The notes under the pieces were generated by a model, which was given only the letters and a program-made list of their open reading frames with translations, made no database searches and was not told the DNA's origin. The translations under genes and the position numbers were made by a program. Shown piece by piece: positions 1 through 64,000 of a stretch of DNA of 64,000 nucleotides; positions within the stretch are counted from its first letter, which is position 1, and every line of letters starts with the position of its first letter. Origin of the DNA: Ophelia neglecta (taxonomy: Eukaryota). The stretch covers positions 93,000,001-93,064,000 of the forward strand of contig OZ260661.1 of assembly GCA_965285935.1 (NCBI GenBank). The letters run 5' to 3'.

Positions 1-264
1 GACCTGTTGGTCCGCGTTCTCCACGCTGTCCGTTGTTACCGGGCCTTCCTGCTTCACCAGGACCGCCCTGGCTTCCTTGCTCTCCTCGTTGTCCACTGGG
101 TCCAGCAGGGCCAATTGGTCCGGGTGGTCCGACAGGTCCAGATTCGCCTCTCTCGCCTGCTGGGCCGGCAGGGCCCAGGGGTCCAGCCGCTCCTGCGGGA
201 CCGGTGGGGCCAGATGGACCAGCGCTTCCACGCGCTCCGGGAGTGCCAGGTTGTCCTCGTGGAC
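1..264 (-). CDS. Gene A collagen exon (truncated by window edge)
   Basis: tag acceptor then [12 protein letters not shown]... Confidence 0.9.
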
Positions 265-3200
265 CTATGCGAAGAGTTTTGAAAAAATATCTTCATCGAG
301 AATTTAGTATGATTTGTTTTTTAGCCAGGCTAATCATGTAAAAATAATATTTAAATATGCTATTATATTTACCACATAATAACTGCTTTCATGATGTGTA
401 TATCTATAAGGTCCTGGATTAATACTCAACATATGAACTCCTAAATCTATTGCACCTTATTATTAAGTTCAGTGAAAAAGCCTACCACTAGGTCCTGATG
501 GCCCTGGCCCTCCTCTCTCGCCTGGCTCGCCTCGGGGACCTGCAGGTCCGGCGCTGCCCAAGGAGCCAGTGGATCCAGGTGGTCCTACCGGACCCCTTTC
601 TCCTCTCTCCCCTATAACAATTGCAATGATTTTAATGTAAGTATTATCCCGTTATCGGTATGTAGACATTAATGGTAAATAATTCAGGTTACAAGCAATC
701 GATCTATGGTTATGGAATATTTATAAGTCAAGACCAATAGAATGATATATAAAGGCATATTTAACTATTAGAAAGTGAAGCTTCATACCTGGCGTTCCTG
801 ATTGTCCTCGTTCTCCAGCCGGGCCTAATGGTCCGGTTGGTCCTTGGGGTCCTTGTTCTCCAGCCGTTCCTCGAGGTCCTAATGGTCCGGCTGGGCCTAC
901 TGGGCCTCGCCTGCCTGGTTCTCCATTTGTACCTGGTGGTCCAGACGGTCCGGCAGGACCAGTAGGGCCCCTTTCTCCTCTCTGTCCAGGCTGTCCGCTG
1001 GGCCCAACTCCGCCAGCTGAACCAGGCTCCCCGCGCTCTCCCTGTGGACCTGCAGGTCCAACAGGGCCAGACGGGCCTAGCTGTCCAGACTCGCCGGCTG
1101 GTCCTCGCTCTCCTCTCTCTCCTGGAGTGCCTGGTTGTCCGCGCTCACCTCGGGGTCCAGGCTCTCCTACTTCTCCTGTGGTGCCTGCAGGGCCAGCTGG
1201 TCCGGCTTCTCCTCTCGGGCCTGGCGAACCTGCCTCTCCCGGAGATCCAGGCTGGCCGCTTGCCCCCTGTTCTCCTCTTTCACCAGCTGGTCCGGCGGGA
1301 CCGGCTGGGCCTAAAGGACCAGAAGAGCCCGGAGGTCCGCTTGGACCCCGTTCGCCTCTGCTTCCAGCAGGTCCCGATGGTCCCCTGGCTCCGGGTTCAC
1401 CTGGCTGTCCGGGCTGACCACGCTCGCCCGCAGCTCCTGCGGGTCCGGCAGGTCCTCTCGGTCCTGTACGTAATAATCAAATTACTTTTTATTGCATGTT
1501 AGGCAAATGCGTAGGCAAATAAGAACGATCACATCGAAGACATAAGCATTTTCATGTATAAGTTGAATGTAAAGAACAAGCTTAGTTCCATAGGAATTAA
1601 TAAGCTGGGAAATTTATTTTCAGTAATTCTTGTTTTTCTTTGGTTTCCCATACCTACCTTGTCTGCCAGGTGATCCTGGTAAACCTGATTCACCAAGAGA
1701 GCCCGGTGGTCCGGTTTCTCCACGGGAACCTTGTGCTCCGGCTGGTCCAATTGGTCCCTGTGTTCCAGGGGATCCATCAGAGCCTGCTGTGCCTGGGGTT
1801 CCCCTTTGACCCTGCTCTCCAGGGCGGCCCACAGCCCCTGTGGGACCACGACCGCCGCCAGCTCCTGGTGGGCCCGAGGGTCCTGATGGTCCCGCGGGAC
1901 CGGAAGGTCCTTGTAAACCTCTTTCGCCTGGTGTACCAACTTCTCCGGCAGGGCCAGCAGGTCCACGTTCACCCGCAGGTCCTTGTGGACCCAATGGGCC
2001 GCCAGGTCCTTCAAACAACAAAACAAGGTAAGATTAATTCATTATTTAATGGCCATCCGGAAATGTAGGTTTAAAAAAACATTAATAGGATTGGTACTGC
2101 TTTTTAGCTGATATTTTATTTATGAAAGCACTTAAGAATTTTGAGTTGTATGGCTTTGTAAACCTGGGTATTATGCCCCTAGTATACACAGGCTTTCAGT
2201 GTATGAGTGAGTGAGCCAGTACCTGGACTGCCTGGAGTTCCTCGCTCGCCCTGCTCTCCTCGCTGTCCTCGCTCTCCGGCGGCTCCAGCTGGTCCGAGCG
2301 GCCCTGTTGGTCCGGTGGGTCCGGATGGGCCCCTCTCACCTCGGGGTCCAGCGGGACCGGCAGGTCCTACTCCGCCAGCCTCACCCGCGTTTCCAGGGAT
2401 TCCGCGCTCTCCTGAAGGCCCGGCAGGTCCGGGTGGCCCGGTTTGTCCTAGAGAGTAGACAAGTACATTGAAGATGCCATGCATTATGACTTCAGTAACA
2501 CGTATACAAGTCCACTGTTAAAAATACGGCTAATTTAATTCATTTTATACAATAATAAAATTGCATTTGTTTTTCTTCCGATCTTTAGGTAGGCTAATCT
2601 ATCTGTCAAACCCATTTTTAATAAATTGTTTTGGACACATACAAATTCTTTCTGTCCGTGTAGAACAGAGCTTATTTAAGGTGAGTTAATTAAAGATCCT
2701 TAGATTAAAGATTTTGCCGAACCCGGTGGTTACAACGATTCATAATATATGTCTGCGTCTGTTCTATAAAAAATTTATTTCTTTTATTTCTTTAAATAAC
2801 TTGCACTTCTAATCGGTTGAAATCTGAACTTCTTACTGGGTTTAACTTGTGTTTTACTAGTATAAAATGAATTACCCCCCGGTTAAATTAGCAAAGATTT
2901 GCTTCGCTGCCGTTGTCAGTTTATTTATTCAATCTATATTATTTATTAAATTGAGACTTTATTTGATGATATTAAGCAATAGTTCGCGTGAATTAATTGA
3001 AGATTCAACAGGCGTTATCATGGCGGATCATAATCATAATGAGAGAAACATGTATAGTGTGTATGTCTTCCCTGTAATTAATAGGAAAGCATCTAAATAA
3101 TTATATAATTAATCAATCTAATTACCAGAGGATCCATCACGGCCGTCTTCACCAGGCTCGCCGGCTGGTCCAGCCGGTCCGGCTGGCCCTCGTGGTCCGC

Positions 3201-6200
3201 TCTCTCCTTGTGGTCCTGTAGGTCCCTGTGGGCCGGAGGGCCCGTCAGCGCCGGCTGGTCCTCTAGGTCCCGTGGGACCCGGTAATCCGGCCGGGCCGGC
3301 TGGTCCGGCCTCGCCTGCGGGACCGCGTGGTCCTGTAACGGTAGGACCGTCCCTGCCAGGTTGGCCAGTTGGTCCACGGCTTCCTCTCTCTCCAGGCTCA
3401 CCGCGTTCTCCTGCTGGGCCGGCAGGTCCTCTCTCACCAGGCTGTCCGGTAGGTCCCGATGGGCCATCTTCACCTAGACAAAAAAAACAATTGAAAAGAC
3501 ATTTAGAGCCGCGAGCAAGGGTATGTGCGTTCCATGGGCACACTGACGAAAGCTTTCATAATCAAAAACACCAAAGAAACGTGGTTAATATCATTACACA
3601 TTTCAAATGTAAACGCATAATAGGTATAATATTTACCTCTTGATCCCTGGGTACCCCTCTCTCCTTGAGCACCACGCTCGCCAGCGGCTCCCGCAGGCCC
3701 GGATGGACCTGGCTCGCCTCGGCTACCAGCCGGTCCGGCGGGTCCAGTTGGCCCTCTTTCACCAGCAAGTCCTGGAGAACCGCCTTCACCGGTTTCTCCG
3801 GATGGACCTGCAGGTCCTGAGGGTCCAGCAGGTCCGACAGGTCCAAGTGGTCCACGTGCGCCACCAAGACCAGGTCTTCCTGACTCTCCCGCTTCGCCAG
3901 ATGGTCCAGAGGGCCCAGTGGGCCCTGGAGGTCCGATTGGTCCAGGTTCACCGCCTTGTCCTGTTGGTCCTCGGGGACCGGACTCTCCTGCAGATCCGTC
4001 GGGTCCTCTTTCCCCGGGTGGCCCAGTCTGTCCACCAGAGCCTGGCGATCCGCGCTCTCCGGCAGGCCCAGCAGGCCCTGGCCGTCCGTCAGGTCCAGTT
4101 GGCCCTGAGGGTCCTGCGCTTCCTCGGGCTCCTTGCTCCCCAGCAGGTCCGCGTGGGCCTTGCTCGCCGGTTGGTCCTGGACCTCCACGTTCGCCTGAGG
4201 GTCCCGCAGGACCGCGTGATCCAGTAGCCCCTGTAGTAAGTGACAAATATTAGTAAAACAATCTTAAAATCAATGTTTAGTTTCTAACAGTTTCCCAAAG
4301 CCAATACATCCATATAAAATATACTACTATGAAAATCAAACACTTTTAGAAACTGAAATGCAGATTCAGAGATGTTAAATATCTTTAAACTTTACCTGGT
4401 AAACCTACAGGTCCCCGTGCGCCTCCGCGTCCGGGTTCTCCTCTCGGCCCAGCAGGTCCTGCAGGTCCCGCCGGTCCGGTTGGTCCAGACTCACCAGGAG
4501 GTCCCTGAATGCCTCGCTCACCGCCGCCAGTAGCACCAGCAGGACCTGGGAAAAAGATAAAGGATTACAGGTCATTGTGGCATTCTTCACCCCTGACTGT
4601 GATGCCACAAAGCCGCCATGCATATAACTTAATTGAATTGCGTCCAACATAATCAAGCCTTTATAAAAAGAGTCTTTCATATTAATTGATTGAAAATTTT
4701 GTTATAGCAAACCAAGGCTGCGATGACTCCTTCCTTGGTGTGGAAAACATACAAGAAGGGGCTAGGCCAAGGGCCAGTACTTGCAAGACCCGCAATTATT
4801 ATCAACCCGATGGCATGTCACATCTTTAAGGTGTACTCAGTTCAAGAGTAGCAGACGGCAATTCAGCGCCCTCTGGTGTTCAAACTTATCTCAAAAAGAA
4901 ATTAACAGTTTATATGTGTACCTGGTGGTCCGACGGGTCCTGGCTCTCCACTCTCTCCAGGTTCTCCAGCTTGGCCTCGAGATCCACGAGATCCAGCCGG
5001 ACCTGGTGGGCCTACTGGCCCAGATTCCCCAGACTCGCCCGCTGGACCAGCTGGACCCGCAGGCCCAGTTTGTCCTCGAGTACCTTGGCCGCCTGGCTCA
5101 CCGCCAACTCCAGGTTCTCCGGCCGGTCCGGCCGGTCCTTGATGGTTAAAAGGGAGGATAATATTAAGTAATGAGTTATGAACATAAAATATATTTACAT
5201 AGCGATGAAAGTTAATACATGCATATTTTCAGGCAATCAGACACCACTCACCTGTTGGTCCCCTTGGTCCAGCCTGACCGGGAGGTCCTTGGCCTCCTCT
5301 CTCGCCAGATAACCCAGCAGGCCCAGCTGGTCCCAGAGGTCCTGGTGGTCCCACGGGCCCAGTGCCCCCAGGAATACCAGACGGTCCAGGCTGTCCAGTT
5401 GAACCAGTTGACCCATCCTGACCTGAGGGTCCAGTGGGACCGCGCTCTCCCGTAGGTCCAGCGGGTCCTCTTTCTCCTCGTTGCCCTCTTGGCCCAGTTA
5501 AACCAGATGGTCCCACTGGTCCTCGTGATCCTCTTTCACCGCCTGGTCCTGGCTGTCCTCTCGGACCCGTTGGGCCAGGTGGTCCTCGTTCTCCTGCTGA
5601 TCCGATACCACCGGACACACCAGGAGTTCCTCTCGGTCCTGCAGGTCCCAGAGGACCCGGCTGCCCGGGGAACCCGGCTTCACCTCGCTCGCCAGCTATT
5701 CCGGCTGGTCCTCTTTCCCCTCTTGGGCCTGGTGGTCCCACCGGTCCCACAGGTCCGGATTCTCCAGCAGTTCCAGGTGGGCCAGATGGGCCTAAAAGAA
5801 AGTACACGAAACAATATGCAGAAGGTGTCTAACAGGCATAATTCATGCATCGAGCCATAATTTTTTGAAGTACATCTGAATACAAATTAACCTAGTGTTT
5901 ACCTGCCTGTCCAGGGAGTCCATCACTTCCGTCTTGTCCAGGGAAACCAAGAGGTCCAGGGGGTCCTTGAGGTCCCCGTGAACCTTCCGGCCCAGCGGGA
6001 CCAGGGCCTCCTCGTTCACCGGGTGAACCTGGTATTACAGATTAACACAGCTTGACACATGCAGGGTTTCATTAGTCTAGGATTCGTACGAAAAGACAGC
6101 TAGGTCTATAGCGGTATATTTTATATTTGAAAGGCGTATAGGCTTATTTTTCATCTTTAATCAAGCCTATTTAAGAACAATCTCATGTTTTCGGAAAAAA

Positions 6201-9200
6201 AATTAACAACATTGCTGGGTATTATTAGATAATACGTCTCAAACATAGGGTTATTGATTGAACTGTAGACGTGGTATTACCAACTGAGCCGCCAGGTCCT
6301 CTCTCTCCCTGCGCGCCAGCTGGTCCGGCCGGTCCGAGTGGGCCTGGACGTCCCGTTGCACCAGTTCCACCCACCTGCCCGCGCTCTCCACTCTCTCCTC
6401 TAATACCGGCGGGTCCTCGTGGGCCTTGTTCTCCCTGCTCCCCGGGACCGCCGGCTTCTCCCGCAATGCCTCGTGGGCCTGTGGGTCCGGCTGGTCCTCG
6501 TGGACCTTGTTATGAAAAAATATACACTTATTTAACAAATAATGGACACAGCTACGTGTTGAGTTTAACTGCAATCATTTTAAGCGGACAGAGAGTTACC
6601 GGGATAATATATTTTGGACAGCTTCTTGCATAGCTTTACATTAGAATTTTAAAACACCTGTTGGTCCGACGGGTCCTCTTGTTCCGGGCTCTCCAGCAGG
6701 ACCTGCGGGTCCGGCTGGTCCGAGAGGTCCTGTCGGGCCTCCAATGCCAGGACCACCTGAGGGTCCCCGCTCGCCCCGCTCCCCAGACGCTCCGGGAGGT
6801 CCCAATGGCCCAGTGGGCCCTGATGGGCCAATGCCTCCAGCGTCACCGGCTGGACCACTGGGTCCAGTGGCTCCCGGAGGTCCAATCTGTCCGATTGGTC
6901 CTGACTCTCCTACTTCTCCACTGGGTCCTGGTTGTCCTCGGGGTCCCGGGCGGCCAGATGGGCCCGGTCCGCCAGGAGAGCCTCGCGGACCTGACTCTCC
7001 ACTCGCTCCCGCAGGTCCAGTTGGCCCTAGTTAACGATAAACACTACGTAGAGACACTTGCGCTCCTCACAATACCTTTACTATGTATACAGGTCTTTTT
7101 TTTTCAGTAATAGCCTATCTAAAGTCTAATGTACATCAATCATCTCGAGTTTTCTCGAGTCTCACTTTTCTATACATCTTTATTGACATGATAAAGCGTC
7201 AAATTATTAAATCCAAGCCCTTAAAAGCTCAAGACCTAACCTGTTGGACCAGCTGGTCCCGCCTCCGAGCCCCTGGGTCCTTGTGGTCCTCGTTCTCCTG
7301 GTGGTCCTACAGGCCCTAGGGGTCCAGCCTCTCCGGCTTCTCCAGAGGGTCCGGGTGGTCCAGCAGGTCCTCTTGGACCTTGGAAGCCCGGGCCTCCGAC
7401 TGGACCCGGTAGACCCGTCTCACCAGACTCCCCGGCTGGTCCTGCAGGTCCAGTTGGCCCGAGTGGGCCACTAGGACCGGAAACACCTGCCTCTCCGGAT
7501 GGCCCGGAGGGGCCGGCTGGCCCGCTTGGTCCTGCTAATCCTTGTTCTCCTGGAGGTCCCCCTTCTCCCGCTGGTCCACTGGGACCGGCTGGTCCTGTTG
7601 GACCAGGCAGTCCTCGTATCCCTGGTCCTCCACCTTCACCTGGCTGACCTGCGGGTCCAGCAGGGCCACGCAGTCCAGATTCACCTGGCGCGAAAACAAT
7701 TTAGAAGTTAATTCCGAGTGCGTGATGAGGTGTAAACTTCCTCTGCTTCAATGAAACGTAGAATGTATCATACATACTATTTGAGCTTAAAGATAGATTA
7801 CCGAGCTACTGCTATCCTTGTTGAAAAAACAAGTCGTATTTTGAAATAAGGCTAATTTACTTTGTGTGTACCCTACCTGGAGGTCCCGATGGTCCCGAGA
7901 TGCCAGGAGGTCCTGGTTCGCCTCGTTCTCCGGTGGGGCCGGCTGGCCCAGCTGGTCCGGGTTCAGAGCCTGGTGGACCGATCTCTCCACGTGGTCCAAG
8001 CTCTCCTCGCGGTCCAGGGGGACCAGTTGGTCCTGCTGGTCCCTCCGGTCCTGACGGTCCCGGAGGGCCGGATTGGCCGTCAAATCCTGGGCGACCTGCT
8101 TCACCTGGTGGTTCAACAAATATGTACATCAATAATAGCCAATTAGGTTATTATACTTGCACTTGCTGGCACATTATTAACACAAAAATCCTTTCAGAAA
8201 TACACCATTCAATTTTCCGTAGACATTTGTTGAGAAATTATGTGAGCGTACCTGGCCCTCCTGGGAATCCTGCTGGTCCTCTCTGTCCTCTGGGTCCTAA
8301 TGGTCCCAACGGCCCAGGTGGTCCCACTGGTCCTCTCTCACCGCGCTCTCCGGACTCTCCAGCAGGTCCTATTGGACCGGTGGGTCCCAGGCCACCGGGT
8401 CCGCCCGCAGGACCTGCGGGGCCTGAAGCCCCTGTTGCTCCGTTACTTCCATCGGCTCCCGGCGGGCCTGGTGGCCCATCAATTCCACGGGTTCCCTGTT
8501 CACCTCTTGGCCCGGATGGTCCTGAAGGTCCAACAGGTCCCCTCTCACCACCGAAGCCTGGTCCTCCAACAGGTCCCGCTGGTCCTCTCGGCCCCGGAGG
8601 TCCGACATTGCCAATGCCTCCAGGTGGCCCAGATTGTCCTGGTGATCCGGATGGCCCACTTTGTCCGATGGGTCCAGGTCCGCCTGGCCCTCCTCGTATA
8701 CCCTGGGGTCCTGCCGGTCCCCTTGGTCCTACTGGTCCAACAGGACCGTCGGCACCTGGCGATCCAGGTCCCCCTGTCTCACCAACAAATCCAGGTTGAC
8801 CCGTTTGTCCCCTCTCTCCAGGAAAGCCGGCGGGTCCTGCATGGTGATCAGTCAAAAGCGAACAGCATTAGGCTATAATTTATTATGCTAGATTAAGATT
8901 CCTGGTGGGAAATTACTATAAAGCGTGCTCAATAATACTTTGGGAATAAAATATTTTGTGTTAACTAATAACTCTGGAGAGTTGCAAGGGAAAGTCACAT
9001 ATAGATGGTTTGGAAATGAAAGCCTTTTTCGTTTCTCGAAACGAGCACCAGAGATATTGAATTAAGAAGGAAAACTTCAGGTCTTGAAAGAATTATATTC
9101 ACTGTAATGTAAATTGGCTGTTTGCCACTAATGCGTACCTGGTGGTCCGACTGGACCGATTGGTCCACGCGGTCCTGCTGGGCTGCTTCCTGGCGGGCCT

Positions 9201-12200
9201 GACACGCCGGGCTCGCCGGGTGGTCCTGAAGGGCCGGCAGGTCCTCTGGGTCCAGGTTCACCCGCAGGGCCGCTTCTACCCACCTCACCTGCAAAAAAGC
9301 AATTTATTTTGAACACATGTAGATCAAGAGAGCGTAGCACTAGCTGTTGTGGTCCTATCTAAATCTTACCGCAATACGAAATCGCCAACTGCGCAGATCA
9401 TAGAAGTAGTTTTGTATTTCTTACCGCTTGATCCGGGTGATCCAGCTGGACCGGAGGGGCCGGTCGGTCCACTTGGCCCAGACGGTCCTCTTTCCCCTGA
9501 AGGCCCAGCTGGTCCAGCAGGTCCAGGTCTGCCTGAGGGTCCTGTTGGTCCCCTTTGCCCAGTTGGTCCTGATTGAGTTCCATCGGGTCCCCGTGGGCCA
9601 GTGGGCCCTGGCGGGCCGATGGGTCCAGGAAATCCCGGGCCGCCGCTGATGCCAGGCGGGCCTCGGAAACCGGGCTCACCTGAAGGTCCGGCTTGACCAG
9701 AAAACCCTGGTCCGCCTGGTCCTCCTGCGGGTCCGGCCGGTCCGCGTTGTCCTCGGTTACCTTAAAAAGAATCAAATATAACAATAGTTCCATTACAAAT
9801 GGTTGAGCAACTCAGTCCCAATGTTTCTGTTCCCAACTTCCGGTTATTTATTCTAGACATGTTAGGCCTAGGCCCTAATAGATTTCTTCAAAGTAGGAGT
9901 AGTCATATTCCACATATGTGACACTATATTATATTATATTTTTTACCTGATGGTCCAGTTCGTCCAGGTGGTCCAATTGGTCCTCCAGGTCCTGCAGGTC
10001 CTAGCTGTCCACTTGATCCTGGAGGCCCTACGGGGCCTCTTCCTCCGGCCGGTCCAACGGGTCCAGCTGGTCCAGCAGGTCCGGATGGTCCTGCTAGGCC
10101 TACTTCACCTGGCGAGCCAGGTCCACCCGGAGGCCCAGGAAATCCGGGTCGGCCGGGTGGGCCACGTGGGCCGGGTTGACCTGGTTGGGAGCCGCGTGGC
10201 CCTGTACCGCCTTTGTCTCCAGCGGGTCCTCGTGGCCCCGCTGGTCCAACACTACCTGGGGGACCACTGGGTCCTTGAGGTCCGGGTCGTCCAGCTGGGC
10301 CGAGAGGTCCTCGTCCGCCGGGAGGTCCTGTAGCACCTGAAGAGCCTGGTGGCCCTCGAACGCCATCAGTGCCCGGTGTCCCGGCCGATCCGGCAGGACC
10401 AGTTCCTCCTGTTGCGCCTCGGGGACCACCTGGTCCAGGCGGTCCTATAAGAAAACCCATGGTATCAAGCGCTTGACATGCAATTCAGATTTAATAACCA
10501 TACAAATTTAACCTTTAATTTACGGTTCTACAAGGAGGTTGCTATTTATCTCCTTTTAAAGAAGAACAACTGACAGCCAATCAAATGTATTTTTAAAAAG
10601 ATTTGTCTTTCTTTTAAATATAGATATACATTTCTATCATTAATAGGCCTTATATGAATCTAATTGTGAATAAAGAAGTAAAATCAAGAAGGTCAATGAC
10701 AAGGTCTTACGTTATATAAAATCAAGCATATTCCGCTTCATGTATGGTGTAATTAAGACTAATTAAATTATCGTTTTCTAATTTGATATGAACCGCATTT
10801 GGGTATATTTTATTCATGCTGTGCATGTGTAATGATTAGGTGCATGAGGGTAAGGGACATTCATTTGCAACAGCGATTTGTTTCAATTTTTAAAGATAAA
10901 TGGGATATCGAATGACGTCCTGCAAAACAGCAATTATATACTATACTAGCATCTATAGTTGAAGATATTAATAATACAAAGGTTGTCTTTCACAGAAAAA
11001 TCTTACAAAACACAATTTTAGCCCCTTCGAGCGAAGTTTCCTGTTATAACTTATCTTTCCGGAAATATTTTAGAACACTTTATCTGTGAAAGACAGCCAG
11101 TGGTAAGGAGAAAGGGCACCCAGTTTGAAGAGACAAATCATTTTCATACTGTGCTCAAATATGTTTCATCGTGCAGGGATAATTTGTGAACTAAAATCAG
11201 ATGGTCACTGACAATGGTGTCAGAGTTACTAATTTTTCAGTGCGGTGAGTAGTACAGAGATAGCTCATTCTGGCGCAGACGATACATGCAAGAGATAAGT
11301 AGCAGTGACCATATGGTTTTATTTCATTTTTAAAGCCTGCAGTAAATATGGATTTATGCGTTTAACTTTCAAACATATAGATCAAAATCATGTCATTTAT
11401 CATCTTTGGGTGCGCTTCATCCTTGATGTGACTTATATTACAGTGATTTGTGCATATTGATGTTGTTTGATTGCCAATATAGCCGCGCAATATAAAGAAC
11501 ACAGCGCAACGCAAGAAAATGTATAGAGGGTTGGGGCGTTGCGGTAAACTTCGTCCTATACCTGGAATGGGTACGGGGCCTGGGGCTACAATGTATCCAG
11601 GACAGATGGTCCTCATCAGTCTTTCGACCAGGATCTCTCTCTCCCGAGCGGAGCCATAGCCCTCAGATACGTAGTAGGCACGACTGGTGGTTGAGGCGAT
11701 CACCTGGAGGGCCCCCAAATTGATTCCCGATCCAAAGCCTACAGAGGTGATGACGATGTTGTTATCCACTCTAGCTCTATTCAGCTGAGTTACAAACTCT
11801 CTCTCCGGCTCTCGGCCCATGATGACGATGGCGAAATCGGGGATTCTTGGTCGATCTCCCCGGCCTCCACTGAATATGCTATCGGTCATCACCCGGAGTC
11901 CCTCGTCCAGGAAGTGATCGGATCGACTCATCCTGCTAAGGGTATTGATTCTTTGTCGCACCTCCAGATTGGTGTAGTAGCGATCAAGGTAGAATGACAC
12001 CTCCCCTACGCTACTATAGCGGACGGTTGAAAAATGAACATTAGGCTCGCCGATAGTGAACTGTTGGGAGAGGAGACTTGCAAGATCTCTCATTGAGTCC
12101 CACAGCAGGTTGGAGAGGTCCTCTCCGGCGTCCAGCACTATCGCCACATCGCTGAGGTTCCGACATCCTGTGCGGATATGAAAAGCAATTATTGTTTGAA

Positions 12201-14882
12201 AAGAAAAAGCGCCAGCAAGCGTGCCGCATCTAGCGAACCGCTAGCCATCACCTACGCATGCGCAACAGAATAACGAGAAGCGATGCATGTTGAACGCTAC
12301 ACGACAAACACAATGTAAATAAACCTCTAGAGTACACATGTGCCATACAGGAGTTAAACCAAAAGTAGCAATCACGCTTTTTTAAATAGTAAATATCTCA
12401 ATAGGCGTATTCACATTGCGTGTGTCGTGCAATGAAACGCAGCATAAAGCGCACGCGCAGAAGCCATACTTGTACAGGAACCCAGGTGATGGAGTACCCG
12501 AACAGGCTACATTTTATCTTTGGAGCTTCCTCTTCTTTGTTTTCTGGCGAATAGATATCTGCCTACATTGAAAGGAGGAAGCGCACATCACATAGAGTGA
12601 TGAAGGTCAAGTTCTAGCAGAACGCGTTGTAGACAGAGGAGAGGCGGAGTGATATCTGTACGCCCTAAAGATCTCGCAGGATCATATGCTTTTGACAGAT
12701 CAAATGAGATAAAGGCATGCAACGATCCGATGAAGCTGAAATTTAAGAAATATTTGATGGTTGTCAATGGACACGCGCACACACTAAATGCTCGAGTAAA
12801 ATTACCTGTTCCGAGTACACGTTGGTCGGATCCTGAAAAATGCGAATATTCCTCGTCATTAATTAAGGAAGCCATTGATATACATGTGTGGACAGAATTT
12901 GGGAAAATAATTCACTTGATTCATGGAGATCACGAAAACTTGTTTGTTCGCGAATAATCTGAAGAACAAGGAGACATTTTATTTAGGCCCTATTGATAAT
13001 TAACGAAATCGGGAATTTCATGAATTTCGACCAATGACGTATCAAGTGTTCGACGGCGACTTTATCTTCATGGGTCTACATGTATTAAACTTTACTGTCG
13101 CACACGATTTATGTGTTTTAAATCATTCTATTAAACAATACATGTACTACAATAATGACTAATGACCTATACCTAATCTAAAGGCCACGCCACAAGCATT
13201 TGAAGAAGGCTCTGTATGTACCAGGAAGTTGGTACCAGGAATGGGGTATCCATCTATTACATGCCACTGGCAGATATAGGCAGTGAGATAAGAGTGAGGA
13301 GGGTTATCACAGAAAATGGCGATGTATCTATATATTGAGGTGGAAGATGGGATTGAGCGTATTGAATACGAGATGAAGGGCCTAATGACTGGATATGGAG
13401 AGAGCTGGATGGGGTTGGGGAGACCCTCGGCCTGGCGGTTAAAGTGAGACGGGCAGCCCCTGGATATCCCCTTGTTCCGATGCTTAGCTTGTGAATATTA
13501 GATGTGGAATGGATGGGTTTGTCATAGTGAGAAGATATAATCGAAACATCGCCTTCCAAATGTGTTGATTTGAAGATCATATTGAATATTAGGGGACTAT
13601 AGACCGGGGTCTTTTCGAAATTCATGAACAACAAATAGGCTTACTAAATGATTGCTATACATTTATTAAACCCATGTGCTTCTTTTTGTAATGGAATTCA
13701 CGAAATTCACGGAAACATCGACATGATTATATCATTTGTGTTGGGAATTCATTTTTCTTTTTGTCATCATTTCACTTGTGTAATTGTTTCCTTTTATAAG
13801 TTTGAAATGGTTGATTTTTTAATCTCTAATTCACGAATTAACAGTGTTCATTATCTCCCAAATCCTGTCCATCTCTGTGGATTGTACAAGGCCAATTATT
13901 CTCAGAGTTCTAGGCCTCTGACGTCATCTCTCTGACGTCATCTCCAACTCGCGATAAGGAACTCCTAAATCTCAACTCTCTAATTACGCAGTAAATATTA
14001 TGAAATTAAATTTTCTAATGGCAAAATATGAAAATAAACTGTGAGAAAATGTTAGAAATTAAGATAAAATTCAAAGTAGTCGAAATGAAATTTAGTGTAC
14101 ATTTGACATGTCTATAGTTGCACATATTATGTATAATCGTTTTAATTCAATAATCGTCGGATCCAATATAAGTCGAAGAAAAAGAAGACATAATAATTTG
14201 CCTTCAATGCAATAAGTATGAAGTATCAAAAGCAGACGATATTTTTGCAACTAATAAGACGAAATGACAGGCATCATAAACTAATTCATTTCTCTACTTG
14301 TGCAGGACTATTTGTTTAAAGATTAAACAAGATATGTAAGTCTGTTGAATCAAAAAGTGGGAAAAAAAAACTACTCGAAGAGTAAACTGATCTTGGGTTG
14401 TATTTCTGCTTATTATTTCATTCATCAATAAGATTAAGATTGGAAATTGCTTCTATGCAAAATGGGACGCATTCTTATTTCGAAAATATTCGAGTGATGT
14501 GACTGGTTTGCAGTGGTAACTCAGGTTATTATCTGAGATGTTATGTGTAAATAATTAAACAGGGAATTAGAACTTGGTCCAGAAAAACTCATTCATTTTA
14601 CAAACAATCCAATGATCAGTAAACTCTAGAAACAGATATGTAAAGAAAACGGAAATAAATATAATTAAAAAAAAACGTAACAGTTAACAGTTGGTTTAAC
14701 ATGAAATTAACTATAAGTAAATCGAAGTACTATTAGAACTAAGAAAGAACGTGACACTAAACTAAAGGTTGGTGCGTGGTCTAGATTATCTTACCTTGTG
14801 CATCTATGACTGTCACGAAATTGAACATGAAGATGAACGCCAGAGCACAAGCTCTGGCGTCCGCTAATCTTGGCGGTCGCAT
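1..14882 (-). CDS. Gene A: secreted giant collagen alpha chain with N-terminal vWA domain (multi-exon, 3' end outside window)
   Basis: Spliced GT-AG model: 14882-14795 (signal peptide), 12167-11562 (vWA), then Gly-X-Y exons 10444-9947, 9760-9425, 9288-9139, 8836-8252, 8104-7877, 7684-7241, 7026-6658, 6505-6281, 6028-5903, 5791-5252, 5137-4922, 4545-4396, 4230-3637, 3473-3126, 2447-2223, 2008-1658, 1463-789, 611-486, 264-<1. All junctions are phase 1 and keep the frame; ~2150 collagenous residues lie in the window. Confidence 0.93.
486..611 (-). CDS. Gene A collagen exon, 126 nt (14 triplets)
   Basis: Gly-X-Y, AG/GT flanks, phase 1-1. Confidence 0.9.
789..1463 (-). CDS. Gene A collagen exon, 675 nt (75 triplets)
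   Basis: Gly-X-Y, AG/GT flanks. Confidence 0.92.
1658..2008 (-). CDS. Gene A collagen exon, 351 nt (39 triplets)
   Basis: Gly-X-Y part of ORF 1620..2021, AG/GT flanks. Confidence 0.9.
2223..2447 (-). CDS. Gene A collagen exon, 225 nt (25 triplets)
   Basis: Gly-X-Y part of ORF 2179..2484. Confidence 0.9.
3126..3473 (-). CDS. Gene A collagen exon, 348 nt, with GPTVTG interruption
   Basis: Gly-X-Y part of ORF 3118..3543. Confidence 0.9.
3637..4230 (-). CDS. Gene A collagen exon, 594 nt (66 triplets)
   Basis: Gly-X-Y part of ORF 3503..4246. Confidence 0.92.
4396..4545 (-). CDS. Gene A collagen exon, 150 nt, with G-G-GER break
   Basis: [14 protein letters not shown]...GLP, AG/GT flanks. Confidence 0.88.
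4922..5137 (-). CDS. Gene A collagen exon, 216 nt (24 triplets)
   Basis: Gly-X-Y, AG/GT flanks. Confidence 0.88.
5252..5791 (-). CDS. Gene A collagen exon, 540 nt (60 triplets)
   Basis: Gly-X-Y part of ORF 5229..5807. Confidence 0.92.
5903..6028 (-). CDS. Gene A collagen exon, 126 nt (14 triplets)
   Basis: Gly-X-Y, AG/GT flanks. Confidence 0.88.
6281..6505 (-). CDS. Gene A collagen exon, 225 nt (25 triplets)
   Basis: Gly-X-Y, AG/GT flanks. Confidence 0.9.
6658..7026 (-). CDS. Gene A collagen exon, 369 nt (41 triplets)
   Basis: Gly-X-Y, AG/GT flanks. Confidence 0.9.
7241..7684 (-). CDS. Gene A collagen exon, 444 nt, with GSEAG interruption
   Basis: Gly-X-Y, AG/GT flanks. Confidence 0.9.
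7877..8104 (-). CDS. Gene A collagen exon, 228 nt, with GSEPG interruption
   Basis: Gly-X-Y part of ORF 7857..8132. Confidence 0.88.
8252..8836 (-). CDS. Gene A collagen exon, 585 nt (65 triplets)
   Basis: Gly-X-Y part of ORF 8238..8855. Confidence 0.92.
9139..9288 (-). CDS. Gene A collagen exon, 150 nt, with GSSPAG interruption
   Basis: Gly-X-Y part of ORF 9128..9340. Confidence 0.9.
9425..9760 (-). CDS. Gene A collagen exon, 336 nt, with GTQSG interruption
   Basis: Gly-X-Y, AG/GT flanks. Confidence 0.9.
9947..10444 (-). CDS. Gene A first collagen exon, 498 nt, with GSQPG interruption
   Basis: Gly-X-Y part of ORF 9924..10460. Confidence 0.92.
10981..11098. mobile_element. Small MITE-like element with ~20-bp terminal inverted repeats
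   Basis: GGTTGTCTTTCACAGAAAAA ... TTTATCTGTGAAAGACAGCC (18/20 inverted match) in a gene A intron. Confidence 0.5.
11562..12167 (-). CDS. Gene A vWA domain exon (606 nt, phase 1-1), degenerate MIDAS
   Basis: [17 protein letters not shown]...[10 protein letters not shown]...[17 protein letters not shown]...ITSVGFG...LQVIAS...ICPG; typical vWA pattern with flanking Cys. Confidence 0.92.
12806..12832 (-). CDS. Candidate 27-nt phase 1-1 microexon of gene A (GSDQRVLGT)
   Basis: tttttcag acceptor and CAG|gtaatt donor; in frame between the signal and vWA exons; no transcript evidence. Confidence 0.35.
14795..14882 (-). CDS. Gene A start and signal peptide (exon spans 14930-14795)
   Basis: [29 protein letters not shown]|G; G|gtaag donor; polypyrimidine-cag acceptor at 14931. 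Confidence 0.85.
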
Positions 14883-15158
14883 TGTGCGGGTCACTTATTT
14901 TGCGGATCTATAACGTTTTCTTCACAAAATCTGACAAAAAGAAGAAAATATTTTGTGTTGTATAGTTAAGCAAAAATGTTTTTTGAAATCTGAGATATTC
15001 TGTTAACATAAGAGGATATTAAATCTTAGTTAGATGCCAAGTTTATTTTCTGCGACCTAGTATGGTTTGACTCTCTGGCGCAATGCGATAAATGGTAGTA
15101 GTAAACGAAAGAACAACTACAAAGAACAGCAGAAAGTAGTGTATGGTATAATTACCTT

Positions 15159-15194
15159 CTAAACATTCAGTCCCGCGTGACTATCTCGATACAT
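15159..15194 (-). promoter_or_regulatory. uORF MYRDSHAGLNV* in gene A 5'UTR
   Basis: ATG...TAG followed by AAG|GT; positional counterpart in gene B. Confidence 0.6.
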
Positions 15195-15230
15195 GTCCTT
15201 CAGACCCGCTAAAATGTGTTTTTTTTACTC

Positions 15231-15331
15231 AGCCCTATAGGCCTGGTCGGGCCTTGTCTGGACAACTGGCTCCCGCCGTTCACGAGGCTCAGCTAAATCA
15301 GACAAGGCCTTCCGACGACTCGCCTTGGCTA
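15231..15331 (-). promoter_or_regulatory. Conserved 5'UTR RNA stem-loop element, copy A
   Basis: 11-bp stem GGCCUUGUCUG/CAGACAAGGCC (15309-15299 with 15260-15250); shared with gene B copy. Confidence 0.8.
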
Positions 15332-18300
15332 CCGTTCGGAAAGAAAACCGAACTCACCTGGAAAACATAAACGGAAAACATGAACACATCAGATCGTGAT
15401 CACAGATGTGTGCTATCGGTATTTCCTTTGGCGGGGGTGACATTTTTAGGAAATTCAAGATGATATGAATAATTCATTCAAGATAATATTTAAAATTCAT
15501 AAATCATGTAATAGTTATTTAAACTTCGCATTTCCCATCATTCTCCAACCATGTTTGTACACCCTGCAATTAATGGTTTAATACAGAAAACAAGTACGTG
15601 GCTTATGATTTGCAAGTTAATAAAAAGTATCTTAACACATTGGTTTCGTTTGTATAATTTATATCTACATCGTTCCGGGGACAGAAGAAACACAATTGTT
15701 TATTTAACCTTGTTATAATAAAATACTGCGCTGGTAATGTTTGACTTTTGATATTTTTATTTCAGTTTATTTTACCAACTACAAAACTACTGATGAAAAC
15801 AGGTCCTACTAGATAGAAGCGAGGCGCACACCCGTAACGTGTCAGCCTGACCAAGTTTTATCACAAACTGGCAAATCGTGACCACAAAATACAAGTCGTT
15901 ACTATGTCTGTCTTTTTTTGACGTCTGCAGTTTGAAGGGCTCATGATGAACGAGCTTGTGGTTTTTAACTTTATATGATGAATGAAAACGACTTGCTTTT
16001 AATCTAAAAATACTACAGAGAAATAGTTTGGTTACATAACCAAAACCAAAAAACACTTATGTATAACTTTACCAGCGACAGTGTTTTTTCAATAATTTCA
16101 GACAAGTAGGTTTTCTACTTTATTTTATTTTTTTAATGCGTGAACCGGTTGAAAAGTTTATTCAATAAGCCTAGAGATGTAAAAATACTGACAAATTCGG
16201 GATGCCACAGCCCATTGACATGAGACTCCTTGCCAAAATATCCCTTTTTGTTACTACCTTACCATGCAGGACAATAGCTTCCCCCATCTCCAAAGATGCA
16301 GTGACTTAACCGACAAAGGATTCAATTTATCGTTGCCTAGACGTCAGGCGAGTTAATTACTTGCTTGTATTTAAAATATTAATTAACGCTTAATTGTCGT
16401 CTTTATTTTGTAGGACCGTCTCATTAGCATACACAGACGCTAATTCAACACAAGAATTGTAGCTTAAAAGTTTATACCTTTCTATATTTAACAAATATAT
16501 GTTAAGTTTTTACACGTTAATGACTCCCCGCTTTAGCCTTGTGCCGTAGGGTGATCTTGTATTTAAGGGACACGCGCCACGATTGTGGAATACAATCCCA
16601 CAGAACACTTAGGCAATGTTCTGTGCTGGGTGTTTAATAAAAGATATCTAAAGTAATATCTAATGAAAATTGCCTTCGATTTGTTATGTCTTAATATGTA
16701 AACTAATGTTATTAGTGGCAGTGTTCAAGTAATCATGGGACATACTTTACCCTTAGTTAGGTTTCATAAATAATATTAACCAGGTCTTCCCTGCCTAATT
16801 TACTATTATAACAAAATTACTTGTGGCTTTGCTAATTACACTGTAGTATTAATGATAAATAAAACTCGAGAACCAATGTCGGGAAAACTTGTAAAATACA
16901 TAATGAAAGCAAGCATCTGTTTCGTTATTTTATTCCTACGAAGAGGCCTGAGGGGTATGATGAGACACGTAAATATACTTTAATTCTTCAACATGACAAA
17001 TTGACATAATCGTTTCAGAAATGATACGAGTAGCTTGCTGGAGGCTATAGATTCGACATTGTCCATCCATTCGTTTCTCTTTGGCTGTAGGTTATGGAAC
17101 GTATTTGCTATAAATATGACACCCTGACTGACAGGTACGGGTCTGTATAGAAGCGCAAGTCTTTACTATTTCAACTATAGGCATACTATAGTATTTCATA
17201 ACCAAACATAACGTTTTGTCCGACAATATACAGGCCTAGCTACATGAATATTGGTAACACCGCAGTTCAGCAATGCTAACAACAAATTTCACTGAGTATG
17301 AAATGCTGCTTGTATTCTGAGAATCATCGATGCTATATTCACATTTTCATCATTGATTAATTTCGTGGAAACCAAAATATATATGCATAGACTAGATTTT
17401 CTACCTGTGAAGAACTAGACCTACATGGGCATGAGACGAATTCTGCTGGTCAGTGCGTTCATTGAAGAACGGACATTTACCAGATGAATGAATGTTTAAA
17501 GGACGCCCTGCCGATTTATTTAAAGTTTGACTGGAATAACAACAAAAGACTTGCTTCAATATAAAGCCTTAGTGTCATCAGCACCATGATTGAGCTTTTA
17601 GTTTCAACCTTATATAGAATGGGCGCCAATGCATAAAAACCCTTCGTGCCACTGAATGGAAGTTGGAGAGATCGGAAGGGAGTTCAACATAGGTTAACTC
17701 TACAGGAGTTGCTATGGGTGGTCAGAGATATGTGCTCTGGTCCTTCTTTATTGCAAAATTCTTTTTTTTTTCTTCAGATAAAAGCTTCAGAATGATTTAG
17801 ATAATTAAGCCCGGCACTAATACAAAATGTTCACGTGTGATAACCAAATATGGCTTTTAAAAACAGGGTGATAATTTTTCTAGTGTTTATTATTGTCGTC
17901 TGCAGATGAATGTCAATTTACAAGGACGTATATTTCTGTTCCTTATTTCATTTACCCCAAGAAAAGCAACAAGTTTTGAAGGTCATGACCAGATTTCACT
18001 TGGAAGATGGGGAGATGACTTTCTTCCCTCCATCCCCACCCGGACGCCGCCGAAACTCCCCTGTGACCACTCATGGATGGAAAAATAATGGCTATGGACA
18101 AATCTGCCAGCCTCCAACCGACACAAAAACCGCCAATATAGGCATCTAAACATATAAATCATCGTATCCACCATAGCCATTTTCATATAGACCTATGGTG
18201 CCAGGACTATCTATTGTGCCAGGACTATCAGTGCGAAAATCAGAGCGTTTGGGTAGCAAAGGAGGATATATATGCCTAGAATGTTATACACTAAGGGTGG

Positions 18301-21300
18301 CAACGTAAGTAGTTTAGGCCTAGTTTACAAATGAAAAAAATAGATGACTCGAGGTCAAGGTGAACGAAAATACAAATAAAAACCGAGCGCCCCTAAGACA
18401 AAGAAAACTCTTTAAATCGTCGACACTTTGTTATTATGATTGAGTAAGGCTCTTCGGACAAGAACTCAAAGGATGACAGTGCACCGTCTTTCCGCTTGGG
18501 TGAACCCGAGTGGGCCAATGCTTTTCTTAGAACTGCATTAAAAAAACTGTAGTTGAACCAAATAAAAGTCGATGTTGAGAAGTCTACACTTGTCTTATGA
18601 CTCATACAAGTCCCTGTTTCTTCATGCGCAGAATCTATGTAGTTTCCATTACTTAATTTCAATTCAATTTAATTGTATGACAATTTATTCATTTCAGAAA
18701 GGCCTATTGTGTTTGAAAATAGCAATAAGATTGCCTAAATTGTAAGTAATAAAGTATAACTGTTGTATTCGCACTATAGGCTTAATAAAATTGTGCAAAT
18801 TAACTGTATGGACCAGCCGTGCATATCATAGAATTCATATATAGTTGACCTACTGAGAAATATAAAACGGGCAGATGATTTGTATGTAGATCATCATAAT
18901 TCTTAACATGTCAACAGTGGACTATCATCTGATATGTTAACACCACGTCCAATTGGTGGGTTCATCTCTTGAATGTTAGTGGCCTGCAGGAAGGTGGTCA
19001 TTGGTCCTGATCGTCGAGGGTTGATGGGAATGACTAGGCAGTTTAGTCCACAGTGAAAGCACATTATATAGAATGCATGTGTCTCATAGGTTAACATCAC
19101 ACTAAGAATGGTCTGGTCTAGTGACTTGACATTTTAGCAATGACATTTTTTATATGTGGCATTTATCAACTTTTCACAAAAAATACGCAAAGTGTGTCTG
19201 CCTTTTGGTTGACACCGATTAATCAAGCTTCACGCCCGCTTTTGTGGTCTTGGTGCTTTTATGTTGTCAGATAACTAAGAGGTATATTGCATGTAATTTT
19301 AGTTTAGAGTAAAATCTTAAGAAAACCTCTTCGAGGTATAACAGGTTATTCCAGTCGCACTGAAGCAAACGCGTTCTTTCAGCCAATGAAACTATATAAT
19401 GTCTTGGGAAATTCCAAGCGTACGTTCTATAATAGGCGATAATGTTATCAATATTAATATTTAATATTTAGGCCATCTTCTTGCAATTACTCATACAGGT
19501 TATAGATCTATAGACCGGTGTATAGCTCTATCATATCCTATGCATATGTCAAACCCATTAGGACATATATATAACACAAATAATTGAAATTTTTCAACCC
19601 AGGTAAAGCGGTGATTGGCATTTTCCATGTGAAGGGAATGTTGGCTAAACATATAATGTTTATAAATGGAAACGGATCAAATAGTCGTAGGACGTACAGT
19701 AACCAGATTTAACATGCCCATACAGCTTGTTCAGCTTATTTCTATTAATTTTCCATTTTTATTCATGCTAGACTTTAAGTATTCAGAAATTCAGTTTCCA
19801 TCAAGCCAAGTACCCTATATTTTTTATAACGATACACATTAGAGGCTTATATTTTTCTGACCGGACTGTCCTATCGGGCCCAGACGACATTTAGACGATG
19901 TATAAGATGCAAATACGCCACCCTGCGGCTAACCAGGCAAAGATTCGAGAGCGAATCAAAATTCGTCCTTCTGTTCACTGCGACATGCTGTTTGCTTGGC
20001 GACTTTTTTGCACCTGACACTATCTGATTAATTCTAAACTGCTGCCTAGAGCATGGCTGTAATAGCTCGATATACAAATATGATAGACATGTATTTCGTT
20101 AACTGACATGAATCTGCACCAGTTAGGTATATATTAAAAACTTTGTTTGAAAAAAACAATTCCCCCAAGACACACTGAACAAAGGCCATTGCAGCCGATA
20201 ATTTAGCCGCTGACAACATATACCAGTCAAATAAGTACAACTTTTGCCTATATTACAATGATGTGCGTAGATAATATAGTAGTTTTTTGGTGTACCAATG
20301 TTATGCTATAGAACTTGGCGCTTTTGCCGTCAATGAATGGCATTGAAGAGTCCACATGCATGAACGTTAACCGCAGGCCAGCCGCAAACAAGCTGTATTG
20401 GTGCAACCTTGGTCTCGCCAGCCAGTTTTATCCAGTTTGTCTACCAAACAAAATACTTGCACTTGCTGCTTTCATGTTTAATAAAATACATCTCACCAAA
20501 AAAAGAGGTAGCTCGAAATGATTTTACTAATGTTAATACAAAATACTGATGGTATAGTCAAATGTCATTGGGACGGCGTGATTTTTTAAGAAAAAAAATT
20601 CATTAAAATATGAATGAACTTTTCTTGACCCTATATAGGCCTGGCCTATAACAAGACAAGCGTTTGTTTTGTGATGATGTACAGTTTCTGCCACAAGACA
20701 TACACAGTACACATACATCTTTCAACACCAGAATTATAAGCTCCCTATCAGATACAACGCAGCCTTTAAGAATCTAACGATGCAGATCTCTTGAGATCTA
20801 AGGTGAACCATTACTTATGAATCATCAATTTGTCCATCATTATATAAACCTACAGTGCACTGTTTACGCTTGAAGTACATGTAGCATTGTGAGCGAACTG
20901 TTAAGTCTGTCCATTTATAACATACTTTGTTGGTTATGAAATGAATGGCGCCTTCTGGTCGAATGCATGTTTGGAAGCGTGGAGAAGTCCAGAAATGCCA
21001 ATCGGTGAATGACCGCTGTATAACCTACGTTTGTGTCGTATGGTCCGTGGGGTTCAGAATTAGTGGAGGTCTATTTGCCCCACTCCCCTCTCCCCACCCC
21101 TACCAAATAAACCCACCAACTCACAGGGAATCAGCCTATCACGAGTGTGGGTGATTTGAGTACAAAAAATAACCTTAGTTTCCTTAGCTATGAATATAGA
21201 TTTCTTGACTTCAAAATTGTAACATTATCAGTGAAGCATTTTAAAAGCTTATTTCCGTCAAAATGAGGGGTTATTAATATATAAGTAATATGCACAGGTA

Positions 21301-21935
21301 CCTAAATCTAGATGTGCATATTACCTGAATCATAGTTTCAGCTTCTCATGCCTTACATTGTAGCGGGGGGGGGGGGGTCTACCAACAAGTAATTTAACTC
21401 TCGACTGCTATCATTGCATCAGCTGTGCCAAAGGAATGCGGCTTTGCAGCTCACTGAGGCGTCCCCTTGTTGGGTTCAGAAGTAGCTTGGGGTCAGTGCC
21501 GAAGGTCAACCCAAGCGTCTGATTGGGCGCTGACTCCAGATTCCAGGTTCCCTTACAGGCCCTTCTGACAATGTCTATATAAGGGTGTCCCCGAAAAAAC
21601 TGTCCGGCCTTTTCGAGTCTACACAATGACGTTACTGTACCTAATGGTCTATCACTGTCAGGAGATGCTTGCTTTTTGGTGCGGTGGAATGCACACCGAA
21701 ACTGTTCTAAATCAGGTTTGGGGTAAGCTAACTTCCCAGGCCCGCAGCCTCAGGGTCCTCGTAAATGTAGGCCTTACCGATACGTTTTCTGGGTAATATC
21801 GTTTGATTTCCGGGGGGGGGGGTGCAAAGATTTTGCTCGATTTTCACTCGACACGAAGAAACAACGGGGCGGTTTAACGGCGGCTTTCATCGTTTCTCTA
21901 ATAGCACATTATAGAGCGTTTGACTGTATGGTCAA

Positions 21936-21974
21936 CCCCCAACCCCCCACCCCCCACCCCCCACCCCCACCCCC
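21936..21974 (-). repeat. C-run tract (G-quadruplex-capable on minus strand)
   Basis: CCCCCAACCCCCCACCCCCCACCCCCCACCCCCACCCCC. Confidence 0.6.
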
Positions 21975-24900
21975 GCGGTTCAAATGAGCAGCGTATGACA
22001 TAGACTTTTAAGTCGTAGGTCGGGCCTGTAAGATCAACACTATCTACACATTTTAAAGCTATATATGCTAGTCCTAATATTGACATAAGCTTCACTATTG
22101 TTACATTTTCTCTCTTTAAAAAGTCTCCTTAAACAATTATCTAAAGTTCCCGACAAAGACGAGGGCCTGTTTCTAGTCGGAAGTGAACGACCTTTAATTC
22201 TGAAGACGGCAATATTTGCACCAGGTCATTATAGGTCTTTCGGAAGTAGAAAAAAACAAATTTTGGCTTATTGCAGCGTGCTTAGACTGCATGACATACC
22301 ACCAGATGATGTTTGAACAGAAACCTGCCATGAATTATGAGATTCTAACTATTCTAGGGTGCTTTTTTGGTCGAAGGGAAAGCTATCATTGGGTTTTTAG
22401 GTAGTAGCTCGACAATTTTACTGAAATGATCTGATGTTATATTCCCGAACAAAGAATACTTTGACACTCTATCCTTGAGACTCAAACCAGAGTAAATGCC
22501 AATAGATATGTTTCGCAGAATTGGAGATCGATATATAGAGAGAGGTAGATAGATAAAGGACACGCATGCCTAAACAATTTCATAGTCTAGTGATCTTTAT
22601 TTGACCCCAAAAAAGGCATCAATAAAATTAATTGATTAAGTGCCGACTTTTCCTTTACTATTATAATGCTGAGGTACGTATCAAGTAACCTGTGGTATAG
22701 CAGGGACGGTTGTACAATTTGTTCCTCAATTCCACATTATGTGATCAAGACTTGAAAAAGCATTATTTTTTTCGTCATTTGAATGATACTTATGCCTCAG
22801 CATCAATAAAGAACTTGGGTATCCACGTAAATTTGCATAACCGAAACCATAGCCTACAGTACTTTTTTTATACATTTATATTTAAGGGTACACGCAAAAC
22901 TTAATATTAGCACGGCACAATCATTGCCAAAAGCCCTTTATGTACACTACAGTCATTGACACATAAACCTGAAGCCCTGCGCTCTGACCTTGTCAGGAAA
23001 AAAAGGGCGATAATACAGTACTTAATCCCCTTGTCTTTTTAAAGAAACCTATGCTACATTAGCTTGCATAATAGTAGTTTTCCTAAATTTCCTGAGCTGC
23101 CTTGGTCTAGCAATAGCAGTATTAAGGAAGCCCCCTACAGTTACTTTAAAAAAAATTAGGCCGATATCTCACGCTCAAGGATTGCAAGTATATCTATGTA
23201 TATGTATTACCAATTAATTTCACGCTTTTATATTTGCCCTATAGTCAGTGTCCTGTATATTTCAAATCAAACTTGAACCAACGATTTGGCGCCTGCCCTG
23301 GTTAGTGATGTTTTGAGATATTCAGGGAGGGACAGTGGCGCCATTTTGCACCTTTTTATATGCCATTGACACGTCTTTTAAAATCGCAATACAGAAGCTA
23401 TTAGACAGTCACATATACCGGTACTGATTATGTGTACGAACTTGAAGTGCTCTTCAACCACCCTTCAAACTCAATGAGCGGGTTTAATCCTGACACTGAC
23501 CTGTTGACCCGGCACGCCATTCGCGCAAAAAGGCCAACAACCCAACCTAGAGGATAAACTAGGCGTAAGACTGGCACGCGAGTCGTTTGTTTACTATCCA
23601 CAAAAATAAAATAAAGTAAACACACTTAATTCTTTCTGGATATCTCAAGAAGGGTATCTTACTAATTGACATTGTTAGCTAAGTGTCTCTTTCCCAAAGC
23701 AAAATTCAGGACTTTTTTGAAGGAAAGTAGTGGTTGATACCTCTCCAAACGACTGGATGATCTTCTGTGTACCCATCAAATACTTCAGAAGCTAGAGAGT
23801 CAATGATACATCGTGGATTGATTCAGGAATCACAGTACATTGAATGGCCCACGGTACACTTCACACCAACTCATGCTATTTAAAGAGACTGTGAAGCGCC
23901 GGTAGAATTATATATATAACCGAAAATGTGGCAACTTGCGTAAATTATATCCCTAGATTTAGTCTAAACTCGAGTTTGCTCAATAATATTACAGGGAGGA
24001 GGGGCGTATGAAATGATAGCGCTACTACTAAGTAAAAACACTTGGTTGACCCAGGCTACCCGCCATTACGACTTTTGTCAAGGATGAGAGAGTTTTGACT
24101 CTACTATTGCCTATAGATACCAATTATAATATAGTTTTAAACTTCTGCACACTTATCATATTGAAACGATAGCCAGTGTGCAGAGCTGAAGAATGCCCTG
24201 TATAACTTTGATCCCATGTATTGACTTAAATGGTCTTATATACCCAAATATATAATAATAGGCCTACTACATTCCTATGTTTTGTGGCAGGCTCCATTCA
24301 ACCGTGGCCATTTAATTTCGAGACAGGAGGTTTTCTTGGCTTAGTAAACGTCACTATGTGAGCTACTCTATGTAAACTACAGACATTGTAACGTTCATCA
24401 ACAAATTTCTACGACACCAATGTTGAAGTATCAATCATAGCTTTTATCTTTACGCCGAAAAATACAACTGGTCATGTGCCTTATATGTAAATTTGCAAGT
24501 AATGCTCGGGCAATCCCGTATCACATTGGTCTAAAGTTTGGCCAGAATAGTGGCCTACCCACACGTTATATGTGATTCACATTAGAACCTGGGTTAATAT
24601 ACCCAGTGTTGTCATTACAGAGGATTGTGTCTGTCTATTGAGACCACCTTTGCAAAGAGACCATAGTGGTAAATGTCCAACGTGGTTTTCATTCACAGGT
24701 ATCTCCATAGCTACCTTTTAATTTCCATCGGTATGGTACTAAGACATTTTCCTAGCATCAACTATTAAATTATAGACTAATAACATGTTGATACCTTATA
24801 GTTTACCGCTATACCCTAGTGATGTTTATCAGTATCACTGAGAATTTCATAACTTTGCTGCACAATTGAGAGGTACACATAGAGGGTGCATTCATATGGC

Positions 24901-25828
24901 ATGGCGGCCATATTGGCCACACTTGTTGGACTTGTTTGGCCAAAACAGATATTCATTAATCATATTTTAAACCAGTATAAAACCCATTGTGACAACCGCA
25001 AAATCGTAGTAATACCGGGCTGCCTTGCCGTCCGTTGACTTGTTAACAGTGCGCCTGTCATTGCGGATTATAACACTGCTATAGGGGGTCTGTTTATATG
25101 ACATGACACATGTCTTTTGCAAGTCAATTTCTTCCCACTGGAGAAATGTGAATGTTTCTTAATTTTGTGGGGTCATGGGGGCGCTCTGGTGGAAAAGGTA
25201 TGCTCAAAATAACTTGTAAAGCATGGTGCAGTTGACATTGTAGTAGGTTAAAATCATAATTCATGCAACTATAGTTATTGGGAGGACAATCATTGCATGT
25301 CTGTGGTTATTGACAGACAGAGAACTTGGCGTATACAACCCATTTAGTATATCAAAAATACTCTTAATAAATATCGTCTGAATTCTATCGTGATCTACGT
25401 TCAAATTGGTAGCAGACGATCTTACTCTGTCAATAACATTGAAAACAGCGAATGTCTTTAATACTATTAACGAGTGGCTTCCATTCTAAAATGCCTCGAA
25501 ACGTGGTGGACAGCTATGTGGGTTGGAAATAGTTCTCTAGTAAAGCAACTTAACCCATTTCTGAACTAAACAAACGTTGTCTCTGTATTTCTTAACCGAA
25601 ACAAGCACACAGGGTAAATAAGAGAGAGACACAGCAGTCCGGGAGATGCACCTACTGACTATATTTACACAGTCTGCACGTCTCTGACGAGCAATGCTTG
25701 CTGCCTGTAGATTGAAGGTTGTAGTAAGTTTTTAGCCGTGATATTTCGCTTAAACAACCTACAAACTTATCTAGCTTTAAAGCAAGAGTCTTTGATTATT
25801 TTATACTTAGTTATATTGATAATCTTAC

Positions 25829-26070
25829 CTCTCTTGGATCCTGCTTAGCAGCAATCCTATGCGAGTCCTGGCTGTTAAGGTTTCCGTCCTATCAGAACAC
25901 CAAAGGGATAGTTCCTGCACAATGGTCACAGACGAATGCACAATCCTGTTCTTTAGAAAACAGAAAACTTTGAACCCTTCCATACCAGTTCTCTGACGCT
26001 GTAAACAGGTATGGCCCCTACACTCGCGAGGGGTCAACGCGGGGCTCTCCGACGGGCGACTTGCACATTT
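25829..26070 (-). other. Candidate upstream non-coding exon of gene A (5' limit uncertain)
   Basis: Strong GAG|gtaaga donor at 25828; GC-richer island; TCGCCCGTCGGA motif resembles one in 41790-42090. Confidence 0.35.
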
Positions 26071-27650
26071 TCCATAAACATCTTGATATCAACGCTATGT
26101 AGTTTGCGCTTAACACTCCGTACATTGGTTGACTGCTTTGCACTGAAGCGACGATTTCGAGCAAAGTCGTCGGCAAAGAGGGCTAGCAGGTATTACTAAA
26201 ATACTTGTTTATAAAATCAACGTCATTTTAATGATAGAACTAAAGTTTCATACAAGTCAATGCACAGGTGCACACTGTCTTTAACAACAAACATATTGAC
26301 TTGTCATGTACAGGTGAATTCATGTTATCCCGGTAAAGCTAGTTCGTTTAGATTCAGTGTTGATTGTTAAAGTTGAAATGCTATGGTGCATATTGCTATT
26401 TGAATCACTAGTTATGATTAGCATTGCTTGTCTGGTTAGAAAGCAGGTTATGTTAGGATAGATGAAGGACCAAAAGAAGTTACAAAATACTAGTTTTTTT
26501 GTCGTGAATGCGGTTTACAGATACGCTTCCCTTAGCTTGTGATAGTGATAAACCCACTATGTGTTTTTGTCCCACATGTCTTCGTTTGGTTGTTTATGGA
26601 CGGATTCAACTTAGTGATTCACAAATATAGATCTTTATCCCAAATAAGAAAAGTGCCTTATAGAAGGGTGTTTTATAGAATCTTGCTTATGACAGAATAT
26701 CAGCTTAATATTGATGAAAAGAGGGATTTCAATGCGATATTTATATTCAGTAGTCGCCATATGCGTAATCATATCGTCTTCAGAATATCGAAATGACCCT
26801 CTCCTGACCTCTATCACATGCCCAATGATACATTAAAATGTGGATTCATCTTCTGCAAACGTTAATAAAATTCTTCAGTTTAAAGCATGCATCATACTCA
26901 ACGTGTAGTCACCTTTATACAACGTAAAACTGTATCAGAGGTACCAAACTATAACAAATCTATGAAAAACTATGGGTAATTGTTTACGCTAACAAATATT
27001 ATCTTGTGCCATTTATCTCTAGATGATATATGTATACGATAGAAATAATATTTCTAACTTGGTAGCTTGTATTTATACACTGGTAAAGCCCTTAATATTC
27101 ATGGTATTGTGTCTGAAATAAAGTACACTTCATAGGTTCCCATTTATAATAGGTAGAACCATGATTAATGTGTCCGTTTATCTGCAATCATATAATAGCA
27201 ATCACGCTAGCGACATTATCTGAAGGCTTGAAGATCAAAAGTCAATACTTTAGGCGCTTGCTATGAGGAAATGCAGAAAAGTCTTTTCTTGTAATCATAA
27301 ATTGTCTCTAATGCAGTTATTATTGTATATATACTGAATATGAACTGCTACACCTAATTTTGCACTGTATTGTATTTCTTAATCGCATTCGACTTTCATT
27401 TGAGAAAATATCAAAACCACCATGCTGATTTAGTACTCCCTTGAATATATCCTGAAAACCTGATAAAGGATTATCCTTGATGAGTGATATGTCAGCAGTT
27501 ATTGCAAGTTTAAAGGATATGGTTCCAGAATTATGTGAGGATAAAGTTATCGTTTGATGTAAGCCATTCCGCAAAATAACTACCGCATTTATTAATGCTG
27601 AGGGTTTGTCTTTGAGTCATTCCCAAATATATAGCCAAGGGAGAAGATGT

Positions 27651-27716
27651 TGTGTGTGTGTGTGTGTGGGGGGGGGGGGGTTAGGGGGTGGGGTAGCGGT
27701 TGGGTAGGGGTTGGGG
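27651..27716 (+). repeat. (TG)n microsatellite followed by G-runs
   Basis: TGTGTG...GGGGGGGGGGGGGTTAGGGGGTGGGG... Confidence 0.7.
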
Positions 27717-28016
27717 AGGTCTCATAACTCAGCTATCTTCTTCCCCTCTTTATCCCCATCTGCCTATCCTACATCCTGCCCTATCCCTTCTCACTGCCTG
27801 CATTGCTCATCGTCCTCTTCGATGCCCCTTTTCCTTCCCAGTCTTCTTTATAAACCTGCACCTAAATCTCCCTTACTTCTTCCCCGGCGTTTCCCATCCT
27901 CCTTCTCCCCTTCCCCTGTCCTGTCCACCTGTCTCGCTTCCGCCTCTTCCCCTCTCACTGGCTTTGCTGTATGTTGAATCACTTAAGGTTCTTCCGCCTT
28001 TTGCACCGGTCTTGAG

Positions 28017-28040
28017 AGAAAACCGGATATCCGGTTTTCT
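28017..28040. repeat. Perfect 24-bp palindrome
   Basis: AGAAAACCGGATATCCGGTTTTCT. Confidence 0.85.
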
Positions 28041-31000
28041 TCAAATTTCCTAGTGCCTAATACCAGATAATCTTTCAAATGATAGCCCTTACTTGCCCAA
28101 TCGCAATGGTGTCCATCGCTGCCACTTGTCCGTCTGGTGTCCAGACTTAATCTCACTGTCAGACAATCCAGTCAAGAAAAACCCACAGGGTAGAGTTAAA
28201 TATAATCAGGCTTAAAAAACTGCAGAGGCAAGTATAAAGATGCGGGAACTAAAACTATTTACTATGGTTCATACACCTTCGTACACAGTATAGTTCGACT
28301 TATTCGATAGCCTATGAGTACACTATCATGTCCTCTTTTCATGATAATCCCAAATTCCCGTTGAGCAGCACCTCATCTTAACAAGACAAGCCACGCCCTG
28401 CTGACCACCACACTAGGCCTATCAGACAACCTTATCAAACCATATCTAAGCCAGTCTAACCTCCTTGCATAGCTGTCCGGCTCACAAAGCACACTCTATT
28501 AATCAGGTTTTGTTGTGTCCTCTATACATTGAGCGTAACACATCTATTAAATATTTAATTTTGCTACCAAAAGGAATTTTTCATTTTCTTGGAGGCTTGA
28601 CTTAAATATCTTTAAGATAGTTTCGTCTTTTATGACTGAATAAACGAAACAAATATAGTTGCAATGTTAAAAAGAGGCTGATGAACAACATATAGATAGG
28701 GGAAGGGGAGTGTATTTTGGTAGAGAATCTGTGTAAGTTGGATTTCTTTGAATTTTAAGTTTATAAACCATCTCAACAGCTCACACCAAGCTACTATCTG
28801 TATTTACCACACCCATATCAAAGTGGTCGGATGTCTAATCCTTCAGCCATTCGACTTAATAATCGAAACTTTGGTAAGGTTTGAGTCGGGCAAAGCTAGA
28901 ATTTTGATGTGATGCCCAAAAGCCTTTTATAGACTCTTTTTGTTTGCTCTTTCTATCTTCCTCCCCTTTTAATTATCTTTGTTTGTCTATACTCATCCTT
29001 CCCCACCTTCTACTCATCTTCTTTCTTATCTACCACTCCCAAATATGGAATATGTCTTCTTAGTCACACGTTGACAACTTACTAGCTTATCAAATGTTGA
29101 GCCCCTGACTCAAATCTCGGAATACTGCTAATTGGTTCTCATTGCAAATGATATAAAAATTAAATTAGTTCCTTTTTAAGTTCTCCACAATGTTGTAGAT
29201 AGTTTGGGAACAGGTGATTATTTTGTTGGTTGGCAGCTGACAGTAGTTTCGGATATCGAACCGATACAATTGAATATTTGTGATTAATGGTTTTACTTTT
29301 TATGTCGGGGTTCCACTTCCGCTTTCCCAATCTTGCCACCCCTATTCCATGAACCTTTCTCCTTGTCTGCTTCTTCCATCCTGCTCATCTGACCGCCTGG
29401 CCTGTCGAGCCCCAGCCCTGCCCAAGCCGGCCTCCACCCAGTGCCAATATTTGCCTCTCGCATCCTAACCAGTCTCGCCCTATATTGTTTGATGCATCTC
29501 CATAACTTCATCTTCTCTGACTATTGCATCTGTTCACTTTGTCAAACTCCACACCTCCTCCCTTCATATTGCTTGTTTACTCCTCATATTTCTTTTCATA
29601 GTGTTATAGCATTATGTCATTAACGTGCATTTAAAGAGTACTTGTTTGATCCGCGTAGAATGTTCATAAATACCGATAAGTGTTTTGAAACAGTCTGAGT
29701 CCATGTCACAAACAAAACCAAAGCAATTGACTATTAAAAGATATTCAGCAATATATTTCAGTCGGTTTTGTATGGCACTATTAAGGGAGATGGGCGAGGC
29801 ATTGAGACTGTGGAGGGAGGATGGTTTGAAAAGGGAGAGTATGGAGAGACAAAGAGAATTGGAAGAGGGAGAAAGATGGGAGTGGCAGGCAAAATAAACT
29901 AGAATTGCCTTTAGGACATCAGTCAACCGTGTCAATTTATTCTTGTATGTATTATACATAGGCCTATGTATTATGACATATTACCATACCATGCACTTAG
30001 AGTTTACCCATTTGAAATCCGTGCAGAAAGGTCAAAAATATTATTGATAAGGCAATTGAACTTTCTGAGTGTCTATTTCACAAAGATCGAGAAGAAAAGC
30101 ATTTAACTGTTAAAAGATCATCATCAAGGGAGTTCAGTTAGTTTGGTATTAAATAGTAACTTTATGCGGATCTGGGAAAGGGGTATCGTTATTGCGGTCC
30201 GCCCCTGTATATTCACGAAAATTCTCGGTGCGCCATTGTTGATATCTTGTTAAAACAAAGGTCAGGATAACTGTTAATGTTGTTATTTTGGCATTCGCCA
30301 TACTGGATTAATTATTTGTCTTTATCTGCATCTTTTGCCTGCCTCTTTGCAGTATTGAATAGAGTCTAGTCATCCTCATCCCACTTTTCACTTGGCCTTT
30401 TCACCTAATCGTATGTCCAACATGCCACATATTCTTTCTCTGCTGTCTAACCCTCCGTCCTATCCAATGCCTTTGACAGCCCGAGCTCCATCTCTCATTC
30501 TTCTCCCTCGTCTTATTACCTACTCCATCTGTCCTCCCTATTTCTCTCAACAAGTCCCGGCTTTTTGTTCCATCCATTCCATTAATTAACCTTTTCAATT
30601 TTTTCCTGTCTACATTCTACACCGTGTAGAGGATTATAATATTACGGGGCTCTGTGAGAGTTTACCTACCTGAAATTAGTGGAGAAAGTTCAAGGGCACT
30701 GATAAGTCGCTTTTGTATGTCCAAGGCGAACATCCCAGGCCATTTCTTCGAAAATGCTCGATCTGCCATTGTTTTTCTCTTATTCAAATACGACCATAGA
30801 TAACTTTAAAAGTTGTACGTTTGGAATTCGCCTTGAACATAAAGCCTATGATACCACTAAGGGTCGTGGTTTTTTCATGTTAAGATATCTGCTATTCTTT
30901 AGACCATTTTAGCACTTAAGGACATGAGTTGTGTTTGTAAGTAGAATCAAACCGTGTAATGGTATTATATCTATAGTAAAGCCCTCTCTCAATCCATCGT

Positions 31001-31693
31001 ACAAAGCACTAACCCACCTCTCACCTGATCTTCAGTACGTACCTAACTCAATCAATCTTACATATACCTAGCCACCTCATGGCTGACAATTGGTTCAGTA
31101 CATGTTTTTTCTAATGCTCAGATTCCAAAGCTACTGTTATGACATGAGACGACAAAAACCCCTGAGATTGGTTCAACCAGTGTGTAACACGGGGTAATAC
31201 CTATGTCTAACCCACTGTAGTCTCCTATATAAACACCTAGGTGCGGGCTTATAAACCAGATAACATCAGGACAATAAAAAGTGACACAACCACAAGTTCG
31301 TTCGCTATACATCTGTACTAGAAAAATGACTGGATCGGCCAGAAACGGAGACCGCATTTTGAAAACAAAGGTGCCCTTAATAATGTTTTGTGGCTGAAAA
31401 GCTGACAGTATAACTTAAGATATTTAAAATTGATGAGGGGGAACTTTTAAAACAAGGATGGTTATAATGATGCTTTGTATTTTGTTTTTGCGGTGAATAG
31501 AACATGGTTAATCAAATCTTTAGATATATAAAACAGAATTTTGAATTGAGCATCCAACCCTAAGATAAAATGGTTTGGTAAATGCTGTTCCTAAAAACAT
31601 CTCCTTCCATCTAGGTAAGTGTCGATATTCCATCAAGGAACCATCTCGCACCAACAGCATAAACATCTTTTCCCTCATCGTGGATTTATAGTA

Positions 31694-31864
31694 CAGTGAA
31701 ACCTGCCTTAAAGACCACCTCTGTTATCAGACTACCTGGCAATTCAGACCACTAATATCAGTATCATGCTTTCAATGGGAAATAACCTGTCTAAACAGAC
31801 CAACTCCGAAATCAGGCCAGCATTGTCAAGTCCCTTGGGTGGTCTTAATTCACAGGTTTCACTG
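31694..31864 (+). mobile_element. Tc1/mariner(pogo)-type MITE, family 1
   Basis: TA-CAGTGAAACCTG...CAGGTTTCACTG-TA; internal AGACCA sub-repeats; homologous to 37689-37866 and 38386-38743. Confidence 0.85.
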
Positions 31865-32046
31865 TAATGCCAAAAAGATGATAATTTCTGGTGATTGTAA
31901 TTGTTGTCTGAATGAATGTGAGGGGGGAATTAAACCACCAGCTAGAAAGCAAAGGTTCAATCACCTGAGAAACACAACGACTCCTAATCATAACCTAGAA
32001 TAAGCTGGATAAGCATGTTTAGACCCTATAAGTATAAACTCCACTA

Positions 32047-32224
32047 CAGTGGTGCCTGCGATGTAGGGACACCTCTACATCCAAGCAAAGGTGTCCCTAC
32101 AATGCAAATGTCCCTTCATCAGAGGGACAATAACATAGGAAAGATAGGACATGGGCATTGAAAAATGTCCTGTGTTCAGAGGGATTCCCTTCATCGGAGG
32201 GTCCCTTCATCGCAGGCAAAACTG
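32047..32224. mobile_element. Tc1/mariner(pogo)-type MITE, family 2
   Basis: TA-CAGTGGTGCCTGCGATG...CATCGCAGGCAAAACTG; internal TCCCTTCATC repeats. Confidence 0.75.
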
Positions 32225-33302
32225 TGTATGCCTTTGTTATTAAGAGGAAGATTAGATATAGAGTTATGTATTCTATCTGTCCTGAATTTGACTAGATTGC
32301 CTGCTAAAAAGGGTTTCGTTTAATTTGTACATTTTGCTGTGAGGAACTAGATAGCAGACTTAGATATTGGAAACTTAATGCTAAACTATTACCTGAAAAT
32401 GGTTACCGTAAAACGCGATAAACACAGTCATGGAATGTACTCTTAAGAACACAAAGATTATATTAATAATTGAAAGCTTTGCGAAATGCGTACGATGCAT
32501 ATGGAAATGTCGTCTACCAAACACCCTATAAAGGATGGAAGTGTTAGTTTAAAAATGGTTCATGTAGGTACAAATTAACAAAGGTAAAGACAAATTTACA
32601 ACACCGAAAATAAAATTGAAAATTCAATGTAATAGAGTCATCCGCATATTAGATCAGCGAAGAGCAGTATTGATGATGCACTATATAAAAATTAATTATT
32701 AAAGTAAATGTGATGAATTTAATTAAGAATGTTACAATTCAAATAGCATTGTTATAGCATTGATAAAAGAGTTTGTTGTCACTAATCTCTGCGGGCTCTT
32801 TCATTCTGTGTAAACTAAACAATTCAAAGTTGCCTGTGGATATTAATTACAGTATTGTTTGTGGCCCTGCACAAATCAATGTAACGTCCGATTTCAGGGC
32901 ACATTTTAAGAGTATTTTTAGTTATTGGTCAAAGATGGGCCGTTGTTTTGAAAAACCTTTAAAATGTGAATACTTCCTTCATTCTATCAAAAGTGCTTGG
33001 CAACAGAACATAGCGGTTCTAAGTTCACCTTATCATTGTACTCCATTTGCTATTTTGTCAGTTTAGATACGTAGATTAAGTAATTTAATTGGTCTAATTG
33101 ATAATAAGTTTGATGCTAATTAACTGGTTTATCTTAAGCTATATGGTTTGAGAGTCTCCTAGCAACAGCATTGTCTACCAACTTTGGCAAATATAGCAAA
33201 TTGGATACTGGTCTAAAGTTTGCCAGGCTCCCGTTGATGAACGAAACTTTCTTCATCAGTGGGCTTAATAAATGGTACCCATCACATGGAGCATAGAAGC
33301 CG

Positions 33303-33360
33303 CCCCTGCCCCCCCCCCCCCGGCCCCCGGCCCCACCCCGTCCGCCCCCCCCCCACCCCC
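33303..33360 (-). repeat. C-rich tract (G4-capable on minus strand)
   Basis: Multiple C4-C13 runs. Confidence 0.6.
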
Positions 33361-36300
33361 TGTCTCTAGCGATAAAGTGTCAATGCCAAAAATCGTAGAG
33401 AGAAGGTCATCCAAGTAGGCCAGGTTTGGATTTGGGCCGGGTTGGACGACTTGGTAGGTGATGCCTCGATGATGGCTGTGTTAATCCTTCTACGATGGCT
33501 GTGGTGAAAGTCATCAGAGGGAGAGCTTTAAATTCTGTACATAGGATGTTGTTTTTGCTGTCACTTCTGAGCGTATCGAGAACTGATCTGATTTGGTTAA
33601 CTTGCCAGTGAAAAAGTTAGCGATTGTGTCAGCAAGAAATTCTGACATATAGGCCTAAATTGGGACCCGCTCTCGAAATCTTAGTTTATTACCTCCGTCG
33701 GTCCTAAACTAAAATACTGGTATATTTCGCGTCCGGGAACTTATTCCTAGGGTTTTGAGTCCGGGGCACTTAACAGCTTGGGGTGAGGAGGCGGGGGTGA
33801 GGTGGGGGGTAGCAAATGATCTTATATACCTGCAGGCATTTATTACCATATTAATGTTTTCCCAGAAATATCTAAATTCAAGGTGTTTATGGACAATTTT
33901 GGACTTCTGATCACAAATCTGGCCATTGGTTGTATATAGTTGGCAGTATATTTGACAACTGTAAGACTTTTATCCAATTATTTTACGTGTTTTTATGAAT
34001 ACCGTGGTAGTAAAAGTGAAGCGCACGTGGATGTGTTTACATGAGGGAGGGTTGAAGAACCGCGTATAGCGTAGAAGTGAGTTGACCACCATACTGTGAA
34101 TTCTTAACCGCTAATAACACTTCCTTCAAGATGATATATGATTTAACACTGAACGAATGATTTGAATATGACTTTAAAAATGAAACGTTATAATGGTGGC
34201 TTATGGCAATCCTAATCCGCCCTCCAGGCAGAGATCTGAAAACTGCAAGTCTGGCAGGATGGCGAGCCAATCTCATATGTCTCTTGGAACTGGCATCATA
34301 AAAGTTGATGAAAACACTGGTTCCTCTGGCACAATACACTAGGACAGCGAACTAGATAGTCTCGTTTGTGTCTACATAGGGCAAAATTCAGAGTACTACC
34401 ACAACTGATTAGAATCAAATGGCGGAGTTATTGGAAGTTTATCCCATGTCGCAATAGAAATCCATGGGTTTTTATGATAAGACTTAGGTTGAAAACCCCA
34501 AAGAAAAACAATGTGCTGGTCTTCTTTATTGACGGAGGCCTTTATAATATCAATTTATCTTCCGAAGTACTATTTTCCCGAAGACATCAGTGAGTGACTA
34601 CTATATTTCTTTATTCTGCTTGTGGACAAATTATATTATTTCCTTTAATTTGAGCACATAGCTGGTGACGCTTTCATTACGGGAAAGGAACAAAGAGTAT
34701 TTTTGCTGTGTTTCCCCTTGTTACGGATGCCCTAGCTGAACGTGCCGACTTTAAATCCTCGTCATATTATGGAAGACGCCAGACCACGATTGACGATGAA
34801 AAGTTTACAATGATCCTGTGGGCCTATTTATATATAATATATCTAAATTATGGTAATATTAAAATGAAGAAAACAGCTTATTATTATAAATGTCTTTGTC
34901 CTAGACACTAAGAATAGCAATGACAATGAGTTTATTGGCTATTATTTAGTGTACAGAATCATTAGCGTAAGTATTTAATGATCTCGCAGGCACTCCTGCC
35001 GAGGCAATCTTAAATGAATGAGAACTACATGTACCAGAAAGAATTACTCGCTGCCGCCGCTGGTTCGGTAATCCATGACCCACGACAAAGTGCCAAATGT
35101 AATACCACAAAATTGTAATTCGTAATTCTCGAAATTATAACACAATAAATATGATTTTTATCGACATGTATACAATTATTGGTTGGTAATTCAATGAACT
35201 GCGACTGGAAGTATTGCCATTGAAAAGGCAGATTCAGATCTGCAGTGTTTATAAGTGTGTGACCTATATAAACATGCCTAATTTCGAAGGTCCCTTCCAT
35301 GTAACATCACTTATTCTATGAAAGAGGCCATACTGAGTGAAAAAAAATACCAGACTATTACAGTATTGTCAGATCTGTACCAAACGTCGCCTTTGGCTTT
35401 TCTGTTACCAAAGAAAAGCATTTTAAGTGTGTTTGTGCCACAAAATGGCCGCCTCATCAAGATCTATCACCATGGATACTGACCTAAGGGGCATTGTTAG
35501 TGTGAACGTAATACATAAAGGCCTAACGTTACATACCGTGCCAGTTAAGGCATTTTTTATTTTGTTAGCTAAGCCATTTCTCTTTATCACTCAGGTTATA
35601 TTGTCACTATTTAGTGTTATTTATGCCATTTTCATAACATGCATTCATGTCACCTATCTTACTAACGGCCATTTCTATTAGATTAGGGCACTCAGGCTAT
35701 GTGGGTTCAAAGAATTTTGTAACTTAAGCCATATTCCATTTTCATTTATGGCCTTACTACATGTATCATAATCACAGATAGATATTAGTAAAGAATGTTT
35801 ATAATCATTTTAATCTCAGAAGGAATGTTCTTATAAAAAGAGCCGGTAAAAATTTGACCGAATATATCAAACTAGCATGTTCATCATTAAATTGGTCAAT
35901 ATTAATGTTTTTTATGGATTATCTCAAACTGTGAACATGGAGGCCATTTTTTTCTATTTGTGGGACGATATATTGATAACCAAATCAGATTTTTTTTTTA
36001 TACAAAATCGAAATTCATGTAAAATAGGTATTCAATGTGGTCAAAATAGAGTTATTCTTAATTCCCTTTCCTGCTAGGAGTTTTAAATGTACACCTTTCT
36101 TCACAAGACCAGGGAGTCCCTTTCAGCAATATGCTAGTAGGCCTAAACGGATTTGTGCATCGTTGATGCTTTTTCATTAAACGTGATATAATGCTAGACA
36201 CGATTATAAAAGAAATCTTATATTTGTTAAACTTATCAATGTGTTTGACCCTTCGTTAACCTGGACACTAAAAATAATTGGCTGAACTTAATAATAGTTA

Positions 36301-36634
36301 TTTTGTTGAATATAGTAAGTGACCTATGCGACAAAGTTCAATTCAATGTTATTCATAGACCGAGCAATCGGTATAACTTAATACGTGTAAATTAATGCGA
36401 TAAACAGTTCTTACCGGGGGTTGTATTAGTATAATATTCTTTGACTAATTTGTCGATGAAATATTGATTTCAATCATCGATTCAACGTCGCATTTTAATA
36501 GGAATTATTGATACACGTGTGCGAGAATTGGATATGTTCAGGGTGACAATAATCGGCTCTAGAATATTCAGGTGTAGACATATGAGAAAAGTAAACTTCT
36601 TTTATTAACCAAAAGGGCATTCGAGTATGGGCCG

Positions 36635-36686
36635 TGGGGGGTGGGGGGTTGGGGGGGGGGGGGTTGGGGGGAATATGGGGGGGGGG
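36635..36686 (+). repeat. G-run tract (G4-capable)
   Basis: Five runs of at least 6 G. Confidence 0.65.
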
Positions 36687-37260
36687 TAAATAGTGCTTAT
36701 ATTAGTAACAGTAAAGATGTGTTTTACCTATTTTACGGTGATTTGAGGCCGCTTGCAATTTGACTTGACTGCATCAGTGTGATTAAGACATTTTTCATTT
36801 AAATTTACCTTCACGTTGTTCGAAATACTATTAATCAGATACAGAATCAGTAGTTTAGCACCTATTTGTAAAAAAAATTCATTCACAATAAGTGAATCGA
36901 AATAAAATAGACAACATGAATATACAGCTTAACAGGACACTGTTGTATTATGACAGGCAATTTAATTTGGTACATGGGAATGTGACTGACCGACAGTGAT
37001 ACAGGTCGCTTATAAAAACACGCTTATCCCGCCACACCAGAATACCCGCCAATTCAATACCACGCTACATTTAGTTAGGCACACAAGCCACCATTGGACT
37101 ACCCCTGCAGGTTAATTGCTCTTCATGCTAAGTCTAAATTGTAGTCGACATCCATGCACTGACGACTTTCTTTTCACAAGTTCATGCGAGGACTACAAAG
37201 TACAATGTGCTGTCTATGCCCAGGTCCTTTATCGCAAAATTGCTTTTCTGCTAAGTCCGA

Positions 37261-37305
37261 TACAGTCGGTCTCGCTTTCTGTTGAAGAAAGCGAGACCGA
37301 CTGTA
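37261..37305. mobile_element. Minimal hairpin MITE (20-bp perfect inverted repeat, 5-nt spacer)
   Basis: TACAGTCGGTCTCGCTTTCT-gttga-AGAAAGCGAGACCGACTGTA; TA-CAG...CTG-TA ends. Confidence 0.65.
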
Positions 37306-37688
37306 GTCATAATACATCCGGCCTAACGTACTGTACCGTCAACAAATGGTATAACGCTATGCTGGGTATCTAAGATTTATGCGGCCAGGATTTGAACAAA
37401 GCTTACTTCATTTGATCAAAATGCAATTTCATGAATTATAAATTATAATAAATGAAATAAACTAGGTTGGGTGGGTCGGTTAAAACATAAGTTGAAACAC
37501 AGAAAATACAAATAATTGCTGTTCACGCATAAATATAGGCTCATTGGCGTGAAAGGAACATCAATGACTGACAAATTAATTTAATACTAGAGTGTTTACC
37601 AATTCTAGCCAGCTAGTTTGCAATTGCAAAATACCTATGGCAGAGTGTCCGGTCCGGCTGGTACACAGACAGTGCTCGTTTAAATATA

Positions 37689-37866
37689 CAGTGAAACCTG
37701 TGAATAAAGACCACCCAAGGGACAGGAAAATCCTGGTCTGATTTTGGAGGTGGTCTGTTGTGACAGGTTATTTAACATTGAAAGTATACAACCTGGTCAT
37801 TATATTAGTGGTCTGAATTGACAGGTGGTCTGAATGTAGAGGTGGTCTTTAAGGCAGGTTTTACTG
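37689..37866 (-). mobile_element. MITE family 1, inverted orientation
   Basis: TA-CAGTGAAACCTGTGAAT...GGTGGTCTTTAAGGCAGGTTTTACTG-TA. Confidence 0.85.
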
Positions 37867-38312
37867 TATGCCTACAAATGATTCATTAGATAACTGTTTG
37901 AATGATATCACTTACAGGCGCTTTGTGGCTTAAAATATATGTTGGTTGTAACACAAGCTTAAACATATTTGTATGAATGCATGCCTCATAATTATATTTG
38001 TCGATTCAACTAGTTGGTTATAATAACATAACAGTGTATAAGTACATTGTGACTTAAAATGCCTCTTTACCATTGACATAATAACATAGTTTTCTATTGA
38101 GCGTAGCATTGACACAAATCCTTTCTTTGGATCGAGACACATAGATAATTTGCCCTACGCCATACTAAATTCTGCCACATTGCCTCGTTACCCAATAAGC
38201 ACAGTTAAGACACATGTGATGTAGAACAGGTAAAGACTCATAGGATTGAATTGCTTTGCCTTACATTCAATTTCTCTACATTTTCAAAAATGTAGCCACC
38301 AAAGGCACCATC

Positions 38313-38743
38313 TGGTAATAAACTCTATAATCAGACCAATATTTGCCAGTCCCTTCGGTGGTCTTGATTTACAGGTTTCACTGTACAGTGAAACCTGCCT
38401 TAAAGACCACCTCTATATTCAGACCACCTGCCAATTCAGACCACCAACACCAAGACCATAGTATACTCTTTTAATGTAAAATAACTTGTGTAATCAGACC
38501 ACCTCTATAATCAGACCAGTATTTTCCAGTCCATTCGGTGGTCGCAATTCACAGGTGTCACTGTACAGTAAAACCTGCCTTAAAGACCACCTCTATATTC
38601 AGACCACCTGCCAATTCAGACCATCAACACCAAGACCATGTTATACTCTTTTTATGTTAACTAACCTGTGAAATCAGACCACCTCTATAATCAGACCAGT
38701 ATTTGCCAGTCCCTTCGGTGGGTTCATTTCACAGGTTTCACTG
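38313..38743 (+). mobile_element. Tandem array of MITE family 1 (partial copy plus 38386-38563 and 38566-38743; 180-bp period)
   Basis: CACTG-TA-CAGT junctions at 38384 and 38564; near-identical units. Confidence 0.88.
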
Positions 38744-41700
38744 TATATAGATAAATGTACCTGCTGTAAATCGTTAAAGCTTGGTGAACACAATAAAGCG
38801 CTTGAGGTGGGTTTGGCATGAAAACCGCCAAATTTGCATGAGCCAAATAAAATATTAAGTTAAGTATTATACGTTATACACACAATTAAAATGGGAAGGG
38901 GTGGGATAGAAGATTGAAGAGGAATATAGAGTTGTGTTTTCATATTTGGAAAAAAAACATTTAGTCTCTCTGGATCAGGCTACCAGTCCTAAGAACTTTC
39001 GCCAAAAAAAAGCAGGTTTGAGGCCGCACTACAAAAAGAACTTGGCGAGTTATTTCCTGAGTATGCCCACTTGTTTCTGACAAATTGACAAATCATTTAT
39101 ACCTTGCCCTGTCATCTGCCCGAATCAGAAATCAAAATTGAAACATAAAGGTCTCCCGAGGTGCTATTTAGAAACTTTCCCTATCAGCCGACGAGGTGTC
39201 AGTTTTGTAGCTTTTCTCCCAACTTGGTCAAACTTTATAAACGCGCTTTTCGACTAATTTCATTAAGTTAATTTTATTGGATCTTATCTCTGTATATATA
39301 TAAAATAAACCGTGATGTGTTTAAATTCAGCTGTAGAAAGTCGCTAGCTGAAAATATTACACCGTGATTAACTTTTCTGCTCAAACTTCTGGGGGTTTAG
39401 TGAGAAATACTTTCTCTCGCCCACAAACACTGGTATTCTAGGTATTATAAAAAAAAGCTATCACATGGAAGGTAGGTCCAAGAAAAAATTCTAAAACATA
39501 AATCATGTCTGATCTGCTAGTAACATATACGACACATTTGATGATACACCTAATGCCATTATATTTCTCTATCCATATGGTAGTCTGTTTTTCTTTAATA
39601 TGTTATCCAGGTGAAAAATAAAAAGCTTCTTAGCTTTTGGTATAAAGAGGTCCTTTGCCTGGTTTAATCGTTCGAGTCCGTTTTTTATAAATTCTAGGGC
39701 AATCTTTTACCTTTCATTATTCGCAAATAATAGTATCACGGTCACGAGCTTGAATGCATATATATAATTTCTGAAAATATTATTTTATGTCACCAAGTTG
39801 GGTTTTCAACTTGTTCACTTTTTTGTCGATTGGGCTATTTGATTTGGTTATTATTTCATCGGTTAATGTGCCGCAGTAACCTCCAATATCAGTAAATACG
39901 GTTAATATGATTGCTCTTTTAGAAAAACTGACCACTTTGCATAAATCTTCTGTTTAGTTTGGAGCAAAAACTGAACAACTGTTAAGCTGTGAAGACCCAC
40001 ATAACTCGACTGTGGTCCACTACATTGCATACGAGGTGTATTCCATTCCTCTGAGTGTCGTATTATCTTATTAGAGGATTTTTTTTGCAATAACAGTATA
40101 GACAGCCACACAAAGCTTTCCAGGGCCATTTTCAGAGCTCCACATGATTATGATTGAGGTTGCTCACTGTCCAAAGTACTCAGGACTGTGAGGTGTTGGC
40201 TTTGTAATCATAAACAATGGCATACTTCTGTGTGCATAAATCGTCTTTTACCTTCTGAGGAGTGTAGGTTACTAATTCGTGTAGTTCACCGATTCATTTT
40301 AACCAAAAGAAGCTTTAGGGTTCAGACCGAAACTTTTGTCTCTTGGCCCTTGACTCTTGAGGCTTTCTAAGCCTGTAGCACAGAACATTATCCGCATTAG
40401 GGGAGTATTAATTCCCCGCCACAACATTAACGCCAATAAGATATTATTATCAGGTTTCTTTAATACGTAGTTATATAATTTGTGCACTTAGGTGAATTTT
40501 ACAAGCGAGTAAATAATATATTTTAATAATCGTGGTTTTTAAAGAAGTAAGCGTTATTGTTATTTTGTATCTATCGATGTTTTATTTGCCACACTAATGC
40601 CAGCAATACACAATGGTTGTATATACTTGTAAGTTGGGTTGCACAGGTAATAAAGAACACAAGATGTAAATATTTAATAATAACTCATTGTGTGAAAGGG
40701 ATGAAAGAATTAATCACGGTGAAGCAGACGATCATACTTCACTTAGACTATGTATCACAGACATGTAATGGTCACAGTGTGATAAATATAATATGTTAAT
40801 ATATGATTAAAGATATTGGTAGGTCATTTTTACGGTTACCCTACAAAAAATATCAGATTGTCATCAAGAAACTACGGTAGGTTTATTATCGCCTGTAAAC
40901 ATAAGTAGGGGACATCGATATTGAATACTAATTTGATTAACGTAGCCGGGTTTTCTGTTATGTTGAGTTCAAGGCCCTCTAATAATTGGCCGGCGTACAG
41001 AACTAGAACGAATAGTGATTAATGCCAAATCAATACTTATTAAACAGTATACAGTTCTTTAAGTAAGCCATAGCACAAAACTTGAGCCTTTCTGTCTCTG
41101 ACAGATTACTAGCATGATTTTTTCTTTGAATTGTCATTTGCATGTAGGCATTCCAGTCATTTGCTGGAATATTTCTTTTAATCACTTCTTGAAATAAGAA
41201 ACATTAGAAAATTATTTTTTCCTTAATTATATGTCTAGTTCATTTAAGCATGTTTAAGTAATTTAAATAGATAACAAATGAAAACTTTGCAATACAACTA
41301 TATTGAGGTTTTTTTTTAAGAAAATGCACACACCACGGCTACTGCATCACATTCGGGCAAATTGGGCTTCTTAAGTCATTGAGATGTTTTACCAGCTATA
41401 TACTCATTTGATAAAACCCCTGGAAGGAAGATATAAACTATTTGACCCCTGTTTTCTTTTTTCCACTTAATTAGATAATGACTGAGTTGTGTAAACTGTG
41501 AATCAATATACGTGGTTTCACTGTCATGTAACTTTAACATTATAACATTGTAATGAATGGTTCACAGGTTTTGTATCATGTGGCTTGTAAGAGAATGATT
41601 AAAGAATGTCAGAATCATTATAATCACAAAAACATCTGCCACATGCATATCTTCAACTTGAAAAACTTGAAAATGACTTCTAACTTATTGGCTTTAAATC

Positions 41701-41789
41701 TATGAATAAACTGTCCCCAAATTAAACTCTGTTTACCCTGTACTTATATCACAGACCTTTACTGGGAAGTTCAAACGGGTTTCATTGAC

Positions 41790-42090
41790 ACGCTACCGTT
41801 GACTTTGAACAATACTCGCCGGTCGGAACGCCGCTAGAACTTAATACTTTATTTCTAAAAAGTTACTTGTCGAGCGGCGAGGGTCCCCCATGAATTTCCT
41901 CACCGGTCTCTCGAGCCTGGCGAGTCTGATTCAAGATGTCTGCAAGTTGAGGTTATGGTGACTAAGAACCGAAGGAAGCACTCATGTGTGTAGCTGCCTG
42001 ACTTAGCTAGTGTGTTCACTAGGAAAGGATCGGAGAGGAAACCATCTCACTCTAGCGATCTGGGTGAGAAAGGGGAGAAATTGGACTAAA
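41790..42090 (+). other. Candidate upstream non-coding exon of gene B (5' limit uncertain)
   Basis: AAA|gtaagt donor at 42091; GC-richer island; TCGCCGGTCGGA at 41816-41827. Confidence 0.35.
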
Positions 42091-45000
42091 GTAAGTAACA
42101 TTTTATTAATTTTGTAGAGTTTCCAAAGTAAAAGATATCATCTAAGTATACGCCAACTCTCCTGGTCCTGGGATGAAAATTGCATGTAGGAAACACTTAG
42201 AGAGATTGCCGCAAAGAACTTTATAGCTTCTTCAACAGTGATATGTTTACTTTTCTGGTGACTGTACAAGTACCTAGAAAATCACTGCAACTTGGATTAG
42301 CAATTCCAAATGTTGAAATGTAAATATGATATTGTGAAAGCAAGGCAATGCAAGGCTTCAATATTCGAAGTAGAAACTTCTACTAAAAACAGATTTGACA
42401 TTTGTTAGACCAAGAACAGTGTTGACCAGAGTAAACGGACATGCCCTGTGGACTGTTCTGAAAAAACACACACAATCGAGGGCTTGCTTGCAGAAGCGTT
42501 GTCGAAAGCTCTTTAAGACATTAACATACAAGTTAGTAATGACAGCTTAATTGAATGGTACATAGCAAATACATTGTCTGTGCACTGTTGACTAGTGTTG
42601 GCACTTAACTAAACTAATGCCTGCTTCTATTTACTGAGTAGCTACTTTTGATTGCAAAGTCTCAACAAACTGTTAAGAATCATAAATGAGACCTTCTTCA
42701 CAAACGAAGGTTTAAATGGCAATGCAGCTATGAGAAAAAGCCGTGCTTGCATTCAAGTACAACTGAATTTTAGATGTTTGGATACATGCTGATTATCAAT
42801 GTCGCCTAACCTCTCCAGGTAGATAATATCCTGGCAGCTCACGCTAAGAAATATGAACTTGCATAGCATGTGTGGAGCTTTGTCAAGCCAGCCTTGAAAA
42901 CATATGAATACAATAGATAAATTGGCAATAGAGGTGCGCGGGCTTGCAAAAACCCGAATGTACGTTTTAGCAAATCATGCAATGGAAGTTAGGGACGGCA
43001 GGTAGCTTACACCGAAATTTAGATGGATTTAAAAGCAGACATTATAGCGATCTGCAATTGGACTTTCAGTTTGCCTGGTTTGTCTAGGAATTGTTGTGTA
43101 TCAAATTTGATGAATGTTAGACCTTTGGCATGCCACAAAAACAGAATGATTGCCTCCTAAGGTACCTCCAGCGGGCATACCATCTACAGTACAATGTGCG
43201 TCTCACTCGATGTAGGTGAAGAGTGATAACACTCCCATTAGACCAATGAAGACAGCTACTTTTCATCCTAAACAAGGCCATTTTATAAGGAAAAGGGGCC
43301 TCGTTGAAATATTTTGCAATTGCATTTCTGAAAGTCTTCGTCTGTGATAAAAGGCGGCGTTCACTATCCCAATCACTAAAACACTGCTAACTTAAGGCCC
43401 AGCCATAGACTAGCGGCAAGATGCAGGTGTATATTGTCACCGCACCTGCTGTGCCACTTGTTGCTCTTTCCCTCGAGCTTTTCTAGCAGTTACTTGTTGA
43501 AAAGATTGGTGCAGGCGCTTCATTGCATTATTTGCATCATTGACTGTGTCTCTTTTTGCAATGCATCATTTTAACCGGCTGTCTGCAATTATTCAACCAG
43601 CGCTTACTGGCTAAATCGTCATAAGAATCAAAATGGCTGCGAGAATCAAGATGGAGAGGAGTGCCTCGTAATCATTGCTCTTGCCAGTCTAAGCTGTCTG
43701 TTTAGGCCCTATATTGGATTTTAAGCCTTTACAGAAAGCAAACGAAATCGAGCGAGAGTTTACTGGTGAAATTAGGTAGTATTGATAAAAAGATTAAGAT
43801 TCAATTGTAAAAAGAAACATTACTTAACTAATCGCATTTGCTGAAATTTAAGTGCAAAGCAATATCTTGTGTTAATAAACAAACTGAGGGATATACTATG
43901 CAGCCAAGGATATCTCTTGAATGGGAACGTTGGTTTGGAATTTAGAAGTTTTACCAGACCAGCCTATTCTTAGAATCAAAGGAGCGGTTTGGTTTATGGT
44001 TTTGCTTGGTTGGTTTGAGAGTTTTTAAAGTGACGCAGCTGTTCCCTTCATAGTTGTTTTCTGGAACTTTCTACTATATAAGGATATTATAGCTCAACCA
44101 ATGAAAATAGAATGTACTTTCAATGGTCTTCCGTTTCGTGAAACTCCACTTTGCGTGGTTGATAAAATGTCCACTGTCATGTTATCTGGCGTCAGAGAGT
44201 TTGAGGTCACACAGAACATGGCATTTCCTATGTCACATCTTAAACGAATTTTGGCCAATTTAAGGCTTGTATAGACGGTCTGTCATAGTTTGGCATGCAG
44301 GTTTTTCACACTAACCCCGTTTACATACTGCTGCATACTTGTCTACCGTCCATGAAAAAATGAATCTCTTGAACATCAACCTGGTTGACATAAATTGTTT
44401 GACAAGAGTGAGTCCACAGTGGCCAGACCAGCTCCCAGCTATTTATTTACAGACGGTAGTCAAGAATTCTCCCAATTCTTTCTCAATTGTCCGCAGTCCA
44501 GCGCACACCTGCGAGGTACATGTTTATAAGGTGAGCTGTGTTGATAAACACACGCCTGTAAAGTACCATTACTTTTCACATTATAATATTGGCTCATGGT
44601 GAATACTTCAATTCACCAGTCTAAATTTACTCTCGGGAATAAAGACTGGAAAAATGTGGACAGGTTGCTGATTCCATTGAACTCTCGATTACACAGAGCA
44701 GTATACAGTGTTTGCCTGACATCGGATGTTTTTCGGTGGCTAGCATAAATACAAGTTGTTTTGCTCTTTTAAAAACCTTAATTGCGTTTAAACCCATATT
44801 TACGCATACTTCTTTTTCTATCTTGGACCTTTGCGTTACACACTGCACTCCATTGAGAAAGGAGACAGATTCGGTTGTGTCTCGACGAATGCAACGAGAT
44901 ACCAATCAAGCGTGACTTTCCAAGAAACTGCAATGTCAACTGAAGCACGGCTATACCGGTCGGTCACTGTGTACATGACATAAAAGTACTGGAAGATTCC

Positions 45001-48000
45001 TATATGACCCAATAATATGGTTGCTAAATACACAATAAACTTCAATATGTATTGGAAAGATAATATTTATTCGGGACCCTTTTCAGGAATCTAGCCTCAG
45101 GTTTATCTAAGTTTCTATCGTGGTGACTTTTTAATAATTTTAGATTCAGATTTTTCTGTAATGGTACATGTTTGAGGCCTCAATGATGTTTGGTTTTTTT
45201 CGACAGCTAGCTTATGGGCCAAGATTAGGTATTTAACGAACACATCCCTTCAACGATGTAGCCACCTTTTTTGGTCACACTTGCACTCAAGCCAGAGGGA
45301 CAACATCTTTGTACCCACCTCAATAAACTGAGGTTTGCTACAAGCAGCCATTAGCACGAAATTTTCTCTATGAGTGACATAATGTTAATTATTGGGATTT
45401 GATTTCGGTACTTAAATTATTCTTTAAAGATCTATTCGAAAGAACTAAACAGACTGTAGAATTTAGGTGACTTTTATTCAGTTCTGAAAAGCAATTGTGA
45501 TAGAAATTCTTCTCACGAAGAACCATTAATTTACACAGAAAACTTTTGACAAGTAATGATTTTTGATACACCTGTGGCCCAGACATCACCGCCCTCTCTT
45601 TGTTTTTGCAGCAAAAGAGTAATTTCCAGTTTGGTGTCGCAAAATTAATATGACATTAAAAAAACGACCAGTGCAGCAACCACCAATAGAACACGAGAGG
45701 TCACGGTGGTTAGTGGTCCATGCCAGACACAGTCCAGGGTCTTCCCACTTGTTTACCACATTGAGAAAAATCTACCAGCCATCCCTTGGCATTCTTGTCG
45801 TCTGCATTGCATATACCAGTCTCATTTTTCATTCATGAAATCTGCAAAGCGATGCGAAATAATTTTGCCGAGCTTGACTGCACAGCGTTTTGTCGGGGAG
45901 GGAGGCGGAATGCTGAATTGTAGCTTCGAGCTCCGCCGCCTTGACGACAGGTTACCGGGCTAGGTCGGCCCGGTGATGGCAGTTTTTCAGAAAACCTGTT
46001 CCATTGATAATGGTGTAACTTCAGCCAAAATAAAACTATACTTCCGTCTCATCGGCGTATGCTCCCTGAATCAAAATTCGTGCATTTTCATTGTTTGTTT
46101 CCAGTTTGGTTTCAACAAAAAGATGCATTTTAATGATGCAATTGAGATGTCAGTAGTCCAAGGAAGTAGCCCGGGTCTGTGTGTAAAGAAGGGTTTACAA
46201 GACCGTACGTGTTAGTAGCTCGGCATCGATAGAGATCACCTTGCGAACTTGGCGTAATGTTGTGTTATTAAGTTATAAAAGTACGGCCTGCGTTTTCCTG
46301 TGGTCTACCGATGGTTTAAACACTATCATTACCAACTGCAATTCACATTCCATGCGGTCTTTTTTGATGCGGACCATTCAAGAAATTCCATACTAGATTC
46401 CTCTCACTTTATGGCTAACTGGTGTCAGCACACCCCATTTGATCAGGGTCATTTATTCCGCCCTGGATATACTTTAATCACAATTTATCATCATTTTCCC
46501 ATGATGATGACTTAACGGGAATTCTATGGTACACTTCTCTACATTATACAAAAACATCAGTTGACAATATCGGCAAGGAGTTAAATACCCCTTCTGTAAT
46601 TTGAGGAATTGCCATTTCTAGTTTTGAAAGGAATTAGCCTAAGATATGGAAAGGTCAGACTTGACATATTAGGTAGGCTAGGCCAGTCTATTACAGTACT
46701 GCACCCGGCTTTTGAGTTTTAGGTGTACACAGAACGCCTGTATTGATTTATTTGCTGCAATTTCCTTCAATTGTGTCCAGACTAAAAGGTATCACATAGA
46801 TGAACCGCCTAGTGTTTTTCTAGTTTACACCAATAAATTAGATATGAAAACAGAATAAAAGGCAAGTCAAATGATGCTTACATAAACCCGATTGCCTTTT
46901 ATCACTAACAATACTGAGAGCTACCTGTAGAAGGTAGACATATCCCACGGCCACATATACATGCAGGGAAGACAACATATTATTAAATACAAAAAGAAAA
47001 ATATGCATTTGCACAGATGAGGGTAGGTGCTATTTGGGACCGCTCATTTGTTGAATGCCAACCTTACTCGCATGAGGGATCTTATATTTTTATGATGTGT
47101 TAAATATAAAATCAACTTATGCGAAATATAAGCAAATAGTGCTACATCATTCTTCTGAACTTGGCCTATAAAGAAACTCGCCGTTTTGCTATCGTAATTT
47201 TATGGCCTTGCTACTTTGAATGGCAGTAGAGATCTTTTGACGATGATATATTGTGTCTAGTCCATTGACGGACGAACACATCATTGTAGCTTGTTAGTTA
47301 TGAAAGCCAGCCCATTACACCGTTATGCCTGATGTCAATCATGACTGGCAAGATTAGGAACTGGGTAAAACCAGGCATATACTTGAATTAAACCGTTTTA
47401 CGCGGCTTTCAGGAGGCAAATCGAGTCAGCTGAACGCCTGCACAAATTTCACGGTTTACTAAAATATTTGGGAAAATAGTTTAATCGGGGTGTTATGAAA
47501 AGTTAACCCATCAGATCTACTATAAAGCTGTGGTCTCTCGGGTATATCGCTCTCATGTCACTCGAACACGCTCATAGTTCACCCTTAAATTACTAAGAAT
47601 TGAACACAAAGCAGCAGAATTTGTGTAAATTACACACTGAATAAAGATAGTAGTGGATGTAGTTATAAATAATCCCAATTGTAAAACCTTTTTTCCTCAG
47701 AATGCCTTGTCATAGTATCTACACACTTGAATGTCCATGCTGTCTCGTCAAAGGTCATTTAAGACTAGGCCCATTTGATAGGCCTCTACTGTATTGTTAG
47801 CGGTGTAAAGAACAATTTAGAAAGTTTCCCAAAACGAAAAGACCGGTTTTAATGATAGATGAATGAATGGGACGCGTAGAAGAATACTATGTCTTGCTAC
47901 ATAATCATGAAAAGACTTGAAATAGTTGGGTCTGGTTTCAGTTGTATGTCGGGGATACAACACATCCGGCCAATTGTGGAAAATAGATGTAGCCCTTGTT

Positions 48001-48859
48001 GTAAACTTGTTTCTAGCTTTTGGACCAACCAAAATGTCTTAGATATTATGGTAATTCACCAAGTTGGCACTGGTAACAAGCAGCGCTTCTGTCGAGACTA
48101 TATTTTTAGTACAACTTTGCTAGTAGGGCGTGTTTCACATAGGCAGTCTTGTAGAACGCCCACCTGTAATTAGCTGACCTCTGAATCAACACCTGCAGGA
48201 CTTAACAGTGAAATTTAGTGACACCTTGGAATTAGTAAAACTTAAAATGAAAACCATCATCACCTCGGGCCATTCAATCATAGCTCACATATTTGACCTT
48301 GGAAGTAAGAACCTTTCTAAAATAAGGCACTTTCATGCTTAGAGAAGTTGCAGACCTAATCTAATCTTAGCTTTGGGAACAATAAGCTTTTGTACTGTAT
48401 GAAAATCTCACATAAAGGTCATTGGTAGGGCAGTATCTATGAGTTTACTACTAGTAAGACTACTATTCAGTGCTTGTCAATCAACAAGTCCCAGTAGGCC
48501 TATTATAATAATGATCTCTCATTTACGCCTTCGGGAATTTGACACTTTTAATTTGACATACCAAAGTTTTCCATTTGACTTTATAAGAACTCCACAAAGG
48601 TTGAAAAACATCATCAGGAAGTGTGTTAGTTGATTCAGGGATTTGAGAACAGCATTTGGCATAGATTTGGGTTACCCCTATTCCGTGCACCTCGTCTTGC
48701 CAACCTCTTTGTGTAAATAACTCGTCTGCACAGAACTGAGAAGCAAACACATATATAGATGGACAATGTCTGGCATTACCAAATAATAACAAGATTAGCA
48801 TAAACGAAAGGCTATCTGATAAAAGAAACAAGAGACATTAAGCAAACCCAACCGCTTTG

Positions 48860-49410
48860 CGTTCAGTAGAAAAAGAGGCTGTTGACTGTATATCTAATTA
48901 AAGACCAGTTATGTAAGTTGTTGGTCTGCCCTTCAAAACAATACCGTCTGCTGTTCGATTGCTACTTCTAAACATTCTAATGGCCCCCTTTTATTGGATC
49001 AAAGTTGCGCAAAACACCATGATACCTCTATAAACTTAGATATATGGAAGCTTGACGTAGTTAGGAAATAGAGGCAAGCACTGTGCTTTATGCAGTCTCT
49101 GAAATATAAGTCGTTAATAGAGCGCAAAACTAACAGACCAAGAAACCTGAACAGCGCCAAAGACAAGCCCTCATCAGCTCTAGCTGTGTTTTTTTCTCAA
49201 AGGAAAAATGTGCTTTTATCGCTGAGTCATTGCCTACTGTGGGCGAAGGGGTGTCTAGAGTGTGGCATTTCCATTCTTCTTGTATACCTTGTATAAAACG
49301 GTATATATAGCCTCCAATTTTGGCGAATAGCAATCTCCTCTCTGTTATCTGCAGAACACCAACGTCATGAGATTTCACACCCTGTGATGTTCATATAAAA
49401 CACTAACTTC
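48860..49410 (+). pseudogene. Highly degraded non-LTR retrotransposon (CR1/L2-like) reverse transcriptase fragment
   Basis: DCISN*RPV resembles the NYRPI motif; NLLSVICRTP...PVMFI resembles the GVPQGSILGPLLF region; correct order, many disruptions. Confidence 0.45.
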
Positions 49411-50967
49411 TCTATCACCTTTTATATGGGGAACGTCCATATTGAATAGGCCTATGGTGAAATAAATAGTTTTCACCCATCTCGCTATTCCTTTGCCGAA
49501 TACCATTTTTGATGGTAGCTGATTTTGAGACTTATAATTTAGCATAGTTAACTTACTAAAATTTAGGGTACCGTAGGGCATTTCTAAATAGGTACTTACG
49601 TACTAAACATCAATACATGTATATGTTTGTTATTTAACGCAAACGTCGTGTCTTACAGGCAACGAACAGAACTATCATCGGCACAATGCCAGCGTGATGC
49701 AATATTGGAAGTCTATACTGTAATTGACACCTTGAATATCACAGTGAACTTGTTGACAAACAGATAAAAATTGCTGAATTGAATGTTACATTGATAGTTC
49801 ATTCCTAGACTAATATTATGTTAATATCGGCCACCGAAAAGCAAAAGAATGTACACTGTACTTGGTAATTAAAGAAAAGACTACAGGAAAAATATTTGTA
49901 TACTTCTACAGCCAGAGTTCAGTCAACAGGGTTTTCTAGGAAAAATATACCTGAAACAGACAAAGGACGTGCAACGAAGCATCCTTTTAAAGAAAGACAT
50001 TGCTTCGTACTGCCTAATTGGATGATTATAGCGGCTTTACTACTGGACAATAGGACAATGCCAGATATCTTTATTTAAAAAGTATCACTGTTCGATATAT
50101 TCAAATGAAATACAAGCTTTGAAATGCATACTTAATGTTATTCCTGCAATGATTCCAGATTATTATTTTGGGTATTCATTTGCAAAAATAACATGGCCTT
50201 TCTGCTGACAGCTAGCCTGTGTCACAATAGGCCTAGTGTAAATTGTATTTTAAATTGTAATGCCTATGTACAAGTACAACAGGTGACCAGAAGGTCATTG
50301 TGATCATTATGCCATTAATATAAAACTCATTTGGCGTGGAACCAACTACCATAAATATCAAAACATATTTCGCCTTATTACCTTTAAACCCACCCACAAC
50401 GGTTAATTTGGTGCCAATATTTTTCATTCTAGTAAGCCCTATTCAGTAACATAAATAGTTCATTCATATGTTACAACTATGTATATGATTGAATTTTCGA
50501 CAATTATACTGAGTTGCATGTATGTCTATTACTGGATTGTACCAGTCCTATAGGTGAACCAGGGTTCACCTTTGTGTGGTTAAGCTCGCAAAAATGAACA
50601 GCCAAGGGAATTTCTTAACGTATTACTCGGTGCTGTAAAACATGGACAAATCCTACGATTCAGACGAGTAAACAAATGGTTTTTTTGGTTTCCCTTTACT
50701 ATTTCTTATTTTCAGTCAATAAATAACAGTGGCATACATATATATAAGTCCGTATTGCCTCCTGTTTAGGAGAGAACAGTCGTAGGGGTTAAACTAATGT
50801 GCTTTTAAAATAAAGTTAACAAGAAGTAAGTTATTTAAGTAAAATTAATGTTGTATACAGAGATACTACAATGCGCGATTTTGTCTTAAAATTTATTACT
50901 TATCAGTCAGAGGATCTAAACAACATTTTCTTTTGCTTTCAGGATCCCTTGAGCCTGTTGTTGAAGC

Positions 50968-51060
50968 GGCCAAGGTAGTCCATTGGAAGGCCTTGTCTGT
51001 CGTTAGCTACACCTGACAACTCGGGTGTTGGTTGTCCAGACAAGGCCCGTTTATAAGGCC
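50968..51060 (+). promoter_or_regulatory. Conserved 5'UTR RNA stem-loop element, copy B
   Basis: GGCCUUGUCUG (50989-50999) pairs with CAGACAAGGCC (51037-51047); upper stem ACACCUGA-caac-UCGGGUGU. Confidence 0.8.
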
Positions 51061-51126
51061 CGTCAAAATTGTTTCTATTGTCTGGTGCTTCGCCAGACAA
51101 ACTTAAAACGGGCAGCGAAGAAAGAA

Positions 51127-51156
51127 ATGAATAGTAGTCCCCTACTTGACCAGTGA
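51127..51156 (+). promoter_or_regulatory. uORF MNSSPLLDQ* in gene B 5'UTR
   Basis: ATG...TGA followed by AAG|GT. Confidence 0.6.
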
Positions 51157-51338
51157 AAGGTAAGAACTACTGCCAGTGTAGTAGTATGAACAACTTTCTA
51201 CACCGAACTACTATTTAAGTTAGTAGCGTGATGTGTCGAGTTCCGCCACAATCAAAGTAGACTCGTGTAAAATGTTTTTTTATAATTTGAGGAATACCAT
51301 ATTTAAAATATTTCCTTTTTTCATTGTTAGAGTTGAAG

Positions 51339-51450
51339 ATGGAACCCCCGGGGTCTTCTTATAGAAGGCCATTCGGGTCACGTGAGACCTCACGTACCTT
51401 TGTTGCTCTACTGTTTTTCCTGAATGTGATAATTACAAGCGGTCAGAGAT
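51339..51450 (+). CDS. Gene B start and signal peptide (exon spans 51331-51450)
   Basis: [37 protein letters not shown]; T|gtaagt donor. Confidence 0.85.
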
Positions 51451-54400
51451 GTAAGTAGTTCTAAAGGATACTAGCCCAACCACCAATTAAAGGTAGAACT
51501 ATCCTCATCGTAAGCAGAAAATACATCTTCATTAAGCCTATAAAAATAGCATTAATATACTTGATGCTGCAGACTGAAAAAATGACATGATTGTGATTAA
51601 CTTTTCGTGATGATACTATAAGCACTATCTGTTGTTATTTCTTGCAGTTGATTGTACGGTACCCGCTGATGTGGCATTCGTTATAGACGCCAGTACAAGT
51701 ATTCCGAGTAACCAATGGACAACAGTATTACAATTCATTGTCAGTGTTACAGCCCGCCTGCAGGTGGGCGAGAACCAGATTCGAGTGGGCGCCACGCGTT
51801 ACGCCTCGGCGGCGAGCGCCCAGTTCACTCTGAACCGCTACTACGACCAATCGTCGTTGTCCTCAGCCATTCGGCGTATCAGCCGAATTGAAGGCTCGAC
51901 GAACACTGCGGCCGGTATTCGAATCACCCGGACTGACATCTTCAGGTAAACAATGCCAACACTTTGTACGGGTGACTTCGACCTCCCCCTCCCCCAATCA
52001 AATCGTCCACAGGCAGGGTTTTGTGTTGGAAAATAAGAAACAACAAAATTGAATTGAGTTGCCGAAAATCTTCATTTTCTTTGCTTCCTTCAGAATATGA
52101 ATAAAAACAACAGTTGAAGGCAAAAGAAGTGTTGATAAGCCTAAACACTATAGTATAATTCGTCTGAAGTCCTGTTAGCTGATTCGCTGATCTATCACTT
52201 TGCAAATGATTAACATATTACGTGGGAATCTAACGGTCAAACAACCGCACCCTAATGAAATCGGCGACCCCTTGACCAGCTTTGTCTTTCGTTTTTCAGT
52301 TTCGGTCGGGGTGATCGGGCTGACGTGCCTGACCGAATGATCATCATTACCGATGGTCGTTCAGATGACCGCACTCAAGCCATTTACCAAGCCAACCTGG
52401 CCAAGTCTTCCGGCATCAAAATCTTGACAGTGGGCATTGGGCCTGACTCGGATTTTGAAGAACTTCAACTGCTCGCCGATTCCCCGGCTGAGGCGCAGGT
52501 GCTGACGGTGGGACGCACAGAACAACTGGTGGGATTAATCTCCCCATTGGTGACTTATATCTGTCCATCTCCACCACGCATCGGTAAGTTCCCTAAGTAG
52601 TGTAATGCCTAAAACCAATTACTCATTTGCCTTTATCCATTTCAGACACAGGGCAAATATTGGATCCATTTCGACATGGAACATTCTAGTGTCGACGCCG
52701 TGGAGTGCGCGTCTTCAGCAGCGCAACTATATGCTTTATCGCGCGCTTTGATGATATTTTTGCCTGCCATGAGCGGACGCAAAGCAAAACACAACATTGG
52801 GGATATCAAACGAAAAAGAGGGCAAAAGAATGGTACATAAAGCAGCCCACATAGGAATTGCTAGTGATAAAAATAGGAAATGAGCAGGCTAGTTGCGCGC
52901 CGACGCCGAACAGTATATGGACACCTGTGAGCCGTTCGAGTGTTAACGCCGCACGGTAAAGAAGACTTTGGTGCGCGGTTTAGGCCTGCAATGAAATAAT
53001 AAACCAGAACTACTTGAACAAAACGTCATTCTGTCATTAACGTCGCTTTCGTTAACTTAGTTTACTATCTTCATTTCATTTAATAATTTTTTTAATTCCA
53101 ACTTTGCGCAAACAATGACAGATCGGCGTTCGGTTCAGTGGTATAAGGTCTAAATTCCATTGCATTTATGTGCTTCTTCATCAATATGGTTATGGTTGAA
53201 AGTGGGATTCTATGTGGTATATATACTAAAGTATCTGTTTGTCGCATTAAAACACGAGTCAATGTTATTGACCCATCAAACGCTTACTCGCAGTTCATGT
53301 TCACCAGCGGGGGTGATTGTGCCTAGACACCCTTAGTAATTTTAAGTTTTTGCCCAAATTAAAAATGGCACAGTGTTGTGTTTCCCCTGTCCTGTGCACG
53401 GTATTTCACCGGTTTGGCGCTGCTTTTCCTTCCTCGGGTCAATTCTATCTTTAAAAGGTTACATGCTTAGTGGGTTGCCATGTATTTGTTGGTCAATTCC
53501 ACAAAATATAGCGCAATGTCTGCTTATTCTTAAAATGGCGCACGCTGGTTTTATAATAGAGAGCGCTAGCTGTAATAATCACATAATGATTACGGGTCGC
53601 TTTGCGGGGTTTCGTTTCAGGAGAAGATACTGGATCGTACGCATGCGCTTACTAACATTTGCATAATAAATTCTATAAATAACTTATGTATTTTGCTTTG
53701 GATTGGTATCGTTGATCTTAATGGTGGTATATGTCCTGTTGTTTTGTTGTTATTATGTTTGTCGGTGCATTTTGCGAGCGCTTGCTGCTTTGGTTGGTTT
53801 TAACTATGTTTGCCCTTTGTTTTGCCCAACAGAATGCTTAAACAGCCTGGATCTTGCACTTGTCGTTGACGGCTCAACTAGCATTAGCCCTGAAATAGAG
53901 TGGACGCGAATCCAGACCTTTTTAGGGAATCTGGTCTCGGCTTTGCCGGTCAGCTCCTCTCGCACTCGGGTCGGTGTTATTCAATACAGTAACAACGCTA
54001 GAATTGAATGGCTTCTGAATGCCAACAATTACGAGCGACCCCGAATTGTCCAGCGTATCCGCACATTGCGTCAGATGCAGGGCAGCACCAACACATCTGG
54101 GGCCCTGTGGATGCTTCGGGAGAGGTTTTTCCAGACAAACTTAGGTGATCGTCGCGATGTGCCGAATGTTGCTATCATCGTTACTGATGGGCAGTCAAAC
54201 AGCCTCGAAGACACCGAAAGGGAGGCGCTGTGGGTCAAAAACACATTCCCCTCCATCATCACCATTGTCGTCGGAGTGACCAACGCTGTCAATGCTAGGG
54301 AGCTTGCCATCATCGCCTCGGACGACGGCAGAGGAAACCCTATGGTCGTGAGAGTACAGGACTTCGCCTCCCTAACCCTATCTCTCGAGGGGTTGCTTGG

Positions 54401-57400
54401 CACCGCCTGCGGAATTACCGTCACTAGCGGTGGAAGCGGTGGTAAAGAGAGCTAGCTGACTTGTTATAATCGCAAATAATAAAAATTTGTTTTCACTTGA
54501 GTTCTTATGTTATTGAAACATAAACCATATTGCTTACAAGTAGGCCTATATATAACTCATAGAATATCAGCATAGCCCACGTATTAAAATAGCAAATTTA
54601 TATATAAGAATTCCATTGAAATACCTTATAAAATTTTGAAAATACCCCCCAAAATTAAATTGCTTTAATGCTGACACGGACTTTGAATCATGCAGTGCCT
54701 GGTCCCCCCGGTCCGCCCGGCTCTATTGGATCAACCGGAGCGAGAGGACCACCCGGAGCAAACGGAAACCCCGGAAGAGATGGAAGTCCAGGATCTGCCG
54801 GAACTGCAGGAGTAGCGGGCCCACCAGGGCAAACTGGACCTATCGGTAAGCATTGTTTTAGTTCTTCCTGCCTATTAATTATCAATCATTTTACTTCTGT
54901 ACAAATTAAGCAATATTTACTAAGCTTTAAGTATTTCGTTATATAGTTGGATATATTTTGTAGGTCTATAATATGAAATAGTCTTGAAGGAACAATTATT
55001 ACAATTTAAAAAAAATCCTCCTTTTTTCCTGCAGGACCTTCCGGATCTGACGGACGACCTGGTCCTTCAGGTCCTTCTGGACCAGCAGGCCCATCAGGAC
55101 CGGCTGGACCACCCGGACCCCGCGGAGATACTGGCCCAGCCGGACCAGCCGGGTCTCGAGGAGAGGCAGGACCTGCCGGTCCACTCGGTCCTTCGGGCCC
55201 ATCTGGGCCTTCAGGACCACGGGGAGAACGCGGCCCAAGTGGACCATCAGGTCCAGCCGGGCCATCAGGACCAGCCGGGTCACGAGGCGAATCTGGATTC
55301 CCAGGACCAAGTGGGAGCGCAGGAGGCACTGGACCACCCGGGCCACCTGGGCCTTCCGGCCCTGCTGGATCACAAGGACCACCTGGAACAAATGGTGAAC
55401 TTGGACCCCCAGGACCCACCGGGCCCTCGGGACCACTTGGCCCCTCAGGAGGTACTGGACCATCCGGACCAAGAGGAGAATCTGGACCACCTGGGCCAGC
55501 CGGGCCATCAGGACCAAGAGGGCCATCAGGACCATCAGGGCCATCAGGCCCTGCCGGTTTCCCTGGTCCCGCAGGAGGCGCGGGAGCCACGGGATCACCC
55601 GGACCATTGGGGCCATCCGGACCGGCCGGTCCGTCAGGACCTAGAGGTGAGAGCCAATAATGACAAAGCTAGTTTATATAAATATAAAAAAATAATAGTA
55701 TGGTAAACCGCAAGTGCATTATCTGTAGCTGTAGACAATTAAACATCATTTTGAATATTTAGGCGACCGTGGAGAAGCTGGACCACCTGGACCTACTGGA
55801 CCGAGCGGCCCGACCGGACCTTCAGGCCAACAAGGTGGCACAGGGTTCCAAGGACCATCAGGATCACGAGGAGATGTCGGCCCAGCAGGACCCTCTGGAC
55901 CATCTGGACCACGAGGTCCATCCGGACCCTCAGGTACATTGTGCACATATATACTGGTAACATAACTAGGTTAACAATTCCCCTTGTAGGTCTGGTAGGT
56001 CAGCATGTTTTCAGTGGTCAATGATAAGCATGAGCTGCAAGGATGCATTGTGTAGGTGTATATTCATTAAGCGTTTGTGAATTTGTAGGTCCGCCCGGAC
56101 CATCCGGCCAACCAGGACCATCTGGACCCTCCGGACCAGCAGGGCCTTCTGGGCCTCGAGGCGAGACAGGTTTTGGTGGAGCCCAGGGTGGCACTGGAGG
56201 AACTGGATCACAAGGCGCCACAGGTGCTACTGGTCGCCCTGGCCCTACAGGGCCATCAGGACCGTTGGGGCCGACTGGACCGGCGGGGCCGTCAGGACCT
56301 TTGGGACAGTCCGGCGGAACAGGACCCTCAGGTATTCTTATCGAATAACTAAATCCATTCGAAACCTGAACATTTAATGATATATCAATTTATTCATCTA
56401 TGTTAGTCATTTACCTATTTTTGTTATCTATTTCTTCTGGTAATTCATATATCTGGTTACAGTTGTTACTGCTCAAAACAAATCCTACAGTGTATATGAA
56501 TACTTAAATATTTACATATTAAACGGAGAAATATTACAAGAATATTGTAAAGTAATGTGATAAAGCAATGAACCGTTACAACTAGTACACCCGTTGAAAT
56601 CCATTGAGAATGAAAGTCATTGTTCTCCTTTTTAGGACCACCTGGACCATTGGGACCCGCAGGACCAACTGGACCCCGTGGACCTGCCGGAGAGAGCGGA
56701 CCACCAGGACCCTCTGGACCACAAGGCTCCCGAGGTGAATCTGGACCAGCTGGACCATCAGGCCCAAGCGGATCTCCAGGAGAGCGGGGTGAATCCGGAT
56801 CTCCTGGACCATCTGGGCCATCCGGCTCAACTGGACAACCGGGATCTCGCGGCGAACCTGGACCACCCGGACCTACTGGACCATCCGGGCCCAGTGGACC
56901 TTCAGGTCCATCTGGCCCATCTGGTCCTCGTGGAGATAGAGGAGAAGCAGGACCCTCTGGGCCTTCGGGCCCAAGCGGTCCGTCTGGCCCCGCAGGTGCG
57001 TTCAGTCATTTGTACAAATTATTTTATTCTTTATATATTATGATAATGTTATGTTTTTGCTAAAGGAAATGTTTGAAGCCACGATTTATTTGTCTTCGTA
57101 GGAGAATCTGGACCTCCAGGGCCTTCTGGACCATCAGGACCTACTGGACCAACTGGACAATCTGGCGGTACTGGACCTCCCGGCCCCCTGGGGCCCTCAG
57201 GGAGACCCGGTCCATCAGGACCTGCTGGGCCAGGCGGGGAGAGAGGACCCGCTGGCGAGAGAGGGCCCGCAGGACCTGCCGGACCACCAGGTCCAAGCGG
57301 TCCTTCAGGATCTCGCGGAGAATCAGGACCATCAGGACCCGCCGGACCCAGCGGACCATCAGGTATATTTTGATTTTATGTGCTCTATACAGTAGCTTGT

Positions 57401-60400
57401 ATAAACTACCGTATGGCAGGTATAGGCCTACATTTCTATCATCAACTTGTTTGATAATTACGAATACATTAATGTTCCAATTTAATTTTCTGAGGCTTAT
57501 CGACAAGCATACTGTTATATGGGACACCATTCGTTTTATTTGGAGAAAAAAGCGTTGTTGATAAAGAGTAAGTTGTGCATGCATATAAACCTTGATTTTC
57601 CTCCAAGGTCCCAGAGGCGATGTGGGTCCTCCCGGACCAAGCGGTCCATCCGGACCTAGAGGACCATCAGGGGAGCGAGGAGAGTCTGGTCCATCTGGAC
57701 CTAGCGGACCCTCTGGACCTCCTGGTCCTCGTGGAAGCGCAGGAGAACGAGGAACCTCTGGGCCAGTGGGACCAACTGGTCCCTCCGGTTCACCCGGAGC
57801 TACCGGCCAACCAGGTAATATATTTTGGTTTAAACATTAAATCTACCTATTAAGCCTTCATCTGGTTGATTGATACATGCCATGGCAAAATAAACCTGAA
57901 CAAATAGTGACTTCCCAATATAACAAGACTATACAACTTGTGTTTGTCGTATTGTTTAGGACCCACTGGACAATCAGGACCATCCGGACCCTCTGGTCCT
58001 CCCGGCCCGAGAGGAGATCGTGGAGAGCCCGGTCCGTCCGGACCTTCTGGATCCCGAGGAGAAGCCGGTCCTTCCGGGCCAGCAGGCCCTACAGGACAAT
58101 CTGGACCACGTGGACAACCAGGGCCCTCAGGACCCGCTGGAAGCCGAGGAGAAGCAGGTCCTTCCGGACCTGCCGGTCCCCCTGGCCCTAGTGGTAATTA
58201 GGCCTAATAAGATTATACCGTGTATTGCATTCTAACAATGGTGTAAAGTAAAAAAAAAATGAACACGCTATGATTTATTCAATTTATTTAAATCATACCT
58301 TAATAGGGCCTTCTGGACCCTCTGGACCGCGAGGAGATCGTGGCGAGTCAGGACCCGCAGGCCCCTCCGGACCCTCTGGCCCAGCTGGAGAATCCGGACC
58401 CCAAGGACCTACTGGACCCCGAGGATTCCCTGGACAATCAGGTCCCACTGGACCGGCTGGAGCAACTGGGCCTAGCGGCCCTCCGGGACCACTTGGACCA
58501 CTAGGACCAGCGGGCCCGTCTGGACAATCAGGACCTTCGGGACCACGAGGAGAAACTGGAGAAACCGGCTTGGGCGGTCCACCTGGGTCTGCTGGCCCAT
58601 CTGGACCATCAGGTCCACCCGGACCTGTGGGCAGACCAGGACCTCGCGGAGAATCAGGATTGCCTGGACCATCAGGTACCTACTCTTAACTGAAAAATAG
58701 GGCTTACAATTTGATAAAAAGATAAGGGAGGTTTGAATTTTGTTTTAGGCCTATTTCAAATAGATGTAAACCTTGGATATGGTGCATTTACAATTTTACA
58801 CATATTACAGGTGAAAGTGGGCCAGCTGGACCCGTTGGACCCGCAGGACCCGCAGGAGCTAGAGGACCATCCGGACAGCGCGGAACACCAGGAGAGGCAG
58901 GTCCAGCTGGACCTCAAGGAAGCCGAGGGGAAGCAGGACCCACCGGACCCGCTGGATCACCAGGCAGTGACGGTCAGCCCGGACCCGCAGGACCAACTGG
59001 TCAAAGGGGCGAGCGAGGAGAGGCCGGATCTCCCGGCACAGCCGGAGATAGAGGACCACCTGGTCCAACTGGCGAAAGAGGAGAGCCTGGCTTCCCCGGC
59101 TCTGCCGGACCTCGTGGAGAATCAGGAACAGCCGGATCACCAGGAAGTCCTGGTGGCACTGGTAAGTGAAATGTATTAGGACTTCAACAAATCAAAATAC
59201 ATCATTTGTACTTAACAACTATATACCTGTGATATTTTAACAGTGATGCTGCGTTTAAATAACAATTCTTGTTTTTCAGGGCCTGCGGGACCTGCGGGAC
59301 CAAGGGGCCAGTCAGGTTTCCCTGGACCTGCCGGACCTGCTGGACAAAGGGGTGAACCTGGACCGCAGGGTCCACAGGGGTCGCGAGGTGAGAGAGGAGA
59401 GTCAGGAACGCCTGGCGGTGTTGGCCCACCAGGGCCAGTGGGTAGCCAAGGTGGCACTGGCCCAGCAGGACCCAGAGGAGAAACCGGACCTGCCGGACAA
59501 GCTGGTGAACTATTTTTTTCTTCTTGGCCTTTGCATTCTGCTTTATGAGCTCATAGATATTTCAGTATATGAGTTCATGATGTGCGTGCTAACTGGAAAT
59601 CGATCACTCTATTTCAGGCGAGACTGGACCCGCTGGACCCACTGGGCAACGCGGAGAGTCAGGACCAAGTGGCCCTGCCGGAACACCGGGAAGCGCAGGT
59701 GAGCGTGGAGAATCCGGCCCCGCAGGTCCACAAGGTGCCAGGGGAGAAGTCGGTTCTCCTGGACAAGCTGGTACCCCAGGGAGTGATGGACGACCAGGAC
59801 CAAGTGGACCTGCCGGTCCTACCGGACCAGCAGGACCGTCTGGACCGTCAGGTCCTTCGGGACCAGCTGGACCTCGAGGAGAAAGAGGAGAAACTGGACC
59901 AGCTGGACCGACTGGTGAATCCGGATCGCCTGGTAAGTTTTGTATTATTTCACTATTAGTTATAACGAACTCTTAGCACTTGAATTAAAAAACATGACGT
60001 ATTGTTTTATTTGATGTCGCTTATCACACCGTTTTATATTAAGGACCCTCCGGCTCACCTGGGCCACGAGGATCGGCTGGGGAGAGAGGACCGGCCGGAG
60101 AACGTGGTGAAACAGGACCTTCAGGTCCATCAGGCCCTACAGGGCCCCGAGGACAACCTGGCCCATCCGGCCCTGCTGGCTCAAGAGGCGAACCCGGTGA
60201 GGCTGGTCCCTCAGGTCCCCGCGGGCCTCGAGGTGAGTCAGGTCCTGCCGGACCCGCTGGTCCTACTGGTCAACCAGGGCGTGGAGAGCGAGGAGAAGCT
60301 GGTCCAGCTGGGCCAGCCGGACAACCGGGACCGGCAGGTCCACCTGGCCCCCTCGGACCCACTGGTGAAGCTGGACGAGCAGGAGAGCCTGGGCCTAGGG

Positions 60401-63400
60401 GAGAATCAGGTAAGGAAGTTTTGAAAGACTCATCCCCCCAAATTGAAAAAAAATGGAATTGTTGTGTTGAACGGCAATAACATGAATTTATATACGTGTG
60501 TTTAAAGGTGCTGACGGACAGCCTGGACCCTCCGGACCTACAGGACAGCCAGGGCCTTCTGGACCCTCTGGATCACGTGGAGAAGTAGGACCACCAGGAC
60601 CCGGTGGTCAGAGAGGTGAGCCAGGCCCTGCTGGTCCACCTGGAAGTCTCGGACCCTCCGGACCCGCTGGACCAGCCGGTCCTCGCGGAGAGGCAGGTGC
60701 TAGAGGCGAACCAGGACCTAGAGGAGAATCTGGATCTCCTGGTACTCCAGGGTCTAGGGGAGAGGTCGGTCTACCCGGTTCTTCCGGACAGAGAGGCCCC
60801 GCTGGTCCTTCTGGACAATCAGGACCCGCAGGATCACCCGGACCCCGCGGAGAAGCAGGACCAGCTGGCGCTGATGGTACGTTACACCTTCATTTATTTC
60901 CCTATTTTCTGGAAGTAGTATTCATCGACTAAACTCCTGGAATCAGTAAGTCTATCCACAGCTTGTTGACCTATTATTTTCTATCGCCTTAGGTGAGCCT
61001 GGTCCAAGTGGGCCCTCTGGACCAGCCGGTCCAGTTGGACCATCTGGCCCTGCAGGACCACGAGGAGAGCGTGGCGAAGGAGGCCCACGTGGAGAGCGAG
61101 GTGAAACTGGTCCTGCTGGACCTACAGGACAGAGCGGAAGCCCAGGACCCGCCGGGCCTTCAGGACCAAGGGGCGAACCTGGCTCACGAGGAGAGTCCGG
61201 TCTACCGGGCGAATCAGGTATTCCACCAAAAAACATATTTCTTTTATCTATATAAAAAAAATAATATTTTCATTTTTATTCACTCGCATTTTCGACTTCA
61301 AGCGAGTTATATGCCCAACACATATATAATAATGAACATGGCAATGCGTGTTTTCGCTTACATTAAATCTTAATGTACATTGCGAAAATCTTCGCCTAAT
61401 TTCTTAGATTAACTGCAGAAATAAATAAAACGTATTCTTATGTATTTTTTTTTCTCTGCAGGGCGACCGGGCCAGGCAGGTCCAGCTGGGTCAAGAGGAG
61501 AAACCGGACCTGCTGGACCCCAGGGCGCACGGGGAGAGCCTGGACAAAGAGGCGAACCTGGATCCGCTGGAACCCCAGGAAGTGCTGGAGGACCCGGCCC
61601 AGCCGGACCCGCTGGAGAAGCAGGACGTCCTGGCCCCGCTGGTCCCTCAGGACCTCGAGGTGAAGTTGGACCTGCCGGCGAAGCGGGCAGAACCGGACCC
61701 TCTGGACCATCTGGACCAGCTGGACCATCAGGTCCAAGAGGAGAGGTTGGACCCTCTGGACCCGCAGGATCGCCAGGCCCGAGAGGCCAGGCTGGCACTC
61801 CGGGAAGTCAAGGTCGGCACTGCTTACTAAATTGTTTACTAAATCAAGTCTCTGTCGGTTGACTTAAACACAAACACCACCGATTATGTCCATCACCGTT
61901 GTTATTGTCTATAAAATATAACCATAACATTGCAGGCGGCACTGGACCTGCAGGACCTTCCGGTCCTCGAGGAGAAACTGGCTCACCTGGCCCATCCGGC
62001 TCTCGCGGAGAGCCCGGACCCGCCGGCCCAACCGGCGAGAGGGGCGAATCTGGTTTACCAGGTCCTTCGGGACCAGCTGGACCCTCGGGACCGGCCGGCT
62101 CCCCCGGACAAAGAGGAGAACAAGGACCAAGAGGAGAATCGGGAACTCCAGGACCATCTGGTACGTACATTTAAAGCTGGAATTAGAGATTTGATAGAAT
62201 TATTAAACGATACAATATCTTCGGTATTTAATTATTCGCGGCAAATAATGGCGAACACTTTATTATTTCAGGATCTCCCGGTCAACCCGGACCGTCAGGA
62301 TCTCGAGGTGAACCAGGACCCGCAGGACCACAAGGTCAAAGGGGTCAATCTGGTGAACGAGGTGAAACAGGACCGGCTGGTCCCTCCGGACCCTCAGGTC
62401 CTGCTGGACCCGCTGGTGAAAGGGGAGAACCAGGCCCTGCCGGGTCACAAGGACCAAGCGGATCAAGGGGAGAGCCAGGTCAAGCCGGAGAGGCTGGAAG
62501 ACCAGGCCCACAAGGGCAATCTGGATTCCCTGGACCTGCTGGACAAAGAGGCGAGAGCGGGCTTCCTGGCTCACCCGGGCCACAAGGACCAAGAGGTGAA
62601 ACAGGTACAGCAGGAAGTGTCGGGGAACAAGGACCGCCAGGTCCCGCTGGATCTAGAGGAGAGTCAGGACCCGCTGGAACACCTGGCTCAAGGGGAGAAA
62701 CTGGTCCCCAGGGACCTGCAGGAGAACGTGGAGAGCCCGGACCATCCGGACCCGCAGGTCCCTCTGGGCAAGCTGGACCCTCTGGGCCAGCCGGTCCCAG
62801 AGGAGAGGCTGGTCCCCGGGGAGAATCGGGTACGCCAGGATCTTCTGGACAAAGAGGAGAGCCAGGAACAGCTGGTCCACGAGGAGAAGCAGGACCCCAA
62901 GGTCCACAGGGCGCAAGAGGCGCTCCCGGTGAACGAGGAGAGTCAGGTACCCCAGGCTCTGCCGGCCAACGAGGAGAATCAGGACCACAGGGTCCAACAG
63001 GCCAATCAGGTCCTTCCGGACCTGCCGGACCCCCTGGACCAAGAGGTGAGACAGGACAAAGAGGTGAAAGCGGACCTCAAGGACCAGCAGGAACTCCAGG
63101 AGAGCGCGGAGAAAGCGGTCTAACAGGACCATCCGGTCCTGCTGGCCCAGCTGGTGAATCCGGAAGGCCAGGAGAACAAGGATCGCCAGGACCTTCAGGT
63201 AGGCTCATCTGTCGATAGTATTCTCTTCTTTGTTTCTTTCAATAGTTAACCTTCATTGACCATATAACATACATAAAATGTTTGGATAACATGGGATAAA
63301 CGCAATTTTGTAGGAGGACCTGGCCCAGCTGGCCCTGCTGGAAGCCGCGGAGAATCTGGCCTACCAGGACCCTCAGGTCCGAGAGGTGAGGCAGGAACTC

Positions 63401-64000
63401 CAGGAAGCCCAGGACAGCGAGGAGAACCAGGACCTGCAGGACCTAGTGGCCCAGCAGGAAGTCAAGGACCATCTGGGCCGGCTGGTTCCCCAGGGCCCAG
63501 AGGAGAGCGAGGCGAAACTGGTCCCGCCGGACCTGCAGGTAATTTCATGACCGGTCATTTGCGTACTTTATCTTCCCAATTGTTTATGCATTTGTCATTA
63601 GCTTTGAATCTTAGATAAATTATTGCAGCCTTTTATTGTTTACAAACTGAGGAACGGGTGATGAAATAATAAGAAGACAAATTTCATATTTACGGTAGAT
63701 ATGTCATTTTGCAAAAGCAAAAGTCTAAAAAGTGCCCTTGTCTGTATATTAAAGGAGAGTCAGGATCCCCTGGTCCAGGAGGAGAGAGGGGAGAGCCAGG
63801 ACCAGCAGGACCCAGTGGACCAGCAGGTCCCCGCGGTGAAGCAGGCCCTGCAGGGCCAAGTGGATCAAGAGGCGAGTCCGGACCAGCTGGACCAGCTGGA
63901 CCATCTGGACCTGCCGGTCAACGAGGCGAACCTGGACCCAGAGGAGAAGCTGGACCTCGTGGAGAGTCTGGAACTCCAGGAACACCAGGAGAGAGGGGAG
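51339..64000 (+). CDS. Gene B: secreted giant collagen alpha chain with two N-terminal vWA domains (multi-exon, 3' end outside window)
   Basis: Spliced GT-AG model: 51339-51450 (signal peptide), 51648-51945 plus 52300-52583 (vWA1), 53833-54441 (vWA2), then 20 Gly-X-Y exons from 54696 to >64000. The frame is continuous; ~2140 collagenous residues lie in the window. Confidence 0.94.
51648..51945 (+). CDS. Gene B vWA1, first exon
   Basis: [19 protein letters not shown]...RVGATRYA...GSTNTAAGI; MIDAS DxSxS and Thr present. Confidence 0.93.
52300..52583 (+). CDS. Gene B vWA1, second exon
   Basis: [23 protein letters not shown]...ILTVGIG...ICPSPP; phase 2 junction joins in frame. Confidence 0.93.
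53833..54441 (+). CDS. Gene B vWA2 exon (609 nt, phase 1-1)
   Basis: [18 protein letters not shown]...GSTNT...[14 protein letters not shown]...ACG. Confidence 0.94.
54696..54845 (+). CDS. Gene B first collagen exon, 150 nt
   Basis: VP followed by 16 Gly-X-Y triplets. Confidence 0.9.
55035..55646 (+). CDS. Gene B collagen exon, 612 nt (68 triplets)
   Basis: Gly-X-Y, AG/GT flanks. Confidence 0.92.
55763..55933 (+). CDS. Gene B collagen exon, 171 nt (19 triplets)
   Basis: Gly-X-Y, AG/GT flanks. Confidence 0.9.
56089..56331 (+). CDS. Gene B collagen exon, 243 nt (27 triplets)
   Basis: Gly-X-Y part of ORF 56043..56348. Confidence 0.9.
56636..56995 (+). CDS. Gene B collagen exon, 360 nt (40 triplets)
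   Basis: Gly-X-Y part of ORF 56620..57063. Confidence 0.92.
57102..57362 (+). CDS. Gene B collagen exon, 261 nt (29 triplets)
   Basis: Gly-X-Y, AG/GT flanks. Confidence 0.9.
57608..57814 (+). CDS. Gene B collagen exon, 207 nt (23 triplets)
   Basis: Gly-X-Y part of ORF 57592..57840. Confidence 0.9.
57960..58193 (+). CDS. Gene B collagen exon, 234 nt (26 triplets)
   Basis: Gly-X-Y part of ORF 57938..58201. Confidence 0.9.
58307..58675 (+). CDS. Gene B collagen exon, 369 nt (41 triplets)
   Basis: Gly-X-Y part of ORF 58270..58689. Confidence 0.9.
58811..59161 (+). CDS. Gene B collagen exon, 351 nt (39 triplets)
   Basis: Gly-X-Y, AG/GT flanks. Confidence 0.9.
59280..59504 (+). CDS. Gene B collagen exon, 225 nt (25 triplets)
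   Basis: Gly-X-Y part of ORF 59243..59548. Confidence 0.88.
59618..59932 (+). CDS. Gene B collagen exon, 315 nt (35 triplets)
   Basis: Gly-X-Y, AG/GT flanks. Confidence 0.9.
60044..60409 (+). CDS. Gene B collagen exon, 366 nt, with G-R-GER break
   Basis: GQP GR GER, break at 60277-60285. Confidence 0.9.
60508..60876 (+). CDS. Gene B collagen exon, 369 nt (41 triplets)
   Basis: Gly-X-Y part of ORF 60498..60932. Confidence 0.9.
60993..61217 (+). CDS. Gene B collagen exon, 225 nt (25 triplets)
   Basis: Gly-X-Y, AG/GT flanks. Confidence 0.9.
61462..61812 (+). CDS. Gene B collagen exon, 351 nt (39 triplets)
   Basis: Gly-X-Y part of ORF 61440..61862; weak GTCGGC donor. Confidence 0.87.
61936..62160 (+). 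CDS. Gene B collagen exon, 225 nt (25 triplets)
   Basis: Gly-X-Y part of ORF 61899..62174. Confidence 0.9.
62272..63198 (+). CDS. Gene B collagen exon, 927 nt (103 triplets)
   Basis: Gly-X-Y, AG/GT flanks. Confidence 0.92.
63314..63538 (+). CDS. Gene B collagen exon, 225 nt (25 triplets)
   Basis: Gly-X-Y, AG/GT flanks. Confidence 0.9.
63755..64000 (+). CDS. Gene B collagen exon (truncated by window edge)
   Basis: aag acceptor then [12 protein letters not shown]... Confidence 0.9.

Follow-up and report, generated by a model that had tools for sequence, protein, structure and literature searches.

A divergent pair of giant collagen genes in Ophelia neglecta predicts membrane-anchored chains, probably of annelid cuticle collagen

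Since the 1960s and 1970s, the collagen of worm cuticles has been recognised as much the longest collagen molecule. Whether chains of comparable size are specified by single genes is the question raised by a 64,000-nt stretch of the Ophelia neglecta genome, referred to as the window, in which two divergent genes, P (+ strand) and M (- strand), are represented by their 5' quarters. Rotary shadowing has given lengths of as much as 2.4 um for worm cuticle collagen (PMC2443231, citing Gaill et al. 1991), and the same 2008 paper doubted single chains of such length. The following features were defined; the last two lie in the flanks and are given by locus.

1..10444, - strand: first ~18 collagen exons of M, 2,136 spliced Gly-X-Y residues
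11562..12167, - strand: single vWA exon of M, Pfam VWA E 7e-21, phase-1 intron on both sides
14795..14882, - strand: first coding exon of M, ATG at 14882, signal-peptide-like start MRPPRL..., phase-1 donor after ..IDAQ
15248..15329, - strand: hairpin element, M copy, 366-447 nt upstream of the M start codon
15330..50968, no strand: spacer between the two hairpin elements, 35.6 kb, AT-rich (36-40% GC), interspersed repeats
50969..51049, + strand: hairpin element, P copy, 290-370 nt upstream of the P start codon
51339..51450, + strand: first coding exon of P, ATG at 51339, signal-peptide-like start MEPPG..., phase-1 donor
51648..52583, + strand: vWA domain 1 of P, two exons (51648-51945 and 52300-52583), Pfam VWA E 1e-19 and 9e-12
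53833..54441, + strand: vWA domain 2 of P, one exon, MIDAS motif DGSTS, Pfam VWA E 3e-34
54696..64000, + strand: first 20 collagen exons of P, 2,142 spliced Gly-X-Y residues
L005:514-893, - strand: last exon of M, linker, transmembrane helix and tail
L010:5898-6418, + strand: last exon of P, linker, transmembrane helix and tail

The first coding exons of both genes encode hydrophobic, signal-peptide-like starts, and an ortholog of the first M exon, MRPPG...EAQ, was found in another species (L037:8150). The Pfam matches show two vWA domains in P against one in M. The MIDAS motif is intact in domain 1 of P (DASTS) and degenerate in M (DAGED instead of DxSxS). Within the window, domain 1 is nearest to the vWA domain of M, and domain 2 is without counterpart in M. 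Among solved structures, the vWA domain of M is closest to collagen VI alpha3 and vWF A domains, and domain 2 of P to collagen VI alpha3, integrin I domains and vWF A. A word search with the M vWA exon gave no match at E 1e-10; an exhaustive HMMER search with this exon detected mostly multi-vWA proteins of 20-27% identity and one useful ortholog fragment, P0057. The original prediction of a divergent collagen pair, each gene with a signal peptide, vWA and more than 2,100 Gly-X-Y residues and neither ending within the window, was thus confirmed, and both helices continue into the flanks.

To follow them, the gene models were extended with 120 kb of flanks beyond the window; the exon models are rule-based predictions, and homology searches were run exon by exon. 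The helix of M extends leftwards to window-equivalent position -28874 (loci L007 to L005) and comprises 67 collagen exons in total, that of P rightwards to 89734 (L008 to L010) with 58 exons. All 125 exons splice in frame with zero stop codons, and the Gly-X-Y register is held at every modelled junction. The complete Gly-X-Y domains consist of 8,652 residues in P and 8,640 in M, corresponding to 2.47 um at 0.286 nm per residue, and each chain has ~9,000 residues overall. The giant chains that had been proposed from the part inside the window therefore exceed that part by far. Only seven breaks in P and 11 in M, each of 1-3 residues, interrupt the ~8,650 residues. Introns are nearly all in phase 1, splitting the Gly codon as G|GN. 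Proline occupies 44% of the X and 22% of the Y positions in P (39% and 20% in M), GPA and GPS rank with the most frequent triplets of both chains, and neither helix contains a single Lys or Cys. Autocorrelation of the helix sequence yielded only weak peaks, near 48-57, 102, 156 and 204 residues, and a strong higher-order period was rejected on these grounds.

Comparison of the two genes revealed 36 exact intron positions in common, and the first and last junctions are homologous. Four breaks are located at identical distances from the C-terminal end of both chains (5449, 4396, 3458 and 656 residues). Throughout the C-terminal 7,100 residues, every length-changing break is shared and the net indel is zero. 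The break at 656 residues recurs in another species, with an ungapped match of 73% across 2,480 residues. Identity between P and M amounts to ~26-34% in the vWA domains and ~30% at non-Gly helix positions, and both P-type and M-type chains are present in other species. Judged from the common intron positions, the end junctions and the four breaks in register, P and M are true paralogs derived from a whole-gene inverted duplication, as had been proposed; the duplication itself is ancient. Since the register-shifting breaks are equidistant from the membrane end in both chains, P and M probably co-assemble or co-pack.

Both chains end with a linker of ~30 residues, predicted to be helical, a single transmembrane helix, and a cytoplasmic tail. 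In the last exons of P and M, a strongly hydrophobic helix at residues 33-57 is followed by basic residues, which together with the N-terminal signal peptide indicates type I orientation. No Pfam domain was detected in these exons, and no COLFI C-propeptide. Matching C-terminal trimerisation domains of the classical kind were therefore not found, but a matching arrangement of linker, membrane helix and tail is present in their place; such a predicted membrane anchor instead of the usual collagen assembly domain was unexpected. Transcript contigs of related worms, L016 (one frame of 2,660 residues), L018-L020 and L022, cross the predicted collagen/anchor junction and lead from Gly-X-Y into linker, membrane helix and tail. 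Among eight P-type and five M-type sequences, the membrane helix and tail blocks are nearly invariant, whereas the outer linker is poorly conserved; P-type tails share the C-terminal motif ..NLRGLF.PDS.S.F. The membrane helices of P and M coincide in position and can be aligned residue by residue, and the tails are unrelated outside the membrane helix. AlphaFold2 placed one helix across residues 5-57 at low confidence (pLDDT 54), and in the ESM Atlas the P tail showed no more than weak similarity (<=0.81), to generic tails of single-pass membrane proteins, which was regarded as uninformative. Inspection of the linker by eye disclosed no furin-type or other recognisable shedding motif.

Divergent transcription of two paralogous chain genes is also seen in collagen IV pairs, which have a common promoter of a few hundred bases. 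The collagen IV analogy had been part of the original prediction, but it did not hold. The start codons of P and M are 36.5 kb apart and repeats fill the spacer, so that the genes form a divergent pair and not a compact one with a shared short promoter between the first exons; a collagen IV-type pair was rejected accordingly. In the ~36 kb spacer, no Pfam domain was found in the eight long reading frames searched, and no Rfam family matched anywhere in the window. In a second species, 16 kb upstream of the M ortholog were walked without finding P-type exons; a 495-residue gene call in this region was rejected, being a (TG)n microsatellite only. Of non-coding sequence common to the two genes, a single element was found, a hairpin duplicated with one copy upstream of each gene. 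Its M copy is 76% identical to the P copy over 84 nt and is single copy in the genome. The lower stem, GGCCTTGTCTG / CAGACAAGGCC in the M copy, is identical in the P copy, and the upper stem differs in sequence but is still paired. Folding energies are -41.9 kcal/mol (z -3.4) for M and -40.5 kcal/mol (z -4.4) for P. The hairpin is also conserved in another species, where it precedes the M ortholog. From the shared non-coding elements initially suggested, this one is real, and no other was found.

Other collagen classes resemble P and M in single aspects. The MACITs XIII, XXIII and XXV as well as collagen XVII are tethered by a single membrane helix; their juxtamembrane segment is thought to start trimerisation and the ectodomain can be shed, and the same working principle is proposed for P and M. 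They are type II proteins with an N-terminal membrane helix, short interrupted helices and folding from N to C, whereas P and M carry a C-terminal transmembrane helix after a signal peptide and an almost unbroken helix of 8,650 residues. This assignment was rejected on the basis of the type I orientation with signal peptide, and MACITs were not found in annelids (PMC4678570). With the fibrillar procollagens (I-III, V, XI and invertebrate homologues), P and M have in common long uninterrupted Gly-X-Y sequences whose register is set at the C-terminal end, implying that zipping runs from C to N. Fibrillar helices comprise 1,014 residues, encoded by phase-0 exons on a 54-bp pattern. P and M differ by the missing COLFI C-propeptide, a helix 8.5 times longer, phase-1 introns, and the absence of Lys for lysyl-oxidase cross-links; a fibrillar reading, which calls for COLFI, a helix of ~1,014 residues and phase-0 exons of 54 bp, was discarded. 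In the vWA collagens VI, VII, XII, XIV and XXVIII, an N-terminal vWA domain adjoins the collagen helix as in P and M, which are distinguished by being membrane anchored, by a helix 6 to 25 times longer, and by the lack of FN3, TSPN and Kunitz domains. Pfam gave VWA and Collagen only, and a FACIT or vWA collagen (XII, XIV, VI, VII) was also rejected.

Annelid cuticle collagen (Nereis, Lumbricus, Alvinella, Riftia, Arenicola) combines a very long helix with globular domains, to be compared with 2.47 um and vWA domains in P and M. Earthworm cuticle collagen has abundant 4-Hyp in the Xaa position (PMC8233474), and the title of an article by Goldstein and Adams refers to the same chemistry. The excess of X-position proline in P and M agrees with this Gly-Hyp-Ser / Gly-Hyp-Ala chemistry, hydroxylation not being readable from DNA. 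Very long collagens were listed in the Alvinella pompejana genome paper, the length being 8,859 aa for Alvinella and 7,719-8,689 aa for Paralvinella transcriptomes, with one more from Eisenia (BMC Biol 2025;23:274, PMC12403961). In the latter, the fractions of G-P-Y and G-X-P are 0.40 and 0.22 (PMC12403961), compared with 0.39-0.44 and 0.20-0.22 in P and M. Lengths and proline fractions are all that is provided there, without domains, membrane helix, paired genes or break register, and the long collagens are not stated to be cuticle collagen genes (PMC12403961). This 2025 list is the only genomic mention of very long annelid collagens that was found, and it lacks their architecture (PMC12403961). 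A sequence-level architecture of annelid cuticle collagen was not found in the literature, and its biochemical description is without the membrane anchor, cytoplasmic tail, gene pairing and C-end register of P and M. An annelid host, implied by the original prediction, is likely from one marker and the literature parallel: Eryth_link_C (PF16915), the linker of annelid giant haemoglobin, matched the genome with 61 bits, above the cut-off, and was found in 0/14 control genomes.

Taken together, P and M are probably ancient paralogous chain genes of the ~2.5 um annelid cuticle collagen, encoding type I membrane-anchored procollagens. The predicted order within the chain is signal peptide, vWA (one in M, two in P), helix of 8,640-8,652 residues, linker of ~30 residues, transmembrane helix, and cytoplasmic tail. 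From this arrangement we infer that the vWA domains may form a terminal globule and that the C-terminal membrane helix and the juxtamembrane linker would keep three chains next to each other in the ER membrane. The membrane helix would set the chain register, in the role of the fibrillar C-propeptide, and the triple helix would nucleate in the threonine-rich segment adjacent to the membrane and zip towards the N-terminus. At the apical epidermal surface, the rod could be shed into the cuticle or retained as an anchor between cuticle and cell. Extracted cuticle collagen consists of soluble rods with globular domains (review PMC11766948), so that the membrane-anchored model needs a shedding step.

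It could be asked whether P and M each form their own giant cuticle collagen molecule, for instance one per fibre layer, stage or body region, with equal length and common breaks retained for packing into the same fibrils or for the same functional sites. Such homotrimers are rather unlikely, even though several differences between the chains speak for them. Over the N-terminal ~1,500 helix residues, P and M lack positional homology, and six small length-changing breaks are found there in M and one in P, a poor fit to a heterotrimer over that stretch. Gly-to-Ser and Gly-to-Ala substitutions are present in each chain and not shared, and the vWA complements and the cytoplasmic tails differ as described above. 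On the other hand, the C-terminal 7,100 residues, with all length-changing breaks in common and no net indel, show the pattern expected of chains zipping together, and the residue-for-residue match of the membrane helices points in the same direction. The cuticle collagen of Nereis reportedly has two distinct subunits, which also counts against homotrimers.

A role other than in the body-wall cuticle is still less probable. The proteins would then serve as permanent anchors where epidermis and cuticle or muscle are attached, in a role like that of collagen XVII, or in the matrix of gut, pharynx or chaetal follicles, and the block-wise conservation of the tail indeed argues for a lasting cytoplasmic function over a throw-away folding aid. 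To our knowledge, however, a rod of 2.5 um far exceeds any known adhesion receptor in length. The X-position proline bias matches cuticle collagen chemistry, and collagens of such length on record are worm cuticle collagens only (PMC11766948, PMC2443231). Finally, repetitive collagen exons and rule-based models might suggest that the extreme length is an artefact of assembly or modelling and that the true genes are much shorter, a caution which the Alvinella authors voice on their own prediction (PMC12403961). This is very improbable in view of the 125 exons in frame without stop codon and in register, and of two independent genes which agree in length within 12 residues and in the position of their breaks. 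Moreover, on a single contig of another assembly, an orthologous gene stretches over 34 kb between its vWA exon and its tail, a transcript contig of 9.2 kb from another species is collinear and free of indels, and transcriptomes of other annelids have yielded proteins of 7.7-8.7 thousand residues (PMC12403961). Three sequencing runs contain 97-100% of the sampled words from the 3' region; they hold intron words as well as exon words and thus represent DNA, not RNA.

The locus provides complete gene structures in which a length of 2.47 um is encoded in a single chain, and two old co-linear chain genes in which a conserved membrane anchor appears to replace the usual collagen assembly domain. 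It makes testable how three chains of 8,650 residues are brought into register, how a 2.5 um rod is exported, and how orthogonal fibre layers are laid down round epidermal microvilli. Collagen folding studies and materials work would also gain a natural model of triple helices that are very long, nearly perfect and devoid of lysine. The same genome contains a further collagen with a helix of ~5,200 residues and threonine in the Y position. More tentatively, with a little less than an even chance, P and M, with this candidate as third member, form a hitherto undescribed collagen class, the type I membrane-anchored giant procollagens. Here, a near-invariant C-terminal transmembrane helix would select and register three chains, the helix would zip 8,650 residues away from the membrane, and the conserved tail would handle traffic or cytoskeletal attachment of the 2.5 um cargo. 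If true, this class would explain how the annelid epidermis builds and orients its cuticle fibres.

A six-frame scan of the window for Gly-X-Y runs located them in only two places, 1-10444 on the minus strand and 54696-64000 on the plus strand, and vWA domains were detected with Pfam in four reading frames between the two blocks. GC content is 50-57% at both window ends, and the middle is AT-rich. The N-terminal parts of the minus-strand gene (gene M) and its plus-strand paralog (gene P) are arranged as follows.

Window features encoding the N-terminal parts of genes M and P
from 14882, minus strand: first coding exon of gene M, MRPPRL..., with a hydrophobic signal-peptide-like stretch
11562-12167, minus strand: vWA domain of gene M (Pfam)
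from 51339, plus strand: first coding exon of gene P, MEPPG..., with a hydrophobic signal-peptide-like stretch
51648-51945 and 52300-52583, plus strand: vWA domain 1 of gene P, in two halves (Pfam)
53833-54441, plus strand: vWA domain 2 of gene P (Pfam)

The single vWA domain of M, in which the DxSxS metal-site motif is lost, resembles domain 1 of the two in P (26-34% identity). Once spliced, the parts of M and P inside the window encode 2,136 and 2,142 collagen residues, respectively. The original prediction of two divergent genes, each with a signal peptide, vWA domain(s) and more than 2100 Gly-X-Y residues, was correct in every point. Several copies of a repeat, each some 190 nt long and 82-90% identical, are interspersed in both orientations in the intergenic spacer (31692-31866, 37678-37868, 38323-38748), and G-rich and C-rich tracts are found at 21936-21974, 33300-33360, and 36629-36686.

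The window was placed in the source genome (G000:C1:93000001-93064000) and, as the original prediction had proposed, the contig was extended both ways, adding 60 kb of flank on each side. Both genes could be followed to their final exons, with collagen exons reaching window-equivalent positions -28874 (M) and 89734 (P). Gene models were obtained by rule-based exon joining, with one M exon patched by hand. In these models, no stop codon interrupts the 58 collagen exons of P or the 67 of M, and Gly-X-Y stays in register across every modelled junction. Introns are nearly all in phase 1 and fall within the glycine codon (G|GN); the few exceptions are in phase 0 or phase 2, donor and acceptor matching in each. 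The helices comprise 8,652 (P) and 8,640 (M) residues, corresponding to 2.47 um at 0.286 nm per residue and to about 0.77 MDa per helix domain. They are interrupted by breaks of 1-3 residues, seven in P and eleven in M, every one within an exon. Gene P spans 39 kb and encodes a protein of about 9,260 residues in total; for gene M, the figures are 44 kb and about 9,000 residues. The locus is genuine, with a size far more striking than the window shows. Directly 3' of gene P, the plus strand carries two long open frames, one of 581 and one of more than 829 residues (window-equivalent 95784-100000, L011:1784-6000 in the flank), which are probably a retrotransposon.

The last approximately 200 helix residues are threonine-rich, with aromatics, in both genes. 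This membrane-proximal end turns Gly-X-Thr-rich (GATGWTG, GRTGATG), its X positions including Trp, Phe or Tyr. The segment is a distinct sub-domain and may serve as a nucleation zone.

Threonine-rich membrane-proximal helix ends in the flanks
L010:4629-5734: gene P
L005:1126-2372: gene M

In both genes, a phase-1 junction with the codon G|CA (Ala) joins the helix to one final exon. This exon starts with about 30 extracellular residues. Residues 33-57 make up a strongly hydrophobic helix (mean Kyte-Doolittle values 2.25 and 2.88), after which come the basic residues RRIRR and RLGR and a tail of about 115 residues in P and 70 in M. The final exons of P and M can be aligned over the membrane helix only. 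AlphaFold2 predicted, with low confidence, one continuous helix for linker and membrane segment and disorder for the remainder. The original prediction had required matching C-terminal trimerisation domains. Reading of the final exons revealed a C-propeptide in neither gene, and Pfam no domain, but both genes end in linker, membrane helix and tail. Since a signal peptide at the N-terminus is combined with a membrane helix at the C-terminus, a type I orientation is predicted.

A word search with the two final exons detected seven P-type (52-81% identity) and four M-type (58-79%) relatives, some on intron-less, transcript-like contigs. In L016 (SRR22548862, 9,240 nt), one frame of 2,660 residues contains, in succession, Gly-X-Y repeats, the junction ..GFM-A-MQADL.., the membrane helix and the tail. 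Read-through from collagen to anchor was likewise observed for another P-type sequence (L018, L019, L020), and L022 (ERR6349737) contains an M-type junction, ..GSPVM-A-LRGDF.., exactly matching the one predicted for gene M. Because their frames are uninterrupted, we infer that these contigs are transcripts. In another assembly, an M-type vWA exon (53% identical) and an M-type tail are located 34 kb apart on one contig, with an MRPPG... signal exon upstream of the vWA exon. Both chain types occur in each of ERZ25069296 and ERR14113986, indicating that the duplication predates those species splits. According to the alignments of relatives, the membrane helix and several tail blocks are nearly invariant, and the outer linker is variable. 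All eight P-type tails (L010:5900-6415 and P0001-P0007) end in ..NLRGLF.PDS.S.F, the final Ser-x-Phe resembling a class I PDZ-binding end, whereas M-type tails end differently. A '495-residue protein' in public gene calls (L037:1978-3462; ERZ25069296, ctg23454) is just a translated (TG)n microsatellite.

Comparison of the two chains revealed a constant offset of 12 residues with a net indel of zero from residue ~1,500 to the C-terminal end of the helix. Identity at non-glycine positions is about 30%, compared to 17% at wrong offsets, and 36 intron positions coincide exactly. Breaks common to both chains are located 5449, 4396, 3458, and 656 residues from the C-terminal helix end, two being glycine substitutions and two one-residue deletions. 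From residue ~1,500 on, the unshared breaks are all length-neutral changes of Gly to Ser or Ala. The break at 656 recurs in a P-type transcript of another species, which aligns ungapped over 2,480 residues with 73% identity. Within the N-terminal ~1,500 helix residues, positional homology between P and M is absent, and six small breaks are found in M and one in P. Such an in-register pattern is expected if chain register were set at the membrane end and then maintained in the direction of zipping. It favours co-assembly of the two chains, or co-packing at the least; a heterotrimer is not proven by it. From the sequences, the products are best read as type I membrane-anchored procollagens, with register fixed from the membrane end.

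The 5-8 kb upstream of each gene were also compared. One significant match was obtained, 84 nt with 76% identity in gene orientation, 290-450 nt before each start codon.

Copies of the upstream hairpin element
15248-15329, minus strand: M copy
50969-51049, plus strand: P copy
L037:7585-7647: copy in another species, about 500 nt before the start codon of the M-type ortholog

No copies beyond those of P and M were found in the genome. Both form the same long hairpin (-41.9 kcal/mol, z -3.4 for M; -40.5 kcal/mol, z -4.4 for P), with an identical 11-bp lower stem and an upper stem differing in sequence with pairing kept by compensating changes. In the other species, a single A-to-G change converts a pair to G.U, which is consistent with structure at the RNA level. 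These features support a shared regulatory element. A short bidirectional promoter as in collagen IV genes does not fit here, since the hairpin copies lie 35.6 kb apart.

The P tail matched a third gene (G000:C8:46005790-46032392, minus strand; loci L027, L029-L032), the last exon of which specifies a linker, membrane helix and tail like those of P and M. It encodes roughly 5,200 Gly-X-Y residues, a length of about 1.5 um, in which 68% of Y positions are Thr and just 3% Pro; a vWA exon was not found within 44 kb upstream. A threonine-dominated vent-worm cuticle collagen is on record, judging from the title of the paper. The third gene resembles it in its Thr-rich Y positions and looks like a threonine-type worm cuticle collagen. 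This likeness, together with the anchor, suggests that the membrane anchor is general to annelid cuticle-type collagens.

Proline occupies 44% of X but only 22% of Y positions in P, and 39% and 20%, respectively, in M. Both chains have GPA and GPS among their most frequent triplets, and a composition count of the modelled helices revealed neither Lys nor Cys. In earthworm cuticle collagen, X-position 4-hydroxyproline and Gly-4Hyp-Yaa tripeptides are unusually plentiful (PMC8233474). Cuticle collagen molecules have been measured at up to 2.4 um, their single-helix nature being doubted in a 2008 paper (PMC2443231). Collagens of 7,719-8,859 residues from alvinellids, and one from an earthworm, are given in the Alvinella genome paper, with proline fractions similar to those of P and M (PMC12403961). 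As an annelid marker, the linker of annelid giant haemoglobin was used: its C-terminal domain was detected in the genome above the Pfam cut-off, and in none of the control genomes. Two such erythrocruorin linker matches 12 kb apart (L014, L015; G000:C9:13863492-13875402) are probably tandem linker genes. In length, composition, globule, and organism, P and M fit the giant cuticle collagen chains originally predicted.

The molecule's size and chemistry were already known, as was the mere fact that annelid gene sets include proteins of about 8,800 residues. Apparently new compared to the literature are the complete architecture, the anchor and conserved tail at the C-terminus, the pairing of ancient paralogs whose breaks are in register, and the conserved hairpin. 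The locus is best read as a gene pair of the giant annelid cuticle collagen. Nereis cuticle collagen reportedly has two distinct subunits, which would suit two genes.

Follow-up and report, generated by a model that had tools for sequence, protein, structure and literature searches.

A head-to-head pair of giant annelid collagen genes whose charge pattern points to a B-A-B heterotrimer in fixed register

Two collagen genes that face each other at one locus keep the same triplet count over thousands of residues, which raises the question of whether their chains are held in step as partners in one triple helix or simply descend from a common gene. We analyzed a 64-kb stretch of DNA (the window) of the source genome G000, in which C1 and C8 denote contigs; gene A lies on the minus strand and gene B on the plus strand, in a divergent, head-to-head arrangement with start codons at 14882 (-) and 51339 (+), 36 kb apart. 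Exon boundaries are DNA-based predictions from scripted GT-AG splicing, which yielded helices without stops in both genes and encoded collagen chains of 9,022 and 9,263 aa. The window covers only one quarter of each helix: the collagen exons of A occupy 1..10444 (-; 19 of 67 start inside the window and take in units 1-717 of ~2,885), and those of B occupy 54696..64000 (+; 20 of 58 start inside it; units 1-715). Beyond it, the A helix continues to G000:C1:92971126 (last exon beginning at C1:92970893) and the B helix to G000:C1:93089741 (last exon beginning at C1:93089898), giving stop-free helices of 8,654 residues in A, where every intron is GT-AG, and 8,652 residues in B, where 57 of 57 introns are GT-AG and phase 1. 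Across both genes, 120 of 123 introns are in phase 1, and 2 of 125 exons measure 45, 54, 99, 108, or 162 nt. The contigs of three sequencing runs behaved as DNA and contained no splice joints; in two of these runs they spanned every one of the 30 bins on the B side, although they may themselves represent the source sample.

From head to tail, both chains show the same order of a predicted signal peptide, vWA, a helix of ~8,650 residues (~2.47 µm, computed at 0.286 nm per residue), a coiled coil, a C-terminal transmembrane helix, and a tail. In A, the exon with the start codon and predicted signal peptide (14795..14882, -) translates with a hydrophobic N-terminal stretch and is joined by a predicted 27-nt micro-exon (12806..12832, -; AG/GT ends, phase 1 kept) and a single-exon vWA domain (11562..12167, -; Pfam PF00092, E 2.4e-21). 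In B, the corresponding start-codon and predicted signal-peptide exon, called from its translation (51339..51450, +), accompanies two vWA domains, one at 51648..52583 (+; exons 51648-51945 and 52300-52583; PF00092, E 1.4e-19 and 2.2e-11) and one at 53833..54441 (+; PF00092, E 1.3e-34). In both chains vWA is confined to the N-terminus, and a vWA homologue search over proteins of 355-2,000 aa returned two vWA proteins, both unrelated. The last exons of A and B matched no Pfam family above cut-off. They place a hydrophobic helix C-terminal of the collagen, with a mean Kyte-Doolittle value of 2.3-2.9 over 19 residues and basic residues after it. Relatives of the transmembrane exon numbered 31 for B and 4 for A, with the same heptad phase; its top score in the ESM Atlas was 0.81, a lead only, and the vWA matches there were generic. 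We refer to the C-terminal helix as a predicted type I anchor.

Register was evaluated by counting GSS-PA and GPT-VT as two units each and 4-residue units as one. The script reproduced the ten shared introns that the initial annotation had counted by hand, after units 199, 248, 289, 328, 388, 429, 495, 534, 559, and 687, and scripted splicing agreed with its exon ends for both A (486..7877, -; 7877, 7241, 6658, 5903, 5252, 4396, 3637, 3126, 2223, 486) and B (57362..63538, +; 57362, 58193, 58675, 59161, 59932, 60409, 61217, 61812, 62160, 63538). Up to unit 687, these ten are common to the 18 introns of A and 19 of B (hypergeometric P 6e-13), and, also as annotated, none coincide before unit 199 (A: 55, 92, 109, 174; B: 16, 84, 103, 130, 170), while by unit count the G-X-G break falls at unit 415 of each chain (GG in A, 4523..4528, -; GR in B, 60277..60282, +). 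The "exact" register described there held in triplet units but not in residues, where A minus B equals +2 or +3 at the shared introns because A carries four 4-residue plus two 5-residue units. These six A-only single-residue imperfections fall within 3334..10193 (-): GSQP (10193-10182), GTQS (9581-9570), GSSPA (9190-9176), GSEP (7970-7959), GSEA (7271-7260), and GPTVT (3348-3334), of which GSSPA and GPTVT had been named and GSQP, GTQS, GSEP, and GSEA had not. The span of ~690 triplets likewise stood, and proved too short: the register reaches far past the window, to about 2,885 units. Over the whole genes, 43 helix introns are common, among 66 in A and 57 in B (23 and 14, respectively, occur in one gene only), compared to at most 8 in 100,000 permutations and at most 5 at 600 other shifts. 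Of the helix breaks along the 2,885 units, which number 12 in A and 7 in B, five coincide, namely those at units 415, 1068, 1419, 1732, and 2666; the last intron position is common to both genes, and the transmembrane Trp aligns at 8,692 (A) and 8,690 (B) residues past the first Gly.

Gene duplication yields shared introns, so these alone show only common descent, and in fibrillar collagens homotrimers too can keep a fixed helix length. The two chains are strongly diverged, with a triplet identity of 10.5% versus a background of 5.1%, Gly third codon positions that are saturated (0.384 versus 0.381), and only 25% of Arg and 36% of acid positions retained. We found no long-range self-repeat within either chain (best lag identity 0.067 and 0.086), and a search for long-range periodicity in A and B gave none. 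Judged from these sequences, A and B are old head-to-head duplicates.

The case for partnership, beyond common descent, rests on the charged residues. Arg at Y of A stood opposite an acid at X of B in the same triplet at 370 of 567 positions, Arg at Y of B opposite an acid at X of A in the same triplet at 387 of 593 (65%), and Arg of B opposite an acid of B in the next triplet (n+1) at 495 of 593, for backgrounds of 132-140 (z 25-37). Arg of A, by comparison, met an acid of A(n+1) at 156 of 567 (z 2), and Arg-Arg positions common to A and B numbered 142 versus a background of 117. We scored trimers with axial and lateral geometry defined as in PMC12533406, by pair counts rather than energies; lateral cation-pi pairs destabilize, in one paper. 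Counting lateral pairs, B-A-B paired 1252 of 1753 Arg (71%), compared to 39-53% for seven other compositions (913, or 53%, for A-B-A) and 799 pairs at most in 500 block shuffles. Together with its two cyclic equivalents it was the joint top of 1,352 order/shift combinations, and mutual information peaked at the three B-A-B contacts (0.38, 0.39, and 0.46, versus 0.32 and 0.13 for the descent columns). Among shifts of -3 to +3, cross pairs were highest at shift 0 in 18 of 18 segments; versus distant shifts, shift 0 won in 15 of 18 segments, tied in 2, and lost in the last. Over the last 85 units, cross pairs fell to 5 of 23, under the best distant shift (7). No hydrophobic cross-chain signal was found between A and B. 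The initial annotation proposed that A and B are chains of one heterotrimer and that selection maintains their register. This claim is thus supported, not by the shared introns alone but because Arg-acid complementarity fits the three lateral contacts of B-A-B, and A and B likely assemble as a heterotrimer of two B chains with A in the middle.

Relatives of the two genes bear on how far this code extends. A diverged B orthologue, L024, preserved the sizes of eight B exons, as well as one fused pair, and retained B positions at 94 of 117 Arg and 94 of 123 acids, but at only 17 of 125 Ser(Y); it still pairs with A of this genome (52 of 102 and 68 of 120, versus 19 and 23). Another B-like relative, L025, is charge-poor (5 Glu and 19 Arg per 1000), and since the signal also fades over the last 85 units, the charge code is not universal. 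We considered a paralogue on C8 as a third chain and rejected it: it has ~1,720 triplets, 68% Thr at Y, and EGF-like modules between helix and anchor. Among the best-scoring candidates in G000, no other third-chain paralogue appeared.

The spacer between the start codons holds a further likeness. A candidate noncoding 5' exon in each gene, resting on splice-score matrices trained on the collagen introns, bears a hairpin: in A the exon spans 15156..15357 (-; acceptor 9.3, about the top 1% of 3,915 spacer AG sites; donor 6.0) and the hairpin 15250..15309 (-; z -3.97), and in B they span 50943..51159 (+; acceptor 9.8, donor 7.1) and 50989..51047 (+; z -4.08). The A hairpin consists of an 11-bp lower stem, an internal loop, and an upper stem with G-U pairs, and its sense strand folds better than the antisense by 6.6 kcal/mol; the B hairpin has the same lower stem and an upper stem of other sequence that is still paired, so that the predicted fold in both genes, two sequences only, is two stems round a central bulge. 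Neither hairpin contains an ATG, the start codons sitting in the next exon. The hairpin measures 60 nt, and the pattern of its arms occurred at only 2 places in G000, where the B copy, used as a DNA query, retrieved nothing but itself; a degenerate pattern was absent from 200 kb of the C8 locus, metagenome contigs gave 0 exact matches, and Rfam had no match in 10500-54600 at E up to 1. The hairpin that A and B share likely lies in the 5' UTR, although the element may instead be a palindromic factor site acting at the DNA level, or a pre-miRNA.

Several other readings of the locus have to be weighed. If the register were merely inherited, A and B would be homotrimeric paralogues whose ancestral length is maintained by the rarity of indels or by fibril packing, and the shared introns and breaks, which by themselves indicate descent only, would agree with this. 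The opposite-charge match of 65%, however, far exceeds the retention of Arg and acids noted above, a descent-only simulation reached matching of at most 0.29 (versus 0.65 observed), and the peak for Arg-Arg falls at shift -1 but that for acid-acid at the opposite shift, +1, so that re-alignment cannot convert the charge pattern to identity; we therefore judge mere inheritance very improbable. An assembly artefact, a recent duplication, or gene conversion has a negligible chance of explaining the data: El Hilali et al. 2025 caution, in the available text, that misassembly of repetitive collagen is difficult to exclude (PMC12403961), but here silent sites are saturated, neither chain repeats itself over long range, DNA contigs span the B side (perhaps from the source sample), and the diverged L024 has the same exon sizes.

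The remaining readings accept the charge signal and assign it to other trimers. B might be mostly homotrimeric, with A a minor, optional middle chain, so that B3 would occur alongside B-A-B: pooling the axial and lateral pairs leaves 89% of Arg satisfied in B-B-B versus 87% in B-A-B, with about as few clashes (18 versus 16), and the portion of PMC4615758 available states that collagen I alpha1 homotrimers arise when alpha2 is absent. Yet Arg of B faces an acid of A at 65%, a match that L024 retains, and B is therefore tuned to A as well; the shared hairpin and head-to-head layout would suggest joint expression; a mainly homotrimeric B thus seems unlikely. An A-B-A trimer would use both cross-chain peaks as well, with its 913 lateral pairs, but the third contact is decisive (B to B(n+1) 495 of 593 versus A to A(n+1) 156 of 567). 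The charges might instead serve the side-by-side packing of separate A3 and B3 trimers, but on pooled pairs A3 ranks last among the trimers, with 57% of its Arg paired and 108 clashes, and the three sharp single-triplet peaks, with offsets summing to 1, correspond to the ring geometry of one helix. We regard either of these arrangements as distinctly unlikely.

The B-A-B reading gains context from the host and from the size of the chains. The erythrocruorin linker PF16915 scored above cut-off at 2 places in G000 and in 0 of 14 control genomes, indicating an annelid. Annelid giant cuticle collagen, whose biochemistry has been investigated since the 1970s and which Gaill et al. reportedly addressed in 1995, is an epidermal product located in the cuticle, with two chain types, Hyp at X, and a length of 2.4-2.6 µm that fits the 2.47 µm computed for A and B. 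In both chains, Pro is richer at X than at Y (0.39/0.20 in A, 0.44/0.23 in B). The available text of PMC11766948 describes annelid cuticle collagen as having globular domain(s) besides a triple helix of great length, as in A and B, and that of El Hilali et al. 2025 (PMC12403961) lists collagens of 7,700-8,900 aa from Alvinella, Paralvinella, and Eisenia, a similar size class, with G-P-Y at 0.33-0.40 and G-X-P at 0.22-0.33, close to the Pro frequencies here. Giant annelid collagens are thus already published; in the main text of PMC12403961 as available, "VWA" and "transmembrane" have 0 occurrences and there is no gene pair, register, chain order, membrane anchor, or hairpin, and the A/B architecture was not found described in the literature searched. 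Altogether, we consider it quite probable that A and B, as old head-to-head annelid duplicates, make a likely B-A-B heterotrimer and likely the giant cuticle collagen of ~2.5 µm.

A mechanism of assembly can be proposed on this basis. The transmembrane helices at the C-terminus, together with the coiled coil next to them, would trimerize in the ER membrane, replacing a C-propeptide and setting the register; the helix would then zip toward the N-terminus, and along its 2,885 triplets the recurring salt-bridge code would protect the choice of chains and their stagger. If one chain gained or lost a whole triplet, all charges beyond that point would be mis-paired, and such an indel would be purged. 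Release from the membrane would probably follow by cleavage near the stalk, at a hypothetical site. More speculatively, the shared hairpin might couple translation of the A and B mRNAs, by analogy with the 5' stem-loop of vertebrate collagen I. The full proposal is tentative, a possibility that we hold with some doubt: the 2.5-µm annelid cuticle collagen would be a type I membrane protein with transmembrane helices in place of a C-propeptide, an Arg-Glu zipper would set B-A-B over 2,885 triplets, a 5' UTR stem-loop independent of the vertebrate LARP6 element would couple translation, and the Thr-rich chain at G000:C8, 1.5 µm long and belonging to this membrane-anchored family as well, would be the Riftia-type cuticle collagen.

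These genes provide a sequence handle on a long-studied cuticle protein, and they bear on how a triple helix 8.5 times the length of that of collagen I can fold without slipping. Chain order is hard to determine even in collagen I; here, stoichiometry and order would be readable from sequence and testable by short peptides, and the ~1,250 natural lateral Arg-acid pairs amount to a rule set for collagen heterotrimer design. The predicted C-terminal anchor suggests how the epidermal surface might serve as the place where cuticle fibers are spun, and its type I topology is absent from the human collagenous proteins covered in the available text of PMC13138384.

Among known systems, collagen I (two alpha1, one alpha2) combines paralogous chains at 2:1 in a heterotrimer whose register is fixed, as proposed for A and B, and has a helix of 1,014 residues. 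Unlike fibrillar collagens, A and B lack a COLFI propeptide, and their introns are phase 1 with no 54-bp unit, in contrast to the 54-bp phase-0 exons of that group. The mRNAs of both collagen I chains carry a stem-loop, and A and B share a hairpin of like predicted shape in their candidate 5' exons: in vertebrates it is a LARP6-bound 5' element with two stems around a central bulge (PMC4615758, available text). The vertebrate stem-loop contains the start codon, whereas the A/B hairpin lies away from it. COL4A1 and COL4A2 are head-to-head genes of one heterotrimer with aligned helix interruptions and introns that split the Gly codon; A and B resemble them in layout, aligned breaks, and Gly-splitting introns, and differ in lacking NC1, in having few breaks, in their vWA head and transmembrane tail, and in the 36 kb that separate their start codons. 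Collagens VI and XXVIII, with a short helix, vWA on both sides, and a C-terminal Kunitz domain, are unlike A and B, where vWA is N-terminal only and the helix has 8,650 residues. In the MACITs XIII, XXIII, and XXV, and in collagen XVII, the helix is anchored in the membrane and accompanied by a juxtamembrane coiled coil, and these proteins are probably shed; A and B share the predicted anchored helix and the juxtamembrane coiled coil. The topology of A and B is opposite: a type II orientation characterizes the human membrane collagenous proteins (PMC13138384, available text), whereas A and B have an N-terminal signal peptide and a C-terminal anchor and are predicted to be type I. Finally, in designed charge-pair heterotrimer peptides, axial and lateral pairs from Y to X set composition and register (PMC12533406); compared to these, A and B would represent a natural code, made almost only of Arg-Glu pairs, lateral, and extended over 8,650 residues.

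Modeled whole from the window (G000:C1:93000001-93064000, in a genome of 762 Mb) plus 100 kb on each side, A and B are two divergent genes. A lies on the minus strand, with translation predicted to start at 14882, and carries a micro-exon, a single vWA domain, and 67 collagen exons. B lies on the plus strand, is predicted to start at 51339, and has a pair of vWA domains and 58 collagen exons. The exons are predictions from DNA, with most boundaries picked by score and eleven placed by hand; 123 of 123 helix introns in the two genes are GT-AG and 120 of 123 are phase 1. The predicted spliced helices run without a stop for 8,654 (A) and 8,652 (B) residues, a calculated length of ~2.47 µm, within full-length proteins predicted at 9,022 and 9,263 amino acids. 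Neither chain contains a long-range self-repeat. The host genome is that of an annelid, judging by the erythrocruorin linker family PF16915 (two matches over the cut-off here, none in 14 control genomes).

Several features of the locus were recorded alongside. The N-terminal 240 units (Gly-X-Y triplets counted from the helix start; 54696-57400 in B and 10444-7900 in A) have more Pro at X, more Ser/Thr at Y, and less charge, and the majority of the kinks of A lie there. Lys is nearly absent from the helices (two in A, none in B), Cys is absent from both, and RGD occurs twice in A and seven times in B. A MITE-like dispersed repeat of ~180 bp with inverted ends lies at 31691-31866, 37687-37868, and 38321-38745, and around 38.4-38.7 kb it is arrayed in tandem. 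A neighbor of A, in tail-to-tail orientation, is an indoleamine 2,3-dioxygenase-like gene (L007:6354-7760, plus strand), whose relative carries PF01231; most of the remaining flanking sequence consists of LINE-like and DNA transposon fragments.

A scripted count reproduced exactly all ten common intron units and exon ends that the initial annotation had counted by hand, and agreed with it that both helices break at unit 415 and that no intron is common upstream of unit 199. Up to unit 687, 10 introns were common among 18 in A and 19 in B (P = 6e-13). The complete helices have 43 in common, out of 66 in A and 57 in B, versus at most 8 in permutations and at most 5 at other shifts, and the last intron is also in register. 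Two-residue-unit breaks fall at identical units in A and B (415, 1419, and 2666), as do two sites where Gly is missing without a change of length (1068 and 1732); further Gly substitutions affect one chain only (unit 2181 in A, units 734 and 1527 in B). The register, described as exact, is so in triplet units but not in residues, where the offset is +2 or +3 with six single-residue indels of A, all within units 29-510 and four of them unnamed in the initial annotation; the offset then stays unchanged from unit 511 through the C-terminus. On sequence measures the duplication is old: A and B agree in 10.5% of triplets versus 5.1% for background, Gly third positions are identical at 0.384 versus 0.381 for background, and 37 introns are present in one gene only. 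Because the common introns show common descent only, chain contacts were tested instead.

In a collagen helix, Y of unit n contacts X of unit n on the next strand laterally and X of unit n+1 axially, as set out in PMC12533406. Arg/Lys at Y of A lay opposite an acid at X of B in the equal unit in 370 of 567 cases, Arg/Lys at Y of B opposite an acid at X of A in the equal unit in 387 of 593, and Arg/Lys at Y of B opposite an acid at X of B one unit on in 495 of 593 (132-140 expected for the three contacts), while just 142 Arg positions were common to A and B, versus 117 expected. The offsets of 0, 0, and +1 give the lateral ring of a trimer of two B chains with A in the middle (B-A-B). This trimer pairs 1,252 of 1,753 Arg laterally (71%). 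A-B-A reaches 53%, each homotrimer 40%, and the remaining arrangements 39-51%. When A was block-shuffled, B-A-B had 761 lateral pairs, with a maximum of 799 in 500 shuffles. Within the window only (720 units), B-A-B had 250 lateral pairs and the runner-up 182, and in an unbiased mutual-information scan of 36 column pairings the three B-A-B contacts ranked first. We conclude that A and B are very probably chains of one heterotrimer, and that B-A-B is, with only a little less assurance, the form of the trimer containing A.

A descent-only simulation at the observed like-charge retention reached at most 0.29, versus 0.65 observed; an Arg in A still predicted an acid in B once the acid of A itself and the motif of B itself were controlled for (0.44 versus 0.03 in the plainest stratum); and in units 1-200, a stretch lacking common introns, matching was still present (26 of 53). 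The proposal that selection keeps the chains of one heterotrimer in register is backed by the Arg-acid contacts and the simulation, and not by introns alone. When axial and lateral pairs were pooled, Arg was satisfied at 89% in the homotrimer B3, 87% in B-A-B, and 57% in A3, these being counts and not energies; A3 is thus a poor trimer, and B3 may, on these pair counts, exist alongside B-A-B. Lateral cation-pi pairs destabilize in PMC12086834, although the residues there differ from Arg-acid.

Two further results speak against the B-A-B reading. In the last 85 units, the charge signal is unclear (5 of 23 versus 7 at the best distant shift), and L025, a B-like locus, is charge-poor and matches A weakly (11 of 113 and 17 of 42), with its two-residue break displaced by one unit (-700 versus -697 from the transmembrane Trp). 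In L025:1-6099, an intronless collagen frame extends for at least 1,890 residues before it reaches that Trp; it may be a transcript or an intron-less gene. Over the final 60 units of A and B, and in L024 and L025, the near-stalk helix turns Thr/Arg-rich (GAT/GRT triplets) without the Arg-Glu code, with three GWTG motifs in A and two in B; this end is possibly a nucleation or cleavage zone.

For B-A-B, a diverged orthologue provides a comparison across species. Among metagenome contigs, 195 pattern matches included two that encode a B relative. One, L024 (tail identity 33%), matches the exon sizes of B: 123, 108, 99, 216, 1377, 537, 603, and 612, plus a fused 450+711 exon. Across 570 units, 94 of 117 Arg(Y) and 94 of 123 acid(X) are retained in L024, whereas Ser survives at 17 of 125 Y and 1 of 42 X positions. 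Set against Ophelia A, L024 shows complementary charges at 52 of 102 and 68 of 120 positions, versus backgrounds of 19 and 23. In DNA contigs on the B side, none of six listed indels fell within coding exons, which account for 59% of the stretch, and among 20 listed variant sites, beyond which lie 48 differences, 14 were exonic and none changed Gly, Arg, or Glu; the runs may be the source sample.

Neither COLFI nor NC1 domains were found at the C-terminus of A or B. After the last intron, both chains have a predicted heptad stalk, hydrophobic helix, basic residues, and tail; in both last exons the Trp is at position 37. The B transmembrane exon has 31 relatives at E <= 0.001, three of which carry a collagen end in frame (P0018, P0031, and P0037); some, such as P0036, resemble a Thr-rich paralogue on contig C8 more than B, so not all 31 are B orthologues. 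The A exon has four relatives among four candidates. In the stalk, 21 residues before the Trp, an acid occupies a core d position (Asp in 5 of 5 for A; often an acid in the B family, Glu commonest), possibly a chain-selection or ion-binding layer. A transmembrane domain can reportedly stand in for the C-propeptide experimentally, in work by Bulleid in 1997. Since the hydrophobic helix is C-terminal of the stalk, the anchors are predicted to be type I, unlike those of human membrane collagenous proteins, described as type II in PMC13138384.

Comparing the two spacer halves gave, apart from the dispersed 180-bp repeat, a single similarity: an 84-nt match (E = 2e-5) corresponding to a 60-nt hairpin. 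Its 11-bp lower stem is identical in the two genes; above an internal loop, the upper stem differs in sequence between A and B while retaining its pairing. Fold z-scores are -4.0 and -4.1, covariation cannot be read from two sequences, and the arm pattern occurs at just two places in the genome, A and B. The hairpin begins 48 nt (A) and 46 nt (B) inside a candidate non-coding exon with strong splice sites, its sense strand folds 6.6 kcal/mol better owing to G-U pairs, and it holds no start codon and has no Rfam match. CCAAGG is conserved just upstream of it in A (hairpin at 15250-15309, minus strand) and B (hairpin at 50989-51047, plus strand). The arms contain motifs resembling Smad-like and NR5A-like sites, so a role at the DNA level is possible. 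In vertebrates, the mRNAs of collagen I have in common a two-stem element to which LARP6 binds and which favors heterotrimer synthesis (PMC4615758); the likeness is in layout only, as the hairpins of A and B enclose no start codon and match nothing in Rfam, and by this analogy the hairpin might, tentatively, be a translational coupler.

Related genes lie on C8. At G000:C8:46005859-46032392, minus strand (L027 and L029-L032), a membrane-anchored collagen of 20 exon blocks and ~1,720 triplets (~1.48 µm) has 68% Thr at Y (GST, GAT, GPT), with EGF-like modules and then a B-like transmembrane exon. Two more short collagen-EGF-transmembrane genes (G000:C8:46105000-46121000, plus strand; L039-L041) are divergent from it and appear to have an N-terminal domain in common with it. 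In length and in Thr content, the Thr-rich gene is reminiscent of the cuticle collagen of Riftia (1.5 µm). Thr dominance in that collagen is stated in the title of Mann 1996.

Giant annelid collagens are already known, and the feature in A and B is real and larger than first reported. Annelid cuticle collagens measure 2.4-2.6 µm and 1.5 µm and have a two-subunit make-up, and register between heterotrimer chains is textbook; A and B are probably annelid cuticle collagen. The predicted type I anchor, a B-A-B charge code that can be followed through 2,885 triplets, and the common hairpin appear to be new: in the open literature examined, no description of the pair of genes, the anchor, the order of the chains, or the hairpin was found. 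Annelid cuticle collagens are very long helices with globular domains, as PMC11766948 describes them. El Hilali et al. (PMC12403961) give alvinellid collagens of 7,719-8,859 amino acids and a similar one in Eisenia, raising misassembly as a caveat, and the proline frequencies of these giant collagens are close to those of A and B.

What the first reader, a model, noticed from the sequence alone, without database searches (positions are those of the whole stretch)
15156..15194. Positionally conserved uORF ending exactly 3 nt before the splice donor in both UTR exons
Seen: gene A ...CGGGtctGAAGgacATG TAT CGA GAT AGT CAC GCG GGA CTG AAT GTT TAG AAG|gt (11 aa, ends L-N-V); gene B (51127-51159) ...CGGGcagcGAAGaaagaaATG AAT AGT AGT CCC CTA CTT GAC CAG TGA AAG|gt (9 aa, ends L-D-Q). 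Both lie just 3' of the conserved hairpin. Gene A also has a second, overlapping uORF (MFRRFCEENVIDPQNK*) that stops 8 nt before the main ATG. Known: vertebrate fibrillar collagen 5'UTRs combine uORFs with the stem-loop. Inference: hairpin and uORF form one translational control module.
Basis: partly seen in the sequence, partly recalled or inferred. Interest (0 to 1): 0.7.

Follow-up and report, generated by a model that had tools for sequence, protein, structure and literature searches.

The report
Conserved hairpin in giant collagen mRNAs
Two head-to-head giant collagen genes, likely of an annelid worm, each have a short upstream reading frame ending at the same spot, but that match is likely chance; what they truly share, also with a related collagen sequence that has no such frame, is a 60-base hairpin predicted to fold in the mRNA leader and likely to help coordinate making the two chains.

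Summary
In detail: an 11-codon (gene A, minus strand) and a 9-codon (gene B) ATG frame each stop 3 nt before a predicted donor. The claim of a conserved hairpin-plus-uORF module is weak. The two uORF regions do not align better than shuffles (p 0.08-0.41). The shared stop offset arises by chance in 1-2% of shuffles, and some exact coincidence in 11-25%. The one outside homolog found (L081, an intronless VWA-collagen contig) keeps the hairpin arms identical to gene A (21 and 19 nt) yet has no ATG in its 217-nt leader. The conserved unit is therefore the ~60-nt hairpin: two copies found in a 762-Mb genome, no Rfam match, better folding on the sense strand, apical stem kept with different sequence. 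The genes encode near-equal ~8,740-residue collagen chains of the annelid giant type. Best reading: an invertebrate working analogue, not a member, of the vertebrate collagen 5' stem-loop, likely protein-bound (a LARP6 gene is present), with the uORFs as incidental or lineage-specific dampers. No RNA data: splicing, translation and binding are all inferred.

The parts
15159..15194 (-). Gene A uORF1, 11 codons plus TAG; in frame with the main ORF after predicted splicing; stop 51 nt before the main ATG
   Evidence: sequence
14891..15166 (-). Gene A uORF2, 16 codons, crosses the predicted intron 15155-14931, stops 8 nt before the main ATG
   Evidence: depends on inferred splicing
15250..15310 (-). 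Gene A leader hairpin: 11-bp base stem, 3x2 internal loop, G-U-rich middle stem, apical stem-loop
   Evidence: -36.5 kcal/mol, z -5.9
15156..15357 (-). Gene A predicted leader exon, 202 nt; its acceptor AG is followed at once by GTGAGT
   Evidence: inferred from splice signals
14794..14930 (-). Gene A next exon: main ATG at 14882, signal-peptide-like [29 protein letters not shown]
   Evidence: signal peptide judged by eye
11560..12165 (-). Gene A VWA domain exon
   Evidence: Pfam PF00092, E 2.4e-21
1..10445 (-). Gene A Gly-X-Y exons; continue about 29 kb beyond the window start; about 8,736 residues in all
50943..51159 (+). Gene B predicted leader exon, 217 nt
   Evidence: inferred from splice signals
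50988..51047 (+). Gene B leader hairpin
   Evidence: -35.3 kcal/mol, z -6.1
51078..51100 (+). Second, 10-bp hairpin in the gene B leader that repeats the TTGTCTG/CAGACAA core
51127..51156 (+). Gene B uORF, 9 codons plus TGA; stop 11 nt before the main ATG after predicted splicing
51331..51450 (+). Gene B next exon: main ATG at 51339, signal-peptide-like N-terminus
51650..52585 (+). Gene B VWA domain 1, on two exons
   Evidence: Pfam PF00092
53835..54443 (+). Gene B VWA domain 2
   Evidence: Pfam PF00092, E 1.3e-34
54701..64000 (+). Gene B Gly-X-Y exons; continue about 25.6 kb beyond the window end; about 8,748 residues in all

Best explanation
The two short upstream frames are in the sequence but are likely incidental or lineage-specific, whereas the conserved element is a 60-base hairpin predicted to fold in the mRNA leader of both giant collagen genes, where it likely binds a protein that coordinates making the two equal-length chains. 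Shown: both uORFs, the shared hairpin sequence, its presence in an outside homolog without any upstream ATG, the two ~8,740-residue Gly-X-Y regions, and a LARP6 gene in the genome. Inferred: splicing of the leader exons, folding in vivo, assembly of A and B chains into one trimer, protein binding, and LARP6 as the binder. Where the uORFs are translated they would lower initiation at the main ATG: gene B's stop and gene A's second stop lie 11 and 8 nt before it, likely too close for efficient reinitiation, so the main ORF would depend on leaky scanning.
For: Hairpin: found only at these two places by 4 pattern searches of the 762-Mb genome (other near-matches scored at most 20 bits against 82-91 for the three true copies). 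1 of 4 metagenome hits, L081, is an intronless 981-codon signal-VWA-VWA-collagen frame with the hairpin 55 nt before its ATG; it shares runs of 21 and 19 nt with gene A, 18 bases more than the pattern asked for, while its VWA domains are only 20-30% identical to A and B. All 51 of 51 pair cells are standard pairs, two G-U-type pairs are invariant, one pair changes on both sides; the sense strand folds 6-8 kcal/mol better in 3 of 3 copies and each keeps an apical stem of different sequence. uORF: absent from L081; A and B post-hairpin segments align no better than shuffles (p 0.41 whole, 0.09 and 0.13 for the last ~50 nt, 0.08 for the peptide); any exact coincidence 11-25% by chance. Chains: 8,736 and 8,748 residues, Pro at X 0.38 and 0.43, like the 7,719-8,859-aa annelid collagens of PMC12403961. 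LARP6-like gene with La and SUZ-C motifs.
Against: Only 3 hairpin copies; covariation is not significant (167 of 500 shuffles reach it). In the vertebrate element the stems are not sequence-specific and the loop is (PMC12288881); here the base stem is the invariant part (11 of 11 pairs) and the 5' side of the internal loop differs between A and B. The same stop offset has only a 0.9-2.0% chance taken alone. L081 has a GTG-started 10-codon frame right after the hairpin, ending TAG-AGG, which could be a counterpart. Orthology of L081 is unresolved. Arms conserved with a free loop is also what a microRNA precursor looks like. No binding, splicing or translation was observed.
Confidence: 0.5

Rival explanations
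1. One reading: hairpin and uORF are one conserved translational control module in both genes; the uORF stop is held 3 nt before the junction by selection, and a hairpin-bound factor lets ribosomes pass or resume after the uORF.
For: [quoted passage not shown]
Against: No upstream ATG in L081; no significant alignment; relative to the hairpin it is gene A's second uORF (+83) that matches gene B's (+79), not the first (+55), and uORF1 of A is in frame 0 while B's is in frame +1; near-cognate starts are common (6 in L081's 55 nt). Dozens of later junctions remain, so a stop near this one would not by itself avoid nonsense-mediated decay (general knowledge).
Confidence: 0.2
2. The hairpin is an exonic microRNA precursor or a Drosha/Dicer-type substrate hosted in the collagen leaders; the uORFs are incidental.
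For: About 60 nt; arms of 21 and 19 nt identical between gene A and L081 while loop and flanks differ.
Against: No consistent extra basal stem in the three contexts; terminal loops of 4-5 nt closed by a kept stem; no Rfam match at E up to 5; arm motifs absent from the supplements held for three annelid papers (whether those files list miRNA sequences was not checked); hairpin intact in a spliced-looking contig.
Confidence: 0.13
3. The hairpin acts on the RNA but not on translation: exon inclusion, localisation, stability, editing, or pairing between A and B mRNAs through their identical arms.
For: Invariant base-stem sequence fits sequence-specific duplex recognition or cross-pairing; gene A's acceptor is followed by a perfect donor, so the whole leader exon could be skipped.
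Against: A-B cross-pairing is predicted to be less stable than two separate hairpins (duplex -60.1 against -71.8 kcal/mol); position in the 5' leader in 3 of 3 copies points to initiation.
Confidence: 0.12
4. The inverted arms are a DNA element, such as paired Smad-type CAGACA boxes (motif recalled, from no call), shared by the two genes.
For: TGTCTG/CAGACA occurs 2, 4 and 2 times in the A, B and L081 leaders against 0.7 per kb between the genes.
Against: Invariant G-U pairs, sense-strand folding bias and a kept apical stem are RNA features; any inverted repeat doubles its motif.
Confidence: 0.05

Closest known systems
Vertebrate collagen 5' stem-loop (COL1A1, COL1A2, COL3A1) bound by LARP6, with two short uORFs (PMC4813270, PMC4615758, PMC12288881; passages read)
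   Same: Stem, internal loop, stem in the 5' leader of collagen mRNAs; shared by partner chains; short uORFs nearby in A and B; a LARP6 gene whose La motif keeps the six residues named as important (equivalents of F114, R121, K130, L131, K139, K166).
   Different: About 60 rather than 48 nt; holds no AUG and ends 55-142 nt before the start; base stem invariant in sequence; small 3-4 by 2 loop, with CAG paired in the stem; uORFs lie 3' of the hairpin and are missing in L081; hosts are VWA-bearing giant collagens. The reviews say the vertebrate element occurs in no other mRNA.
Annelid giant (cuticle-type) collagens (PMC12403961 section 12 and Table 1; PMC11766948 passages)
   Same: About 8,740 Gly-X-Y residues; Pro at X 0.38-0.43 and at Y 0.20-0.22, inside or close to the table's range for the long chains (0.33-0.40 and 0.215-0.33); globular ends.
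   Different: The section read gives no leader element, head-to-head pair, VWA head or membrane-type tail.
Head-to-head COL4A1/COL4A2 pairs (recalled, from no call)
   Same: Two collagen chains of like length, divergently arranged.
   Different: Here 35.6 kb lie between the leader exons and no shared promoter was located.
Exonic microRNA precursors (recalled, from no call)
   Same: About 60-nt hairpin, arms conserved, loop free.
   Different: No consistent basal stem, short closed loop, no Rfam family.

Membership tests
Vertebrate collagen 5' stem-loop (LARP6 element) | Stem-loop encloses the start codon | tested here: not met
   No ATG in any of 3 hairpins; ends 142, 120 and 55 nt before the main ATG
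Vertebrate collagen 5' stem-loop (LARP6 element) | Two stems flanking an internal loop | tested here: met
   Predicted in 3 of 3 copies
Vertebrate collagen 5' stem-loop (LARP6 element) | Unpaired U and A on the 5' side and C, A, G on the 3' side of the loop (PMC4813270) | tested here: not met
   Predicted 3' side is UC; the next CAG pairs in the base stem. A more open fold on binding was not testable
Vertebrate collagen 5' stem-loop (LARP6 element) | In type I or III fibrillar collagen mRNA | tested here: not met
   Hosts are VWA-headed ~8,740-residue collagens with membrane-type tails
Vertebrate collagen 5' stem-loop (LARP6 element) | Bound by LARP6 | not testable with these tools
   Only the gene's presence is shown
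Conserved uORF | ATG-to-stop frame upstream of the main ORF | tested here: met
   given the predicted splicing
Conserved uORF | Start and stop kept in homologs | tested here: not met
   0 of 1 outside homolog has an upstream ATG; orthology unresolved
Conserved uORF | Sequence or peptide similarity above chance | tested here: inconclusive
   p 0.08-0.41
Conserved uORF | Translated and affects the main ORF | not testable with these tools
   Needs ribosome profiling or reporters
microRNA precursor | Arms conserved, loop variable, about 60 nt | tested here: met
microRNA precursor | Basal stem of about 11 bp below the precursor and an open loop (recalled criteria) | tested here: not met
microRNA precursor | Mature and star reads | not testable with these tools
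   No small-RNA data available
Annelid giant cuticle-type collagen | 7,700-8,900 residues with a very long Gly-X-Y region rich in Pro at X | tested here: met
Annelid giant cuticle-type collagen | Found in the cuticle | not testable with these tools
   No expression or protein data

The most novel reading that the evidence does not exclude
Annelids evolved, apart from vertebrates, their own collagen leader stem-loop: a protein-bound (perhaps LARP6-bound) hairpin shared by a head-to-head pair of ~9,000-residue chains that synchronises their translation, with uORFs added in this lineage as the brake that the bound factor lifts.
Probability: 0.3. Interest if true: 0.75.

Novelty: new variant of a known kind. 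Interest (0 to 1): 0.5.

Why it matters
The collagen 5' stem-loop is described as a vertebrate invention found in no other mRNA (PMC4615758, PMC4813270), and what LARP6 binds in invertebrates is, to my knowledge, open. A second, unrelated leader hairpin conserved in giant collagen mRNAs would be a case of convergent control of collagen chain synthesis and gives a 60-nt RNA that can be tested directly for binding. The uORFs alone are ordinary. Searches that found no description: (no relevant paper; listing only), Rfam (10, 11); the library lacks most subscription papers, so absence from print is not proven.

Tried and rejected
No RNA holder listed: the run search gave 3 runs of one sample, none on record as RNA; laid on both leaders they are unspliced contigs, perhaps the assembly's source. 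They show 0 substitutions in the two leader exons where about 3.5 were expected from 30 sites in 3,945 nt (p about 0.03, clustering ignored; one insertion in a homopolymer run), and about 0.6 expected in the uORFs, which says nothing. Rfam: 4 and 2 chance hits, none on the hairpin. Viral and prokaryote collections: 0 hits. Three of 4 metagenome hits rejected: L078 lies between bacterial-looking genes, L079 and L080 in a repeat array. The RNA model found no further copy in about 600 kb of fetched stretches, which include other VWA-collagen regions on C8 and C1 whose 5' ends were not identified, so this does not show that those genes lack it; a 20-bit hit in L093 breaks many pairs and was rejected. 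The whole genome was not scanned with the model. Orthology of L081: collagen triplet alignment z about 0; VWA tree unresolved. Protein searches gave no close named ortholog. No upstream exon or promoter found between the genes. Read-through of uORF1 into gene A rejected: another in-frame stop follows in the next exon (sequence). Earlier findings of the scan: none in 4 look-ups. Acceptor scores and one donor score and exon edges were off by one base and were redone; main-ATG offsets for gene A are one short.

Full report
Setting. The window is G000:C1:93000001-93064000 of a 762-Mb animal genome. It holds the 5' ends of two divergent genes. Gene A (minus strand) has a signal-like exon, one VWA exon and Gly-X-Y exons from 10445 on; gene B (plus strand) has a signal-like exon, two VWA domains and Gly-X-Y exons from 54701 on. 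With neighbouring stretches the Gly-X-Y blocks sum to 8,736 and 8,748 residues, with Pro at X in 38% and 43% of triplets (block edges add a few residues each), and each is followed by an exon with a hydrophobic, membrane-type segment. PMC12403961 (section 12 read) lists annelid collagens of 7,719-8,859 residues with like proline use. An annelid source and a cuticle role are inferred from this, not shown.

The observation. Both frames are as described: MYRDSHAGLNV-TAG-AAG|GTAATT at 15194-15156 (minus) and MNSSPLLDQ-TGA-AAG|GTAAGA at 51127-51159. With the predicted introns (225 and 171 nt) removed, gene A's second frame reads MFRRFCEENVIDPQNK and stops 8 nt before the main ATG; gene B's stops 11 nt before it; gene A's first stops 51 nt before it. 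Donors and acceptors score like those of the collagen exons, but AG sites scoring 8 bits or more occur 0.6-0.8 times per kb between the genes, and the splicing was not observed.

Is the match more than chance? Shuffling the post-hairpin segments with the last AAG fixed, both contain a complete uORF in 48% of trials and share a stop-to-donor offset in 1.4%. With the spliced leader the figures are 79% and 2.0%; any exact match among seven features a reader might note (start or stop relative to donor, hairpin or main ATG, or length) occurs in 25%, or 0.9% and 11% when the number of ATGs is held at the observed 2 and 1 (3,617 trials). Similarity between the two segments is not significant: p 0.41 for the whole, 0.09 local and 0.13 global for the last ~50 nt, 0.08 for the last eight codons as peptide, 10 of 24 bases identical. 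The pairing of uORFs is ambiguous too: counted from the hairpin, gene B's ATG (+79, frame +1) matches gene A's second ATG (+83, frame +1), not the first (+55, frame 0).

The outside homolog. One exact-pattern scan of metagenome contigs gave 4 loci. Three are unrelated. L081 holds an uninterrupted 981-codon frame, signal-like peptide, two VWA-like domains, then Gly-Pro-rich collagen, where A and B have frequent introns, so it likely derives from an mRNA. Its hairpin shares unbroken runs of 21 and 19 nt with gene A, against 12 and 17 between A and B, though its VWA domains are 20-30% identical to theirs and the pattern searches show no third copy in G000. Its leader, 217 nt held and covering the whole stretch from hairpin to start, has no upstream ATG; the main ATG lies 55 nt after the hairpin. 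Shuffles give no ATG in 3% of 217-nt and 41% of 55-nt trials. Whether L081 is the ortholog of A (closer hairpin) or B (two VWA domains, higher scores) could not be settled; since both carry the uORF, either choice leaves it unconserved, unless L081 is a third chain type.

The hairpin. All three copies fold to an 11-bp base stem, a 3-4 by 2 internal loop, a 6-bp stem with two invariant G-U-type pairs, and an apical stem of different sequence closing 4-5 nt; z is -5.9 to -6.6, and the sense strand is 6-8 kcal/mol more stable in each. All 51 pair cells are standard pairs, with one change on both sides; with three rows this is not significant. Rfam has no match. Two haplotypes of one individual show no substitution in either leader exon, against about 3.5 expected: weak support for constraint on the exons, none on the uORFs as such.

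How it likely works. Shown: sequence, conservation, chain lengths, and a LARP6-like gene (La motif E 8.6e-26 to human LARP6 structures, SUZ-C motif) that keeps the residues PMC12288881 names for stem-loop binding (my mapping; such conservation may be general and is not specific evidence). Inferred: the two equal-length chains assemble together; a shared leader hairpin, stable enough to slow scanning, is bound by a protein that times or places their translation, as LARP6 does for type I collagen (PMC4813270, PMC4615758; passages). The uORFs, if used, would take some ribosomes; with stops 8 and 11 nt before the main ATG, reinitiation is likely poor (the abstract of PMC6614817, seen only in the listing, puts the mammalian optimum near 78 nt), so they would act as simple dampers.

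Comparison. It may work like the vertebrate collagen 5' stem-loop but is not a member: it does not enclose the start codon, lacks the unpaired 3' C-A-G, keeps its stem rather than its loop invariant, and sits on a different collagen class. It shows the arms-kept, loop-free pattern of a microRNA precursor but lacks a consistent basal stem. Motif searches of supplements held for PMC8915122, PMC12257675, PMC6160089 and PMC12403961 gave 0 hits (only these searches were seen of the first three papers, and files not held may list more). Full-text searches found no description. PMC11766948 (passages) describes annelid cuticle collagens as globular domains plus a very long helix.

Verdict. The uORF observation is accurate, its conservation unproven and contradicted by the one homolog at hand. 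The neighbouring hairpin is a real, cross-species conserved and apparently undescribed leader element of giant collagen genes. Interest 0.5, nearly all of it from the hairpin.

Noticed in passing
window 15359-15352 (minus): The predicted acceptor of gene A's leader exon is followed at once by GTGAGT, a donor scoring higher (6.9) than the exon's own (5.9); recursive splicing or skipping could remove hairpin and uORF starts together. Gene B lacks this.
   Followed up: partly
G000:C1, about 29 kb before and 26 kb after the window: Both giant collagens end in an exon with a membrane-type hydrophobic segment and a likely cytoplasmic tail, suggesting membrane-anchored precursors.
   Followed up: partly
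window 1-10445 and 54701-64000 and beyond: The two Gly-X-Y regions are almost the same length (8,736 and 8,748 residues counted), as expected of partner chains of a helix about 2.5 micrometres long.
   Followed up: partly
window 51078-51100: A second small hairpin in gene B repeats the core of the main stem; both A and B also repeat AGGCC about 10 nt after the main hairpin.
   Followed up: partly
G000:C8:55.51-55.56 Mb, C8:62.02-62.04 Mb, C1:106.92-106.93 Mb: Further multi-VWA collagen genes, those on C8 with Thr-rich triplets; no hairpin found in the stretches fetched.
   Followed up: partly
L120 (G000:C8:21.685 Mb): LARP6-like gene, La motif to SUZ-C motif in one open frame.
   Followed up: partly
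window 31692-31866, 37678-37868, 38323-38745: Copies of a ~180-nt repeat with inverted TACAGT ends, in tandem at 38.3-38.7 kb; MITE-like.
   Followed up: no
window 12604-12957 (+) and 21411-21749 (-): Short open frames that look like mobile-element remnants; no Pfam match.
   Followed up: partly
L079, L080: Metagenome contigs with an array of long perfect inverted repeats sharing the hairpin's outer arms; judged unrelated.
   Followed up: no

What the first reader, a model, noticed from the sequence alone, without database searches (positions are those of the whole stretch)
15231..15331. Structured RNA element in the 5'UTR of collagen gene A, shared with paralog B 35 kb away
Seen: gene A sense reads AGCCAAGGCGAGUC-GUCG-GAA-GGCCUUGUCUG-AUU-UAGCUG-AGCCUCGUGAACGGCGGGAGC-CAGUUG-UC-CAGACAAGGCC-CGAC-CAGGCC-UAUA-GGGCU. 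Gene B (50968-51060) shares the identical blocks GGAAGGCCUUGUCUG (15 nt), UUAGCU and GUUGUCCAGACAAGGCCCG (19 nt), plus GCCAAGG..AGUC upstream and UAUA.GGC downstream, while flanking UTR and introns show little similarity. The fold is an 11-bp perfect stem above a conserved GAA bulge, then a small internal loop, a 6-bp stem and a variable apical hairpin (core 60 nt in A, 59 nt in B). Known: vertebrate COL1A1/COL1A2/COL3A1 mRNAs carry a 5' stem-loop bound by LARP6 that coordinates chain translation; this element is larger and lies away from the start codon. Inference: an undescribed cis-regulatory RNA coupling translation or ER localisation of the two chains. Alternatives are paralogous exonic pre-miRNAs or DNA-level Smad (CAGAC) sites.
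Basis: partly seen in the sequence, partly recalled or inferred. Interest (0 to 1): 0.92.

Follow-up and report, generated by a model that had tools for sequence, protein, structure and literature searches.

The report
Conserved hairpin in giant-collagen mRNA leaders
Two head-to-head genes for giant (about 2.5 micrometre) collagen chains of a lophotrochozoan invertebrate carry the same 60-base RNA hairpin in their 5' leaders, and so do two collagen transcripts from other organisms. It looks like an undescribed translation-control signal, analogous to but not related to the vertebrate collagen 5' stem-loop.

Summary
Window 15231-15331 (minus strand, gene A) and 50968-51060 (plus strand, gene B) share exact 15-nt and 19-nt blocks. 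Each folds into a 59-60-nt hairpin: an 11-bp stem, a small internal loop, a 6-bp stem with G-U pairs, and a variable apical helix.

- **Copy number:** these are the only two copies in the 762-Mb genome, so it is not a repeat. Rfam has no match.
- **Other organisms:** a metagenome scan found the same hairpin 55-61 nt upstream of the start codon on two intronless collagen contigs. The neighbouring VWA domains there are only 23-34% identical to those of the window.
- **Strand:** the inner and apical helices form only on the sense strand.
- **The genes:** A and B encode about 8,730 and 8,739 Gly-X-Y residues, with N-terminal VWA domains and a C-terminal membrane anchor.

My best reading (confidence 0.6) is a cis-acting 5'UTR RNA bound by a trans-acting factor that controls or coordinates translation of partner chains. 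It is not a member of the vertebrate LARP6 5' stem-loop family.

Rivals are a processed (miRNA-like) hairpin, a DNA-level Smad-type palindrome, and mRNA-mRNA pairing.

Limits: only four sequences, almost no covariation in the core, and no RNA data for this species. Another agent of this scan reached a similar verdict on copy B of this same window.

The parts
15231..15331 (-). It is the core hairpin plus an A-specific lower helix and a closing helix shared only by A and B.
   Evidence: MFE -49.6 kcal/mol, z -4.6, 0 of 200 shuffles as stable
15250..15309 (-). Conserved 60-nt core hairpin of gene A. 5' strand of the 11-bp stem 15309-15299; loop AUU 15298-15296; inner stem 15295-15290 paired with 15268-15263; apical helix 15289-15269; loop UC 15262-15261; 3' strand 15260-15250.
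   Evidence: model R1 scores 74.2 bits
15156..15357 (-). Inferred non-coding exon 2 of gene A holding the hairpin. It has a pyrimidine-tract/AG acceptor at 15358 and a GT donor at 15155-15154. A short uORF (ATG 15194, stop 15161-15159) ends 3 nt before the donor.
   Evidence: sequence read; splice sites by consensus only, no RNA data
14795..14930 (-). Inferred exon 3 of gene A: 48 nt of leader, ATG at 14882, signal peptide, ending in phase 1.
50968..51060 (+).
   Evidence: MFE -41.0 kcal/mol, z -4.3
50989..51047 (+). Conserved 59-nt core hairpin of gene B. Stem strands 50989-50999 and 51037-51047; loop UCGU 51000-51003; inner stem 51004-51009 paired with 51029-51034; apical helix 51010-51028; loop UC 51035-51036.
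   Evidence: model R1 scores 72.1 bits
50943..51159 (+). Inferred non-coding exon 2 of gene B holding the hairpin. Acceptor AG at 50941-50942, donor GT at 51160. A uORF (51127-51156) ends 3 nt before the donor.
   Evidence: sequence read; consensus only
51331..51450 (+). Inferred exon 3 of gene B: 8 nt of leader, ATG at 51339, signal peptide, ending in phase 1.
5..12147 (-). Gene A coding exons inside the window: one VWA exon (11362-12147) and Gly-X-Y exons (5-10445). The gene continues beyond the window start.
51632..63996 (+). Gene B coding exons inside the window: VWA1 (51632-51949 and 52325-52600), VWA2 (53703-54455) and Gly-X-Y exons (54701-63996). The gene continues beyond the window end.

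Best explanation
The element is a cis-acting structured RNA in the 5' untranslated leader of the mRNAs for giant VWA-collagen chains.

**Conserved unit.** A hairpin of 48-60 nt: an invariant 11-bp G+C-rich stem, a small asymmetric internal loop (3-4 nt on the 5' side, an invariant UC on the 3' side), a 6-bp stem held partly by G-U pairs, and an apical helix of free sequence and length.

**Position.** It sits more than 100 nt from the 5' end and 55-142 nt before the start codon.

**Mechanism (inferred, not shown).** I think it is the docking site of a sequence-specific RNA-binding protein that sets when, where or how fast these mRNAs are translated. Because the same site sits on both partner chains, A and B, it would couple their output so that chains of matched length (about 8,730 and 8,739 triplet residues) are made together at the ER.

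**What is shown.** Sequence conservation, sense-strand-specific folding, uniqueness in the genome, and presence in the leader of homologous transcripts.
For: 1. **Exact shared blocks, far above chance**. Paralogues A and B are old: their VWA domains are 23% identical.
2. **Two further copies.** They lie on intronless collagen contigs L010 (hairpin 137-184, ATG 246; the contig is 28,252 nt) and L013 (hairpin 55 nt before the ATG; signal peptide, two VWA domains, then Gly-X-Y). L013's VWA region is only 23-34% identical to anything in this genome. The 11-bp stem and most of the inner stem are nevertheless base-for-base identical.
3. **The RNA model separates homologues from chance.** R1 scores the four copies at 70-77 bits on the sense strand and about 27 bits on the antisense strand. 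Six chance palindromes that matched the same 22-nt pattern score 26-37 bits on both strands.
4. **Sense-strand specificity.** Each core is 5.6-8.0 kcal/mol more stable as sense RNA, and the inner helix needs U-G and G-U pairs.
5. **Apical helix.** Unrelated apical sequences extend the helix in all four copies. Shuffling only the apical insert gives fractions of 0.09, 0.0045, 0.093 and 0.05 on the sense strand, against 0.30, 0.04, 0.26 and 0.58 on the antisense strand. My Fisher combination, worked by hand from those fractions, is about 0.001 against about 0.13.
6. **Only two copies in 762 Mb,** by exact pattern, BLAST and RNA model.
7. **Matched partner chains.** A and B have near-equal helix lengths and the same architecture, as expected of chains of one molecule.
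[quoted passage not shown] A LARP6-type gene (La motif plus SUZ-C motif in one open frame) exists in this genome.
Against: - No RNA data for this species. Exon status and the spliced distances to the AUG are inferred.
- Only four sequences, from two or three organisms.
- 15 of 17 core pairs never vary, so covariation statistics are not significant (121 of 500 shuffles reach the observed values).
- Invariant stems with a free loop are the reverse of what most protein-bound elements show. That pattern resembles a miRNA precursor or a DNA palindrome.
- No partner protein is identified, and presence of a LARP6-type gene is only a necessary condition. Invertebrate LARP6 lacks the extended RRM loops, one of which vertebrate LARP6 needs for 5'SL binding (PMC4615758).
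- Fibrillar and other collagens from other samples (L034-L036) lack the element, so its range may be narrow.
Confidence: 0.6

Rival explanations
1. The hairpin is a processed substrate: a 5'UTR-embedded miRNA precursor, or a Drosha/Dicer-type cleavage site that destroys the mRNA as a form of autoregulation.
For: The conservation pattern fits. Two arms of about 21 nt are conserved and the terminal part is free in sequence and length. An internal mismatch in the middle of the duplex is common in miRNA precursors (established knowledge).
Against: - No Rfam miRNA family matches.
- L010 shows no basal pairing below the stem and B none for about 17 nt, whereas Drosha needs about 11 bp there (established knowledge).
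- Terminal loops are only 4-5 nt, and the L010 hairpin is 48 nt in all.
- Long assembled transcripts retain the hairpin.
- The element is kept in cis on each of three or four different chain mRNAs, where one miRNA gene would suffice.
Confidence: 0.12
2. The conserved blocks act as DNA: two inverted CAGACAAGG motifs (Smad-type CAGA boxes) or another palindromic transcription-factor site, lying downstream of the transcription start and driving both collagen genes.
For: Both arms contain GTCTG/CAGAC. The invariance of both arms is what a protein-DNA site would show. TGF-beta/Smad control of collagen genes is well established in vertebrates (established knowledge).
Against: - Spacing between the two arms varies: 26, 35, 37 and 38 bp.
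- Conservation runs well beyond a 5-bp Smad core.
- The inner blocks are complementary only through G-U pairs, so only as sense RNA.
- The apical inserts are self-complementary on the sense strand only.
- The RNA model scores 70-77 bits on the sense strand and about 27 bits on the antisense strand.
Confidence: 0.08
3. The identical self-complementary arms let the mRNAs of different chains pair with one another by strand exchange between hairpins. This would bring partner mRNAs together for co-translational assembly. The need to keep several genes mutually complementary would freeze the stem sequence.
For: It would explain why stems are invariant rather than covarying across old paralogues and across organisms, and why the element sits on partner chains of matched length. 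RNA-RNA dimerisation through palindromic sequences is known for oskar and bicoid mRNAs and for retroviral genomes (established knowledge).
Against: An intramolecular hairpin of -30 to -35 kcal/mol is kinetically and entropically favoured over an intermolecular duplex. Known dimerisation sites use exposed loops, and here the loops are not conserved. There is no direct evidence.
Confidence: 0.07
4. The similarity is a relic with no function: recent gene conversion between A and B, or a chance palindrome.
For: Within this genome alone, two copies 35 kb apart could be explained by a short conversion tract.
Against: The same hairpin with the same inner blocks sits in front of collagen reading frames from other organisms whose VWA domains are 23-34% identical. 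Chance palindromes that matched the same search pattern lack the inner blocks and score half as many bits.
Confidence: 0.03

Closest known systems
Vertebrate collagen 5' stem-loop (5'SL) of COL1A1, COL1A2 and COL3A1 mRNAs, bound by LARP6
   Same: Both are conserved structured elements in the 5' leader of collagen mRNAs, shared by the different chains of one molecule. Both have the general form of two helices flanking an internal loop, at a similar size (46-48 nt there, 48-60 nt here) (PMC4615758, PMC12288881). The presumed logic is the same: one trans-acting factor sees all partner mRNAs.
   Different: - No sequence similarity was seen or tested.
- The 5'SL encloses the start codon; this hairpin lies 55-142 nt upstream of it.
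- In the 5'SL a 9-nt internal loop carries the specificity and the stems are free to vary. Here the stems are invariant and the loop is 5-6 nt.
- The 5'SL is reported only in vertebrate type I and III collagens. The genes here are giant VWA-collagens with a membrane anchor and no COLFI domain.
- Binding by a LARP6 homologue is untested.
Histone mRNA 3' stem-loop bound by SLBP
   Same: A short hairpin whose stem sequence itself is highly conserved, shared by all mRNAs of a co-regulated gene set, and read by one dedicated protein (established knowledge).
   Different: It lies at the 3' end, has a 6-bp stem and a 4-nt loop, and acts in processing and coupled translation or decay. It has no relation to collagens, and it did not appear among the Rfam scan results.
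Animal miRNA precursors
   Same: Two conserved arms of about 21 nt with a variable terminal region.
   Different: There is no conserved basal stem, the loops are only 4-5 nt, it lies in the sense strand of a protein-coding leader on several paralogous mRNAs, and no Rfam family matches.

Membership tests
Vertebrate collagen 5'SL (LARP6 site) | The stem-loop encloses the translation start codon | tested here: not met
   The hairpin ends 61 nt (L010) and 55 nt (L013) before the ATG. In A and B it ends 142 and 120 nt before the ATG after the inferred splicing. The start codon is boxed within the 5'SL in PMC4615758.
Vertebrate collagen 5'SL (LARP6 site) | Two stems flank a 9-nt internal loop whose nucleotides carry the specificity, while the stems are sequence-independent | tested here: not met
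   Two stems and an internal loop are present. However, the loop is 5-6 nt (AUU/UC, CUU/UC, UCGU/UC) and the stems are invariant. The criterion comes from PMC12288881 and PMC4615758.
Vertebrate collagen 5'SL (LARP6 site) | Found in fibrillar type I/III collagen mRNAs of vertebrates | tested here: not met
   The host is a lophotrochozoan invertebrate. The genes have VWA domains, about 8,700 Gly-X-Y residues and a C-terminal membrane segment. No COLFI-like frame stood among the ORFs listed after the helix, which I read but did not scan against Pfam.
Vertebrate collagen 5'SL (LARP6 site) | High-affinity binding by LARP6 | not testable with these tools
   Only the presence of a LARP6-type open frame (La plus SUZ-C) at G000:C8, about 21.685 Mb, was shown.
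miRNA precursor | About 11 bp of basal stem below the mature duplex, flanked by single strands | tested here: not met
   The fold of L010 with flanks shows no pairing below the 11-bp stem. B has none for about 17 nt. The lower helices of A and L013 are not homologous.
miRNA precursor | Terminal loop of about 10 nt or more; hairpin of 55-70 nt | tested here: not met
   Terminal loops are 4-5 nt, and the L010 hairpin is 48 nt in all.
miRNA precursor | Discrete reads of about 22 nt from the arms | not testable with these tools
   No RNA run of any kind is listed for this organism.
Any Rfam family (release 15) | Score at or above the family's gathering threshold | tested here: not met
   No match in the whole window at gathering thresholds. 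Permissive scans of both exons gave only chance-level hits, E 0.33-7.3, all far below threshold.
Dispersed repeat / transposon hairpin | Many copies unrelated to collagen genes | tested here: not met
   Exact pattern: 2 places. BLAST with element A: itself only. RNA model: 2 places in 762 Mb.
Smad-binding (CAGA-box) DNA element | CAGAC core acting as double-stranded DNA, independent of strand | tested here: inconclusive
   The cores are present in both arms. Against a DNA reading: sense-only G-U pairing, sense-only apical complementarity and variable arm spacing. Protein binding to the DNA is untestable here.

The most novel reading that the evidence does not exclude
The hairpin is the recognition mark of an undescribed post-transcriptional system that synchronises synthesis of the partner chains of giant cuticle-type collagens. 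It would work either through a dedicated RNA-binding protein or through direct pairing between the identical arms on different chain mRNAs. This would be an independent invention of the principle that vertebrates use with LARP6 and the type I collagen 5' stem-loop.
Probability: 0.4. Interest if true: 0.8.

Novelty: new variant of a known kind. Interest (0 to 1): 0.68.

Why it matters
How the different chains of a heterotrimeric collagen are made in the right ratio and place is understood only for vertebrate type I collagen, through the LARP6-bound 5' stem-loop. The literature describes that element as confined to vertebrate type I and III collagens.

A second, unrelated leader hairpin shared by partner chains of an invertebrate collagen would suggest the problem was solved more than once by the same strategy. 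The case here is extreme: mRNAs of roughly 27-28 kb, chains of about 8,700 triplet residues, and helices of about 2.5 micrometres.

It also gives a concrete handle. A 60-nt RNA can be used for pull-downs, reporters and searches of annelid and other spiralian transcriptomes. It is also a candidate new RNA family for Rfam.

Tried and rejected
**Routes to more orthologues**
- The search for homologous proteins with the L013 N-terminus returned only generic VWA-domain and collagen proteins at 30% identity or less.
- The same search with the L010 N-terminus matched on Gly-X-Y composition alone.
- The search of protein representatives with VWA2 of gene B was swamped by multi-VWA proteins, at most 38% identity. 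No close relative of this species' genes appears to be in those collections.
- The look-up of encoding contigs on the L013 frame: not on record.
- Three other collagen contigs lack the element: a fibrillar VWA/WAP/COLFI transcript L034, L035 and L036.

**Other collections**
- Pattern scans of viral and prokaryotic collections found nothing.

**RNA evidence**
- No RNA run is listed; there are only three runs that hold intron and exon words alike, so they are DNA. I therefore did not spend read laying.

**Phylum**
- The mitochondrial genes are broken by TGA codons into pieces too short for the length window of the protein search.
- An intronless HSP70 placed the genome among lophotrochozoans but could not separate annelid from mollusc.
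- The Atlas search on the L013 VWA region gave only generic VWA clusters.

**Literature**
- Searches for the arm sequences, for annelid cuticle collagen genes and for the JGI sample names gave nothing relevant.

I did not build or search a joined (spliced) sequence, so that step was left out.
- No contig that I take for human was met.

Full report
**1. The observation.** So does 50968-51060 on the plus strand. The 15-nt block GGAAGGCCTTGTCTG and the 19-nt block GTTGTCCAGACAAGGCCCG each occur exactly twice in the window, once per gene. Dinucleotide-preserving shuffles predict 0.14 and 0.01 matches even with mismatches allowed.

As RNA, the full elements fold at -49.6 kcal/mol (A) and -41.0 kcal/mol (B), with z-scores of -4.6 and -4.3. 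The cores of 60 and 59 nt fold at -35.5 and -34.3 kcal/mol, z about -6.

The fold is as described: an 11-bp perfect stem (GGCCUUGUCUG with CAGACAAGGCC), an asymmetric internal loop, a 6-bp stem and an apical helix of variable sequence. An inverted-repeat scan of the whole 5' region of both genes (10400-54800) recovers the element as the only A-B similarity near the leader exons (pairs I19 and I20).

**2. Not a repeat, not a known RNA.** The window is G000:C1:93000001-93064000 of a 762-Mb assembly. Three whole-genome searches find these two places and nothing else:
- an exact pattern for the two stem strands;
- BLAST with element A, which found only itself;
- a covariance model built from four copies (R1; genome search; 74.2 and 72.1 bits).

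The model search scored only the best 150 first-look candidates, so very diverged copies could be missed. Rfam 15 has no match at gathering thresholds over the window. Permissive scans of the two exons gave only chance-level hits.

**3. The genes.**
- Gene A (minus strand) has a signal-peptide exon (ATG at 14882), one VWA exon (11362-12147) and Gly-X-Y exons from 10445 downwards.
- Gene B (plus strand) has a signal-peptide exon (ATG at 51339), two VWA domains (51632-52600 and 53703-54455) and Gly-X-Y exons from 54701 upwards.
- Flanking DNA shows that the triplet repeats add up to about 8,730 residues in A and about 8,739 in B. At 0.286 nm per residue (established knowledge) that is a helix of about 2.5 micrometres.
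- After the helix, each gene has an exon with a hydrophobic membrane-spanning segment followed by basic residues and a tail. No COLFI- or C4-like frame stood among the ORFs listed after the helix; I read these but did not scan them against Pfam.

These are therefore giant VWA-collagen chains with a C-terminal anchor, not classical fibrillar collagens. Their matched length and head-to-head position suggest chains of one molecule. The length and the Gly-Pro-Ser/Ala-rich triplets recall annelid cuticle collagen. That comparison rests on my own knowledge and is a lead, not a test.

An intronless HSP70 of this genome finds bivalves (78-79% identity) and the annelid Owenia (77%) as best named relatives. 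The host is thus a lophotrochozoan, and the phylum is not resolved here. Other agents of this scan judged it probably an annelid.

**4. Where the hairpin sits.**
- In both genes a pyrimidine tract and AG precede the element (A at 15358, B at 50941-50942), and a GT donor follows (A at 15155, B at 51160).
- So it lies in a short internal non-coding exon of 202 nt (A) or 217 nt (B).
- With the next exon joined on paper only, the hairpin ends 142 nt (A) and 120 nt (B) before the start codon.
- These exon boundaries rest on consensus alone. No RNA run exists for this organism, and I built and searched no joined sequence.

**5. Homologues elsewhere: the decisive result.** One scan of public metagenome contigs for the two stem strands, 20-50 nt apart, gave eight loci. 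Six are plain palindromes with nothing else in common. Two are true homologues.
- **L010** is the first 3.9 kb of a 28,252-nt contig. It has the 11-bp stem, the loop CUU, the inner strands UAGCUG and CAGUUG, and the UC. A start codon follows 61 nt later, then a signal peptide and 1,179 uninterrupted Gly-X-Y residues.
- **L013** has the same stem, the loop AUU and the same inner strands. A start codon follows 55 nt later, then a signal peptide, two VWA domains and a collagen helix.
- Both reading frames run for 3.6-4.2 kb without introns, where the window's genes have many. They are most simply assembled transcripts, and 28 kb is the size expected for a chain of about 8,700 triplet residues.
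- The hairpin is therefore part of a mature leader, at least 105-136 nt from the 5' end.

The proteins are distant. L013's VWA region is 23-29% identical to those of A and B. Nothing in this genome exceeds 34%. A and B are themselves only 23% identical in VWA. Against that background, 34 stem nucleotides identical in all four copies indicates strong purifying selection on the RNA or DNA sequence.

Model R1 scores the homologues at 69.9 and 76.8 bits on the sense strand and about 27 bits on the antisense strand. The six chance palindromes score 26-37 bits on both strands.

**6. RNA or DNA, and which strand.**
- The inner helix contains U-G and G-U pairs in all four copies. Copy B changes one U-A to U-G and one G-C to A-U.
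- As antisense RNA or as DNA these positions would be mismatches. Accordingly, each core is 5.6-8.0 kcal/mol more stable in the sense orientation, and the inner helix forms only there.
- The apical inserts (21, 19, 9 and 18 nt) are unrelated in sequence, yet each prolongs the helix.
- Shuffling only the insert reaches the observed stability in 9%, 0.45%, 9.3% and 5% of trials on the sense strand. On the antisense strand the figures are 30%, 4%, 26% and 58%.
- My hand calculation from those fractions, by Fisher's method, gives a combined probability of about 0.001 (sense) and about 0.13 (antisense).

This supports a sense-strand RNA structure.

The weak point is that 15 of 17 core pairs never vary. 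Formal covariation is therefore not significant with four sequences: 121 of 500 shuffles do as well.

**7. Mechanism.** The best-supported reading is a cis-acting leader element recognised by a trans-acting factor. An invariant helix, an invariant UC opposite a short loop and a free apical part suggest that a protein reads the lower helix and internal loop, and that the apical helix only has to exist. On its own, a hairpin of -30 to -35 kcal/mol lying far from the cap should slow scanning ribosomes only moderately (established knowledge from work on leader hairpins). With a bound protein it could block, license or localise translation.

Because the same site sits on both partner chains, it would couple their output. 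This is inference. As a necessary condition only, the genome encodes a LARP6-type protein, with a La motif and a C-terminal SUZ-C motif in one open frame.

Short uORFs lie between the hairpin and the start codon in A, B and L010, but not in L013. They are therefore not an obligatory part of the unit.

**8. Rivals.**
- **Processed hairpin (miRNA-like).** The pattern of conserved arms and a free loop fits. The missing basal stem, the 4-5-nt loops, the 48-nt size in L010, its retention in long transcripts and its maintenance on every chain mRNA all argue against. Small-RNA data are lacking.
- **DNA-level Smad-type palindrome.** CAGAC cores are present. The variable spacing (26-38 bp), the sense-only pairing and the model's strand asymmetry argue against.
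- **Pairing between mRNAs through the identical arms.** This would explain the frozen stems, but it is thermodynamically unfavoured and has no direct support.
- **Gene conversion or chance.** This is contradicted by the homologues from other organisms.

**9. Comparison with what is known.** The vertebrate collagen 5' stem-loop is 46-48 nt. It consists of two stems around a 9-nt internal loop, encloses the start codon, and is bound by LARP6 through the loop while the stems are sequence-independent. It is reported only in vertebrate alpha1(I), alpha2(I) and alpha1(III) mRNAs (PMC4615758, PMC12288881).

The present element works like it in outline: a leader hairpin shared by partner chains, built of two helices and an internal loop. 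It fails the membership features that could be tested, namely position relative to the AUG, loop size, what is conserved, and host gene class. It is therefore an analogue, not a member.

Searches of the literature for the arm sequences and for annelid cuticle collagen genes found no description of it. Another agent of this scan examined copy B of this same window and reached a similar verdict. That is not independent evidence, and I repeated the tests myself.

**10. Verdict.** This is a real, selectively maintained, sense-strand RNA hairpin in the leaders of giant collagen mRNAs. It is undescribed and is probably a translational control or coordination signal. I class it as a new variant of a known kind. 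Confidence that the structure is real and conserved is about 0.85. Confidence in the proposed mode of action is about 0.6. Interest is 0.68.

Noticed in passing
window 1-10445 (-) and 54701-64000 (+), continuing to G000:C1:92971126 and G000:C1:93089734: Genes A and B carry about 8,730 and 8,739 Gly-X-Y residues, a helix of about 2.5 micrometres. The two totals are almost equal, which suggests chains of one giant molecule.
   Followed up: partly
L038:514-942 (-) and L045:5900-6418 (+): After the helix, each giant collagen has an exon with a hydrophobic membrane-spanning segment, a basic stop-transfer motif and a tail. No COLFI- or C4-like frame stood among the listed ORFs, which I did not scan against Pfam. 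These look like type I membrane-anchored giant collagens.
   Followed up: partly
window 20604-20642 (gene A sense = minus) and 50435-50473 (plus): This is the only other A-B similarity upstream. A TATA-like motif is followed by a 17-nt block, AGTTCATTCATAT(T/G)TTA, identical at 16 of its 17 positions in both genes, and GT donors lie about 115 nt downstream. I read it as a candidate shared core promoter and non-coding exon 1, about 5.3 kb upstream of the hairpin exon in A and about 0.5 kb upstream in B.
   Followed up: partly
window 15159-15194 (-), 51127-51156 (+); L010:214-234: Short uORFs lie between the hairpin and the main AUG in A, B and L010. In A and B they end 3 nt before the splice donor. 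L013 has none, and the peptides are not conserved.
   Followed up: partly
window 14795-14882 (-), 51339-51450 (+); L010:246-353: The signal-peptide exons of A and B both end in phase 1. The proteins of A, B and L010 all start M-x-P-P (with G next in B and L010), a small conserved N-terminal motif ahead of the hydrophobic core.
   Followed up: no
G000:C8:21685263-21686579 (-) = L030:349-1662 (-): A single 438-codon open frame with a La motif at its start and a SUZ-C motif near its end, which is the LARP6-type arrangement. It is a candidate, untested, partner for the hairpin.
   Followed up: partly
window 21936-21974, 33300-33360, 36628-36686: Long C-rich and G-rich homopolymer-like tracts lie in the 35-kb gene-free spacer between the two collagen genes. 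They pair with each other as inverted repeats.
   Followed up: no
window 31692-31866, 37678-38748: A cluster of 70-190-nt inverted repeats, 82-90% complementary, sits in the spacer. It is probably the remains of a small transposable element (I1-I5).
   Followed up: no
L010 compared with the window and L013: L010's helix has proline mostly in the Y position (G-x-P) and no VWA domain. A, B and L013 are rich in G-P-x triplets and have VWA domains. The hairpin therefore marks at least three different chain types.
   Followed up: no

Follow-up and report, generated by a model that had tools for sequence, protein, structure and literature searches.

In vertebrates, the collagen stem-loop known as 5'SL and LARP6, the protein that binds it with nanomolar affinity, constitute one of the main pathways by which collagen is controlled and are a target of anti-fibrotic drugs. 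To our knowledge, the literature assigns this stem-loop exclusively to the mRNAs of type I and III collagens. It is found in the COL1A1, COL1A2 and COL3A1 transcripts, where it is bound by LARP6, comprises 46-48 nt, lies 75-85 nt from the cap and spans the start codon (PMC4813270, PMC4615758, PMC12288881). Between its two stems lies an internal loop of 9 nt; this loop is conserved and is what the protein reads, and the stem sequences are dispensable (PMC4813270, PMC4615758, PMC12288881). Five bases of the loop (A,U / C,A,G) are essential, with the sequence of the stem being free (PMC4615758, PMC12288881). Reviews report the 5'SL in no other mRNA, other collagens included (PMC4813270), and invertebrate LARP6 proteins are devoid of the long RRM loop 3 that is required for 5'SL binding (PMC4615758). 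A full-text search of a literature collection brought up no description of a hairpin in the leaders of invertebrate collagens. Our results reveal a stable hairpin of 48-60 nt that is located 55-120 nt upstream of the start codons of four collagen genes. We propose, with somewhat better than even confidence and based on sequence comparisons, that this element acts in cis as a structured RNA signal within the 5'UTRs of an invertebrate collagen mRNA family, which would be read sequence-specifically by a protein and control or coordinate the translation of the encoded chains.

The window, i.e., the whole 64,000-nt stretch of DNA analysed here, contains a head-to-head pair of VWA-collagen genes, termed A and B. 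An intron-free HSP70 encoded in the same genome reaches at most 77-80% identity to HSP70 from bivalves and the annelid Owenia, with comparable values for some other animals, which weakly points to a spiralian lacking close relatives among the proteins searched. Gene B, on the plus strand, is predicted to have a non-coding leader exon of 217 nt (50943-51159), which is preceded by a pyrimidine tract and CAG and ends at GAAAG/GTAAGA, followed by an ATG exon that encodes a signal peptide (51331-51450, ATG at 51339), exons for two VWA domains (51650-54455) and Gly-X-Y exons from ~54.6 kb to the window end. Gene A, on the minus strand, has a predicted leader exon of 202 nt (15156-15357; preceded by a pyrimidine tract and CCAG and ending at AGAAG/GTAAUU), an ATG exon that likewise encodes a signal peptide (14795-14907, ATG at 14882-14880; its acceptor is uncertain, with an alternative at 14930), a single VWA domain exon (11362-12165) and then collagen exons towards position 1. 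The original prediction had placed the element in an exon of 202-217 nt directly before the ATG exon; these sizes and this position do fit consensus splice sites, although the exons themselves are predicted from sequence alone, and the exon structure and transcription start of both genes should be read as deductions from splice consensus. The acceptor of the gene A leader exon (15357-15362, minus strand) reads CCAG/GUGAGU and is also a perfect donor consensus; the sole reason for reading it as an acceptor is that the aligned position in gene B holds a plain one. A search for sequencing runs of this organism found none of RNA. Three runs cover the region, and since their contigs pass over the introns without joints, they represent DNA. 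Among these contigs, which derive from one sample, 21 single-base differences were detected in positions 49500-53000 and none in the 549 nt from 50681 to 51229, a gap around the leader exon of gene B that is not significant alone, with ~1.3 differences expected in the exon. The region between the two genes contains a 180-bp tandem repeat (38323-38745; 2.3 copies, 90% matches) with related intergenic copies at 37687-37868 and 31692-31866, 0.5 kb and 6.5 kb off.

In gene B, the core hairpin (59 nt) is located at positions 50989-51047 of the plus strand, where it folds with -34.3 kcal/mol (z = -6.35). The other copy, which the original prediction had described for gene A, was located by pattern search at 15250-15309 on the minus strand; it comprises 60 nt and folds with -35.5 kcal/mol (z = -5.92). 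The two hairpins are 35.6 kb apart and in inverted orientation. The gene B hairpin has a lower stem of 11 bp (GGCCUUGUCUG/CAGACAAGGCC), an asymmetric internal loop with UCGU on its 5' side and UC on its 3' side and a middle stem of 6 bp (UAGCUA/UGGUUG) that includes three G-U pairs; above it, a single bulged nucleotide leads into an apical stem of 7 bp capped by a loop of 4 nt. Its counterpart in gene A is identical in the lower stem and in the 3' UC of the internal loop, has UAGCUG/CAGUUG as its middle stem and ends in an apical stem-loop whose sequence is unlike that of gene B. The gene B letters at 50968-51060, the extent originally assigned to the element, match the earlier reading, and on the plus strand this extended segment folds with -41 kcal/mol (z = -4.3), with none of 200 dinucleotide shuffles folding equally well; the corresponding extended copy of gene A spans 15228-15332, with its sense direction on the minus strand. 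The basal stem proposed to close these extended elements (GGCC/GGCC in gene B versus AGCC/GGCU in gene A) did not hold up, being neither conserved nor robust: it is present only in folds of 93-105 nt, is superseded by other pairings in whole-exon folds and is without counterpart in the two further copies described below.

The element is no repeat family, given that an exact search for its two-arm pattern detected only two copies in the 762-Mb genome. Covariance models built from the A and B copies or from all four known sequences returned the same two copies only, among the best 150 candidates scored, and searches for half-sites with one mismatch in the 762-Mb genome produced extra matches without a hairpin. 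A blastn comparison of the A side with the B side identified the element as the sole non-coding island common to both gene fronts, set in unrelated flanks. Membership in a MITE or other transposon family, which would entail many dispersed copies, was rejected on the basis of the two copies in 762 Mb.

Scanning of metagenome contigs for the two arms with a gap of 25-55 nt returned seven loci, two of which, L010 and L013, are true homologues that also carry the inner blocks UUAGCUG and CAGUUGUC. In L010, the hairpin (137-184, 48 nt) precedes an ATG at position 246, which opens a frame for a signal peptide followed by collagen that runs without interruption for at least 1215 aa. In L013, the hairpin (4340-4284, minus strand) precedes an ATG at 4228, where a frame begins that encodes a signal peptide, then VWA-like regions and collagen, and stays open for 1409 aa to the contig end. 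Both hairpins are in sense orientation just 5' of intron-free collagen frames, and the L013 contig terminates 105 nt upstream of its hairpin, as a transcript would, suggesting that the two contigs are transcripts. A pattern search of the 762-Mb genome found neither of these two hairpins, and the best likeness of the L013 VWA region in that genome amounts to only 25-34% identity, which argues that both copies come from other organisms. The signal peptides of gene A, gene B and L010 all begin with M-x-P-P. The number of VWA regions varies, with one in gene A, two in gene B, none in L010 and two VWA-like regions in L013, so that the hairpin accompanies collagen genes of differing domain make-up. 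A comparison of the gene B VWA exon with representative proteins retrieved nothing but multi-VWA proteins, which were at most 39% identical, and those of its matches with at least 300 Gly-X-Y residues all contain only ~305-335 of them, the collagen VI pattern; a search with the VWA exon gave nothing within its length range. For L013, a protein search with the N-terminus retrieved only distant vertebrate collagen VI, and no exact protein is on record.

The remaining five metagenome loci (L007, L008, L009, L011 and L012) were rejected as homologues: they share only the 11-nt arms, have an unrelated inner sequence, adjoin no collagen gene and probably represent chance matches or other palindromes. 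In two of them, on unrelated contigs (L011:1027-1092 and L012:1319-1384), the 11-nt arms form the outer ends of an extended, almost perfect palindrome with a partial direct repeat behind it, probably a repeat of some microbe.

The distribution of the four copies bears on the idea that the element is neutral or selfish DNA, either the remnant of a MITE or a patch of gene conversion between paralogues. Its terminal inverted repeats and the presence of two inverted copies 35 kb apart are features that such an origin would explain. However, there are just two copies in 762 Mb, in unrelated flanks, and the same place relative to the ATG is occupied in two collagen genes of other organisms that have no close relative in this genome, making this origin exceedingly improbable.

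A comparison of the four copies shows that the hairpin is built from a lower stem of 11 invariant base pairs, a small asymmetric loop, a near-invariant 6-bp middle stem with G-U pairs and a freely varying apical extension. There are 34 core bases that are invariant in all of them, comprising 11 in the 5' arm, the block UUAGCU and 17 in GUUGUCCAGACAAGGCC. The hairpin is thus far better conserved than the proteins, whose VWA domains are 23% identical when A is compared with B, and 34% identical, across a portion of the domain, when L013 is compared with B. The internal loops have 3-4 nt on the 5' side (UCGU, AUU, CUU and AUU) and the 2 nt UC on the 3' side, with no A or G on the latter. The spacing between the arms ranges from 26 to 38 nt, and the variable insert still pairs. 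Within it, the apical part is 9-21 nt long, differs in sequence and, in L010, consists of little beyond the loop; in the minimum-energy folds, the apical loops read CAAC, GAACG, GGACA and AACCA. The notion that the apical stems differ entirely in sequence but still pair is borne out by the folds, in each of which pairing occurs, but is statistically clear in gene B only (p = 0.001, as opposed to 0.13 for A and 0.17 for L013).

The original prediction had stressed compensatory base changes in the element. The middle-stem differences it gave for the step from gene A to gene B, U-A to U-G and G-C to A-U, are indeed present, and the latter is a double change that keeps the pairing. Across the four copies, however, 15 of the 17 alignable pairs are invariant, one shows the two-sided change from G-C to A-U and one is changed on one side only, from U-A to U-G, with both changes found in gene B, so that covariation had been overstated. 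A covariation statistic was matched by 132 of 500 shuffles; with four sequences and 15 of 17 pairs invariant, statistics of this kind carry no weight. The dominant signal is the invariance of the sequence, not covariation.

This pattern is informative with respect to a purely structural brake, in which stability alone would lower translation in the absence of a specific reader. The stability of the hairpin exceeds that of shuffled sequences in all four copies (z from -5.1 to -6.4) and is retained in whole-exon folds. The core accounts for -30 to -35 kcal/mol, enough to slow ribosomes by what is known of scanning, and short folds that include the flanks of the gene A and gene B hairpins reach -41 to -51 kcal/mol. 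A mere brake would permit compensatory drift, yet 34 bases, loop residues and two G-U pairs among them, are frozen across genes whose VWA identity is 23-34%, and we therefore consider this explanation unlikely. Since it is the sequence and not the pairing alone that is frozen, a sequence-specific trans-acting factor may be inferred.

The G-U pairs of the middle stem had been taken as a sign of a function at the RNA rather than the DNA level, and the additional copies strengthen this case. All four copies retain the same two G-U pairs without change, and strand-specific folding against shuffled controls gave a stable fold that was invariably better on the sense strand, which beats the antisense strand by 5.6-8.0 kcal/mol because the middle stem pairs only through G-U and is lost on the opposite strand. 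Moreover, the further copies are again located before two collagen frames. An alternative to be weighed here is a DNA-level regulatory site, with the inverted 11-bp arms, each of which holds a CAGACA/GTCTG motif, serving as transcription factor sites just 3' of the promoter and the RNA fold arising as a by-product. This motif is of the kind known as SMAD 'CAGA' boxes, which occur in the promoters of collagen genes and other TGF-beta targets. Both arms are invariant rather than covarying, as expected for protein-binding DNA, and a promoter-proximal site would agree with where the element is located, close to the 5' end of the genes. In addition, the CAGACAA/TTGTCTG motif is found once more in the gene B leader, where the lower-stem motif is re-used in a second small hairpin (51078-51100, plus strand; UUGUCUGG / CCAGACAA with a 7-nt loop). 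Pairs of TTGTCTG and CAGACAA that are at most 120 nt apart occur in the window only in the two elements and this small hairpin, the one further pairing listed being formed by the 5' arm of the main element and the 3' arm of the small hairpin. What a DNA site leaves unexplained are the inner blocks UUAGCU and GUUGUC, which are asymmetric and complementary only via G-U pairs, that is, on the sense strand only, as well as the arm spacing of 26-38 nt with an insert that pairs, for which a dimeric factor site has no need. In genes A and B, the element also follows a predicted splice acceptor and would thus not lie beside the start site. Together, the G-U pairs and strand energies, the asymmetric inner blocks, the maintenance of pairing at variable arm spacing and the position between the 5' end of the contig and the ATG in transcript-like contigs favour a role of the sense-strand RNA, and we assign the DNA-level explanation a low probability.

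If the element acts as RNA, its identical arms could in principle pair different collagen mRNAs with each other and thereby co-localize them for heterotrimer assembly. Arm identity among paralogues is precisely what such trans pairing needs, but the A:B duplex (-58.1 kcal/mol) is 11.7 kcal/mol less stable than the two separate hairpins (-69.8 kcal/mol), and the double change in gene B, which keeps the intramolecular pair, would produce an A-C mismatch if the two mRNAs paired. Such pairing of A with B was rejected on energetic grounds, and trans pairing as the function of the element is most improbable.

The arms and the variable apical region also call to mind a microRNA-like precursor residing in the leader exon, with the arms as mature strands. 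Invariant arms and a variable apical loop do resemble animal pre-miRNAs. These, however, are built on a stem of some three helical turns that is extended basally for Drosha and give rise to products of 21-23 nt, whereas the stem found here comprises just 19-24 bp, too short for canonical Drosha/Dicer processing, and the L010 copy has a length of 48 nt, no basal extension and unpaired flanks. Searches of Rfam returned no match at the gathering score in the whole window, and around both copies, at E-values of up to 10, they gave no credible match, none to a microRNA or an iron-responsive element and none covering the hairpin on the sense strand. A further dissimilarity is that the hairpin, which matches no Rfam family, lies within exonic sequence of a highly specialised mRNA; cleavage would destroy this structural-protein mRNA. 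A microRNA-like origin is thus very unlikely.

A protein-read signal in the leader, the reading we prefer, may operate as follows. A mid-leader hairpin of such stability (-30 to -35 kcal/mol, or -41 to -51 kcal/mol with flanks) would impede scanning. An RNA-binding protein, as the simplest candidate for the trans-acting factor, probably recognises the internal loop and the two stems that flank it, and its binding would set the passage of scanning ribosomes across the barrier of -30 to -35 kcal/mol or, alternatively, the place or time of translation. The presence of the hairpin in both members of the head-to-head pair suggests a coordinated synthesis of partner chains, and co-assembling collagen chains such as the paralogues A and B would in this manner be produced in concert. 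Short upstream reading frames may belong to the same control. In three of the four leaders, such a frame ends 11-12 nt before the main AUG, and the encoded peptides are unrelated. It comprises nine codons in gene B (51127-51156, plus strand; its stop is 11 nt ahead of the main AUG once the leader is spliced), seven codons in gene A (15166-15156 plus 14907-14895, minus strand), where it spans the predicted junction, and six codons in L010 (L010:213-233); the L013 leader has no short upstream reading frame. Use of the alternative acceptor at 14930 would lengthen the gene A frame to 16 codons and put its end 8 nt upstream of the AUG. The hairpin itself lies 55 nt (L013), 61 nt (L010), ~119 nt (A) and 120 nt (B) upstream of the AUG, with the distances in spliced leaders obtained by arithmetic on the coordinates.

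Among the described leader signals, the iron-responsive element of ferritin 5'UTRs offers one point of comparison. It is characterized by a CAGUGN apical loop, a C bulge and covarying stems. Like the hairpin described here, it is located in the 5' leader and common to several mRNAs, which it places under joint control by gating their translation, and it is read by a protein, as we infer for the collagen hairpin. The latter contains neither the apical CAGUGN nor the C bulge, and the distribution of constraint is different, with a free apical loop and frozen stems.

The vertebrate 5'SL provides a closer parallel. In both cases, a conserved stem-loop of ~48-60 nt in a collagen 5' leader is common to paralogous chains that assemble with each other, with two helices arranged around an internal loop, and the location in the leader of a collagen mRNA, upstream of the ATG, applies to all four genes (by predicted splice sites in A and B). 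By analogy, the hairpin may work in a manner similar to the 5'SL. However, the 5'SL spans the start codon, whereas the AUG lies 55-120 nt downstream of the element described here, and in place of a conserved 9-nt loop there is one of 5-6 nt with a variable 5' side, flanked by invariant stems. With the AUG outside, a loop of 5-6 nt and conservation of the stems rather than the loop, the hairpin is not a member of the 5'SL family, and a comparison of the two sequences revealed no likeness. The genome does contain a LARP6-like gene (G000:C8:21685263-21686579, minus strand; locus L030:1450-2766), a single-exon frame of 438 aa containing a La motif and, at its C-terminus, a SUZ-C motif, which attests to the presence of such a gene in the genome and is not evidence of hairpin binding. 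It is tempting to speculate that non-vertebrate collagen mRNAs own a dedicated leader stem-loop system, in which the hairpin, either independently evolved or ancestral and diverged, would be the counterpart of the 5'SL and, once read by a LARP6 orthologue or another protein, couple the translation of partner chains at the ER; we regard this extension as rather doubtful.

If such a dedicated system did exist outside the vertebrates, the stem-loop-gated, coordinated synthesis of chains would be a general requirement of collagens and not a vertebrate invention. A second, unrelated and more strictly conserved hairpin would suggest a rule by which co-folding collagen chains repeatedly gain a private leader signal. 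It would, moreover, offer an independent system for asking what such a signal does, be it in setting the stoichiometry of the chains, their targeting to the ER or bursts of synthesis, and the element is short, sharply defined and easily tested. Collectively, the hairpin has the appearance of a new signal for translation control that can be compared with the collagen stem-loop of vertebrates yet is distinct from it.
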